Shown here: positions 1-64,000 of the stretch, one piece after another
How positions within the stretch are numbered: the first letter of the stretch is position 1
How the letters are laid out: the number at the start of each line of letters is the position of its first letter
NCBI RefSeq assembly: GCF_004010195.1
Contig: NC_057734.1
Coordinates: 29,919,564-29,983,563 of the forward strand
Length of the DNA stretch: 64,000 bases
Direction: 5' to 3'
Source of the DNA: Chiloscyllium plagiosum
Lineage: Eukaryota
Made by a program: the position numbers and the translations under genes
Notes under the pieces: model-generated
Told to the model about the DNA's origin: nothing
The model's input: the letters and a program-made list of their open reading frames with translations, nothing else
Database searches by the model: none

Positions 1-547
1 CTTGACCTCCTCACTGTTCAAGGTGAATCAGTAGTTTGCTTGCACAGGTCATTCTGCTATAGCACGTTTTGTTAATGCAAATTCACTATAACATGATTGA
101 TGTATTGGGGTCACTTTCTAAAGCACAAACTTTTAAAGTGCATATTGGTTATTATGCAATTCCGGCCCAATTAGTTTAAATGGCACTGCTATTATGCAAA
201 TAACCTGGTGTGGTGTGATTTTTAACTTTGCTTCAAGAAGCATTCCTTCGTTAGGCACCATTGCACCCTCCTTCGCACACCCTCTTACTGCAGCCACAAC
301 GTTCTCCTGTCGTTAAAAACGGTTAAGAAATGTTGGAAACGCTCAAATCAAACACTATGTGTAAGATCACCCGCTTCACCAGGCGGTGCTGATATCAGGC
401 CAACAGCCTCCAATCTACTCTCCATACATTTGCATCACTCCTCTGGCCCACCCCGATTTCGGCAGCAAGGAACCTCGGGGGGGGGCGCACTATCAGTAGG
501 CGTAGGCCCTCAAAACCCCGCTCCTGCCAGTCCCAAAGCCCGATTAC

Positions 548-631
548 CTTCTTGTGATAAGCGGCGACAAGTGGTGCCCGAGCCCTCAGCACAAGCCGCG
601 ACAGAGAGCACGGAACCATGACCGCCGCCAT
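548..631 (-). CDS. ISCU: ISCU coding exon 1 (mitochondrial targeting peptide); rest of gene lies left of the window
   Basis: ATG at 631-629, MAAVMVPCSLSRLVLRARAPLVAAYHKK (28 codons) then GT donor (AAG|gtaatc at 547). YHKK| matches the vertebrate ISCU exon 1 end that precedes VVDHYENPRN. Head-to-head with SART3 as in human. Confidence 0.88.
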
Positions 632-1257
632 TGCCACCGAAACCAGACTGCGTCACACCACCTCCCCACCCCCAACTACATCACAAACTGACGTCACCAG
701 CAGTGGACCCGCCTCATGCTGTTACGTAAGACTGGCCACACCCCCTAGCCTGCTTGGGTTGTATTTGTCGACTGAACATGCGCGTCGGAGGAGACAGAGG
801 GCTGCAAATGCTGGAGAACATGCGCGACACCGCATAAACACGCCCACACGTTGTGACCGAAAAGACCTGCAACGCCTCTTACGTCGGGCAGTCTGGCCAC
901 GCCTCCTTGCGCGGTTGCGTTGCCAACGGAAAAGTGCTCAACGTGGTAAACAAAACGTCGACGCTCTCAGTGCCCTTACCAAGATGGTGACAATAATACC
1001 CCGCTGTCGTCATCTTCAATCGTCCGTTTCATTAAAGCCCACAAGTCGCGTGTTTATGATGTATATATTACGCCCAATTATCCCATATTCACCCGAAAAT
1101 ATCTGTTTTAGACAGTCCCGCTCTAATGTGTGGGATTGTACTTCAGTTTGAAGCTTTGATTAAAATAAGGAATTGTTCTACAAGAGGAAGTTGTGTTTCT
1201 CGGGATGTGGAATGTTTCATTTGATCGGGCGACTTGGCCTTCCCCGCACTGCTTCGC
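632..1257. promoter_or_regulatory. Bidirectional CpG-rich promoter and 5'UTRs of ISCU/SART3
   Basis: CpG-rich stretch between divergent ATGs; CRE TGACGTCA 689-696, TTACGTAA 722-729, two NRF1-like CATGCGCG (about 777 and 819), ZNF143/THAP11-like TGTGGGATTGTACTT about 1129-1143. Confidence 0.7.
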
Positions 1258-1401
1258 ATGATGGCGACTATCGGGAGGCGACGGTCGAGTGAGGCCGAGG
1301 AATTGGAGGTTGGAAGTGGGGGTGACTCGGAGGAGGAAATGGAAGACTCTTCAGAAGATGAGCAAGAAAACGAGGCGGAAATTCAGCGGTTGGAAGAGCA
1401 G
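1258..1401 (+). CDS. SART3: SART3 exon 1
   Basis: MMATIGRRR...ENEAEIQRLEEQ|gtgcga; tandem ATGs at 1258 and 1261. Confidence 0.88.
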
Positions 1402-4400
1402 GTGCGACGTGATGTCGGGCGGGAGAGAGCCCGCGGGATTTAAAACTGTAGCCCAACCTCTCCTGATCCCCCTCACCCCAATCCCACCGCCCACTCCACC
1501 CCCCCCCCCCGTGCCCTCACCCCAATCTCCCTGACACCTCCACTTCCCTGCCCCCTCGCCCCAATCCACCATGCCCCTCAATCCCCCGCACCCTCGCCCC
1601 AAAACTCTCTGCCCGCCTGAACTGCTCACCTTACAGAAAGACACAAAACAAAACACTTCTTGTTGATTGATGAAGTGTAACAAACATCTCAAGCTCCCCT
1701 CAAGAGTCACTTGAAAACCACTTGGTCAGTTTTTTTACAGAGAGAAAATATAGTCTTCTGATGGGGAATAATAAAGTAGCTTTATGCTGACTTATATGAA
1801 TGGCCCATTTTCTAGTTATGTACATATGATCAAGTCATGACCAATAAAATCAAAATGATTTGAAGCATATGCCTTGACTCACATTAAATCTCACTGGCAG
1901 TCAGTGACTAGTGGGATCAATGTTTGGACCTGGCTATTTGCAATACACATAATCGATTTAGATAAGGGAATTAAATGTAATATCTCCAAGTTTGTAGATG
2001 ACACAAAGCCAAGTTGGCAGGGGAGGAGGTGATGCATGGTGAGCTGTAAGGAGGATGCGGGGATGCCTATTTGGACATGTTGAATGAGTGAGCAAATGCT
2101 TGCCAGATGGAGTGTAATGTGGATAAAGGTGTGATTATCCACTTTGGTAACAAAAGCAAGAAGGCTGATAATTATCTAAATGGTGTGCTTGTAGAGAGTC
2201 AGTGAATGTAAGTGTGCAGGTGTAGCAGTAAAGAAAAACAGGTGGCCTTCATAGTGAGAAGATCCAAGTGCAGAAGCAGGGATGTCTTGTTGCAAATGTA
2301 CAGGGCCTTGATGTGACCGCATTTGGAGTATTGTGTGCAGTTTTAATCTCCTTACCTGAGGAATGATGTTCTGGCTATGGAGATTGTGCAGCAAAAGTTT
2401 CTGAGAACAGCAGGACTGATGTATGAAAAGATTGGCTCAATTAGGACTATCTTCACTGAAGTTTACAAGCATGAGGTGGTAATCTTCTAACAGGACTGTG
2501 CAGACTACATGCAGGAAGATTGTTTCCAATAAGAGGAATACAGAACCAGAGGTCATGGTTTAAGAATATGAGATAGGCCATTAAGGACGGAAATGAGAAA
2601 TGTCTTCACCTAGCCGAGTGATCTGTGGAATTATCTGCCAATGAAAGCAGTTAAAGGTGAGACATAAAATGTTTTCAAGAAGGAATTAGGCATTGTTCTT
2701 GGGGCTAAAGGATCAAAAGGTTTGTAGAGAAAGTGCGAACAGGATAATGAGTAGGATGATCAGCCATGATTATATTGAAAAGCAGAGCAGGCTTGAAAGA
2801 CCGAATGGCCTACTCATACTCCTGTTTTCAATGTTTGTCAAGACCCTCTGATCGCTGCTAAACTTTAAATAGTCTTGATCGGGACTAAAGACACATCTCA
2901 AGAATTTGGGACACTTTAATTCCAAAATATCTGCTGCTTATCCTTTTCGGTGCTATTGTGAAAGATTTGGGTGCCAGAAGTGTGATGAACCAGTCTAATG
3001 AGGTGATATTTAAGTCAACCCTATTGCAAGCAAATTTCACCAGAGCATGAGATCTCTGAGCTCATACATATGAAAGTTTAAAAAAGACTGACAGGATTCA
3101 CCTTCATTGTCTAAAGTGAGAGCATTTGTTTGAAAATTGTTGCATTTCAGGGATATATAAGAAGTGTTTAGCTCTGGAAGGTTTATAGTTTGCCAGTTAT
3201 ATTCTCATGTCAACAACTTTCACAGCAGTTTCAGTATGTAAACTGAGTGAGACACAAGTGAATAGTATCGTAATTCTTTATGTTGTATCCCATTTATGAT
3301 ATGGAAGTGCCAGTGTTGGACTGGGGTGGGCAGGGTTAAAAATCCCTGTTAAAAATCACACGACACCAGGTTATAATCCAAATAAACCTGTTGGACTATA
3401 ACTTGGTGTTGTGCGATTTTTAACTGTATCCCATATACGTACTGGTAGTACTTTGTTCCACTTGGGCTACCAGGTCCAATTATAGCAAATACCACAATTT
3501 GACTGAAATACTTTATGTAAGATGAAGTACTGAAATTTGATTTATTCTAAATAGTTTTTTCAATAAGAAGCAGAAAGACACAGGCAAGTCAGTCACTTAC
3601 CTCTGATTTGATCCTATGGTTACCGAGACTTAGTGCCCTCAGAGCAATAAGTCTACAATTTCATGGAAGAATGTACTGTGGTTTTCATGGTAGAGTGGTC
3701 CTGTGCAGCAATGTAAAATAATGTATAATCTGACATGAAGGAAGGGGTACTTTTAAAAACCGTTCATCTGTTTAAAGCATTTTATTTCTGATTTATGGTT
3801 TTATGCTTGTTGTGCCATTGGCCAGGAAGCTTTGTGTTTTCACTTTGTAGCATTAACACAGTTGTCATGATTTGCCAAAGACTGAATAGGCACCTATTTT
3901 TATCTGATGTGTATGATAAGTTAAAAAGTGAGAAGCAGACTTATTTATAACTAACTGGCTATTAAAAAGTTAAATAAAATAATAGATTTTAAGTAGTCCT
4001 AGTAACACTGGCATGGGAACATCAGTAATCTGTGCCCTGTTTCTTTTAGCTTTCCATCAGTGCCTATGATTACAACTGTCACGTGGATCTAATTAAATTG
4101 TTGCGTCAAGAGGGGGAACTGGAGAAATTACGAGCTGCTCGACAGAAGATGAGTGAACTATTCCCCCTTACAGAAGGTAGGAGTATAATTATTAGTTACA
4201 ATGCCAGATGAAACCTGGTTTGTAAAGTGGATCAGAGTTTGTTCACACATTTATAAACAACCTGCTGATAAAAAAATTGAAGAATTAATCCACTTTCACA
4301 AGATTTTGGTTGTGTTTTTAGTTGTGATTTTTAAAATTTCTCCTTTTTCTTGGAGACTGATTATGTGAACATTCTGGTATTGATATGGCAACCACAAAGC

Positions 4401-7400
4401 CATAGTTCATGTCATCCTGACTAATGCTGTTTGTGAAGATTATGTTTTATTGGGAAACAAATCCTATTCTGTTTTGCAGAGCTTTGGTTGGACTGGCTGA
4501 AGGATGAGATTCTAATGGCAGAGGGAACAGCCGACAGGGAGAATGTTTATGAACTCTTTGAGAAGGCCATCAAAGATTATATTTGTAAGTTCCTTTTTAC
4601 ACTTAAATGTTTGTCTGACTCCTAAAAGTGGGCAATCGCAGCTTTCTTTGGTGAAGGCAAACACCTCTCACTGTTGTCCTGCGGATTGGTCATACCTGTT
4701 ACCTGTTGAATATTAATCTTCCTCGCTCCCCCTCCCCCCACCGTGAAATGAAGTGGAAAAAAGGAAAGAGACTTTGATGTTTATTAATTTATTAATGTGT
4801 TAAAAGACATAATGTGCAGACTATATGTAATTTCAAATTATGTTATCCTGAAAGTTAGTTCTCCTCTTACACACACTCTCAGCTTTAAATCAAGGGCTGG
4901 TTAACTAGGAAATTAAAAACCCAAGCAGACAAATAATCAAATAATTAATTTAACTGGAAGTGATGATATAGTATGACAGTATGATGAAGCTCCCCGTATT
5001 AGAAACAATTGAAATTACTGTGATAGACATGTTCCCTGTTGTTCATTCAGGCATTTAAGCTGACCCAACTACAGAACTTTCAGATACTGGTAATCTCTAG
5101 GTAGGTGGCACTCAGCTGTTGAATCTGCAAAGATATCTTCATGAATAGATTCCTAATGAGTTTGCAAGGAATTTTTAGTTATCTAAAGTCTTGATTTTAT
5201 ACCATACTAAACACATCCCACTGGATAGAAAGCATAATTTGGATTGGCTCCACAGTGTGGTAGGCTTTGTTAACTCCATTGTGGAACAACCAGGATGTAA
5301 AAATCAATGCCCACTTAGACCTTGAAAACAATATCATGGGATAAACGTGCTTAAGTTTGTCTAAAGTTACCTTCTGCTGTATTTTAGTAAAGGTATTAAC
5401 TTGTTTGGAATAATTAGGTTAACATTTCTTCTAAAAATAGAAGAAAGTGAATGAACATTTATGATCAGTTATCCCACAATACAGTAACTGAGCCTAATAG
5501 ACTGTCACATGAGATTGTTCCACAGCAGAGTCTAGTCCTGTGGGAAAATATTTTACTGCAGTTATGCAGTTAATGATGTCTCCTGCTGAAGGAGATATTC
5601 CACCCCCCCCACCCCCACCCCCACCTCATACTTGCAGAAAAATAGATTTGCTATGTATGCAACACTATTGGTGAAATCCTCTGAAATTGTTACAGGGTGC
5701 TCACTTGAAGAATTGGTTGTCAGAATGCGTGGACTATTTTAATTCTGTTTTGATGCACAATAATGTTAGTAAATAATTTTCGTTACAGGTCCTGAGATAT
5801 GGCTGGAATATGCCCAGTACTCCATCGGTGGGATTGGTCAGCAAGGTGGTATTGAGCGAGCTCGTGCAATATTTGATCGAGCTTTAACTGCTGCTGGATT
5901 ACATATGACAAAAGGAGTAGCAATCTGGGAAGCATTTAGAGAATTTGAAAATGCTATTTTAGGAACCTTACAGGTAAGGGAATCTGAAATCCAGATTAAT
6001 TTAATGTGAATTAATGATAAATTTGTAAATGCACTGTGTGTGGCATGAAGCAAAATGCAAACTGACAAGAAATAGTTGGTTAGTAGTATAGAATATACAG
6101 AATATATGATATGCCATAGAATATATGTGATTATGTACATTGTTTTCTTTGTTTATTCATTTGTTGAAAACTATTTAAATGTGGGTTTCTCCACCTATGC
6201 CCACAATTTGAATATATTGATTTTGGTCAAGGGAATTCAGTACCAGGGAGTGGGATGACTTCCATTTTTGTGTTTTCAAATTGATTTGAAATAAATAGTT
6301 TGACTACAAATCAAATAGCAGCAGTGCAGCAATTTTGTTTGCGACTGTTGTTATTCCCAGTCTGAAAATGAGATTTTATTGCCAAATCCTTGACTATTGT
6401 TCTGCTGATCCATATTGTTTAGGAACTAGATTGAGATGATTCAAACTAATTTTTAGCTAATAGAAAGGAGCACTTTACCCCAGTATGTGTATTGGATTTG
6501 CATGTGGGTCTCAATGATGAAACAATGTTCACAAGCCCGTGGCAGCACTGTATCTTGCTTTTACCTTTGGTGAATTATTTACTTAAGTTTACCAGTGATA
6601 TTTCCTTCAGTGGAAGAATGACATGAAGTTTTTTCTTTGGATGCTTACACAGATATTTTATTCATGTACAACTGTTTCTCTTGTATTGCTTCATGGGATG
6701 TAGGTGCCACTGGCTCAGCCAGCATTGGCTGCCCATCTCCAATTGCCTTTGAACTGAGTGGCTTATTTGGCCATTTCAGAGGGCAGTTAAAAGTCAATCA
6801 CATTGCTGTGGATCCAGAGCCAAGTATAAGCCATATCAGGAAAGGACAGCAGATTTCCTTCCATAAAGAACCATAAAGAATCAGTGTTAGTTTTGATGAT
6901 AGCTAGTCTGGTGACAATATCTTACACTTTGGATTTATTCATTGAGTTAAGTCCCATTAGCTGTCATTATTTGAGCCCATGTCCCTGGATCTCTGGATTG
7001 CTAGTCCAGTAACGTTACCACGATGCCACCATCTCCTCATAATTGATTTGAAATTGTGAATGAGTAGCAATACTAAACCTCCAGGTTGCTAATTCTCACT
7101 GGATTTGGTATATGTTTATATTTCTAAACAAAGAACAGTATAGCCTCTTTGGTACAGGCCCTTTGGCCCACCAGGCCTGCACTGACTCACAAAGTCTTTT
7201 CTAAAATATAAATCTTTTGCCACCACGTGGTCCATCTTGTATCTGTCAAGATATCTCTTACACGGTGCTATTGTTTCTGCTTCTATCACCTCCTCTGGCA
7301 ACGCTTCCAGGCATTTACTGTGCTCTGCCTGTGTAAAAGAAACACTTGCCTCTCACATCTCCTTTAAATTCTCCCCCTTTTGCTTTAAACCTATGCCCTC

Positions 7401-10400
7401 TTGTAATTGACTTTCTACCCTGGGAAAAAGACTCCAACTATCTAGTATGTTTCTCATAATTTTGTAAACTTCTATTTCATGTTCTGTACCCCATTGAACT
7501 AGAAAATACTGAACAGAAATATTGAATTGCTTCATTATAATTTTCAAAAAAATGTTTCAAAAGTATTTGAGTAAGGAACTGCAATTCCTGAGCTATGTAG
7601 ATACTGTGAGTAACAGGGAGACTGCTGCAAATGCGGTCTGGTAGTGTTGTCAACTTTTGAAATTTTCTCCTGGTTGATGTGAAAATCTAAATTGTTTGCT
7701 TACAAACACAGTGTTTAAGAAGATTGGGGTGAGCTGGAATGTCTAAGTGAGTCCCCCTATTTCAATCCAGGAACTGGCAGTTTAATTAAATGAAAGTCTT
7801 TCCTCCGTCAGGCCTCACCCGGTAGCATTTTGACTCCAGAACAGCAGGAGATGGTGAATGCACAGCTTGAGCGGATACACACACTCTTCAAGAGGCAGCT
7901 GGGCGTCCCTTTGCTTGGTAAAGTACTTTTGAATTTACTTACGGCTAACTGTGCATCCTATGGGAATTGTAAAGTTATGTTGAATTTGTTTTGAGTACGA
8001 GTAAGTGTTAGATAGGCACTTATAAATCTCTTATAATTGATGAATCGACATAAATTAGGCAAGGAGATTCTACCACATGCCCATTGCTCCCAACAGACTG
8101 TTGGAACTTTTATGTGTGTACCAACCTTTTATCTTTAGATTGTTTAATCATTAGCACAAAAGTGAATTAATTTTATTGTATCTGCATGGTTCATACCTTT
8201 CACCAAAGGGCACTAATTGTATTCCTGGGAATAGTTTCTCCTGCAATACTAAGGGTTATAAATCTGCCAGTTATGTCAGCATAGCCCATACTTAATTCTG
8301 GAGCCTCAGGGCCCTCCACTCACCATTGACTCTATTTTTCTCAATGCTGTTTTGCAATATTTACAATATATTCCAAATGAGACTGCTCCAGTGAGTTGCA
8401 TCGACCATGAAATACTGTAGAACTGGCTTCTAAACTTAGTGACAATCTCTTAAGATGTTTAAAAAAAAAATTACTTGTTGCTATTTTTCCCTCTAATTAT
8501 TTGCTGGCTGCCTACTAGTATGTTGCTCAAGAGATCCCAAACTAAAAATATGTGTAAAGGAGGAGCCATAGGGAGTAAGAGACTGGACCAGTCTTTCAAT
8601 AATTCCCCCACTTTGCACAGACAGACTAAAATGACAGTGTAATTGGATTGGAGAGTATCCCATGGGTTTACTGTTTACATGTTCAAGGCCTATGAGATTG
8701 TTGGAGCAAGTTCATCGGCCTTGTTATTTATATTTTGAGGTTTACCTCATGTTTGGCAAATGTTTGATCCTTATGGCCACACCTCTCTGGGTATAAGTAG
8801 CTCTTGGCAAGGTTGCAGGGTTAAGAACTCGGTATTTTGGAAGCAAGAAGAAAGGAAATGATCAGTGCTGTCTGTTCTGGCTGATGTTACAGCACCCAGT
8901 GGTCTTCAAAGAATGGGACAGCAGGAAGCGTCCAGAAATCTAAGGCATTGATTGTGCTTTCCTTCTTGAGAGAGGGTCAGTGTATGGGCAAGCCATATAC
9001 ATTACTTAAGACAAAATGCAGGTATCTTGATATTGTGGAGTTGTTATCTGAAGACTAGTCTTGGCTGTGATTTTGATCAAAAGAGTGAAATATCACTTGC
9101 TACTGTCTGTCTGTCCCCCATATAGATATGGAGACCACGTATGCTGAATATGAGGAATGGGCTGATGAGCTACCCAGTGAATCTGTGACACAAATGTACA
9201 AGAAGGCCCTGCAGCAGATGGAAAAACGCAAGCCCTTTGAAGAAAGTCTGGTACAATTTGAACTTTGTTATTCTAGTTTTTGAGTACTGGAGGTTTGTTC
9301 TTCGTTAGGGGCCAGTTCATATTAAATGAACATAGAAAATAGACGCAAACATAGGCCATTCAACTCTTCCAGCCTGCTTCACCAATCAGTATGATCATGG
9401 CTGATCATCCAATTCAATACCCCGTTCCAGCTTTCTTCCTATATCCTTTGATTCCTTTAGCCCTAAGAAGTATGTCTACTTCCTTCTTGAAAATATTCAA
9501 GTTTTGGTCTCAAACGCTTTCTGTGGCAAAGAATTTCCACAGGCTCACCGTTATTTGGGCGAAGGAATTTCTTCTCCTTGCAGTCCTAAATGACCTACCC
9601 CATATCTTTAAAGTGTGACCCCTGGTTCTGGATTGGGAACATAGATTTCTATGAGATCACCCTCATTCTTCTGATTTCCAATGAAAGTAGTTCTAACCAA
9701 TCCAGTCTCTCTTTATATGTTCATAAGTACATAAGACATAGGAACAGAATTAGGCCATTCGGCCCATCGAGTCTGCTCCACCATTCGATCATGGCTGATA
9801 TATAATTTTTTTTAAGAATCCCTATTGTGTGGAAACAGGCCGTTTGGCCCAACTAGTCCATACCGACCCTCCGAAGAGTATCCCACCCAGACCCATTTCA
9901 CTATCCTATTACTCTACATTTAACCCTGTCTCATGTACCAAACTTGTACATCCCTGATTTAGCGCATCCAATTCACCTAACCTGCACATCTTTGGATTAT
10001 GGGAGAAAACCGGAGCACCGGGAAGAAACCCATGCAGACATGGGAAGACTGTGCAAATATTACACAGACAGACAGTTACCCGAGGCTAGAATCGAACCCA
10101 GGTCCCTGGTGCTGTGAAGCAGCAGTACTAACCACTGAGCCACTGTGCCGTCCCAAATTCCTGCCATCCCAGGAATTAGTCTGGTAAACCTTTGTTGCAC
10201 TCTCTCCATAGTCAGAACATTCTTTCTCAGTTAAGGAGACCAAAATTGCACATAATATTTAGACGGTGACATGTCAAATCCTCCTGCATTTGAAATCCTC
10301 TCACTGTGAAGGTCAACATACCATTAGCCTTCTTTTCCACCTGCTGCACCTACATGCTTACTTTCAGTGTCCAATGTACAAGCACACCCATGCTTCATTG

Positions 10401-13400
10401 CATCTGCACCTTTCCCAATCTCTCACCATTCACATAATCTGCCTTCCTGTTTTTGCTACCCAAGTGGATAACCTCACACTTATCCACATTGTTCTTCAAC
10501 TGCCATACATTTACCATGCACTCAACTTGTCCAAATAACACTGAAGCATATCGGCATCCTCCTCACAGTTCCCCCACCCTCCCTCCCAGCTTTGTGAATT
10601 GCAAATTTGGAGATGTTACATGTAGTTCCATCATCTAACTCATTAATACACATTGTCAGTAGCTGTGGTCCATGCTCTGATCCCTGCAGTATGCTAGTAG
10701 TCACTGATTGCCTCTCAAAAAAAAAAGACCTGTTTAATCCTTCTCTTTATTTCCCTGTCTGCCAACCAGTTCTATATCCGTGTCAGTACATTACTCTTAA
10801 TCCCATGTGCTTTAATTTTTCCTGCTAACCTCTTGTGTGGGACCTTCTGGAAAGCCTTCTGAAAGTCCAGGTATATCACATCCACTGGCTCTCCCTGATT
10901 AACCCCTCTTGTTAGATCTTTGAAAAATTCCAATATATTTGTCAAGTATGATTTCACTTTCATAAATGCATGCTGACTGTGTTAAATCTTGTTATTGTTT
11001 TCCAAATACTCAGCTTTTAAATCTTTTACATGGACTCTAGCATTTTCTCCACTATTGTTGTCAGGCTATTTGGTCTATAGTTCTGTTTTCCTCTCTACCT
11101 CCTTTTTTTAAAACAGAGGGGTTACATTAGCTACACTCCTATCCATTGGAACTGTTTCAGAATCTATAAAATCTTAAAAGATGAATACCAGTGCATCCAC
11201 TGTCACAAAAGAAAATTAACTTTAAAATTCACTGATAGCAATTGATCGTTCAATCTTTGTGGCAACCTTGATGTTTTTCGCTGTTGTTTGCATTTTGAAT
11301 AAAAATGTGCAATTCAGCAAATAGTGATTCCTGATGAAGGGCTTTTGCCCGAAACGTTGATTTCGCTGCTCCTTGGATGCTGCCTGAACTGGTGCTCTTC
11401 CAGCACCACTAATCCAGATTCTGGTTTCCAGCATCTGCAGTCATTGTTTTTACCTTAAAAAAACCCAGTGGATTAAAGAGAAAGGTTAGTTGGTTAGTTT
11501 TATTCCAGGATCATGAGATAGCCTAGATCTGACTGCCAAAATGATTACAATCCATTCAGGATTTTATTCAATTTGAAGAATATTTAGTGTCTTATTTTAT
11601 TTGGTCTGTGTCAATCATGTATAGCTTGTGAGAAGTAGTTGACATGCTAGCAAAGCTTTCAATTCCACATATTGAATTAACTTATTGATTATTGCATAGT
11701 CAGATACTGAAGACACAAAATCAATGATTAGTGGAACAGCTGCTCAAGAATTTCTGTCTCCCATGTATTGGGCCGACTTTCTTTCAATTGGGCACCCTTG
11801 TGATTAATCTTTCCCGGGCATTTTAGGTGTTTTTAAGGTGTATTCGCATTCTTATCCCGTATAGTTAGCCCAATTGATCAATACAATAATGTCAGTAAAG
11901 GCATACCTGTTGGTCTTTTTTCCTAAACATAAAACTCTAGAACGTGACCTGTCAGAAGTGCTCCCTGGATGTTGGAAATAAGAATAAGCCTTTCCATTGT
12001 GGATTTTGTAGAATCATAGAATCCTTACAGTGTGGAAATATGCCATTTGGCCCATCATATTGATACTGATCCTCTGAAGAGCATCCCACCCAAGAAACCC
12101 CCCCCCCCCCCCCAGGAAAAAGAAAATCCTAATATCCCAACATTTACATTGGCTAACTTACTTAGCCTGTACATCCCTGGATGCTACAGGCAATTTAGCA
12201 AGGCCAGTCCACCCAACCGGTACGTCTTTAGTCTGTGGGAGGAAACTGGAGCACCTGAAGGAAATCCACATATACATGTGGAGAATATGCAAACTTGAAA
12301 CGATCACCCAAGGCTGGAATTGAATCCGAGCCTCTGGTGCTATGAGGCAGCAGTGTTAATCACTGTGCCACCATGCTGCCCAATCTGTATGACTGTGCTG
12401 CCCTGTGTACTTTTATATATCTCTTTGATGTCAATTCATTTTCCTGTAATGGAGCCCAGACAAAATTACCACGTTCATTTATATTTCTGTTTCTGTTAAA
12501 GATTTAAGCAGCAGGGCTTGCTGACTGAGCTGTTCTGTTGGTTATTGTGGTTTTTGTTTATTTGCTCATGGGAAGTGGCTGTTTTTGGCCCATCCATCTC
12601 TAATTGCCCTTGAGAAGGGGATTGTGAGCTGCCTATTTGTTCTTGTGTGTAGGTAAGCTCTGTGTAGTTTGGAAGGAAGTTTTGGGATTTTCAGCCAATG
12701 ACATTGTGGAAATTGTAATATGGTTTCAAAGCAAGACAGTGTGTGGCCAGGGGAGCTACTGGCAGGTGGTGGTGTTCCCATGAGACTGCTGCTGTTATCC
12801 TTCTAGATTCTGGAGATTCTGGGTTTGGAAGGTGCTGTAGAAAGATGTTACTTGTTCTGAGAGTTAGATAACATTGATCCTGGTTTCTGGACATTCATTG
12901 TGTGGAGCATTCATTTAGTCCAACTTATGCTGTAGGGCATTATTCTACAGTTGCATCAAAAATAGTTGATCCCATCCTTGCATTAGATTTGCCAGTTAGG
13001 TTTACCATTGTGATGTGGTTTCCAGTTTGATGAATTGGGTACTAATGCACAAACAGAAGGTTTCAGATTCCAGAAATCTGAATAGGAAATGCTGAAAATA
13101 CTTCACAACTCAAGCAGCATCTCTAGAGTGAGAAACAGTTTCTGTAATGAACACTGAAATATTTGATCTTTTAAAACAAAACTTCGTCTTGCCTTTGAAA
13201 CAATTATTATGGAGTAGTGTGTTTGCTAAATGACTTTTTTTTGTTTGTTCCATTACAGTTGGTAGCAGATCCTCCCAAACTAGCAGAATATCAAGCTTAC
13301 ATTGACTTTGAAATGAAGGAAGGCGATCCAGCACGAATTCAGATAATCTTTGAACGGGCATTGTCCGAGAACTGTTTAGTGCCAGACTTATGGGCACGTT

Positions 13401-16400
13401 TCACTCTGTATCTGGTAAGGAATTTCCCTAAGAAAGTGACCTTTGGTTGAGCATTGGAGTATTATTACTGGTTTTTGTGAGCAGATATTGATTGGGGTCA
13501 TTGTTAGCCAGGAAACAAGCCAAATTCCCCTGCTCCTCTTAACCTAATACTATTGGATATTTTACATCTTGAGATTGAGATGTAGCCTTGGGTTTAAAAG
13601 GAGTCTGAGGAAATTGATTTTAATACAGAGATGGTCAGTTCATGGATTAGATTGGAGACATCAATCCTGTGAGCATTTTTGGGACCAGCTGAATGTTGTA
13701 ATATTGGGTTTTCTGATCATTCTGGATGGATAGATTAAGAATGGCGAATAGCACATTGGCATTTTGTCATTGGCAATGGAGATTTAAGCTAAAAGATTCC
13801 ATGGTCTGCTGGAATCTTATAGCACAGGCAGTCCCCAGGTTGCAAATGGAGTCTGCTCGTGGAAGTAGATTTGTATGCAAATTGGAATACAATGGAAAGC
13901 AACCGCTCGTAAGTGCAGGAAATATTTTTATGTGGGATCTTTAAAGATTGAAACCAAGTATAGGATCATGTTCATAAGTGCACGTTCCCTTAAGTAAATT
14001 AGGGACCCTGTTAGTGCCTGTTATCTTCAATAAATGCTGAGCAGTTTCAGACCACCACTTAGTTGGACTACAGAGAAACCTCCCTTCTGATTACACATTT
14101 TCCAAAGAAGACAGGACCTCTGACATATTGGTCCACCATTAGTTGGCAAGGTTTTAGAACGCCCATCCCAAATCCCCTTAGTAGACCGACTCTCATCATA
14201 AATAATCCTGTTTATTATAATGCAGAACATCTGTTCTTTGATTTGCTTTCAACAGGTAATATGCAGGGTGCCACTTTTTTCCTCTGAATAAAACTGAGAA
14301 TGTGAAATAAAGTGATTTGGTTCATTGATTTACCTTTAGTTGAATACATTAAAGTTTGTTTTCTGGAAATATAGTTTCTGCTGTTCTTTCACACTGAATA
14401 AAGTGATCGATTTCATGACTGTGGAACAGTGTACATAGACTTTTGTTGGAGTAGAGTTATGTGACATACTGCTTTATGATGTCTTTTTTCCTTGTACCTC
14501 TACACAATCTTGACTATTGATTTGATTCCACGCCATATACTGTTGTACGTTTGCCATTCCAGGACAGACAGCTGAAGATTAAAGATCTAGTTTTGTCTGC
14601 ACATGAACGTGCTGTTCGAAATTGCCCTTGGATAGTTGGGTTGTGGAAACGCTATCTTCTAGCACTGGAACGACACAGAGCTGAACACAAAGTTATAACA
14701 GGTAACCCTGTGCCAAGAACAGTACATTGTATTAGGAAAGCTTTAATTAGTTTTATGTTTAGGCAGAGAGAGCAGAATTCCTTCTAATTTACTTTCTAAT
14801 TTACTTTCATTCCTTTTTCCACTCAATCAAAATGAGTCCGGAAGACTGTAAATGATCGAGTCCTCATGGTTGTGTTGAGTGAACAAAGTTTAAAAATTAC
14901 ACAACACCAGGTTATAGTCCAACAGGTTTATTTGGAAACACTAGCTTTTAGAGCACTGCTCCTTGAATGAGCAGTGCTCTGAAAGTTTGTACTTCCAATT
15001 AAACCTGTTGGACTATAGCCTGCTGTTGTGTCATTTTTAACTTTGTCCACCCCAGTCCAATACTAGCATCCTCCTAGAAGGCTGAATGATCACGTTCCAG
15101 CTGCCATTTTATCTTACCAGTATGGGGAAGACTGTATCATGGGCAGTAGTTAAACTATCCTAAATTGAAAAAGAATAGTAAATCTCTGATTCATCTAATA
15201 GACTGCTTGGCACCCTGATTGGTGATAAAAGTGTGCCAAGTGGAGATGCCAAGGGATGGGGAGGAAGTATTTGGGCTGATTGAAACATGGACCACTATGT
15301 AATGGAGGAAATATTCTCTTCAGTGTGCAGAAGGTTGGAGGTGGATGATGCAATTTTTGGTGGTGTCCCTCTGGAGGTGTACAGAAATGATGGAGGACAA
15401 TCTGTTGCATTTTGGAGGCTGGGAGGGACAGTAGGTCAGAACAAGGAGAAACCTATTGTGGTTCTGAAGGGAGTGGAAGAATGACAACAGATGTGCAGAA
15501 AATGGGGCACATGTGGTAATGTAACTGTATACCGTGGAAGTGGCATCCATGTGGTTAAAGGTGAAGATAAGCATATCTGATATGAAATATCACATTGTCA
15601 ATACAAAGAAACTTGGAAAATATAATAGAATGCTGACAAGACACTGGGAGGAATTGTAGTCAGGATAGCTATGGAAGTTGATTCATGCATCACCTCAATG
15701 TGAGATGGATGTTTATAAAGTTTTAGGACATTGAATTATGACATTCTATGATATTGTATAGTTACTCTTAGATGTTACCTGTAGGAATAATATATATGGA
15801 ACTGACTGTGTTTTTATTGTAATTGATAGAAACCTTTGAAAAAGCGTTGAATGCTGGGTTTATCCAGGCTACAGACTATGTGGAGCTTTGGCAAGCATAT
15901 CTCGACTACCTGAGACGGAGAGTCAATTTCAGCCAAGGTACAGCGTAAAAGTGACCTGTCTTCATCTTTAGCCCTATCTCACTGACAATGTTATGAAACA
16001 ATGAGAAACTGTAAGTATGGTAATGGAAATGAAGTGATGTTGAAAATGGTAACTTCTGATTGGGGGAACAGTGTATCATCCTGCAGGAATGCTAAAGCTT
16101 GATACAGGTTAAAGATGTGAAGAATCAAATGTTGTTTATCTACAAAGTATTCAGCAACAGGTTGTGATAGTGAAAGTACTGGACTTGCAGGACTGGTCCC
16201 ATGCTGATGATCTTTTGGAAAATTGAAAGGTGATAGAAACTGAGGTACTGAATTGTGAAGTTGGAGTAGGTTGAGGTGAAATTTGGTGATGTGATGAAAT
16301 ACATAGTGGCTGAGGTTAATGGAGTTAGACTGCATCTTTTATTGACTGTTTAGGTGAGGTAGGGGTGAAATTTGATGCAAGATTAAATATAAGCAGTCAT

Positions 16401-19400
16401 AGTAATGGATAGGCTAACAGTTTTCAGATTCAGCCAAGGGATGGACTGGACTCTGTGGTTGTGTACAGCCTCGTTCAAGGTTGGGAAATTAAGTTGGCAT
16501 TAAAGAAACAGTTTTAGATGGGGGTAAAAATCTGCTTATCTGTTGTTAGGTTAGTGACAATTGTTGCTCAGTCTAAACCTGGATTGAATGAAGTTGTGTA
16601 GTAGTATAACAGGGTGTCATTAGCTTCTGGTCGCACAAATCAGGATTGTGGATAATTTTGCTGGAGGCAGGTGTGAAAGAAGCAACCAAGCTGAAATCTT
16701 AGGGGATTCTGGATGTGAGGGAGGAAAAGTTTTTTTTGAGGGGATGTCGTGTTGGGAGTGAGGGGAGGTGTGGCTGGTGGGGAAAGCATTTTGTTTTAAG
16801 GTTCATTGGTTGCACTGAGGCAGGCAGCAGTGGAGGGAAATAAGGTCAATCCTGTGGAGTTGGAACATGGAGGAAAGGTGGTGAAGGAAGATGGTGAGAC
16901 ATAAAGTTGAGTATTTTGAAAATACTGAGCACTGCAAGGGGGCACAAACTGCAATTCTTGTGGAAGTAGAGATCATACTGACTTCAAGTGCAAACTCAGT
17001 ATTGTGAACTGCATATGAACTAATTGAAAGGGAATTGACCAGGGAGTTGGAAATATACATGTGAATTGGTTGGCAACAGTACATTTGAAGACCTTTGAGA
17101 GAAAATATTTGAAAAACAAATGGACAGGGGAATTTTTGAATAGGTGATGCTGACTGTAGATTTGAAAGTGAAACATACAAATTTTGAACAAAGAGATCCA
17201 TTTGTGACTTCAGAGAGTTAAGTTAAGGAGTTCCAAATGTCACCTTAACATTTAGAGCTGGATCTGATTATAGAACCTTTCTGACTCAAAATAGTGAATG
17301 ACACTCAGCACCAAAGGGCCACAGCTGTTGTATCATTTTATGGTCATATTTATATATTTCTATGGCTTATTTGTAGCAAATGAAATACACCGTGTTTGAC
17401 TTTCCATCTGCCTGTTGTAGAATTACTGCAAATAGGAAGGAGTGGGAGATTTGAGTCACTAACAACTGACCTCTTCTTTAACAGGAGGTAGAACTGGATA
17501 GATGTTAATACATGGAGGCAATATTGTCTTCAGCTCTGAGATTCAAGACCATAACTTTATTTTACAAGATTGACCATGATGTGCCCTTCTTTCTCACTCT
17601 CTTTTTCTTTTTCCCTGTATATATGTGCTTTCCTGTTAATTTGTTGTCATTTTATTTGAATAGATTCCAGTAAAGAGCTGGAGGAGCTCAGATCAGCTTT
17701 CAGTCGTGGTCTTGACTACTTGAAACAGGATATAGAGCAACGTATGTTTGTGCTTTTATGTTTTAAATGTAAATTACTGTCAGGTTTGCTGTAGTCACTG
17801 ATTACTGTCATCAGTTAGTCATGAGCAATGTGATTTCTGCCATTTTCTGATGTACTTTGTATGTGTCACAGAACATTAGGCGAGCTTGAGGTGAAAGTTA
17901 TTTATTCCCTCCTTAAAGATCATTTCTTTTTAATATGTTATTCAACCCATTGTAGCATTCGGGTGTATTTTAAAATGTTGTATTATTTATTCGATTATTC
18001 TGTCAGGCAATTTAGATATTCATCACATTGGTCAGCTGGGAGCTTTGTTTTCTTAATCTACACTGCCTCTTATTTAGTTATTGCTGGGCGTGCTGTGTTC
18101 CACCTGTACTCTAGAACAGATTTATTTATTTTGACTGTTAAAAATGTAGAATTAATGGGCCTGTGTCAGAATTGTTAACTTCCTCACCACAGAATACCAT
18201 GCTTTTCAATTTTGCAGGACCTCAACATTGCCCAGTGAATAAATTGTTCAACACTAGTGAAGTTCTGTAGGACTAAAATTAGATGAATACTTGGAATAAA
18301 TTTATAGTTGAATAGGATATTTCCATCGTTTAAACTACAGTGGACACAGTTAACCAGATTACTTCCTTTTGTGCTGTAATGATTTGTGATGATAGCTGGT
18401 GTTCCTACATATTCCTCCCTGTGTTATTCAGAGCCCTACAGCAATTACCTTTAAACTACTTTTAGACTTTTATTTCTTTCTCAGATGCTTATTTCTTTAA
18501 ATATCTCTAAGGTGTAGAAGCAGAATAGCAAGTTAATACTATTATCTTCTGAAAGTGCCTAGAAAATATTATTTTACCATCTCAATTTAGTTCCATGTTA
18601 CAGATGTTGTCATTGAGTGGAAACTACATCAGCTGTCAACCCTGTCATAATTAGTAGCTTTGATACTGTTGCCTCACTTTAGTGGAAAATCTAAGTGTAA
18701 TTGGGCTTGAAAGGGAGTTGACATTACGCTAGTGGCAGCTCAGCCAGTGAGTACAGGGATGTTGCTGGCCCTTTGCAGAGTGTCTATGGTAGGTGCATTT
18801 GTTCCTTGCTTAATATATGGTGTTCTTTTACAGTTGCGCCAAATTTCTAATAGTTAGTGCTCTCACCATTTATTTAAATGCATTAATTTTTATCTCTTGT
18901 ATAATTCAGGACAGATGTTTATATTTGTAAACATATGTCGGTTGGTTTCAACGTACGTATGAAAGATATTGCTGCCTTAATTCCTAATTCTATCTAATAC
19001 TTTTCCTTGATTTTGGAGTTATTTGATTTATTCCCGAGTGAACTAGTTTTTAAATGATGGATGATTGGAAATTGACAGACTTCTGGCCTTGTTGCAGGAT
19101 TTGGTGAGAGTGGGGACCCCTCATGTACAATTTTACAGAATTGGGCAAGGATTGAGGTAAGACTATACACAGAACAACTGTGACCATACTTCAAACATTA
19201 GTAAGTAATAAGGACGTCAGTGAGACAGTCCTAGAACATGTAATTTCAAATATAAAGAGCAGATGCAAAGTATTACTTCTGTTTGGTTCATTGATGACTA
19301 TTTGAAAGGAAATGATGCACTAGTACATTAAAATATGTGTAGTACCTTTAGGAATGGTAGTTCTGTCTTCAAGGAGAAAGTGAGGTCTGCAGATGCTGGA

Positions 19401-22400
19401 GATCAAAGTTGAAACTTTATTGCTGGAACAGCACAGCAGGTCAGGCAGCATCCAGGGAACAGGAGATTCGACGTTTCGGGCACAGGCCCTTCTTCAGGAA
19501 TCCTGAAGAAGGGCCTGTGCCCGAAACGTCGAATCTCCTGTTCCCTGGATGCTGCCTGACCTGCTGTGCTGTTCCAGCAATAAAGTTTCAACTTAGTTCT
19601 GTCTTCATACAGGTGATGAAAAGATTTTTAGATTAACTTGGAAGAGGCTTCAGTTTAATAGATTCTGTTTCATTTTCTGAAAGCAATTGAGGCAATGGGG
19701 AAATTTTACCAGGAAGCAATAAATTCTGTTTTCAGCTGTAATAAATTCCCAGCAATGTCTTATCATTTGACCTTTTGATTTTGAATAAATATCCCAGATA
19801 AATAAACTTCTAGATGACAGTTCCCCATTGTTTGGAATACTTTTGCCTGGATTTGATTATTGGAAGTATCATGATTATTGTGATCACCTATGCACTTACA
19901 ATGATATATTATTTTCTAGGCAAGGCTCTGTAAAAATATGCAGAAAGCCAGAGAAATCTGGGACAGAATCATGACCAAAGGAAATGCAACATATGCCAAC
20001 ATGTGGTTGGAATATTACAATTTAGAGCGGTAAGAGCATCAGTCTTTTATCACACAGCAGTCTATTTGTATTTTTCACAAGCTATCCTTCATCCTTGTCT
20101 GAAGATCAAATCTAATCTGGTAGTATAGTCTACAAGCAGTGGATGCTTTTACTGCTGTATTGCCATTCCTTATAATCTCTACCACAGGGATAGGTTGCAT
20201 CCAAACTGTGTGCGGATCAAGCTCCTAGCAGAATGCACTGAAAGGATTATGGAAAGAAATTTCACAAGTAAAGATAGAGAGGGGGTGGGTGGATGGAGTA
20301 ATAAAATAACAATTTAAAAAATCGAGAGAGATGCCATTAAAAGCTTATACCTTGTTAAAACGTCTTTAGGAATTAATACCATATCAGATAAGAAAGAAGC
20401 AAGACTATTGAAAATAATTATGGCTACAGGACTAGAGAGACTTTTGATAAAGAAAATGACACTGGATTTATGGGTTTCATAAAAGGTGTCATAACTGTCA
20501 ATGTTTGTGTATGTACTTGGATATATTATAGCATTTGACCTACTTTGTATTTGCATGTTGCAGAGCTCATGGCGACAGTCAACACTGCAGAAAGGCCTTG
20601 CATCGAGCAGTACAATGTACCACCGACTATCCTGAGCATGTCTGTGATGTGCTGCTTGCCTTTGAAAGGGTGGAGGGTGAGTTATTGTAAAATGATAAGC
20701 GCTTGATTTTTAAAAAACCCAGAGTCCTTGGAGGTGATTATGAAGCTGAAAATGAAGCGAGGCTGAGTGAACACGAAGCTGTTAATACAGTCCCTGCCTG
20801 TGCTGTTATTTGTGAAATGTTATTTCTGAAACTGAGTTATATTGAAGACAGTGGATGAGAGGCCTCGGGGTAATATTTACATGAATCCAGGAGTCTCTTT
20901 CTCCCAATGACTTAATACAAATGCTGTCACATTCCCATGGACTCTGAGAAAGTTGATGTACTGCTTGGAACCTGTTGCAGATATAAATCTTTTTCCAGAG
21001 TGCACCTCACTAATTTCCATGTGACAGGTCTACTGAGTAGCTGCATTTGGCTACTTCAACTAAGTGTCATCTTTATCTTGTTAGAAGACCTTGTCACTGC
21101 ACATTTATTGCCAAGAATCAAGATTCTACTTATGGATAGTTAAATGCAGTTACAGTATTGCATTGTCTCATCGAACAGTTGTGATAAGTTCTTTCTCAAA
21201 CTATGGAGCAAATGCCGTTGGATGGGGGAAGCCTCAGGTTCTTCTGCTTTGTAGTTTCATAGAAATTGAAAGAATTTTGACATATTCTGCCTTCAAAAAT
21301 GCTGCACTTTCTTATCTTCAGTGAATGAACTATCCCAATGACATCACAAATAAATGCTATACATATTTAATATTCAAGAGTGTGGGTGCTGGAAAAACAG
21401 CAGGTTAGGCAGCATCCGAGGAGCAGGAGAGTCGCAATTTCGGGCATAAGCCCTTCGTTAGGAATCAGTTAGGAATCATTAGGAAACGCCGATTCTCCTG
21501 CTCCTCGGATGCAGCCTAACCGGCTGTGCTTTTCTAGCACTACGCTCTCGACTCTGATCTAGCATCTGCAGTCCAAACTTTCTCCCATATTTTAATATTC
21601 ACTCATATAGACCTTATGATACCAGATTCCATTCCTGCACTATGATTAATTAGTTGATTAGAAACAAAAATTGTTTCTGCGCTGGATGGAAACTATATTT
21701 GTGAGGGGGTTTTGGTTAAGGATAGGATCAATTTGTGTTATCAAACTCACAAAAGTAAGTTATTTCTAGATCATTAAGCTCAGCTTCTTGAGAGTTGTAC
21801 AGTGTTAAATAACCTGTCACCTTGCACTGTATGAAATTGCACACGTGAAATACCCACTAGTATGAAATGCCAGAGAACTGGGACACCAAATAGGTGTACT
21901 CAGCCTTTAGGAGAGATGAGCTGTAAAGCATAGAGGGGAAGAAGGATTTTTAAGGAAGTATGAAGACATGAAGTACAATAAATCATCATCCTATTATACA
22001 AAGTTAATGAAATGTCAGCTTGACTCATCTAGGTAGCACCCTCAGAAGGGTCAGAAAGGTTGTGGATTTAAAACCTGCAATAATTGTGAGAATGTTAACT
22101 ACGATGACACTTCAGTGCTGTACAACGTGAGATGAGATGTTAAGCCAAAATCTCGTGAATGTGTTATGTGATAACAGGCTCTGTTGGCAGATTGGTAGTG
22201 TAGTGTAGCGCAGGGTTCATGTCCACCCTGTTCCAGAGGGAATTCTAACATCTCTGAAAAGATTGGTGAAGAAGAAAATCAAGGAGTTTCCCAATATCCT
22301 GGAAACATTTTTTTTCATTGCCATTAAAAACAATTATCTGATCATTCGTTAATTTACTGCATTCAAATTGGGCTGCCATATTTGCTTCAACTTGACTCTT

Positions 22401-25400
22401 ATTTATAGTTTGATTTGAAACATTCTGAGCACAAGGTGCTGCTACATAAATTTAAGTTTTATCTTTTTCACTTTTGTTCTGTGCTGAAGATGTTCACTCC
22501 TTGTGTTCCACAGGTACTAATCATACTTCAATGCCTTAGCCAAGTGACCCCCATTCACGTATTAACTTCATTTAGTGGGTACTAGGCCAAAAAGGGGTCA
22601 AGGCTCAATCAGGACATATTTATGCCCAGTGTCCAATATAAACAATGAGCATGTGTTACTAAATAACAGACAGGAATAGTACCCAGTGCTGATTTGTCTG
22701 CCTTTAGCCAAGAAGTGCTGAGCTTCATTTCAGTAGTCTAAACCTGAGGTCAGTTGATGCAAACTAGTTGTGGAAGCTGTTGTGTTTTTCTCTGTTACAG
22801 CTAAAAGCTGGAGTTCTCTCTGCTGCAAGAATTGCATGTGAGACAATCTATTTTACTGAATTTGCCTTTGCCAAAGGTGTGTTTATAATGTTACCATATT
22901 GGAACAGTTGCTATTTAGTAGTTAAATAATCTATTATTCTGTTCAGTTTTCCAGTAGAGTTAAGTTATTCCAATTCTTCTTGTTTGTATTTTTAACATAG
23001 GGTAAGAGTAAAGTGTGATTTGCTTAAAGCTGAGTAGTATAACCAATTCAATTACAACTGGAACACAGCACCTTACAACTTGCCTTTTAACAAAGACAAA
23101 CGTTAGGCTCTAAGCCTGTCCTCCTTGATATATTTGAAGGGGGTTGGTCTAGTCCATAACCAGAATGAATCAGTTCTATTGGCCAGGTTGTTTTTAAGCC
23201 CAAGTTAATTCTGTAACAAATTATTTTCTTCATAATAATTGTTAAGTCTGCATCAACCACCTCCTTCAGTAATTTAGAAGAAGCTTAAACAGGAAAAATA
23301 AAACTCAATCTGAGTAGTAAAACATGTTTTATCCTTTTATTTTCCCCTTTTTCAGGTTCTTTGGAAGATTGGGACCTAGCTGTAGAGAAGACTGAGACCC
23401 GACTTAACCGAGTTAATGAGCAGAGAGCCAAAGTAAGTATGTAGCGAATTGTATTTTTTGCTAGGTGAGTTCGATGGAAGGATATGGACCGGGTGCTGGC
23501 AGGTGGGACTAGATTGAGTTGGGATATCTGGTCGACATGGATGAATTGGACCGAAGGGTCTGTTTTCCATGCTGTACATCTCTATGATTATGACTCATCT
23601 TTTATTGATGGGTATGGAGTGGTTACTAACATGATTAGTCAGTGCTATCCACACTCGGATTCTCAATATTCCTTGACAGAGGCTGGCAAATAACTTCTGC
23701 CAAAACTGCGGTTGGGCTAATCATTGGAAAGGCATGCAGACGAGTCTTGAAATGACTTAACCTCTGAATTTCCCTTCTGTGTGTTCATTGGAATTAAAAA
23801 CTTCCATTCACAGAAGTCTAGAGTTCCTTTCCTATTTTTGGCATTGGATTCTCTGTATTGTATACTCCCAGGTTCAATGCAACACAAATGGATGCTGCTT
23901 AGTGCATTCTAGGTCAAGTGTGGTCTGCTCACTTGCTCCCCAGTCAACATAATGAACAATAGAAAAATCTGCAACAAATAGGGATTTTCAGCCCTATTTA
24001 TGAATCAGAAGGAAGTTTCAGTGTTATTGTAGATAACTCAGAGGAATGGCTTTTTTTTTTAACTTTTCATTGTGAAAAAACCAAGCTGACAGAACCAGTC
24101 CAAGGAAATTTGAGATCACGTTCTAAAAATCAGGATGGCTTCTGTTTTAATTGCAGATCAAAAAAGGAGATCAGAAATAAGATCAGAATGTGCTGGAAAT
24201 GTGTAAGCAGATCGATTAGCCTCCAAAGAGAAATGGCAGGCTGTAACATCTGAACATGTAACTTGTATCAGAAGGACAAGTAGGCGTTTAAATGTTGGTT
24301 AAAGACAGGAAAAGAAAGGGGGCAAAGTCGGTAAAACTCCAGGAACATTCTGTGAAAGCTAGCAATTTGAAATTTAAACAAAAATGCTGCAAAACATTCT
24401 GGTCAGGTGGGTGGAAAGATAACATTTTGGTCAGTGATATTTCAACAGCTAACAGCCAGTTGCAGACAGGGAGTGCACATGTTTAATGCTTACTAGAAGG
24501 TTGTCGGATGATATAAAGCTTATCAGTCAGGCATTGGAAAGAACATACAACTGGTTGAGCACATGAAAAGATATGGAGTGTCTGGGGGAAAAGAAATTTC
24601 TGAATACAGTAAGTCTGCAGTTATAATGAAAGGCAGTGACAAAACATGGTTGTGCTGTGAGTTTACCAGGCAGTCGCTCAATCCACAAGGATGGACTCTC
24701 CACCAGCACTCCCTTGAGAGGAAAGGTGTTCATCCTATACATCTTCCCTATCTCTCATCCACATCACTCAAACACCCTCTACCCTGAGCAGATCAATTCC
24801 ATGTGATCACTATTACCTGCCATGAAGAAAATAGGAGAAACAACAAGATTAACAAAACTTTGGAGCAGCAACACATCTCCTTGATGTTGTGTAGGGCTTT
24901 GTTCTAACTGTTTTTAACACTTGTGAAAGTTATGTTAATTCTTTAACAGTGTATTAAGTGATTGGTATTAGTTTTTATAGAGTTGAGTGGGATTATGCAA
25001 TGCACTGAGTTGGCTAATTAATGTTTCTTAATACTCTTGATTCTCACTCAATCAAGCCACACAGAAATTAGCTGTAAGTGTTATTGAAAGAAATGTACTC
25101 CTTGAGGTAAATTTAAATTTTCAAGTTTGAATTTTAATACTTTACCAAGGCTGCAGAGAAGGAAGCCCTGCTCACAAAACAGGAAGAAGAGAAAAATATG
25201 CAGCGGAAGAAAGGCCGATCTGAAAAGAAAGCTGCGAGAAAGGCCCAGAAACAGGCCTTACCTGGAGACAAACGCAAAGCAGATGAGGAGGAATGGGGCA
25301 GCCAAACAGGTATGGTACCTACTGAGAAGACTCATGGAGTTGAATTATAAGATTTTTTTCTAAGTGAAACATTTCAATGAGGGCGTGGAGGTCAGTAATT

Positions 25401-28400
25401 AGGGCAAATTCTTTCTCTTTAAAAACAATTGAGTTTTAACATGGGTAAGTTAAAGCTTGCATTCTTTTAGTCTTGTGGTGTAATGGTTTATCAAATGTAC
25501 CAAAAACCCCTCAGTTTACATCTACGAATACCTTTTTTTAAGTGAACAGAGGTAATTTAGTGATAGCCATTGATTCGTTATAAAGCATTTATATGTATTG
25601 AATAAGTGAGGGAGACTATATATGAGTCCAGTGACATCATTTTAGGTCTATCAATTGGGTATCTGAGATGGAAAGTTAATACTGACAGATCAACCACTCA
25701 GCATGACATAGCAGGAGCAGAAATTTCCAATTTCATGCCTACCTTCATTTACTGCTGAATCCAGAATACTACTACTATTCAATTAGCAGCCGTTGTTGCT
25801 GTGGATTAAGATTGTACAACACTGCAGGAGGCTATTTTGCCCATTATTTGTGGGTGCTCTTGAAAGTGCAGTTGTATTTTGCCCCACATCCTAGATGTGG
25901 CCTGGTTCCTCATACTCTTGTGCAACTCCTGTTTAACATTATCTTCGGAATCGAATTCTGCAATCCTTTTGACTAAGGTTTTCTCAATCTTTGTGACTTT
26001 TTGTGCAGGAGGGAAAATAATTCTCATCTCCTGGCTAGATGCCTTGTCAATTATTTTAAATCTATAGCCTATGGTTATTGACCTACTTGCCAGAGAGTTT
26101 TTTTTTCCTTCGGCTTTGGAATTCAATCGGAAATGTTCCTTCCTTGCAGCCCATTAGATGACAGCCAGATATTTTTAGTAGCAACTGAGCAGAGATGTTT
26201 ACTCTATTTGTGCAGTAGCTCAGGAGAATTTATTTAGCAGTGTGGAGGATATTTGTTCTGGCATGCAATAAACAAGATTTTGTGCAATCCTCGTCATTGT
26301 GTGGTGAGGAACATTTCTCCATCAGGTCACAGGTTGTCTGTAATCATAAATATGGTTGGTATTGATTTCTTTAAATTATTGAAATTTCTTTAAACTAATG
26401 AAATTATTTCTGTGAGAGAGAACGAGGGGTCTGGCATAATGGTAATGTCATTGGTCTAGTGATCTAGAGCTCCTGCAGTGGGGACTATGGCAACAAGTGG
26501 AATTTAAGTTCAATGACGAATTCGAGAATTAAGAACTGTAGCTTCAGTCTGGGTGACCCTAAAGTTGTCATTGATTGCTATGAGAGCCCCATCACGTTCA
26601 CTAATACCCTGGGTGGTGGAGGGTGGGGGGGGGCGGAGGATATCTGGCATCTATAAATGGTCAGCATCAGGCTAAGCAATGATGGGCAGTGACCACCCTC
26701 TGAAATGGTCGAGCAACCCATTCTGTTTAAGGGCAATTAGGGGTGGGCAACAAATTCTAGCCTTGCCGGCTCTATCCATAAAAGCATTTTTTTAAAAAAA
26801 AGTTGTTCCTTATGCACAAGTCCACTTATTCTAAAACGAATTGCAAAACGTATTTTGGTTTTCCGCACCCCTTGGCAGCACGGTGGCACTGTGGTTAGCA
26901 CTGCTGCCTCACAGCGCTAGAGACCCGGGTTCAATTCCTGCCTCAGGCGACTATCTGTGTGGAGTTTGCACATTCTCCCCGTATCTGCATGGGTTTCCCC
27001 CGGTTTCCTCCCACAGTCCAAAGATGTGCAGGTTAGGTGAATTGGTCATGCTAAATTGCCCGTAGAGTTAGGTTCAGGGGTAAGTGTAGGGGAATGGTTG
27101 TGCTTCGGCGGGTCGGTGTGGACTTGTTGGGCCGAAGGGCCTGTTTCCACACTGTAAGTAATCTAATCTAATCTAGTCTCTCATACTTCTTTGAGATCGT
27201 AAACTTCTTTGTTCAAAGGAGAACTGTCATCTAGTAAGATTATCAACTTGAACTGTTAACTCGGTCTCTCTGCATAGATGCTGAGCGTTTCCAGCATTTC
27301 CTGTTTTTAATTCTAATGTACTGTCCCATGCATTATACAAGGAGTCAGAACCAAATATGGTTAGGAGTGAGATACTTGACAGGGCATGGTTAAAAATCAA
27401 CTCCATTTGAAATGATACTTTTACTCATTATTTTAATATGTAATGCTTCAAATATAAATGTAATTCAGGAAATAGGAAAACGGAGTTTCTTAGAATTCAG
27501 CAGTTTTTTTGAGTCTTTTATCAGCTTGAGAATAAACATAATTTTTAAAATGTGTATAAAGAAAAATACATTTACGTGATATAAGGTGTTCCTGCACTCC
27601 TATGCACAGTTATGTCAATGGATATTTCTGTTCCATTTTTCCCATCTCTGTCTTGCCTTCTATGAGATATATTGGAAATGTTTGTTGTGGTTTTGGTGCA
27701 AAGTCCAAATTTTAGAATTATTCTCCTCTTCGACTAGTCATTTTTTACCATTATTTGGGTTTTAATTCAGCAGTGGGCAGGTTCCTAGTTACTTCAGTTT
27801 GTCTGCCTGCAGAATTCTACCTCAGACAGCTGGGTAGTACGAGTACTTGCGTGAAGTGAATGCTGAGAAGATATGTATGGGAGTGTAAAATAGGGGACAC
27901 ATTTTTAGTAATTAGGAGGTTTCCTATTTTAAGACTCTGTAGAGAAGAGATCTTTTCTCTCAGGTCAGTAGTCTTTGGAATTCTCTTCCCAGAGAACAAT
28001 GGGCCTTTGAATGTATTGTCACTAATTAAATAGTCACAGGTTATGGGAAGGTGACAGGAAAAATGGAGTTGATGCCACAATCAGGTTAGCTATGATTTTA
28101 TGTAGTGACAGAGCAGCGTGAGGAGCTGAATTGGCTACTTCAGCTCCTAATTTTTGTGTTCCCATTCTCCTGTGCCATTTATGACCACAGAAGGGAGCTT
28201 TCTAATATTGCACGTTTCAATTTCAGATCAACCAAATAAAAGATCTCGAGCTCTGGAGCTGGAAGAAACTGAAGATGATCTGTCTACCGAATGTGGTCTG
28301 TTTGGTCGTAAAAGTAGCACAAAGATCCTAGAGACTCCAGCATTACAGAAACAAAAGGCTGTAGCAGCCACGAGGAACAAAGTTCTTCATGACGACAGCA

Positions 28401-31400
28401 AGGATAACCTGACTGTATTTGTCAGTAATCTGTCATATTCAATGCCCAACCCTGAGGAGAGGCTGAAGGAAATGTTTGAAAGTTTTGGTGAAATTGCAGA
28501 TGTCCGCCCTGTTTACAATAATAGGGGACTTTTTCGAGGGTATTGTTATGTGGAGTTTAAGGAAGAGAAAGCAGCCACCAGTGCCTTGCGGCTGGACCGC
28601 CAGGAGTTAGAAGGCCGGCCAATGTTTGTTTCACCCTGTGTTGATAAAACAAAGAATCCAGATTTTAAGGTATTACTTTTGGTGTTTGTTATGATATTCT
28701 TTGAATATTTTTCCTTGTCTTTTGTAACTTTTCCTTTCTTTCAAGGAATTCTAATGCACCAAAGTGAAAGGACCCACTTCACCACCAATTCTGGTACATT
28801 TCTCAATCCCATAGTTATGTTTGTGATATGGTTCCAACCAAATTGATTCATATACTTGATGAGGTGCACCTCAGTGAATTTTGCTGTCACCTCAATCAAT
28901 GTTTACTTTGATCCTTAGTGAACCTTTGTCACAAAATGTTTAAGGGACACAATAAAGAATGGATAAGGTTAGTTATGAGGAAGGACTGAATGGGCTGGAG
29001 CTGTTTCCTTTGCAATAAAGGAAACTGAGGGGCGATTTAATTGAGATGACTTTAATGGTGTAGAATTCTGTGGGTCCTCGATAGAGTGGGTAGAAATGAC
29101 CTATTTCCTTGGTCATTATTCAGGAGTACATTTATATAAAGCAATTGATAAAATGAGAGGGTACATAATAAAGTTTATTTACTGGGATTGTGGGGATCTG
29201 GATCTTGTTGCTTTAAAAGGATGATAGAGTGAGAAATTCCCATTGCTGCATTTGAGAGGTGCTTGGATGTGAGTCATGGAATGTCAGTTGTGGCTCAGTT
29301 GGTAGCTCTCCTGCCTTTGAATCACAAGGCTCTGGCTTTAAATGCTAGGTGTGTGCACTAAACTCTTGGCTGGCATTCCAGTGCAGTACTGAGGGAGTGT
29401 TACACTGTTGGAGGAGTTGGCTTTTCAATGAGACGTCAAGTTGAGCCCCATCCTGCCGAAATGATATGAAAGATTGGGTGGGACCTTTCAAAGAAGGTCA
29501 GAGGAATTATTAACAATGTCCTGGCCAACGTTTATCAGCTTCACTAAAGTAGATTATCTAGTCATTATATGTTACTGTTGATGGGAGCTTGCTGTGCAAA
29601 AATGGCTATTGCAGTCCCTGCGATACAACAGTGATTACATTTCAAAAGTACTTGACTGAGTCTAAAACGTGGAGATAAGCAACAATCATAAAGAACGCGA
29701 TAACCCATATGATTATGGATAAAAAGGCAGGAAGTAAGATTTGACTGGATGTGTAACTTTTGGCTGGTACAGGACCCAATGTGTCAAATATTTGTCTCCT
29801 GTACCATTACATTTCTGTGATTCTAATATATTCTTATTTCACTACTTCCTTTGTTTGTCATGACTCTTGATTATCTAATTTTCTACTATTCGCTATTCTG
29901 CAAGTCATTCCCAGACAATGAAACACAACAATGAGGAACTGGTGTTTATTAAGATTCACTACATTGACAAGAAACAACAGAGCTTTAAATAAACCTGTTT
30001 TTCGCAATGTTTTCTGCCCATTCTTCTCCAGGTGTTTAGGTATAGCACTAGCTTGGAGAAGCACAAGGTTTTTATATCTGGTTTACCTTTCTCCTGCACT
30101 AAAGAGGAACTGGAAGAAATCTGCAAAGAGCATGGAAATCTAAAGGACATTCGTCTTGTCACTAACCGCTCTGGAAAACCAAAGGTACATCCTCTTACAT
30201 GTTGAGGAAGTGTTTGTTGCTTACTTGTGCAACAAGAATATTTTCTACCTTGAACAAACTGAGTAATTTCCACTCTTTGGAAACTGATTGATTTCAAAGG
30301 GACTTTGTGTTCGCAAGTCTGGGAACTTTAAATCTTAAATCGCCTTTCCTGGTCACTAGCAAAATCTTCAGCGCGTTGCATTGGCTGACCTGGGTTTTGA
30401 TGGTTTTAGTGTGAACACTCATGTTGAATTAACATTTTCACACACAATGTGGTGTGTATGTGGGATGAGCTGCGAGAGGAAGTGCAGTTACAACATTTAA
30501 ACAACATTTGGACAGGTACATGGATAGGAAAGGTTTAGAGGGATCTGGACCAAACACAGACATGTTGTTCAGTTCAGGAAACCTATTCAGCATGGACGAG
30601 TTGGGCCAAAGGGCCTGTTTCCATGATTTATGACTATTTGTTCTGCATTAAATTATGGTCTCTCAGTTTTCGTCATAGTATACAAGATGGTCTGTTCCTT
30701 GGATCTTAAACTAATATTGAAATTCTGTGTGGGAAGGTTATGCCCTGTAGGTAATTTTAACTTGAAGGTCATTGTGATGTAATTGCCACAGCATTAGCTG
30801 CAAACAGGGTGTACTGTAGCGTACAGATCGCCAGATTTGAGACTCAAGTTTGAAGTCTACCGACCAAAACCAGGAAAACTCCCTAAGCTTTTAAGTTTGC
30901 TGTGTCATTTGAGTCCATGGCTCACTGAGCTGGTAGATTTGTTCTCAGGTGTTTCGTCACCATGCTCGGTAACATCAGTGAGTCTCCGATGAAGTGCTGG
31001 TGTTCTGTCCTGCTTGCTATGTATCTGTCTTGGTCTGCTGTGGTGGGTGATATCACTTCCGGTTCTGTTTCTGAGAGGTTGGTAAATGGGGTCCAGGTTG
31101 ATATGTTTGTGAATGGAGTTCCAGTTTGAATGCCAGGCCTCTAGGAATTCCCGTGCGTGTCTTTGTTTAGCCTGTCCCAGTCATACTGGTGTCCCTTTTC
31201 GTCAGTGTTTATGGATACTACTGATTGTTGGTCATGTCTTTTCCAAAACATATCGATTTGTACCCCATTTACCAACCCCTCAGAAACAGAACCGGAGTGA
31301 TATCACCCACAACAGACCAAGACACACAAGTAGAAGTGGGGCAGAACACCAGCGCTTCATCAGAGTCTCATTGATGATGTTACTGAGCATGGTGACGAAA

Positions 31401-33357
31401 CATCTGAGAACAAATCTACCAGCTCAGTGAGCAAACCTACAACCTGAGCTATACATTTTCTCTAAAGTCTTTCATATGTGTCTGCCTATTAGCAACTATT
31501 CAATATTAGTTGTTTCCCATTTGAAGGCTGAATAATATTTGAATGAATTCTGTTTCAGGGTTTAGCATATGCTGAATATGAAAATGAAGCCCAAGCCTCC
31601 CAGGCTGTTCTTAAGATGGATGGCATGGTAATTAAAGATCACACAATCAGTGTAGCCATCAGTAATCCGCCCCAGAGAAAACAGACTACCAAGGTCGAAA
31701 CCAGCAGATCTTCTGGCTCATTGCTTCCTCGGCAGGTGTATGGAGCGTAAGTGTGAATCAAATTGTTACAACAATTACAATAGCTATTGTGGATGATACA
31801 GTTATAATTGGTGAGTTGGGAGTTGTCTAACCAAAGCTGATTGTGTCATCCATTTATTTCAGACAATAATTGCTGCTGAATAAGGAACATATTTTATAAA
31901 TGTTGGCTATTTGTGCTTGTTTTTAATACAGACATCTGAATCATTTGTGGCTCCATTATATAGAGTTGTCCCTTTTGTGGTGGTGACAATGTAAGCCAAG
32001 ACTAATATCCAGCTATTTCTAACGGGGGACCAGGTGCATGTGTCAAAACCAGCAATGCAAATAATTTAGCAGTAATACACATCTATGTATCTAATTATAT
32101 ATCACAGATCTAAAATCTAATTTTGAATTTGAGTCTTTCTGAAGTTTATGACAACAGAATTTCTAGTCAGATAGCAAACGTCTGAAGTTCTAAGTTCAGT
32201 TATTCCTCACTAGAAACAATTCTGATTTTTTTTGTTCCTCTTCTACATAGAAGAGCTGCATATAGATTATGGCAGTATTGCTTCTTGGATATATGCATAT
32301 TGCATATGTAAGTGATAAGGAAAGGATTAAGGGGGGATATGTTACATATCACAAAAATAAATCTATGTACTAATAGGGAAAATTCTGGCATTTACTATGA
32401 CAATGGGTTGAAAACAACATCATGTGAATTGGCAAAATGAGAACTGATCTTGATAGTGAATTATAACCTTGAAAGTGCTAGTTTAGGCAGGGTTGGTGTG
32501 GGCAAGGCTAATACAGGAGGAAATTGACTGATATCTGCAATGATCATGATGCATGGGTCAGGGGATAGAAAGTGTGTTTTGGTGCAGGTTGAAATTGTCT
32601 ATTTAAATCGTGATAGCTTGGAAATATAAAATTCCACAGTTCAAGTACCTTGAATGAGTAACAAGTTGTAAATGAGAAGCCTGAACGGTACTGCAAATGT
32701 AAGCGAACAGATTGAAATGAAACGTAAAGCCACTATCATGGAGTTTTGGGAATGGGATGTAGTGAGATGTGATTCAGGGAGATTTTGATGAGGGGAAACC
32801 CTTAAAACAGCATTTGACTTATCTACTAAGTGAAAAAGAGGTAGAACGCTGATGTTTATTACTAGTATGTACTAGTATTTGTAAAATGCAAGAATAAAAG
32901 ACAAGAAGGTATCAACTAATGGGGAATGAGGAGGATAGGATCATTTAAAAAGGCAGGGCAGGACCCATCCAAAGTGAAGTCCAATATGCACATTGAAACA
33001 TAGGGGAAACGGAATAGGAACATTGGTATAAATGTACAAAAGTAAATTTTGATAGCACCAAGAAATATGACTTTTGAATTGTGTCCAGAATTTTCTTGGT
33101 TTGCAGCAGTTTTGACACTATATGTTGATCCATGCGAATGCTCTCATTAACGCTGATATTTTTCTAGGAGGGGCAAAGGTCGAACACAGCTTGCACTTGT
33201 ACCTCGTGCATTACAACGTTTGCCTATACCTGCAGCGAATACTGAAAATGGTACTTTGAGGGATCAGGATGGCAATTCAAAAGGTGATTCCTCTGTAACG
33301 GGAGAGACTAAAAAGATGACGAATGCAGATTTTGCAAAAATGCTGCTGAAAAAATAA
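1258..33357 (+). CDS. SART3: SART3 (U4/U6 recycling factor Prp24/p110/TIP110), 19 coding exons, about 921 aa
   Basis: join(1258-1401,4050-4176,4480-4584,5789-5973,7812-7917,9126-9250,13259-13414,14563-14701,15830-15937,17664-17741,19098-19156,19920-20029,20564-20676,23356-23432,25150-25309,28227-28669,30032-30184,31559-31746,33168-33357) = 2766 nt, open frame. HAT repeats, basic NLS region, two RRMs, C-terminal LSm-binding motif KMTNADFAKMLLKK. Confidence 0.96.
1460..1620. repeat. C-rich low-complexity tract (G4-prone on - strand) at start of SART3 intron 1
   Basis: Many C3-C12 runs, for example ccccctcaccccaatcccaccgccc. Confidence 0.7.
1885..2830 (+). mobile_element. Decayed CR1-clade LINE 3' fragment
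   Basis: RT-like remnants (SKFVDDTK, RPHLEYCVQF) with stops, ending in a typical LINE 3'UTR. Confidence 0.8.
3294..3424. mobile_element. Penelope-derived short inverted-repeat element (family B, core deleted)
   Basis: ttaaaaatcacacgacaccaggttata / tataacttggtgttgtgcgatttttaa arms; 10-bp TSD tgtatcccat at 3284-3293 and 3425-3434. Confidence 0.7.
4050..4176 (+). CDS. SART3: SART3 exon 2
   Basis: ttttag|LSISAYDYNCHVDLIKLLRQEGELEKLRAARQKMSELFPLTE|gtagga. Confidence 0.93.
4480..4584 (+). CDS. SART3: SART3 exon 3
   Basis: ttgcag|ELWLDWLKDEILMAEGTADRENVYELFEKAIKDYI|gtaagt. Confidence 0.93.
5789..5973 (+). CDS. SART3: SART3 exon 4
   Basis: ttacag|CPEIWLEYAQYSIGGIGQQGGIERARAIFDRALTAAGLHMTKGVAIWEAFREFENAILGTLQ|gtaagg. 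Confidence 0.93.
7812..7917 (+). CDS. SART3: SART3 exon 5
   Basis: cgtcag|ASPGSILTPEQQEMVNAQLERIHTLFKRQLGVPLL|gtaaag; possible inner acceptor at 7865/7866. Confidence 0.88.
9126..9250 (+). CDS. SART3: SART3 exon 6
   Basis: tatag|DMETTYAEYEEWADELPSESVTQMYKKALQQMEKRKPFEESL|gtacaa. Confidence 0.92.
9330..11180 (-). mobile_element. Decayed CR1-clade LINE with nested SINE
   Basis: Minus-strand ORF SYLTNILEFF...VDVIYLDFQKAFQKVPHKRL; interrupted at about 9812-10155 by a SINE. Confidence 0.8.
9812..10155 (-). mobile_element. HE1/V-SINE-like tRNA-derived SINE
   Basis: Reverse complement of the ggcacagtggctcagtggttag head, V-domain-like core and LINE-like tail; same family as 26873-27175. Confidence 0.8.
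11326..11456 (+). mobile_element. Penelope-derived pLTR fragment (family A) with minimal hammerhead motif
   Basis: gattc CTGATGA a GGGC tttt GCCC GAAAC GTT gattt then the ...ccagcatctgcagtc tail. Confidence 0.7.
12009..12382 (-). mobile_element. HE1/V-SINE-like SINE
   Basis: Same head, core and tail as 26873-27175, reversed. Confidence 0.78.
13259..13414 (+). CDS. SART3: SART3 exon 7
   Basis: ttacag|LVADPPKLAEYQAYIDFEMKEGDPARIQIIFERALSENCLVPDLWARFTLYL|gtaagg. Confidence 0.94.
14563..14701 (+). CDS. SART3: SART3 exon 8
   Basis: ttccag|DRQLKIKDLVLSAHERAVRNCPWIVGLWKRYLLALERHRAEHKVIT|gtaacc. Confidence 0.94.
14883..15070. mobile_element. Penelope-derived inverted-repeat element (family B)
   Basis: About 85-bp inverted arms (caacaccaggttatagtccaacaggttta / taaacctgttggactatagcctgctgttg) plus a one-sided tail. 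Confidence 0.72.
15190..15690 (-). mobile_element. Decayed Penelope-like ORF fragment (RT C-terminus/linker)
   Basis: Minus-strand translation RFLLVLTYCPS...VHLQRDTTK resembles the PLE linker 'PLVLTYHP...HLQRDPTT'. Confidence 0.55.
15830..15937 (+). CDS. SART3: SART3 exon 9
   Basis: tgatag|ETFEKALNAGFIQATDYVELWQAYLDYLRRRVNFSQ|gtacag. Confidence 0.93.
17664..17741 (+). CDS. SART3: SART3 exon 10
   Basis: gaatag|DSSKELEELRSAFSRGLDYLKQDIEQ|gtatgt. Confidence 0.92.
19098..19156 (+). CDS. SART3: SART3 exon 11
   Basis: ttgcag|RFGESGDPSCTILQNWARIE|gtaaga. Confidence 0.92.
19372..19594. mobile_element. Young Penelope-derived element (family A): perfect palindrome with hammerhead cores
   Basis: Arms 19406-19499 and 19501-19594 are exact reverse complements; one-sided tail 19372-19405; TSD (t)agttctgtcttca at 19358-19371 and 19594-19607. 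Confidence 0.85.
19463..19504 (-). ncRNA. Minimal type I hammerhead ribozyme motif (PLE type)
   Basis: Minus strand: GATTC CTGAAGA A GGGC CTGT GCCC GAAA C GTC GAATC, giving stem I GAUUC/GAAUC, stem II GGGC/GCCC, loop-less palindromic stem III ACGU and a GUC cleavage triplet. Confidence 0.65.
19920..20029 (+). CDS. SART3: SART3 exon 12
   Basis: ttctag|ARLCKNMQKAREIWDRIMTKGNATYANMWLEYYNLER|gtaaga. Confidence 0.93.
20564..20676 (+). CDS. SART3: SART3 exon 13
   Basis: ttgcag|AHGDSQHCRKALHRAVQCTTDYPEHVCDVLLAFERVE|gtgagt. Confidence 0.93.
21377..21585. mobile_element. Older family A Penelope-derived inverted-repeat element
   Basis: Inverted arms (ggcagcatccgaggagcaggaga / tctcctgctcctcggatgcagcc) plus tail; TSD catattt(t)aatattca at 21362-21376 and 21586-21601. 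Confidence 0.75.
23356..23432 (+). CDS. SART3: SART3 exon 14
   Basis: tttcag|GSLEDWDLAVEKTETRLNRVNEQRAK|gtaagt. Confidence 0.93.
25150..25309 (+). CDS. SART3: SART3 exon 15 (basic NLS region)
   Basis: accaag|AAEKEALLTKQEEEKNMQRKKGRSEKKAARKAQKQALPGDKRKADEEEWGSQT|gtatgg. Confidence 0.9.
26873..27175 (+). mobile_element. HE1/V-SINE-like tRNA-derived SINE, near full length
   Basis: A box (tggcactgtggttagc), B box (gggttcaattcc), core tgtgtggagtttgcacattctcccc, tail ending in (aatct)n. Confidence 0.85.
28227..28669 (+). CDS. SART3: SART3 exon 16 (RRM1)
   Basis: tttcag|DQPNKR...TVFVSNL...RGYCYVEF...PCVDKTKNPDFK|gtatta. Confidence 0.94.
29285..29690 (+). mobile_element. SacSINE1/Deu-SINE-like SINE
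   Basis: tRNA-like head tggctcagttggtagc and Deu-domain-like gtgcagtactgagggagtg...gagacgtcaa; a more decayed copy lies at about 22020-22450. Confidence 0.6.
30032..30184 (+). CDS. SART3: SART3 exon 17 (RRM2 first half)
   Basis: ctccag|VFRYSTSLEKHKVFISGLPFSCTKEELEEICKEHGNLKDIRLVTNRSGKPK|gtacat. Confidence 0.94.
30917..31470. mobile_element. Penelope 3'-end insertion with inversion (family C)
   Basis: About 190-bp inverted arms; minus strand encodes GQAKQRHAREFLEAWHS (endonuclease C-terminus); degenerate hammerhead TTGATGA t GTTACT..GGTGAC GAAAC ATC near 31371-31405. Confidence 0.78.
31559..31746 (+). CDS. SART3: SART3 exon 18 (RRM2 second half)
   Basis: tttcag|GLAYAEYENEAQASQAVLKMDG...LLPRQVYGA|gtaagt. 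Confidence 0.93.
33168..33357 (+). CDS. SART3: SART3 exon 19 (LSm interaction motif, stop)
   Basis: ttctag|RGKGRTQLALVPRALQR...KMTNADFAKMLLKK*; TAA 33355-33357. Confidence 0.94.
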
Positions 33358-34160
33358 CCTGATGTTACAGCAATCATTGTTACACTGCTGGATGTCTGGA
33401 AACATGTGAACTGTCTTTACAGAAACTATTTGCATCTTTAGGCATGACTAGAGATTCTTATGAACAGTACTGAAATGTAAATAATCCATTTTTTTAAGAG
33501 TTTGACAAGTGTTAAATATCCTTGATGGAAGCTCCATGTTGCTTTGCTTTGTCAACATTTTTTAAGCAGTTGCTGAATTGTATTTACAGAGAATGGCTTT
33601 AATGTTTGTTTTGTTTATGATTGTGTTTTATAACTGTTAATTGGTTAGTTTTAAACAAGTGCCCTGGAAGCTACTGTTTTGCATTTTTGGTAAAAATATT
33701 TACATTACAGCAGGATCACAGGGACCATTTCATTGTTACTTTTGATATTGCTGTGATTTTTATATATGAATTGTAATGTAACATTAGTTAAGGATCATGT
33801 TTTGGATTCATTGGTTAAAAATCACAGAACAGTCAGGATGTGTTAAATTAAGGCTTCAGCTGCCCTCTTTAAGGGCAGGAGCAGGTTCCCTGAAAATGTA
33901 AGAAAATGTCATTGAATACACTGCAGTTGAACCAATTAAAAACTGTTTAAAACAAGGTACAAAAGCTATCCTTTCATTCTGAGCTATTGGGGCGGTCATT
34001 ACTGATTTTTGTATTCAAAATTTGTATGCTTACTTGACTTTTAGCTTTGTCAGACTATGGTTTAATCGGCTGAAATTCTACGAGTGATTTATCAGTCCAC
34101 AGCTGTACTACCAGCACATCTTTCATGTGATTTGTGAATAAACTAAGGCTTCATCTGCCT
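33358..34160 (+). other. SART3: Probable SART3 3'UTR with candidate polyA signals
   Basis: AT-rich unique sequence after the stop; ATTAAA near 33935 and AATAAA at 34137-34142. True 3' end not determinable. Confidence 0.5.
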
Positions 34161-35269
34161 TCCAGAAGAGCAAGACATTTCCTATTGGCATGCTGCTATT
34201 CATCTTTAACCCATATCACCTTTGTACTGCTGTTTACAGGACTTTGTGCAAATTGGAAGCAACCTTTCCTCCCCTACTAAGGTGACAACACCTACTATCT
34301 TAAAGTTCATGAAATAACATCCCTTTTTACTCTGGTAGATAAGTGGGTAGTACCAAGTGATATACACATCACTCACTCCCTCCCTTGAATCCACATCCTG
34401 TTATGAAATATTCTTTAGACTGGCAAAGGTGTGAGAAACAAGGGAAAAAATAATTATGTCTGTGCTATGTAAAACTGGGGCACTCGCGTCACAATAGGTT
34501 TGACAATTGACATTTGATGAAGCAAGAAGTGGGCCATCATGCCTTCATGTTTTCCCTGTTAGCCAATAAGATGGTGACTGATCTGTTCATGTTTCAAATT
34601 GCCACATTCCTTCTACCAGAATATTTACTTTCCTTGCTTAACAAGAATCTTAACCTTAAAAGAATTTAATGTTTCATCATAATTTGTCTACTTATAGTCA
34701 ATTTTAGGAGGTAAATCCATCTCATTCGATCTTTGCTATATGTGACTCCAAATCCACTTACCTACCCTCTGAAATACCAAGGCCTTAGTTTAAGAACTAT
34801 TACAAAACAGGATATCAGTGAACTAATAATTTTTTAAAATTATGACAATGTTTATTCATCTTGAGACGATTATTTGGAAAGCAAAGATGGCCCTTAATGA
34901 GTTAGTAAGGTTTACCATAAGTAGTAGGCCATTCGGCCCCTTAAGTCCACTCTGCCTTTCAATCGGATGATGGTTGAGCTGACATTGCTGATGTCACTTC
35001 CTGTCCTTTCCCAGTAAACCTTGTTCAATTGTACAAATAGTAGAAATCCTTGTAGCTGTTCGACACAGCTATACATTTGGTTCATTGACCCCTCTCACCC
35101 CAGCACTGAAAATATTGATGACAGAATATTCAGTATCTTCCAAAGCACATTGTTTCAAGTGATGTGAAAATAGCAATGTAAGTATTTAAGTTGAAATTAG
35201 ATTTTTTTAATCAAGAAACATAGTTATGAACTTTGTTCCACATCAGCCCACCAAAAGGAAAAGTCAAGA

Positions 35270-36532
35270 ATATCATAGATGCCAAAATACTTTATTTACA
35301 TCTTAAATAGTGTATATATATATATATATATATATATATCTATGTTTCACAAACAAATAAAGGCTTTGTTTAAGTAAAGTGCAATTTCAATTCACAAACA
35401 TCTCACTGGCCCATTGGGTTATTGTCCAATGAAATTTGCTAACACTGGTCTTTTATTCTAATCCTTAGTGATTTTAATTTCTCAAGTGCAAGATTTTAAT
35501 TAAAAAGTATAGAAATTATAAAACAAAAACAATTTCTTATAATGATGGCAAATTATAGTTTGAAGGAATGTGATTCAGTTTTTAAATCAATCAACATAAT
35601 TCAACACATCTAACACTCCAGGAATACCAGCAATTGGATACAATGCATTAATAATCTGCTGACCGACATCCTTCTTAACATCAGGATATCCAAAACATTT
35701 TTAAGATGGTTATGTAGCTTTTGAAAAGAAATTATCGGACTCAGCAATCGTTCATTGTGTTGTTTGGCTTGGAGCAATTACACATATCAGACTCCAGCTT
35801 CACTACATGCTGCAATTTCTGCAAGTACGAGACAAGTTGGAACAACGGGGTGATTTTTTTTTCCCCTCAATCTACTGGATTGCTAAAAAATGCCACCAAA
35901 ACAAAAAAAAATCAGCACTGAGATACTAAACAGGAGTTAATCTTTTAAACAAAATAGCTTTTTCTAGCAAGAGACACAAACCAAAGTTAAGTGTATGAAC
36001 AATACTACTTGCACCCCTCACTACAAACCGTGGGATGGACATTTTTTTTTAACTCTTGAAAATATACACAGCCCAATCTGTCATCATGTCCATAGTGTTT
36101 ATATTTAGACCATGTAAAATAGTCTCTGTAAATATAGACACTTAAAAATCAGGGATAGTATCGATCACAGATCAGCCTAAGAAATGCAGTCCCAATTAAG
36201 TTATGGCAATTGCCCAGTTCAGAATGTGTCCAGTTTAAATCACATCCTGTACCTGGATATAACCCAGAATACCTAAATATATTGTGGGTTTTTTTTTTGC
36301 AGCTTTTATTCTGCAGATCCAAACTGTTAAGCAACCAACATAACAAATGCAAACACGCATGGCTGGTTCAGGATCTCATGATAAAGCCAAGCAAAAAAAC
36401 AGCCTAACATGCACAACCCTTCAGTAAAGAACTTGACAAGTTTCTGAACTAAAGGAATCAATATTGACTAAAATTTAGACTGTTGTCGATCCCAGCAACT
36501 CATGTCCTTAAACAGCATGGAATAATGAGAGT
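35270..36532 (-). other. FICD: Probable FICD 3'UTR
   Basis: AT-rich sequence; minus-strand TGTAAATAAA (PUM-type element overlapping AATAAA) at 35291-35300. Confidence 0.5.
35313..35338. repeat. (TA)n microsatellite
   Basis: Direct read of 13 TA units. Confidence 0.9.
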
Positions 36533-37614
36533 TTAATTTTTAATTAGAATTGTTTGTGTATAATCTGAATGGTTTGGATTAGCTTCAGGTAAACCTTTAT
36601 CCACAGAGTGATCGGTTGTTGCAATTAGCAGTAAGTCAAGAGTCATTTCTGTGCACTTTCCAATGAAACGAATAAATGGTCTTACATCTCCCTCATTGGC
36701 CAAGTCCAGTGCACTATAATACTCAGCCCTTTGTTCCTTGCGGATAGTGACAGGTGGGTAACCTGCTTGCATTAGGATTAGATTCATAAGTAATCGTGCT
36801 GTCCTTCCATTTCCATCTATAAAGGGATGGATGTAGACAAGTTTATAATGTGCAAGGGCTGCAATTTCAACAGGATGTAGACTCATGGCTTCTTCAGAAT
36901 TCAACCACTGAACCAGCTCCTGCATTTGTTTCTTTACATCCCTTGGATGGGGAGGAATGTGGTGACCCACAAAGACTTGATTGGTCCGAAATCTTCCAGC
37001 TTCTACAGGGTCAACATATCCTAAAACTCTTTTGTGAATCTGTAAAATATCATCAATATTAACAGATCCAATTCTGGATACCAAAGACTTGTTGAGATAT
37101 TTCATGGCTGCATCAACCCCGATAACTTCATTCTGTTCCATCAGGCTTTTCCCGGGCACAGCATACCTAGTTTCTATGATGTGCCTGATTTCAGACAGTG
37201 TCAGTGTATTCCCCTCAATTGCCACGGTGTGATAAATATGATGGTAATAACTTTCTTCCATTACACGGTGCAGTGCTGCATTCCCTTTGGGTATAGCCAT
37301 CAATTTTTTAACTTTCCGGTCAAGAATACTAAATTGTTTTTGGTCAATTTCTTCCACCAATGGTAATGTCCTATCACGGTTGACCAATGCCTTCTCATCA
37401 CATGGAGAAATGGTCAAAGCTTTTGTATATAAATGGTCAGCCTGAATAACATCCTTATCTTCTTCCATGAAAACACCCAATTCATTTAAAGCGTCCACAT
37501 AATTAGGGTCCATGTTGAGGGCATGCATGAATAGCCTATATGCCTTCTCACGCTTTCCCAAACGTTTCATCTCCAGAGCCTGGTGCAGAGCAGCTTTAGC
37601 TTCCAACTGGATTT
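36533..37614 (-). CDS. FICD: FICD/HYPE (BiP AMPylase/de-AMPylase) last coding exon
   Basis: tttcag acceptor at 37616-37615; TPR repeats, inhibitory helix TVAIEGN, Fic motif [12 protein letters not shown], sequons NKS and NHS; TAA ends at 36533. Confidence 0.97.
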
Positions 37615-37931
37615 CTGAAATTAAAAATCAGTTTCTAATTTAAATGGAGCAAAATGTACCACATAGTCAGTAATGGATGAGATTTGTGGTCATTTGTAAT
37701 TACTACACAGGATAATCAGATCTTCAGCCAACTGTAACCCATTATGTCAAATGTCACAGACTGACTGCAAAATGGACTTTTGTTCTGGATTTCTGTATCC
37801 AGTTACTTTGAAACAAGTCACCTACCAGTCAATGAATATTAAAAGTTTGGCAGAACAGACAGCAAAATCTGGGACTTGGTATGAATGCATTCAGCTATCA
37901 GTACATGTGGTATTGCACAGATCCACAACAC

Positions 37932-38056
37932 GATGTGGAGGTGCTGGTGCTGGACTGGGGCGGACAAAGTCAGAAATCACACAACACCAGTCCAACAGTA
38001 CAGGCCAACAGGTTTATTTGAAACCACAAGCTTTCAGAGTGCTGCTCCTTCATCAG
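37932..38056 (-). mobile_element. Family B Penelope-derived fragment with hammerhead motif
   Basis: Minus strand: CTGATGA AGGAGC AGC ACTCT GAAA GCTT gtg. Confidence 0.65.
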
Positions 38057-38365
38057 TGGAAGTGTATACTTATTCACAAATAATTAGATTATCTGAAAAA
38101 TGATAGCCACTAGTTACATAACTGTGGACAGAGTGCCAAGATAATCTCCTACTGGGAATTGGTTAAAAGAAGCAGGAAGTAGAAAATTCAAAAGAGAGCA
38201 CATCCACTGATTAAATTTTATAGAATTCAAATGGCCATAGTCACATACAGTTGTCATAAATAACACAATGCAAATCATCAACTCTCTCAAACAACATTAT
38301 ATCCTATGTTTACACAAAATATTGATAGGTTGCAGCCATGTGGAACGGCCCGTAGCTGGATAATT

Positions 38366-39345
38366 TAGGGTGTAGGTTTGCTATTCAGACGTTTCATTAC
38401 CTGGCTAGGTAACATCAGTGGCAACCTCCAAATGAAGCGAAGCTGTTGTCTCCTACTTTCTACTTATATCTTTCTCCTAGATGGGGTTCCTGGGGTTTGT
38501 TGTGATATCATTTCCTGTTCGTTTTCTGAGGGGTTAATAGATGGCATCTAGATCTATGCGTTTGTTTATGGCGTTGTGGTTGGAGTGCCAGGCCTCTAGG
38601 AATTCTCTGGCATGTCTTTGCTTAGCCTGTCCCAGGATAGATGTGTTGTCCCAGTCAAAATGGTGGTTTTTTTTCATCTGTGTGCAGGGCTACGAGGGAG
38701 AGAGGGTCATGTCTTTTTGTGGCTAGCTGGTGTTCGTGTATCCTGGTGGCTAACTTTCTTCCTGTTTGTCCTACGTAGTGTTTCTGGCAGTCCTTGCATG
38801 GAATTTTGTAGATGACGTTTGGTTTTGTCCATGGGTTGTACTGGGTCTTTTAAGTTTGTTAGTTTTTGTTTGAGAGTGTTGGTGGATTTGTGTGCTACTA
38901 GGAATAGTGTTCTGATACAGCTTCGTTTGTGTGTGTTGGGATAGTTGCTCTCTCCCTCTTAGCCCTACACACAGACGAAAAAAATCACCATTTCGACTGG
39001 GACAACACATCTATCCTGGGACAGGCTAAGCAAAGACATGCCAGAGAATTCCTAGAGGCCTGGCACTCCAACCACAACGCCATAAACAAACGCATTGATC
39101 GAGATACCATCTATCAACCCATCAGAAAACGAACAGGAAATGACATCACCACAAACCCCAGGAACCCCATCCAGGAGAAAGATACAAATAGAAAGCAGGA
39201 GACAACAGCTTCGCTTCACTTGGAGGTCACCACTGATGATGTTACCTAGCCAGGTAATGAAACATCTGGATATCAAACCTACAGCTCAGCGAGCAAACCT
39301 ACACCTTAAACTTCAACCTGAGCTACAAACCTTCACAAACCTTGC
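38366..39345. mobile_element. Penelope-like element 3' end with inversion (family C) in FICD intron
   Basis: About 300-bp inverted arms; ORF HTDEKNHHFDWDNTSILGQAKQRHAREFLEAWHSNHNAINK (PLE GIY-YIG C-terminus); 12-bp TSD agctggataatt at 38354-38365 and 39346-39357; hammerhead at 39230-39269. Confidence 0.85.
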
Positions 39346-39713
39346 AGCTGGATAATTCTCTAACATCATTCATTTCTGCTCCTGCCTAAACCTTGAAAGA
39401 GTAAGCCACAGACCTTTGAATCTACAGACCGATGTACCTTCTAATTTATTTTTGTAGTGCGATGGCAATATATTTATACATGTGGGCCTTTAAAATAGTT
39501 TGTGTAGTAAACTGGGCCAACATGTGCATGCCAATTTTTGACAATTCGAATGGCTGCCTGGTCAGCCAACATCTGTCATTCTCCATAAACTTACAAACTA
39601 CATTCTGAACTTGCACTAATTACCATTCAGACTGTGCCTGCTCACCCAGACTGACTCCCACTACCCAAATGTTAAAATTCCCAATGCTTGATCACTGCCA
39701 TAATTATACTCTT

Positions 39714-39840
39714 AAGACAAAAAGAACACATATACTGGAATCCAAAGCAGACAGGCAGGAAACTGGAAGAACATAGTAAGCCAGGGAGTATCGGGAGGTG
39801 GAGAAGTTGATGTTTTAGGTGTGACCCTACTTCAGGACTT
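39714..39840 (-). mobile_element. Family A-related pLTR fragment
   Basis: Similar to 62879-62980 in reverse; degenerate CTGAAGTA GGGT cac ACCT AAAA core. Confidence 0.5.
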
Positions 39841-40759
39841 GGGGGGGGGGGCGCACAGTGAAGTGGGGATAGGTGAAGGCTAGTAGACAGTACGACCTGA
39901 TTATAGTCCTTCCGAGGTAAGCTAACCCCTCCAGCTCCATAACCCTTTGAGAATGCAACATACCTCCAATGCTAGTCTGGCAACTAAAGTCTTCACCTAT
40001 CCTCAGTTGGAGAATTTCATTCCTAAACCTTGTCTTCTGTTTATCCTCCTTTAACCTCCCCTTAAAAAAATACAACTGAACAAGCTTTGGGTCACCTCTG
40101 GCTCAGTGTTAATTTTGTGGTCTGCTACTGGAATGTTTTACTGCGTTCAAGGTGTGGACCAGAAAAGGTGAGGAGGAGATTCACCTAGATGTTGGCTGGG
40201 CAGGAGTGATACAGTCTACTACAAATTCCTCTCAGCAAAGAAAACTGAGACACCTGAATGAAGTGTGCAAAGTTATGAGGGGCCGAGCGTGGATAGGGAG
40301 AAACTCTTCTCTCAGTATAGGGCTCAGGAGACAGTTTTAAAGTAAGGAACTGGTAGTTGACAGGGGATTGGAAGAAAAAATAAAGTCATACTATAGGCAC
40401 CTGGAGCTCACTGCCTAAAAGGGTAGCAGAGACCGGAAACCTCAAAACATTTATGTAGTATCTAAATAAACTCCTCACACGCCACTGCATATGAGGCGAC
40501 AAGCCAAGGGACCTGCTATTTAAAAAAAAACTACGTCTCTCTCAACGCTATTTGTTGCTGGGGAAAGTGAAGTAGTTTTAAGAAGTTGTTGAGGATCCAG
40601 ATATTAATGGCCACGACAAGAGGAAGGGGAATGCTGGAGGCTGTGGCAACTGCCCAGTATGATGCCCCAAAACCTTCGATGCAGCTCAAAAACAAAAGTT
40701 AAAAATCACAACACCAGGTTATAGTCCAGCAGGTTTATTTGGAAGCACTAGCTTTTGGG

Positions 40760-43508
40760 AGATGTTTGCAGGTAAAGGGACGGCTGAAAAATGGGAAGCC
40801 TTCAGAAATGAGATAACGAGAATCCAGAGAAAGTATATTCCTGTTAGGGTGAAAGGAAAGGCTGGTAGGTGTAGGGAATGCTGGATGACTAAAGAAATTG
40901 AGGATTTGGTTAAGAAAAAGAAGGAAGCATATGTCAGGTATAGACAGGATAGATCAAGTGAATCCTGAGAAGAGTATAAGGGAAGTAGGAGTATACTTAA
41001 GAAGAAATCAGGAGGGCAAATAAGGTTAAAGAGAATCCAAAGAGTTTTTACAAATGCATTAAGGACAAAAGGGTAACTAGGGAGAGAATAGGGCCCCTCA
41101 AAGTGGAGTTCCGCAGGGATCAGTTCCTCTGCTGTTTGTAATTTTTATTAATGACTTGGATGAGGGAGTCGAAGGGTGGGTCAGTAAATTTGCAGATGAT
41201 ACGAAGATTGGAGGAGTTGTGGATAGTGAGGGCTGCAAAGGGACTTAGATATGATGTAGAGCTGGGCTGAGGAGTGGCAGATGGAGTTCAACCCTGCCAA
41301 GTGTGAGGTTGTCCATTTTAGAAAGACAAATAAGAATGCGGAATACAGGGTTAACGGTAGGGTTCTTAGTGAGGTGGAGGAACAGAGGGATCTTGGGGTC
41401 TATGTTCAAAGATCTTTGAAAGTTGCCACTCAGGTGGATAGAGCTTGTAAGAAGGCCTATGGTGTATTAGCGTTCATTAGCAGAGGGATTGAATTCAAGA
41501 GTCGTGAAGTGATGTTGCAACTGTACAGGACTTTGGTTAGGCCACATTTGGAGTACTGTGTGCAGTTCTGGTCGCCTCACTTTAGGAAAGATGTGGAAGC
41601 TTTGGAGAGGGTGAAGAGAAGATTTACCAGGATGTTGCCTGGAATGGAGAATAGGTCGTACGAGGATAGGTTGAGAGTGCTAGGCCTTTTCTCGTTGGAA
41701 CGGCGAAGGATGAGGGGTGACTTGATAGAGGTTTATAAGATGATCAGAGGAATAGATAGAGTAGACAGTCAGAATTTTTTTCCCTGGGTACAACAGAGTG
41801 TTACAAGGGGACATAAATTTAAGGTGAAGGGTGGAAGGTATAGGGGAGATGTTAGGGGTGGGTTGGGGGCATGGAATGCGCTGCCTGTGGGAGTGGTAGA
41901 GTCAGAATCTTTGGTGACCTTTAAGCGGCAATTGGATAGGTACATGGATGGGTGCTTAAGCTAGGACAAATGTTCGGCACAACATCGTGGGCCGAAGGGC
42001 CTGTTCTGTGCTGTATTGTTCTATGTTATAAAGATCACCAAGATGGCCTTTGTGTGGAGCCGCAGAAAATGGGGGAAGATACAAAATGAGTATTTTGCAT
42101 CAGTATTTACTGTGGAAATGGATATGGAAGATATGATTGTAGGGAAATAGATGGTGACATCTGGTAAAATGTCCCTATTACAGAGAAGGAAGTGCTGGAT
42201 GTCTTGAAATGGGTAAAAGTGTATAAATCCCTAGGACCAGATCAGGTGTACCCCAGAACACTGTGGGAACCTAGAGAAGTGATTGCTGGGCCTCTTACTG
42301 AGATATTTATATCATTGATAGTCACAGGTGAGTTGCAGGAAGACTAGAGGTTGGTTAACGTGGTGTCACTGTTTAAGAAGGGTGGTAAGGACAAGCCAGG
42401 GAACTAGAGATCAGTGAGCCTGACATTGGCGGTCGGCAAGTTGTTGGAGGGAATCCTGAGGGACAGGATGTACATGTATTTGGAAAGACAAGGACTGATT
42501 AGGTCAACATGGCTTTGTGTGTGGGAAATCATGTCTCACTAACTTGATTGAGTTTTTTGAGGAAGTAAGAAAGAGGATTGATGAGGGCAGAACAGTAGAT
42601 GTGATCTATATGGATTTCAGTAAGGCGTTCGACAAGGTTCCCCATGGGAGACTGATTACCAAGGTTAGATCTCACGGAATACAGGGAGAACTGGATCAAA
42701 GGTAGAAGACAGAGGGTGGTGGTGAAGGGTTGTTTTTCAGACTGGAGGCCTGTGACCAGTGGAGTGCTACAAGGATCGGTGCTGGGTCCTCTAATTTTTG
42801 TCATTTACATAAATGATTTGGATGCGAGCATAAGAGGTACACAGTTAGTAAGTTTGCAGATGACACCAAAATTGGAGGTGTAGTGGACAGCGAAGAGGGT
42901 TACCTCAGATTACAACAGGATCTGGACCAGATGGGCCAATGGGCTGAGAAGTGGCAGACGGAGTTTAATTCAGATAAATGTGAGGTGCTGCATTTTGGGA
43001 AAGCAAATCTTAGCAGGACTTATACACACAATGGTAAGGTCCGAGGGAGTGTTGCTGAACAAAGACCTTGGAGTGCAAGTTCATAGCTCCTTGAAAGCGG
43101 GGTCGCAGGTAGATAGGATAGTGAAGAAGGCATTTGGTATGCTTTCCTTTTTATTGGTCAGAGTATTGAGTACAGGAGTTGGGAGGTCATGTTGCAGCAG
43201 TACGGGACATTGGTTAGGCCACTGTTGGAATATTGTGTGCAATTCTGGTCTTCCTATCGGAAAGATGTTGTGAAACTTGAAAGGGTTCAGAAAAGATTTA
43301 CAAGGCTGTCGCCAGGATTGGAGGATTTGAGCTATAGGGAGAGGCTGGTGCTGTTTTCCCTGGAGTGTCAGAGGTTGAGGGATGACCTTAGAGGTTTACA
43401 AAATTATGAGGGGCATGGACAGGGTAAATAGTCAAAGTCTTTTCCCTGGGGTCAGGGAGTCCAGAACTAGATTTAGGGTGAGAGGGGAAAGACATAAAAG
43501 AGACCTAA
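40760..43508 (+). mobile_element. CR1-clade LINE ORF2 fragment interrupted by a younger CR1 copy
   Basis: RT motifs CLTNLIEFFE, YMDFSKAFDKVPH and KFADDTK; host frame ...gggcccctcaaag| resumes at about 42031. Confidence 0.85.
41104..42030 (+). mobile_element. 5'-truncated young CR1-clade LINE (nested)
   Basis: 227-aa ORF 41281-41964 (FNPAKCEV, RPHLEYCVQFW, RGDLIEVYK) followed by 3'UTR and ttctatg tail. Confidence 0.85.
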
Positions 43509-43520
43509 GTCTCTTTTACT

Positions 43521-43610
43521 CTGCACCCAGAGTGACACGCTACAGCTCCCCATTAAGATCAGAGCAGGAGATTGCAGATCCTTATGAACATGAGGCTGCA
43601 GATCTGCACT
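43521..43610 (+). repeat. 90-bp direct repeat, copy 1
   Basis: Matches 44479-44568 with 5 substitutions. Confidence 0.85.
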
Positions 43611-43761
43611 TAGATCTCCTTCCTATCTGTGTGAGTGTCAGTGTCCCTCTCCTTTACTCGGTCTCTGCCCCCTCAGAAACCTCGGATTCCCCCCGCAAAG
43701 CTCGAAGAGAAACCACCCGCTCGAGAGGGTGAGTGGCCAGGCCGCCTCTGCCGCTCCTTAC

Positions 43762-43990
43762 CCGGTCCCGCTTTCTGCCTGAGTGCCCAGGCCTCCTCCA
43801 GCTGGCTCAGCTCCACTCCGCTATAGCTCAGGCTCAGCCCGGTGCTCGGTTCGCCGTCCAGGACCACCTCCCACAGGCGCCGTCGCAGTGACCACAAACC
43901 GTCCCGGAGCTGGGGGAGAAGCACAGCGGTCAGCGAGCCGAGCAGCACGGCCCCCGCTGCTGCCGACAGCCGCCTGCCGCCCAGGCCCAT
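43762..43990 (-). CDS. FICD: FICD first coding exon (type II transmembrane anchor)
   Basis: Kozak gtcgccATGg; MGLGGRRLSAAAGAVLLGSLTAVLLPQL hydrophobic segment; 229 nt ending in a phase 1 donor G|gtaagg that matches the acceptor at 37614; joined CDS 1311 nt, about 436 aa. Confidence 0.85.
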
Positions 43991-44039
43991 GGCGACCGCT
44001 CTCTTTGAGACCGCGGCCGCCGGCTCCCGGACCCGCCTC

Positions 44040-44200
44040 TCCCTGCTCCATCATTGGTCCGCCCGTGAGACTTCTCTCATCACCTATTGGGTGCCACATC
44101 TGTCAATCATTATCCTGGCCAATACACAACGGCAACGTCTCCATCCCTCAGCCAATCACATGAGCTACTGCGCATATCCGAGTGACCCACGTGACGTTAA
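44040..44200 (-). promoter_or_regulatory. FICD promoter with four CCAAT boxes, an ERSE-like element and CCACGTGACGT
   Basis: ATTGG 44053 and 44086; CCAAT 44119 and 44152; CCAAT-N9-CAACG 44119-44137; CCACGTGACGT 44187-44197; next to a CpG-rich exon. Confidence 0.6.
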
Positions 44201-44245
44201 CAATGGCTTTGCTGCATCTGAGTTGGACCAGATGGTACTTTTCAA

Positions 44246-44422
44246 CAAAGTTAAAAATCACTCAACTCCAGGTTTATTTGGAAGCACTAGCTTTCGAAGC
44301 GCTGCCTCTTCATCAGATAGTGGTCTGATGATCCACCTCATGAAGAGGCTGCGTTTTGAAAGCTAGTGCTTCCAAATAAACCTGTTGAACTATCACCTGG
44401 TGTTGTGTGATTTTTAACTTTG
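44246..44422. mobile_element. Family B Penelope-derived inverted-repeat element just upstream of FICD promoter
   Basis: caaagttaaaaatcac / gtgatttttaactttg arms; minus strand CTGATGA AGAGGC AGC GCTTC GAAA GCTA GTG hammerhead. Confidence 0.75.
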
Positions 44423-44478
44423 CAACAGCTGGTCACAATCCCTGAGACAGGCAAACACAGACACACTGCAGCTCCCCA

Positions 44479-44568
44479 CTGTACCCAGAGTGACACACTG
44501 CAGCTCCCCATTAAGATCAGAGCAGGAGATTGCAGATCCTTATGAACATGAGACTGCAGATTTGCACT
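44479..44568 (+). repeat. 90-bp direct repeat, copy 2, within a degenerate roughly 33-nt minisatellite
   Basis: cagagcaggagactgcagatcc-like units continue to about 44650 and again at 46153-46230. Confidence 0.8.
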
Positions 44569-44709
44569 GACAAACCAGAGCAAGAAATCTGTAGATCACC
44601 AAGTGGACAACCCAGAGCAGAAGACTACAGATCCTCATTGAATAGAGACATATACTGTCGCAAAGAAATGATCAAATTAAAAAGGAGGATTTGAGTACCG
44701 CCCAGGCTT

Positions 44710-46150
44710 ATAAGTAGATGAATCTCAAAGGTCAAATGAATGGTATCCAGCGTTGTTAAATGAGGCAAAGGAGGACAGAGCAGTGGCAATTCCTCCCTGG
44801 CCACAGGAAGTTTGCTGGAGGACTGGAGGTTAGCCAATATTATACTGTTATTCAAGAAAGGACCAAAGGTTAAATCGGGAAACTACAGGCCAGTGGTGGG
44901 GGAAACTATTGGATGCAATTCTGAAGGACAGAATTACAGTAATCGATGGAACAAAAACAGTCAGTACGGCTCTGCTAAGAGAGGTCACGTCTGAACAACT
45001 AGATTAAATTTTTTTGAAGAGGTGACCAGGTGTGTAGAAGAGGGCAATCAATGCTTTTGATGTAGTCTGCTTGAACTTTAGCAAGCTTTTTGAAAAGCTT
45101 CCTCATGCGAAACTGATAACAAAATGTAAGAGCCCATGGGATCCAAGGAAATTTGGTAAATTGGACCCACAATTGGCTGAATGACAGGAAATAGGGGTTG
45201 ATGGTTGAGGGATTTTGTTTCCCAACTCAGGTCAGTGTTGGGACCCTTGCTGTTTGTGGTTTATAAAAATGATTTAGACTTGAATGCACAATGGTTGGTC
45301 AGTAAATTCACAGGTGATAAAAAAATGTTGGGGTGGTAAATAGTGAGGAGGATCGCCTTGGATTACAGGAGGATGAGGACAAGCTAGTCAGCGACAAATG
45401 GATTCAATTTGGATAAATGTGAGGTGATGCGCTTGGACAAGAAAAACAAGGCAAGAGATTACATAATCAACAGTAGGACCATGGGAAGCACAGAGAGTCC
45501 AAAAGACTTTGATATACACTGGTCCCTAAAAGGTACACGGCAAGTGGATAATGTGGTTAAGAAGACAAATGGCATACTCGCTTGTATTAGCTGAGGTTTG
45601 GAGTTTAAGAGCAAGGAGGTTATGCTGAAACTGAATAAAATGTCAGTCAGACCTCAGCTATTGTAATTTTGGAATTCATATTTTTAGAGGGATTACAATG
45701 GGGATGGTGCAGAGGAGATTCACCAAGATACTGCCTGGGCTGGAGAGTTTTAGTTACGATGAGAGATTGAATAGACTGGTATTGTTTTCCTGAGAAGAGA
45801 TTGAGAAAGGACATTCCTGAAATGTAAAAAATTGAGGAGTATGGATAGTGTAGACAGGAAGAAACTTTACTCCTTGATGGAGGAATAAATCAGGGGATTT
45901 GGATTTAAGGTAAGGAATAGGGGATGTGAGGAAAAACATTTTCACCCAGAGGATGGTATGAATCTGGATCTCACTGCCTGTGAGGGTGGCCTGATAATAT
46001 TTACAAAGTATTTAAGATATGCACTTGTGATGCCAAGGTATACAAGACAATGGACCAAGTACTGGAAAATGGGATTACAGTTGTTTTCAACTGGCACAGA
46101 CACTATGGGTCAAAGGATCATTTTCTGGGCTGGCAATCTTTATGATTCTG
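44710..46150 (+). mobile_element. Decayed CR1-clade LINE
   Basis: EDWRLANIILLFKKG...GNYRPV and DKCEVM remnants with frameshifts. Confidence 0.8.
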
Positions 46151-46912
46151 TGACTGCAGGCAGATCTCCAATGAGCAGATCAGAGCAGGAGACTGCAGAT
46201 CCCCACTGAACAGATCAGAGCAAGAGACTGGGGATGTTAGAGACATAAAATAGAAAGTTCTTGAGTCACTCCGCTTTTGAGGTGAAAGAGACTGGAAACT
46301 GATGGTGATTGGGGGGAGGGGAAGGAGGGAGTGAGGGAAGAGAAGGAAGGGAGAAGAAGGGAAGAGGAGGAATGGAGAAGGAAGAAAGAGGTGGAAGAAT
46401 CACCTGGATGAGTGCAGCTCCAACAACAATCCTCAGTTAAGAAAAGGAAAGATATTGGAGATGCATTGTGAAAGATCTTTTGCTCAGGGCACCCTCACCA
46501 TCTGTTTCATTAGCACCTCCAACACCTTTGTCAAAGGAATGAAAACCATAATTTTCCAGCCCCCATCAGCACCAAAGATTATTCATATTGGTCTTAACTT
46601 TGTTTCTTTCTCCATATATGCTGCTAGACCAGGTGAGTATTTCCATTTTTTAAAAAAAATTCCAACATTTTACTTTTGTATAAAAAATGAAACCTTTTCA
46701 TCAGTCCCATGGTGTTTTATTCAGTGATCACTTCACTATGTCCAGCTCAAGCCACTGAAGGTTATCCATTCATCAACAGCAGATGCCACCAATCATACAA
46801 AAGCCTTAAAAAAAAGAGCTCAAAGAAAATTGCTGCAATTTTACTGCTAACTGGAAACAGTGAACTATCATGCATTAGAAAACATACAAGTGCAACTCAT
46901 GCTACACAAAAC

Positions 46913-47001
46913 AATGATGTGGAGGTGCCAGTGTTGAACTGGGGTGAACAAAATTAAAAATCACAAAGTTATAACATGGTGTTGTGTGGTATTTAACTTT
47001 T
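46913..47001. mobile_element. Minimal family B element (collapsed arms)
   Basis: gatgtggaggtgccagtgttg tail plus short inverted arms; 10-bp TSD tacacaaaac at 46903-46912 and 47002-47011. Confidence 0.7.
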
Positions 47002-47124
47002 TACACAAAACTAAATGAAGTTACAAAAGCAAGGCACAGATAAAAAGTTGGAAACAAGTGTTAGTTTGCTTCACCTAGTTAACATTGCCACTGTTCTTTC
47101 ATCACATCCTTTATCTTTCTGTGG

Positions 47125-49275
47125 TCCTAAGGGAAGAGTACTAAACTGGACCAAGGCCAATTATATCAAAATTAGGCAGGAACTGGGAAATGTGGATTGG
47201 ATACAACTATTTGAAGGGAAGTCCACATTTGATATATGGGAGGCTTTCAAAGATAGGTTAAAGATAGTGCAGGATAGGCATGTCCCGTTAAAAGCAAAGG
47301 ATAGTAAAGGCAAGATTTGTGAACTTGGGATGACAGGAGAAATTGTAAGATTAGCCAGGACGAAAAGGAAAGTGTACATAAGGTCCAGTCTGCTAAGAAC
47401 AGAACGGGCCCTGGAGGAATATCGGAAGAGTAGGAGCAGTCTTAAATGAGGAATCAAGCGGGCTAAAAGGGACCGTGAAATTGCTTTAGCAAGCAGAATT
47501 AAGGAGAATCCCAAAGCCTTTTATTCTTTTATAAGAAACAAGCGGGTAACTAGATAAAGGATTGGTCCACTAAAGGATAATGAAGGAAGGCTGTGTGTCG
47601 AATCTGAAACAATGGCTGAGATTCTGAATGATTGCTTTGCATCAGTGTTCACTGAGAAGAGGGACATGATAAATGTTGAGATTAGAGATAGAAGTTTGAT
47701 AACTCAAGGTCACATTGACATAAGTAGGAAAGATGTGTTGGGTAGGCTAGAGTTTATTAAGGTGGACAAATCCCTAGGACCGGATGGGATCTATCCCAGG
47801 TAGCTGAGGGAGGTGAGAGAGGAAATAGCTGTGGTCCTGACAGATATCTTTGTAGCATCCTTAACAGAGCTGAGGTACCAGAGGACTGGAGGATTTTCAT
47901 GTTGTCCCCTGTACAAGAAGGGTAATAACTGCAAGACCAGTGAGTTTGATGTCAGTGGTGGGAAAGTTGCTGGAGAAGGTACTGAGAGATAAAATCTATT
48001 TATATTTAGAAAAGAATGAGCTTATCAGTGATAGGCAACATGGCTTTGTGGGGGGTGAGATCATGCCTTACCAATGGAGTTCTTCGAGGAAGTGACCAAG
48101 TTGAAGGAAGGGCTGTAGATGTCATATACATGGACTTTAGTAAGGCGTTTGATAAGGTTCCCCATGGTAGACTAATGGAGAAAGTGAAGTCACATGGTGT
48201 GCAGGGTGTTCTAGCCAGGTGGATAAAGAACTGGTTGAGCAACAAGCGACAGACAGTAGTAGTTGAAGAGAGTTTCTCGAAATGAAGAAAGGTGACCAGT
48301 GGTGTTCCACAGGGATCAATGCTAGGGCCACTGTTTTTGTGATATACATAAATGATCTGGAAGAGGGAACTGTTGGTATGATTAGCAAGTTTACAGATGA
48401 CACAAAGATTGTTGGAGTAGCAGAAAGCATAAGGGACTGTCAAAGAATACAGGAGACTATAGATAGACGCACCACTGGGTGGAAAAGTGGCAGATGGATT
48501 TCAATCCAGGCAAATGTGGTGATGAATTTTGGGAAGTCTAATTCTAGAGCGAATTATACAGTAAACGAAAGAGCCTTGGGAAAAGTTGATGAGCAGAGAG
48601 ATCTGGAAGTTCATGTCTATTGTACCCTGAAGGTTGCTGCACAGGTGGATAGAGTGGTCAAGGTAGCATATGGTATACTTGCCTTCATCGGACAGGATAT
48701 TGAGTATAGAAGATGGCAGATCATGTTAAAATTGTACACGACATTGGTTCGGCCATATTTAGAATACTGTGTACAGTTCTGGTCGCCACATTACTAAAAA
48801 GGATGTGGACTCTTTGGAGAGGGTGCAGAGAAGGTTTACGAGGATGTTGCCTGGTATGGAAAGTGTTAGCTATGAAGAGAGGTTGAGTAAGTTAGGTTTG
48901 TTTTCATTAGAAAAAAGGAGACTGAGGGGAGACATGACTGAGGTCTACAAAATGAAGAAGGGTATAGACAGGGTAGATAGAGATGAGCTTTTTCCCAGGG
49001 TGAAGGATTCAGTAAGGAAAGGTCACGCTTTCAAGGTGAGAGGTGAAAAGTTTAAGACGGATACATGCGACAAGTACTTTACACAGAGGGTGGTAAGTGC
49101 CTGGAACATGTTGCCAGCAGTGGTAGTAGAGGCAGGCACAGTAGGTGTGGAGCAGAGAGATACAGATGCTTAGGAATTGGGCAACAGGTTTAGGCAATAG
49201 ATTTGGATCGTCTCAGGCTTGGAGAGCCAAAGGACCTGTTCCTGGGCTGTAAATTTTCTTAATTCTTTGTTCTTT
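47125..49275 (+). mobile_element. CR1-clade LINE ORF2 (frameshifted)
   Basis: LNWTKANY, DKSLGPDGIYPR, YMDFSKAFDKVPH, SKFTDDTK, RPYLEYCVQFW; ttctttg tail. Confidence 0.88.
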
Positions 49276-50544
49276 GCTCCCTTAACTACTTGCATTTGCT
49301 CATCCTATCAACTGTACAAGGTGAAATAAGTAACCCATCAATTTTTTTTCAGGGAAGAAAAACTCAAACACAATGTTACAGTGAGAAAATGTAAACTTAC
49401 AGCAAAAACATGGTATACTAAATGAATAATCAAAAATGACCACATGGGTTCAGCTCAGAAGTGAAATAAATGGGATAGGATAAATAGATAGGAGTGTATT
49501 TATAGATCCCAAATAGTGGGAGACAGAACAACAAATTCCAAGCAAAATTCTGCGTGCAAAAATAAACAAGGGAAAAATAGTTGGGGGTTTCAACTATCCT
49601 AACATCAACTGGGATATAAACAGTGGGAAAAATCACACAACATAAAATTCTTGAAGTGCATTTAGGAGGACTTTTTTTTTTAGCACATAACCAGCTCAAT
49701 TAGAGAGGGTGCAATTCTAGATATAGTCTTACCACGAATCCATTATTGATATTGGAAAAATCCAGCTGGTTCACTAATGGCCTTTAGGGAAGGAAACTCT
49801 AAACTTAACCTGGATTGGATTACATGTGACTCCAGACTCTCAGCATTGTGGTTGACTCTGAACTGCACTCTGGGCAATTAGGGATGGGTAATAAATGCTG
49901 GTCCAGCCAGCAACACTCATCTCATGAATGTAAAAAAAATAGAAACATTGAAGATAGAAGCAGGAATAGGCTATTTGACCCCTCATGCTAACTCTGACAT
50001 ATGGTATGATCATTACGGATCAATACTCTAACAGGAAATGAAGTCAGGCGAATGGATGAAGTTGCAGTGGCTAATATTTTGGAGATAGTGATTGTAACAG
50101 TTACATACATCAATATAATAAAAGACAAGGGCAGAGCAGGAGCAAAAGTTCTAAATTGGGGAAGACAAATTTTATGAAGTTGAGGTGATTTGTTGAAAAT
50201 GGACTGGAACCAGTTATTGGAAGGAATAATCAGTGGCAAAAAGAGAGTGGAAGGCATTCAAAAGTGAAGTTCTGCAGACACAGTGTAGATGTGACCCTAG
50301 AAGAAAAAGATGGTATTCCCAAATCTAGAGCCCCTGGATTTCCAGAAACATACAGGGTAACTTAAAGCTGGAAGAAAAAAGCTTACAAAAGCCACAAAAT
50401 AGGCTTTCTACAGTATGAAGCTAGGAGTACGGAAAGTACAGTGAATAAGTAAAAAAGGAAATTAAGAAAGCAACAAGGATGTGGAAAAATATTGGCAGAT
50501 AAATTCAAGGAAACCCAAACATGTTTTGTCAGTATGTTAAGAAG

Positions 50545-52995
50545 CTGGGAAGAAGTTGTCCTGGAAGTTCTCAACATCGACTCCAGACCCCATGAAGTCT
50601 TATGGCATCAGGTGAAACATGGGCAAGGAAACATCCTGCTGATTATCACATATTGTCCTCCCTCAGTTGATGAATCAGTACTTCTAGTGGGGGATTTCAA
50701 TGTCCAGCACCAAGAGTGGCTCAACAATAGCAGTATTGATTGATGGTCAGGCCCTAAAAGACACAGCTACTAGATTGGTCTGTGGCAAAGGAGAGGGAAC
50801 CAACAGTAGGGAAAAACATATTTGACCTCAACCATACAAATCTGCTAGCTGCAGCTGCATCTGTCCATGACTTTATCAGTAAGAGTGACCACTGCACAGT
50901 CCTTGTGGAGATGAAGTCATGCCTTCACATTGAGAATAACCTCTATTGTGTTATGTGGCACTATGACTGTGCTAAATTGGACTGACTTCAAACAGATATT
51001 GCAACTCAAGACTCAGTGAGCCATCAACAGCAGAATTGTACTCCAGCACAATCTGCAACATCCTGATGAAGGGCTTTTGCCCAGAATGTTTATTTTCCTG
51101 CTCCTCGGATGCTGCCTGACCTGCTGTGCTTTTCCAGCACCACTCTAATCTACCTTGCCAATCTGCAACTTCATGACCTGGGATATCTCCCATTCAACCA
51201 GTACCATTTAGCCAGGGAATGAATCCTGGTCCGATGGAGAGTGCATGACGGCATGACAGGAGCAGCACCTGGTATTCCTAAAAATGAAGTGTCAACCTGA
51301 TGAAGCTATGCCGAACGGCATAAGCAGAAAGCGACAGACAGGGTTAAACAATCCCACAACCAACAGATCAGTTTTATGCTCTGCAGTCCTGCCACATCCA
51401 GTCGTGATGGTGATAGTCAATTAAACAACTCACTGGAGGAGAAAATTTCACAATTATCATCAAAGATGGACAAGCCCAACAGAAATGCAAAAGACTGAAG
51501 CATTCACAGTAATATTTAGCCAGAAGTGCCAACTGTGTGATCCATCTTGGACTCCTCCACTGGTCCCCAGCATCACAGATACCAGTCTTCAGCCAATTCG
51601 ATTCGCTTCGTGTGATATCAAGAAATGGTTGGAGGCAACGGGTACTGCAAAGATGATGAGCCTCATCAACATTTTGACCATAATACTGAATACCTGTACT
51701 CCAAAATTTGCCAGTCCTTTAGCCAAGCTGTTCCAGTATAGTCATACCATTAACATTTACTCGACAACATGGAAAATTGTCCAGGCATCTCCTCTACAGA
51801 AAAAGCAGGACAAATCCAACCCAACCATTTGCTGCCCCATCAGTCTACCCTTGATCATCAGTGAAGTGATGGAAGGGCTCATCAACAGTGCTATCAAGCA
51901 GCACCTAATCAGCAGTAACCTGCTCAGTGATCAGAGGGGAGCATAACAGCCGTATTTGACTCGTGAGATTAAGGAGCCCTAGCAAAACGAATCAATGGGT
52001 ATCGTGGGCAAATTCTCCCCTCTGAGTCATACCTGGCACATAGGAAGAGGATTGTTGTAGTTGTCAGAGGTCAATCATCTCAGCTCCAGCACATTTCTGC
52101 AGGAGTTCCTCAGGGTAGTGCCATCAGCCAACCATCTTCAGCTGTTTCACTGACCTTCCGTCCATCTTAAGGTCAGAAGCAGAAATGTTCAATGATTGCA
52201 CAATGTTCAGCACCATTCATGACTCCTCAGAAAGTGAAGCAATCTATTTTCACTTGTAACAATATCCAGGCCTGGGCTGACCAGTAGCAAGTAACATTTA
52301 CAGCGTACAAATGCCAGGCAATGACCTTCTCCAATAAGAGACAATTTAACTGCCACCCCTTGGCATTCAATGGTGTTACCACCACCGAATGCCCCACTGT
52401 CAACATTCTCGTGTTACCAGTGACCAGAAACTCAACCGAAATTGCCATATAAATACATTGGCTACAAAGCAGGTCAGAGACTAGGAACACTGGTGAGAAA
52501 CCCACCTCTTGACTCAGCGAAGCCTGTCCATCATCTACAAGACACAAATCAGGAGTGTAATAGAATACTCCCACTTGCCTCCAACAACACTCAAGACGCT
52601 TGACACCGTCCAGGTTAAAAGTAGCTTGCTTGATATGGCACAAACATCCACTTGTTCCACCACTGATGTTCAGTAGCAGCAGTATGTACTATCTCTAAGA
52701 TGCACTGCAGAAATTCAAAGATCCTTGGACAGCACCTTCCAAACCCACAACCACTTCCATCTAGAAGGACAAGGGTAGCAGATAAATGACAGTACCACAA
52801 TTTGCAAGCTCCCTTTCAAGCCACTCACCATCCTGACTTGGAATATCCTGGAATTCTGTCTCTCAGGGCATTGTGGGTCTACTTACAGCACGTGGACTGC
52901 AGCAATTCGAGAAGGCAACTCATCAACACCTTCTCAAGGGCAAGTAGGGACAGGCAATAAATGCTGGCCAGCCAGCGATGTCCATGTTCCATAAG
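50545..52995 (+). mobile_element. Decayed LINE (CR1/L2 group) nested in older CR1 fragments (about 49380-53460)
   Basis: Endonuclease remnants LVGDFNV and SDH; RT remnants PLAKLFQYS, KKQDKSNP and AGVPQGS; 3' tail gggcaataaatgctggcc shared with local SINEs. Confidence 0.75.
51060..51158 (+). mobile_element. Family A pLTR fragment inserted in LINE
   Basis: CTGATGA AGGGC TTTT GCCC followed by a mutated GAAA; 11-bp TSD caatctgcaac at 51049-51059 and 51159-51169. Confidence 0.75.
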
Positions 52996-55779
52996 GGAGT
53001 AAAAGAAAAATCTCAGAAGTGGGCAAAGGGAGGACTACTGTAGGCATTCTAATTAAATAAGAGTATGAAATATTAGATATTGTCACATTATGCTTGATGA
53101 ACTACTGAAAGGACAACCATCCTTGAAAGTGGATAAATCAATGCTGGATGGATTATATGCCACCCTGTTAAAAGAAAATGAGGTAGGAAATAACATATGC
53201 TCTGTGAATCATTTTCCAGTCCTCATTTGTTACAGGTGATGTAAGAAAGGTTAGAGGAACAGGTCAAATAATTATAAGTCTGACTTCATTAATTTGAACA
53301 ATTTGCCCATCATTATGAAAGGATAAACTGTAATTTAGAAAGGCTGAGTTTAGGAGATTTAGAGATACAGAACACAAAAACAGGCATAAAATGCTAGGAA
53401 TGTATCAAACACTGGTTAGGCCACAGCTAGAATTGTGTCTACAGTTTTGATCACAGCATTACAGATTTGAAGACTTTTTCTAATCAGCACCCACCTGATG
53501 ATGAAACCTTCCTAAATTAAAATGTTATATTTCATAGTAACCAACAAGTTCTCAGTGAGCTTATCATGACTGCCTTGAAAAATTAATTCTACATTGTTTA
53601 TTTTGGTCAGCTTCATGTCTGTCATGACTATGAAACCCACTGCCACACATCAGCTTTTACAAGTCAATTTGAAAAAGCCACACAGGTAGTTTCTGTTTGC
53701 TCAACATGAAGCACACACTATTTGTACAAACACAGCCTGTCATCAAGTTGACCAAATCTAAGATGTAAACAGACATTCTGGAGTTTAAACAATTATATTG
53801 TGCAACTTGCCTGAAAGATTTTTTGTTTGTTCATGGAAAATGGGTGTTGACAAGGCCAGCATTTATTGTCCATTCTTAATTGCCCTGGAGAATTGGGTGG
53901 TGAGAGGCCTTCTTGAACCACTGTAGTCAAATTGGTGTCGATACGCCGCTAGTGCATAGGGAGGGAGTTCCACGATCTTGAGCTAGTTACATTAAAGCAA
54001 TGGTCATATATTTCCAAGTCGGGATGGTGCTGGTGATGTTTCCATGCACTTCCTGCCCTTGTCCTTCCAGTTGATAGTGATCATGCATTTGGAAGGTGCA
54101 GTTGGAGAAAGTGAACACTGAAGATTGTGATTAGAGTACCAATCAAGCAGGCTACTCTGTCTTGAGTGTCACTGAGTTCGCGTGTTATTGCAGCTTGACT
54201 CATCCAGGTAGTTGAAGTCACAGAGGAAGAGTTACTTGTCGCAAAAAGTCTAGCCTCTGATTTGCTTTGTAGCTTCAGTGTTTGCAAGGCTTGTCTAATT
54301 CAGCTTTTGGTAATCTCCAGGATGTTGGTAGTGGGAGATTTAATAATGATAATGCAATTATCTGAAGTTGTTGGACATGATTATTGTCTGTCACTTGTGT
54401 GGTGTGAATATTACTTACCTCTTATCAGGACGATGTCCAGCTCTTGCTGAATATTGGCTGAGATTGCTTCAGTATTTGAGGACTGGTGAATCATTTTGCA
54501 ATCATGAGCAAATGTTCCTGCTTCTGACTTCACAATGATGGGAAGGTCATTGGTGAAGCAGCTGAATGCATGCGACCCAGAGGAACTCCTGTACTAGTGT
54601 CCTGATAAGCTGTGATTTTATTTTTGACCCGATACATTAACTGTTTTTCTCACAGCAAAAGCTGCCAAACCTTTTAAGCATTTTTTTAAAAATTGTCATG
54701 GAAGGTTAGGCATGTCATCTTGAAATCAACATGGTCCTAAGAAAGCATTATTACCCTGCTCTCCCCAGGCCTTCCTTTCAAACTGACAAGCACGGTTGTG
54801 GCCTTGACAGACACAGTGGTATCTAGGAGCAACGCAACCAAGACACACTGTGTGAAATCTCTCAGAGTAAAATGTAATCTCTTAAAATACTGCTAAATTT
54901 GTTGTATTCAAATAGAAAAAGGTTAGGTTGAAGTGCTCATTATGTTTATTCCTAAAAATAAACGCAACAGAATCATCTCAATGCAGAAATCCTACGTTAA
55001 GATTGCTGGTAAATTAATTAAAATTGGCAGCTTTGATGTGCACCGTCATGGCAACAGGAGGCCAAAGTAGCAGTACTGGTGGTCATACAGTCAAGCTGCA
55101 GTTAAATGCAAGTACTTATTATCCAAAGCTGATGGCCATGTGAAAATAAAGATTCTGAAGAGAAGTTCGTCATAGTGGCACGTAGACCAAATACCCTGAT
55201 TATTATAGACAATATTTTGAGAGATTTGATGTGTGAATTCTGACTGGGTTATTTTGAAAACCAGAGTGTTTGCAAATTACCCAATCTCTCAGCTACAAAA
55301 TTCTGTTTGCGCATGATGGGAAAGTGGAAATTAGAAGGGCAAAATCTGGGCATGTTGTAAAGAAGAAAATCTTCAAAAACAAGAAACATAATTGAAAACT
55401 TTCATTCAAACAATTTACAAAATAATTAGCAATGCAGTCAGAACTTTCAACTTCAAGAAATCTTCTAGCTACTTAAGATGTTCAAAGGATCACCTCAAGG
55501 TACTGAGGCATATTATTTTGCAAGAGTGATCTCTTCCTGTCATGCTATTTTCATATAAACATTTATAATATCCTAATAAATTATCTGGTTGTGTTATCCC
55601 TGTATCGAATAATATCCTACAAGTTTTAAGAAGAAATTATCTAATGCATCAGTAAAATATTCAATCCATTGTAGGTGGTAAATCATTGCAGCAACTAAAA
55701 TGCCAACAAGTACCCCTTCAACCCAATATAAAGCATTAAGAGAGAAAATAAGACACTTCAAATTCGAGATAAAACACAA

Positions 55780-57773
55780 TATATGAAAATGACAAATTTA
55801 TTTAAATTTAAATAAATCATTCTGAGGCTACAGAAGAGTATATGCCATGAAAGCTTACAAACAGGTAAGCACTACATTTTCAACACCCAGCTTTGTGGCA
55901 TCATTTCTTAAAGCAATTAAAGCCTGGCTTTAAGTGCTACTTTACAAATTCCACTTGAGTGTACAATCAGAAGTATCTACCATTACCACTGAAGGATAAC
56001 AGTCACTTAGACAGGATGAGAAGACAAAAGAAAAACAGATCAGACCAGACTGTTCAAAGTAAATTTAGCAGCATTTTAACTTTAGTTCTAAACCCAGATG
56101 ATGTTACTTTGTGTATTCAACACATTCAACTGTGTGAAATTGAGCACCAGGATGAGGTGGATTTCTAATTTCAAGTCCAACATGGAAAAACTAAAGGTGG
56201 AAAAGTAAAGATGGTACTGTATTAACAAAGCAACTAATGTACTGATAAAGTGCAGTCTGTCATATGTTCTCACTAAAACAGTTTTTAATGTGAATTCGGT
56301 GTGGTTAGTCATATTATAAAAAAAGTTCTACTGTGCTCTAGCAGGCTTATAATATGGAATTTTTAGTCACTTTTGCTAAAAAGAATGCACAAATGATCCC
56401 AGAATTCAAAAGCACAGCATTGGTAAAATACCAAGCTGCAATTTGCAATAACAATCGGAACTATTATTTCCTGTTTGTTACAAGGATCAGTTGCTGTTAT
56501 GTTCTGAAAAATGGACCTTTCCTGCCTCTTGGTAGTGGGGAAAACGTTTGAAATCCAAATTGTGCTGCAATGATTTTTGTTTAACTCTTTAATGGCAGAA
56601 CAAAGAGGGGAACAAGAAAGAGTTTGCATAAAATGCTCTAAATGATTACCTTACAGCTCATCATTCTTAAATGATCTAACCATGAAGTTAATTTTCTAAA
56701 GTCAAATGGGAGAGAAAGCACTTGGTGTTTTTTTACCTGTATAACCACTGGCCCACAATTTTATTTTATATATATGCATATGTATTAAACACTGCTCATT
56801 AATAACAAAGTAACAAAATAGCTAAGAGTTAGCATAAGCTTCATACAAATGCTGTACTTGTAATTTTCTTTACATCTTTGAAAAATGCCTACAGCAATTG
56901 CTGCTTTTAAAAACAAAATTGGAAAACAAAACATCTCTATTCATGGTGGGCCAAGGAGCACTTAATATCTTTTAGGTAAGAGTGCTATATAGCTAGCAAT
57001 AGCGTTTTGTCCTCTTTATATACAAAGAGAAAAATAAAAAAAAAGTGCTTGCATGAAAAAATGAAATGACAAATGTCAAAGTATGCATTTAAAACACAAT
57101 CCCAGAAACCCGTATCATATCGTAACCAATGGCACCTATCTAGAACTTATTTCTTGACCTCCTCTAACCTTCATTCACATTTCAGAATCAGAGCAGAAAA
57201 AGGTTAATTCACCAAGCTCAAAATAAATCCTGTTCCAAATAGACAAAAATGTTTGAGCTTACCATACATTGTGTAAACAAAACTTAAAATATATAATTCC
57301 TTCAGTGCCCATCAGTTCACGGCAAATTAATTTTGCTGTAACTATAGGGCATTTATAATACTTGCTGTACACATGCCAAAAATCAATTTTCTTTTGTAAA
57401 TAAAAGGAACATAATTAACACTGATCTATTTTAAGATGTTATATATTCAATTAAGCCTGTAGAGGGAGTAGTGTGCTGATGTGACTGCTCGATAAAAATT
57501 TGCTTACCACTTCTGCAAGTCTAAGGCCTTTGGTTAATACAGTAATATACTGCACTGCCCACGCTATCCCAATCGCCACAAGCCACCATAAAATAAACTT
57601 CCAAACAGTTTTAAGTTATTTTATCCACATGTATCTCCATCCACCACATCCTGTTACAACTTCCAAGCAATACTGTGCATCAGTCCTCACTCAAGTGCAC
57701 AGTAACCAAAGTGCTTGGCTTCTTATGTACCATCCCATAAATGTGCGTGTTTGTGGGAGGAAAGGCATTGCCT
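55780..57773 (-). other. MTMR3: Probable long MTMR3 3'UTR
   Basis: About 2 kb of repeat-free AT-rich sequence after the stop; minus-strand AATAAA near 56760 and 55797; miRNA seed sites present. Confidence 0.55.
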
Positions 57774-57945
57774 TTAGTTTGAAGTAGCTGCAATGGGTTT
57801 CTCCAGTTCTATCTCCAGCGTGGACCCATTTGGCTGAAGGCTGCTGTAGCAGAATTTACAGACGCGGCTAGGCTCAAAAAGCTGTTGACTCGGCACTGGG
57901 ATCTTCTGGTTGCAACAACTTGAGCAAAACACATTCCCACAATTC
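57774..57945 (-). CDS. MTMR3: MTMR3 last coding exon (FYVE C-terminal half)
   Basis: ttcaaag|(R)NCGNVFCSSCCNQKIPVPSQQLFEPSRVCKFCYSSLQPNGSTLEIELEKPIAATSN*; closely matches the recalled MTMR3 C-terminus (...LELDKPIAATSN). Confidence 0.92.
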
Positions 57946-58419
57946 CTTTGAAGGAACAAATAAGCAGATCATTACTTTGCTTTTAATTAAGATCTCGTTT
58001 CATCTTTTTATATTAAACTTGCAAAAAATATTGGGTTCTTCATAGACAAATATTAATCAAACTCAACTCCAGTAGTAAACTTCAGTTTTTAACAATTATC
58101 AGTGAGGTTGCATGCACAAGGTTCACAGTTACTAAATGCTTACACGGACAGAAAAATTATTAAAGGTAAATGGGATTCATGAATATAATGGTAATCATTT
58201 CTTTCAAGCCCCCAGTAAAATACAAAAAGTATTTGTCTTCTGAGGATAATGAAAATAGAACCAGGAGAGGTAGTGGCAATGTCACTGGACCAGTAATCCA
58301 GAGAACCAAAACAATGCTCTGGGATATGGATTTGAATCTCAAAATGGCAGATGACAACATTTGAAGTCAATCAATAAATCTAGAATTAAAAGCTTGTTGA
58401 AGAGCTCTTGTAATGCAGC

Positions 58420-58451
58420 GGTGGTAGTGGTGGTGGTGGTGGTGGTGGTGG
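58420..58451. repeat. (GGT)n microsatellite within a SINE cluster (about 58265-58790)
   Basis: Direct read. Confidence 0.8.
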
Positions 58452-60515
58452 TCTTACTTCTGAGCCACATGGCCCTGGTTCAAGTCTCACTTGTTCCAGA
58501 GATGTGTAATAACATATAAACAGATTGATTAGAAAATTACATTAAAAGTTTGTCAAGGGTTTGTGTAGCATCATGACAGTGTCCCTATCTCAGGGCCAGG
58601 AGACCCAGGTTCAAGTTCTACCTGCTTCGGAAGTGTGTAATGACATCTCTGAACAGGTTGATTAGAACATATTAAAAGCTTGTTCATTGTCGTTAAAAAA
58701 AAATCTGGTTCACTTATGTCCCTTAGGATGTCCTTACCTGGTCTGACCTACATGTGACTCCAGATCCTCTTAAATGCCCTTGTTTAGCAAGCCTCTTAGG
58801 AAACTACACTGACCAACTGGCATTGACATGGACACTGTAAACATTAGTGACAAACCCAGCCCTGTATACTCTCTTTTTAAGTTCTCCTTAGTCACATCTA
58901 GGGGCTGGTGTCAGAATTGAGAAGGCTGTCCCACAGATTAGTCAAGCAACAACCTGACAATCATTCTTCCATAAAGATAGATAATTTCCCAGACATGACC
59001 ACCTTTGGTTATGGCCCATCCTACCAGCTGGACAGACCACCAGAAATGGGTATCCATGAGGCACTGTGGGCCATCAGCATCAGCAGAGTTTATCAATCAC
59101 AACATGTAAACTCATAGCCCAGCATATCCACACTCTACGATTACCATCAAACCAAGCTTGGTTCAAATCAAAGTGCAGCAAGGCATGTCAGGAATAGCAC
59201 TAGACATACTTAAAAATGAGTCGCAACATCATGAAGTTACAGCACAGGAGAATTTGCATGCTAAACACAAGCAGCAGGCAACAGACAGGATTAAGTGAAC
59301 TTACAACAAATAGATGACAAAGGGTCAGGGAGACTTTTCCCGAATGACAGTATATTTGGAAATTTGATTCAAGGTGACAATTCAACTGGTAAATTTTTTC
59401 AAATCTTGTTAAAGTTCCACTTAGAGTAAGAATCAGATTCTGACAGAGAACTAACAGACTTTTTGTTAAAATAGCCTAGTTAAATAGGCAACTGCTGACT
59501 GTGGCAGTTAGCAATCATGTGAAACACCTTTTTTGAATAGGGGCCTGATTAGGTGTTCATTACTGTAGCAAGAAAATAAACTGGAGTGTGACTCATCACA
59601 ATTCTGTATAAAAAAGGGATTTTAAAATGCACATACCAACAAGGAACGTGGCAATATGAGGAAAACTTGACTTGAGTGCGACAGGGCTTTTTGAGTATAC
59701 AGTATCTGGGAATTTAATGCTTGGGGAAAGATGTAGAGTCATAGAGATGTACAGCATGGAAACAGACTCTTCGGTCCAATCCGTCCATGCCAACCAGATA
59801 TCCCAGCCCAATCTAGTCCCACCTGCCAGCACCAGGCCCATATCCCTCCAAACCCTTCCTATTCATATACCCATCCAAATGCCTCTTAAATGTTGCAATT
59901 GTACCAGCCTCCACCACATCCTCTGGCAATGAATGAACAGTGTTCAGCAAAGGACCTCAGTGAATGTGCCCACATTTCTCCCCATTTTTAGCACTTCATT
60001 TCCAATTTTGTGTAGCAGTAGGTAATTCAGTCTCTGGTATTACTAGAAACTGCAAGTTTTGGCAATATTGTAAATATTGGACTGTACGTTTAAGGTGTGG
60101 ACCATATTTATGATAAATGATGTAATTAGCAATTACCAATTAACACATTAGAGATGGTAGGGTAGATCCGCTGCAGTTGTCGAATGTGAGAGCTTCTGGA
60201 TCCGGTCATGGTGAACAACAAATACATCTGCAGTAAGTAAGCTGCAAGCACTGTGACACACTAGGGAGGGGAATGTTTCCTGACACTTCATTCCAGGAGA
60301 TGATCATACTCCTAATAATTGGGTCTTCTGACTGGGTCAGTGGTCAGGGATACAAAGGCGAGGTAAGCAAGGGGTCCCACAGAATAACAGCCTTAGCCCT
60401 TGTGATTATTTGACAGCTTTATTGTTTTTCAGCTTTTTTGAATATTGAATAGGAGTGAGTACTGCAAGGTAGATGAACTCATTGGCCATGGCACTGTGGT
60501 ACAGGAAGGGTTGTC

Positions 60516-60690
60516 TGTGAGAGTGTGAGAGAGAGTGTGTGAGAGAGAGTGTGTGTGTGTGTGTGNNNNNNNNNNNNNNNNNNNNNNNNNNNNNNNNNNN
60601 NNNNNNNNNNNNNNNNNNNNNNNNNNNNNNNNNNNNNNNNNNNNNNGTGAGTGTGAGTGAGTGTGAGTGTGAGAGAGAGAGAGAGGGAGG
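60516..60690. repeat. (GA)n/(GT)n microsatellite spanning an 81-N assembly gap (60566-60646)
   Basis: Direct read. Confidence 0.9.
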
Positions 60691-61543
60691 GCTATGAACA
60701 AGTGAAGAGGAAAGGAGAGAGAATGCCATGAGAAAAGCAGAAGTAGTAGGGGACAGTACAGTGACAGAGAATTAACAATGTTCTCTGGAGCAAAAAAGTG
60801 AGGGCTTAGGTGGCGAGATTGTCTGCCCAGAGTTGAGGTGTGTGACCTCTGTTCTGGCTAAAAGACTTGCAGTGGGACGGGGAGGAGTCAATGGTCGTGG
60901 TCCATGTTAGTATCAATGACATATGTAGAACAAGAATAGAGGTTCTACTGAGAAGTTAGGTGCTAAATTTAAAAAAAAAACCTCAAAAGTAATAATCTTT
61001 GGATTACTATCTGAGCCATGTGCAAACTGTCATAGAAGGAATAAGATTAGAGAAGTGAACGTATGCTCAAAGACTGGTGTGGGAGAAGTGCGTTCTGGTT
61101 GATAGGGTCAACCAGCACTGTGAAATATGGGATCTGTACTGTTTGGATGGTCTTACACTTGAACTGTCCTGGGACTGGTGTTCTTGCATAACCAGGAAAC
61201 AGAGAGGGTTTTAAATTAAATTGTGGATGGTTTGGGGGAGGGAAAGGAGGATGATCAGGCTCAGGTAAATATAACAAATCAGACAATACAGTTGAGACAA
61301 GAGAGCAAACTCCTAATGTGGAATATGAAGGACAATAAAACTGGTAGGAAAGGTCAGAAACAAAAAAAAACACCGAAGAATAAATCAGTAGTCAAGACTA
61401 AATGCTACAAAACACAGAATAATAAAAAGCAAATACTCTTTTTTTAGCATTTGTAGTATTAATAACAAAGTGAATTGGTAGTGCACACTAAATGATCTGA
61501 TGGATATTACAAAGGTGTGTCTTGCACCATGACAAGATCGGGT

Positions 61544-61835
61544 TTAGATTAGATTAGATTACCTACAGCGTGGAAACAGGCCCTTCAGCCCAACCAGTCC
61601 ACACCAACCCTCCGAAGAGTAACCCACCCAGACCCATTTCCCTTTCACTAATGCACCTAACACTTTGGGCAATTTAGCATAGCCAATTCACCTGGCCTGC
61701 GGGAGGAAACCGGAGCACCCGGAGGAAACCCACGCATACACGGGGAGAACGTACCCAGTGCTCGAGGCTGGAATCGAACCTGGGACCTGGTGCTGTGAGG
61801 CAGCAGTGCTAACCACTGAGCCACCGTGCCACCCC
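61544..61835 (-). mobile_element. HE1/V-SINE-like SINE
   Basis: (agatt)n tail and reversed ggtggcacggtggctcagtggttagc head. Confidence 0.82.
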
Positions 61836-62227
61836 AATACTTCTGAATACTAATACTATATAGCAGTCAAGAAGAATAAGAATAGTTATATGAAGATATT
61901 TATATGAAGATGAAGCCATGTGGACGATCTCTTGCGAAAGTGATCTATAGGCCCCCATACAGCAACCTTGTTGTAGGAAGGATGTAGATGAAGACAAATT
62001 ATGCTTTTATGATCAAGGGACAGCAATGATTATGGGTGATCTTAATATAAATATAAACTAGAAAAATAGCTTCAATGAGTAAATAGAATGCTTTTAGATA
62101 GTTCCTTTAAGCAGCCTGTGTGGAAAAGACCAGGTGCTGTTCCTTTATCATACAAAGAGGGGATATTCACTGATGATTGCACAGTGTTCAGCTCCAGTCG
62201 CAACTCCTTAGATAATGAGGCAATCCA

Positions 62228-62635
62228 TCCTGAGCAAGCTCAATGCAAGCTGGAGGAACACCACCTGAGCACTTCACAGTTTCAGGAATTCAAGATCGAG
62301 TTCCACAACTTCAAAGTATGACCTCTGTCCTCCATTTTACTTATATTGCTCACACTTCTCCTGTCCTGTCTTGTTTTTGACTTGTTTACTGGATGCATTT
62401 TATCGTTTTTGCACCTTCGTTTACATCCGTTTTACACCCCTATTTTTCCTTTACCACAACTATCACTTCTTTTCTCTGCTGCTTTGGATACCCTCGCTCT
62501 ACTTGCCCCCACCTCTTTTGCTGGACTCAAAACATTAACACTTTCTTTCTTTGCAGGTGCTGCCAGACCTGCTGAGTTGCTCCAGCACTTAGTTTTTTTT
62601 TCAAATTCCAGCATCTGCAGTATTTTGCTTTTATC
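62228..62635 (+). mobile_element. Decayed Penelope 3' end
   Basis: QCKLEEHHL endonuclease-end remnant and ccagcatctgcagtattttgctt tail; a related fragment lies at 62879-62980. Confidence 0.55.
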
Positions 62636-64000
62636 ATAGCATGGTTAGAAGATTGGCTAACAAATAGAAGACAGAATTGAAAGGGCACTTTCAGGAAGCC
62701 AACCCGTGGAGTATCACAAGGATCAGTGCTCGGGCAACAATTATTTGCAATAGATGTTAATAGCTTGGATTAGGGAATTGAAAGTACAAAAAAGGAGACA
62801 GTTTTGTGGATGACTCAAAAATATGTGGAAAGCAAAGTGGTGAAGATGACACAAAGAATTTACAGGTCGAAATAGACAACGTTGACTCTCCACCTCCTGA
62901 TGCTGCCAGGCTTGCTGTGTTCTTTCAGCCTCCTGCTTGTCTAACTTGGATTCCAGCATCTGCATTTTTTTTTGTCTCTGATAGAGACAAGGGAACAAAA
63001 ACTTGGCAGCTTGGATTTAATGTAGGACAATGTGAGGTTATGTATTTTGGCAGAAAGAATAGAAGAGCTGAATATTATTTAAATGGATAAAGCCTGTAGA
63101 AAGCTACAGTACAAAGGGATTTGAGAGTCCTTGTGCATAAATCACAAATATCTAGCATACAAGCTCATCAGGTAATAAAGGAAAATTGAATGTCGGCCTT
63201 TATTTCAAAGAAACAGAGCATAAAGCTTGTCTATATCCCTCTGCAGACTCACCTTCCTTCCCACCCTGTCCTTTTCTCAGTGATTTTCACTATAAGCTTA
63301 GAGTTGACTGATGACTGGTAAAGTCTAAATGTTTTCCAGTTCATGGGTCTTGGAAGTAGAATTCGTCTGGATTATGATAATTTGTCTTTCACGAGTATGA
63401 AATGATCATTGGATAAAAGAGCTCAATGTAAGGTAGCATCTCGTAACTTAAATAGATAGCTACATTGTAAGTATAAGATTTGAGATCTTTTCCAAAAATC
63501 AAACTAAAAAGAAACAAATGTTTCCAAAGTTTCTTCTAATTTACTGGGTCAATGAAAGGTATTAAATTTTTAAAATAACATGTTTAATCATTCTATTTTG
63601 AATAATTTTTCAATTTAAATTTTATATATCTTTAGATTAGATGAGCCACTTTCACCAGTTTTACACACGAAATGTAAAAACAGTTTATTTTCTTGGATCT
63701 AATTTCTTAAGTCTGTTGCAAGGTTTAATCATGTAAGATATTGGGCAGTTAAACATTCATATCGAATGAATGGATCAGTTGGAATGGATCAGAACAAACT
63801 TCTCACTACAACTGTTTTAATGAGATTTCATCACTTCTTTGATCACTTTATACACTATGAAATGGCAAAATTACACTATTGCAGCTAACAATTAAACTAA
63901 AAGTTTTATTTAGAGAGTTAACATGCAGAGCACCAACATTCATTAGCATTGTTTTAACAAGAAGCTGAAAGAAAAACATCCAAAATTTCAAAATAAGTTG

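Follow-up and report, generated by a model that had tools for sequence, protein, structure and literature searches.

The short repeats in this stretch of shark DNA (64,000 nucleotides from the SART3/FICD region of Chiloscyllium plagiosum, hereafter the window) are real rather than chance resemblances and belong to an already described kind; as a catalogue entry, they extend a class first reported in 2014 by several families from a shark. Three families, A, B and C, together with relatives of A, make up 16 loci with 24 arms and 3,719 bp, or 5.8% of window bases (Table 1), close to the 'about 14 copies or fragments' counted by the first-pass annotation. We propose, with a probability of about 0.6, that C is the truncated end of a Penelope/Poseidon element, that A and B derive from other Penelope-like elements (PLEs) as their terminal modules, that all are dead insertions made by Penelope RT and endonuclease, and that the A stubs arose by run-off at the 5′ end of the element RNA; this last part, taken by itself, is evenly poised. 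The families are mutually unalignable, with local alignment scores of only 13-20, and have a common core layout, which bears out the earlier description of three unrelated families built around one core. DNA pattern scans for A and B gave 0 matches in viral contigs; 17 metagenome and 9 prokaryote-genome pattern matches, with at most 34 aligned bases, were rejected as chance.

Table 1 Repeat loci and the coding remnant in the window, by family
Feature	Position	Strand	TSD	Description
A1	11327..11455	+	none found	Solo stub running from hammerhead into tail, with intact core and ACGU (11331-11358)
A2	19372..19593	both	14 bp, 19358-19371 / 19594-19607	Head-to-head palindrome turning at 19500; tailed minus and tail-less plus arms identical at 98/100; both cores intact, 19470-19497 (-) and 19503-19530 (+)
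A3	21377..21590	both	21366-21376 / 21591-21601	Inverted, both cores damaged; short pieces of the stem I edge repeated at the junction
A4	51060..51158	+	51049-51062 / 51159-51172 (1 mismatch)	Solo stub without tail, GAAA box damaged
A-related copy	39722..39910	-		Decayed hammerhead (stem II GGGU/ACC-type)
A-related tail	62199..62635	+		Pyrimidine-rich stretch and 41-codon open remnant (62199-62321) ahead of it
A-related stub	62878..62975	+		Begins within stem III region, inside a CR1-like fragment
B0	14879..15072	both		Palindromic, turns within hammerhead
B1	37930..38062	-		Solo tailed stub with intact core and AGCU (38028-38056); one-base register shift in stem I
B2	44248..44416	both	11 bp (1 mismatch)	Inverted, both arms tail-less; minus-arm hammerhead intact (44288-44316)
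B3	40695..40757	-		Tail-less stub beginning within stem II
B4	198..231	+		Tail-less B end, 34 bp, no hammerhead
B5	3297..3424	both	13 bp (1 mismatch)	Inverted, turns downstream of the cleavage site, no hammerhead
B6	46913..47001	both	10 bp, exact	Inverted, tail region only
C1	30920..31450	both		Inverted 5′-truncated Penelope/Poseidon copy; arms reach the ORF end; both hammerheads damaged
C2	38366..39343	both	14 bp, 38352-38365 / 39344-39357 (1 mismatch)	Inverted 5′-truncated Penelope/Poseidon copy
Coding remnant of C2	38384..38898	-		Frameshifted GIY-YIG endonuclease remnant; tblastn E 3e-58 to P0003

The three families have in common the layout CUGANGA, one extra nucleotide, stem II, GAAA, a 4-nt palindrome and H, which supports a predicted minimal, dimer-type hammerhead (min-HHR). 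A strict descriptor (core, stem II of at least 4 bp, palindromic stem III, U16.1-H17 and stem I of at least 2 bp) is matched by four arms (11331+, 19503+, 19497- and 44316-), compared with a mean of 0.005 and a maximum of 1 in 200 dinucleotide shuffles, which rules out a chance origin of the motifs. Core and palindrome are kept in 5/19 arms that reach the motif and are damaged in the other 14; five further arms, all from family B, stop short of it, and none of the four C arms has an intact hammerhead. The first-pass annotation had listed eight full sites, and core and palindrome are indeed intact at 11331, 19500, 38040 and 44300. The other four are damaged: the cores at 21450 and 51063 are broken, C3 is replaced by U at 31371, and stem III of family C, given as ACGU, reads ACAU at both 31371 and 39233 (the C2 hammerhead, 39233-39266). 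A CUGAUGA..GAAA match at 51297-51330, without U16.1 and stem I, was excluded. When the window was compared with Rfam, no hammerhead family was among the five matches at E<=5, as expected for motifs without helix III; a match to mir-9457 at 14930-15000 (41 bits, below the gathering threshold of 90) is explained by the palindrome hairpin.

Formal covariation across eight A-type arms was not above shuffles (145/500, counting pairs changed on both sides), and one stem I pair spans a 2-column gap. By eye, stem II of B2 differs from that of B1 by one two-sided and one one-sided change, and C1 differs from C2 by one-sided changes. Stems I and II form in the predicted minimum-energy structure of the A2 minus arm. 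ACGU and AGCU are self-complementary, with weak predicted 4-bp duplexes (-1.7 and -2.5 kcal/mol), and co-folding of two hammerhead copies predicts a minimum-energy structure other than the dimeric active fold, which is neutral on dimer activity. Variants present in at least 5% of reads affect, among the positions listed, 1/25 non-CpG core and stem positions, compared with 4/7 free hammerhead positions (P = 0.004) and 26/93 downstream positions (P = 0.014), a comparison weakened by under-calling near alignment ends and by private changes of the reference copy. We count this avoidance of core and stems as selection in source elements, and the CpG changes in A copies of public reads (G12, 11-12%; palindrome, 8-19%) together with the damaged arms as neutral decay of dispersed copies.

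The architecture of the loci points to PLEs. In alignments, 8/16 loci are inverted, and the tail is confined to one arm at seven of them, in A, B and C alike, in keeping with the inverted arm and one-sided tail described at first pass. TSDs of 10-14 bp with 0-1 mismatch flank 7/16 loci, a score reached by 1/300 random intervals, so that the 10-15 bp TSDs reported for several copies are present above chance. The modules end 113-127 nt downstream of the minimal hammerhead, or 30-40 nt earlier without the tail: core-to-end distances across A, B and C are 125, 126, 127 and 113 nt in tailed copies and 86-96 nt in tail-less ones. A predicted 7-9 bp downstream stem, differing in sequence per family, is present in 7/9 folded modules; its 3′ strand lies in the tail, and tail-less copies end in its loop. 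Folding of whole modules gives modest z-scores (-2.9 to +0.2). An optional tail, a stem-loop, a TSD and an inverted arm constitute the PLE signature of PMC8557442, PMC3846280 and PMC11167929.

By its sequence, family C is the 5′-truncated end of a Penelope/Poseidon element. Its hammerhead is located at the ORF end, the frame begins at stem II, and the GIY-YIG remnant in C2 matches P0003, an RT and GIY-YIG protein of zebra shark with weak Pfam matches to GIY-YIG and RVT_1. The RT itself is absent from the window, and the putative C N-terminus gave no BLASTP alignment with a full-length 832-aa relative. The PLE origin put forward at first pass is thus shown for C by its endonuclease remnant, which is linked to the terminal repeat; protein searches found no coding partner for A proper or B. 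The assignment of A and B to other PLEs as terminal modules, which we consider likely, therefore draws on their architecture and on a pair of A-related copies. A protein search with the antisense frame of A also gave no match. The A-related copy at 39722-39910 runs about 70 nt upstream of its hammerhead into pyrimidine-rich sequence, and the one at 62199-62635 likewise extends upstream, which speaks against A as an independent unit. We take the 41-codon remnant at 62196-62321 to resemble a Neptune-type endonuclease C-terminus; protein searches with it returned no database match, so the Neptune label is tentative.

The 5′ boundary of family A at stem I is sharp, which makes a defined template end likely and speaks against all copies being random truncations, an outcome that the first-pass annotation had allowed for. 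Each of the four A loci in the window has its start or turning point no more than about 4 nt from C3. In public data, comprising two contig sets (X1 and X3) and RNA read runs from poly(A) single-cell libraries, the largest classes of 5′-side loose ends fall at 11327-11328 (882 + 297 contigs in X3, 651 + 201 in X1 and 428 reads in X21). Agreement over the 30 letters beyond these ends is only 0.31-0.42, and opposite-strand and back-jumping joints in public contigs and reads lead back to 11327. A second RNA run, X22, gave 0 reads; no position in X21 gathers an excess of molecule starts or stops, a pattern that libraries of this type do not reveal, and they would also miss small or circular RNAs. 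There are exceptions to the edge: some A copies in the public data carry on past 11327 on the upstream side and have letters in common there. The loose-end consensus at 11327 finishes in CCTC-like letters in each of the three runs, and the window goes on with ATTC; together these fit an initiator consensus with +1 at 11327. The upstream consensus also resembles a pyrimidine tract with AG 12 nt ahead of the edge, and this would suit a splice acceptor. A G precedes the edge at A1 and A3, but a cap-templated G is not supported, 11326 being absent among the loose ends listed. Penelope of D. virilis has an internal promoter and starts close upstream of the hammerhead. Searches of the published literature found no paper on 5′-edge clustering and none on shark PLE hammerheads.

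A mechanism for these insertions can be modelled on PAc (anole), which, according to PMC11167929, nicks AT-rich DNA, starts reverse transcription internally at two stem-loop sites on an uncleaved RNA template, requires 172 nt of ORF lying past the insertion end, and inserts equally well with a dead ribozyme. Here, PLE protein would similarly nick AT-rich DNA and start reverse transcription inside uncleaved RNA at two stem-loop sites, giving two 3′ ends and a TSD. In the next step, to which as a whole we give even odds, the transcript would carry two copies of the start site, one close to the 5′ end and one at the 3′ end. Starts at the 3′ copy would yield long random truncations into the endonuclease (C), and starts at the 5′ copy would run off after about 130 nt, just ahead of stem I (A, and B with further premature stops). 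The inverted arm would be made afresh in each insertion through fold-back at the junction. The hammerhead would matter only in the source element, cutting as a dimer via the 4-nt palindrome or with protein help, and dispersed stubs would decay neutrally; since PAc needs RNA past the insertion end, they would be without a signal to move again. More tentatively, the A stubs may show that the PLE mRNA starts, on an initiator motif, with the base that opens stem I. The ribozyme would then lie within 35 nt of the transcript start, and cleavage would therefore remove the cap and act as an off-switch, not a replication step, and priming at the 5′ start-site copy would yield vast numbers of 130-bp dead insertions without a non-autonomous element.

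An unlikely alternative is that A, perhaps with B, is a SINE-like non-autonomous mini-element, that is, a 130-nt unit whose scattered copies are transcribed from an internal promoter and mobilised in trans by PLE proteins. Its fixed 5′ edge and fixed 3′ ends do delimit a constant-length unit with at least three tail subfamilies and very high abundance (39,268 and 28,620 matching contigs in the two public sets, the summed depth not being taken as copy number); its coding partner was not found, and non-autonomous PLE derivatives are known in Chlamydomonas. However, the stubs are without the RNA past the insertion end that PAc needs, part of the copies continue upstream of the edge, and A-related copies reach into sequence resembling a UTR and into the remnant of an ORF. 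RNA reads run in both directions and 99% continue into unlike sequence, as with host-intron passengers.

Slightly less probable again is a reading in which A and B arose by ordinary premature truncation starting from the 3′ terminal repeat, and the excess of ends at stem I reflects a barrier, a fold-back or microhomology hot spot or a splice junction instead of a transcription start. The 5′ ends and turn points of family B are spread over about 70 nt (about -16 to +55), as in random truncation. A structural stop would be expected 3′ of the hammerhead, yet A copies traverse the whole motif and stop behind it, and C copies traverse theirs and continue for 200-500 nt. A hot spot could draw on the short sequence common to the stem I strands and on the back-jumping joints of 34-40 nt. 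Splicing is suggested by the D. virilis intron, which ends at the 5′ edge of helix I, and by letters resembling an acceptor on the upstream side of the loose-end consensus of X21 and X3, but with a spliced template the copies should share an upstream exon, and the loose ends agree poorly.

The first-pass suggestion that A and B are retrozyme-like, independently amplifying elements, here taken as non-LTR retrozymes with tandem units, dimeric-hammerhead cleavage, circularisation and reverse transcription, is very improbable: type I hammerheads with a palindromic stem III, a few single contigs with tail-to-head joints and a report of such elements, related to PLE terminal repeats, in one chondrichthyan genome (bioRxiv 2026.07.22.740005) favour it, but head-to-tail tandems occur at 0/16 loci, the A1 tail-to-head joints in X1 and X3 are single contigs with differing break points (depth 10-57 versus summed millions), sequence after the tail is unshared (agreement 0.34; 318 and 216 contigs), and no copies are circularly permuted. 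Known retrozyme RNAs measure 170-400 nt. Inverted loci have one sense arm per transcript, within a predicted long hairpin of about -100 to -207 kcal/mol, so no dimer would form in cis; the centres of inversion vary per locus, and the scattered B ends also argue against an independent unit. With no tandem array in the window and no high-depth fixed tail-to-head junction for A1 in the two contig sets, the term retrozyme is unsupported.

Under the PLE reading, the one useful handle on the role of PLE hammerheads is the sharp A edge. If the edge is the RNA start, the ribozyme would sit at the cap, and solo minimal hammerheads in vertebrate genomes would be internal-priming by-products. As a caution, solo 'retrozyme monomers' may be PLE stubs. 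At 5.8% of the window, such stubs supply intronic hairpin RNAs and false exons in shark gene models.

Among known systems, non-LTR retrozymes (Cervera and de la Pena 2020, PMC7229834; Li et al. bioRxiv 10.64898/2026.07.22.740005) are likewise short, non-coding carriers of a type I hammerhead, kin to PLE terminal repeats, with many solo monomers and present in a chondrichthyan. They are defined by tandem units, each with a hammerhead, and by linear and circular RNAs, whereas the copies here are solo or head-to-head, have PLE tails and TSDs, and show no fixed unit junction. With PAc (Frangieh et al. 2024, PMC11167929) and the PLE layout (Arkhipova 2013, PMC3846280; Craig 2021, PMC8557442), the repeats share a hammerhead where pLTR and ORF meet, an end lying about 110-130 nt downstream, an optional 30-40 nt tail, a terminal stem-loop, AT-rich targets, TSDs and an inverted 5′-truncated arm; family C additionally shares the GIY-YIG domain and a frame starting at stem II. 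Unlike those elements, A and B have no linked ORF found, and an A unit comprises no more than the sequence downstream of the stem I edge; the in vivo run-off starting at a 5′ start-site copy is proposed here and is unstated in the excerpts of the three papers. Metazoan PLE min-HHRs (Cervera and de la Pena 2014, PMC4209133) number thousands in coelacanth and Xenopus. Abundance here looks higher, sharks and a stem I 5′-end pile-up are unmentioned in the excerpts of that paper, and stem II is 4 bp in A and 4-5 bp in B, compared with 7-8 bp in Schistosoma. The same paper describes what is found here: a type I core without helix III, an extra nucleotide between 9 and 10.1, G10.1-C11.1, palindromic 15.2/16.2 and several families per genome, occurring mainly as single motifs from truncated PLEs, with some close opposite-strand pairs.

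Self-BLAST and profile searches of the window recovered 16 loci (24 arms, each one strand copy of a locus; 3,719 bp) in three short repeat families with a minimal hammerhead: 4 A, 3 A-related, 7 B and 2 C, excluding six to seven weak profile matches with E > 0.003. Pairwise alignment found no similarity between families. The CUGANGA..GAAA pattern gave 15 raw matches, and a strict minimal-hammerhead descriptor matched 4 arms against 0.005 expected (200 shuffles). On arm-by-arm audit, core and palindrome were intact in 5/19 motif-reaching arms (A1, both A2 arms, B1 and the B2 minus arm) and in no C arm; both C sites that the first-pass annotation had read with ACGU as stem III read ACAU. Its three families, target site duplications (TSDs) and inversions stand, and its account of motif intactness holds in part (4 of the 8 full sites it named). 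TSDs exceed chance at 7/16 loci, 8/16 are inverted and the tail is restricted to one arm in 7/8 of these, bearing out the proposed inverted arm with a one-sided tail. The Rfam search it suggested returned no match to hammerhead families in the window. Intronic palindromic stubs (short dispersed copies) would yield long hairpin RNAs.

Positions of repeat loci and other features in the window
Feature	Position	Strand or layout	Remarks
A1	11327-11455	+	
A2	19372-19593	inverted	
A-related stub	62878		inserted in a LINE fragment, presumably CR1-like
Weak A-tail profile matches	13048-13135 (-), 27279-27311, 46596-46645		outside the count; probably older decayed relatives
B0	14879-15072	palindromic	14930-15000 reaches 41 bits with Rfam mir-9457, under its threshold of 90
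B1	37930-38062	-	
B2	44248-44416	inverted	
B3	40695-40757	-	inserted in a LINE fragment, presumably CR1-like
C1	30920-31450	inverted	
C2	38366-39343	inverted	long arm encodes a frameshifted GIY-YIG domain
C core repeats lacking one TGA	30935-30990, 38380-38430	- (minus arms)	
CUGAUGA..GAAA enclosing a long stem	51297-51330		in LINE-like sequence; without U16.1 and stem I
RRM exon	28151	+	taken to be SART3
Fic + TPR exon	36533-37627	-	FICD-like
Direct repeat, 90 bp	43521-43610 / 44479-44568		94% identical; flanks GC-rich FICD-like 5' region and B2 insertion
Short interspersed repeat, four copies	9815-10156, 12018-12384, about 26870-27175 (-), 61556-61837		taken to be HE1/V-SINE-like
Numerous LINE fragments	41170-43430, 45290-45760, 48000-49170, 62740-63150		taken to be CR1-like
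Run of 81 N	60566-60646		within GA/GT microsatellite

C is a 5'-truncated Penelope/Poseidon element and no mini-unit. The C2 GIY-YIG remnant matches a zebra shark reverse transcriptase (RT) plus GIY-YIG protein (E 3e-58) that itself counts 22,780 relatives with E <= 0.001, both C loci enter the ORF end for 200-500 nt, and a frame opening at stem II is common to C and the anole Poseidon element PAc. With 145/178 aligned bases identical, C1 and C2 are, judged by sequence, separate subfamilies; one TGA of the core repeat is missing from the minus arms of both despite this difference. The nearest named relatives of a repeat-derived peptide are in Hemiscyllium, Stegostoma and Chiloscyllium; the window is vertebrate DNA, and these relatives point to a carpet-shark-like fish as its host. 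C endonuclease sequence also forms the end of annotated shark host proteins (working labels P0001, P0002, P0004, P0005, P0007 and P0008), and P0004 additionally contains a family-A copy read antisense; such host-protein sequence reflects either exonisation or annotation artefacts.

A and B share the geometry of C, with 125-127 nt from core to tailed end and 86-96 nt from core to tail-less end. In predicted folds of 7/9 modules, the 3' part is closed by a 7-9 bp stem whose sequence differs from family to family and whose 3' strand lies within the tail; in PAc, two sites in a comparable stem-loop, located 111-118 nt inside the ORF, serve as starts of reverse transcription and thereby generate the tail (PMC11167929). 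Protein searches from the window sequence found no partner ORF for A or B; an RT plus GIY-YIG partner was matched for C alone. Sequence continues upstream of a decayed hammerhead in two A-related copies, one preceded by a 41-codon remnant that we take to be a Neptune-type endonuclease end, a label without support in database look-ups. A starts or turns within about 4 nt of C3 in 4/4 loci, unlike B, in which 5' ends or turn points spread between about -16 and +55, counted from the core, and 3/7 loci miss the hammerhead entirely; B loci behave as very short truncated copies whose length tops out near the motif.

In public sequencing runs, the region around A1 (11230-11529; identity at least 80%) matched 39,268 and 28,620 contigs in two runs and 1,510 RNA reads in a third; a fourth yielded no match. 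The main 5' loose-end classes lie at 11327 and 11328 (882 + 297 and 651 + 201 contigs; 428 reads); since host DNA flanks the reference copy, 11327 mixes true ends with continuing copies in inseparable shares. Agreement over 30 letters at these ends is 0.31-0.42, so most of these ends do not have long upstream sequence in common. In each of the three runs, however, the 11327 consensus closes with similar letters, which indicates that some copies extend slightly upstream. Flanks beyond the tail (11455) are AT-rich and unrelated (agreement 0.34). RNA reads run in both directions, and 99% carry on into dissimilar sequence. Variants at >= 5% lie at N7, loop II, H17 and downstream, affecting only 1/25 non-CpG core and stem positions in a count that leaves out 10 rows, under-calls edge positions and includes private A1 changes; CpG decay at G12 and the palindrome affects about a tenth of A copies. 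Together these argue for a motif constrained in source elements and decaying in copies. Both opposite-strand and back-jumping joints lead back to 11327; tail-to-head joints occur only as single contigs (depth 10-57) with differing break points. Joints from 11357-11368 to 11323-11331, also in single contigs, carry short tandem hammerhead duplications (period 34-40 nt) that could dimerize in cis and may stem from template jumps between two similar stem I strands.

Layout, TSDs, inversion, the A edge, decay and the C endonuclease are direct observations; the route to the A edge is read from them. Penelope-like element (PLE) proteins nick AT-rich DNA, prime within RNA and reach the template 5' end in vitro, and PLE activity requires RNA past the insertion end, ribozyme cleavage being dispensable (PMC11167929). 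Priming at a start-site copy near the transcript 5' end, followed by run-off, would produce A stubs. The letters around 11327 fit, we presume, an initiator consensus. In Penelope of D. virilis, an internal promoter lies a short way upstream of the hammerhead (PMC4209133, PMC2377424). A stubs might map PLE transcription start to the ribozyme's first base, a tentative reading with a probability of roughly 0.3. The main alternative is that a splice acceptor or fold-back hot spot at stem I makes the edge; the other is that A is self-amplifying and SINE-like. No copy in the window or among the loose ends listed begins at the predicted cut site, which fits uncleaved templates. A transcript of an inverted locus carries just one arm in sense orientation and is predicted to fold as one long hairpin, so no ribozyme dimer would form in cis; the centres of inverted loci vary, and the second arm was thus likely built during insertion.

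Our literature search, confined to papers, found none on shark PLE hammerheads or an A-type 5' edge. Retrozymes are described elsewhere (PMC7229834; bioRxiv 10.64898/2026.07.22.740005); the latter source reports them in one chondrichthyan and derives retrozymes from PLE terminal repeats, and its definition requires tandem units, which the window loci lack. The earlier interpretation is supported for C as Penelope/Poseidon with endonuclease and not supported for A and B as retrozyme-like. Truncated PLEs are known to leave solitary minimal hammerheads, numbering thousands in a genome and now and then paired on opposite strands (PMC4209133), and the PLE inverted arm plus tail is also described (PMC8557442, PMC3846280; related work in PMC6155905, PMC6765202). 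C and, by their architecture, probably A and B are further members of this known PLE minimal-hammerhead kind.
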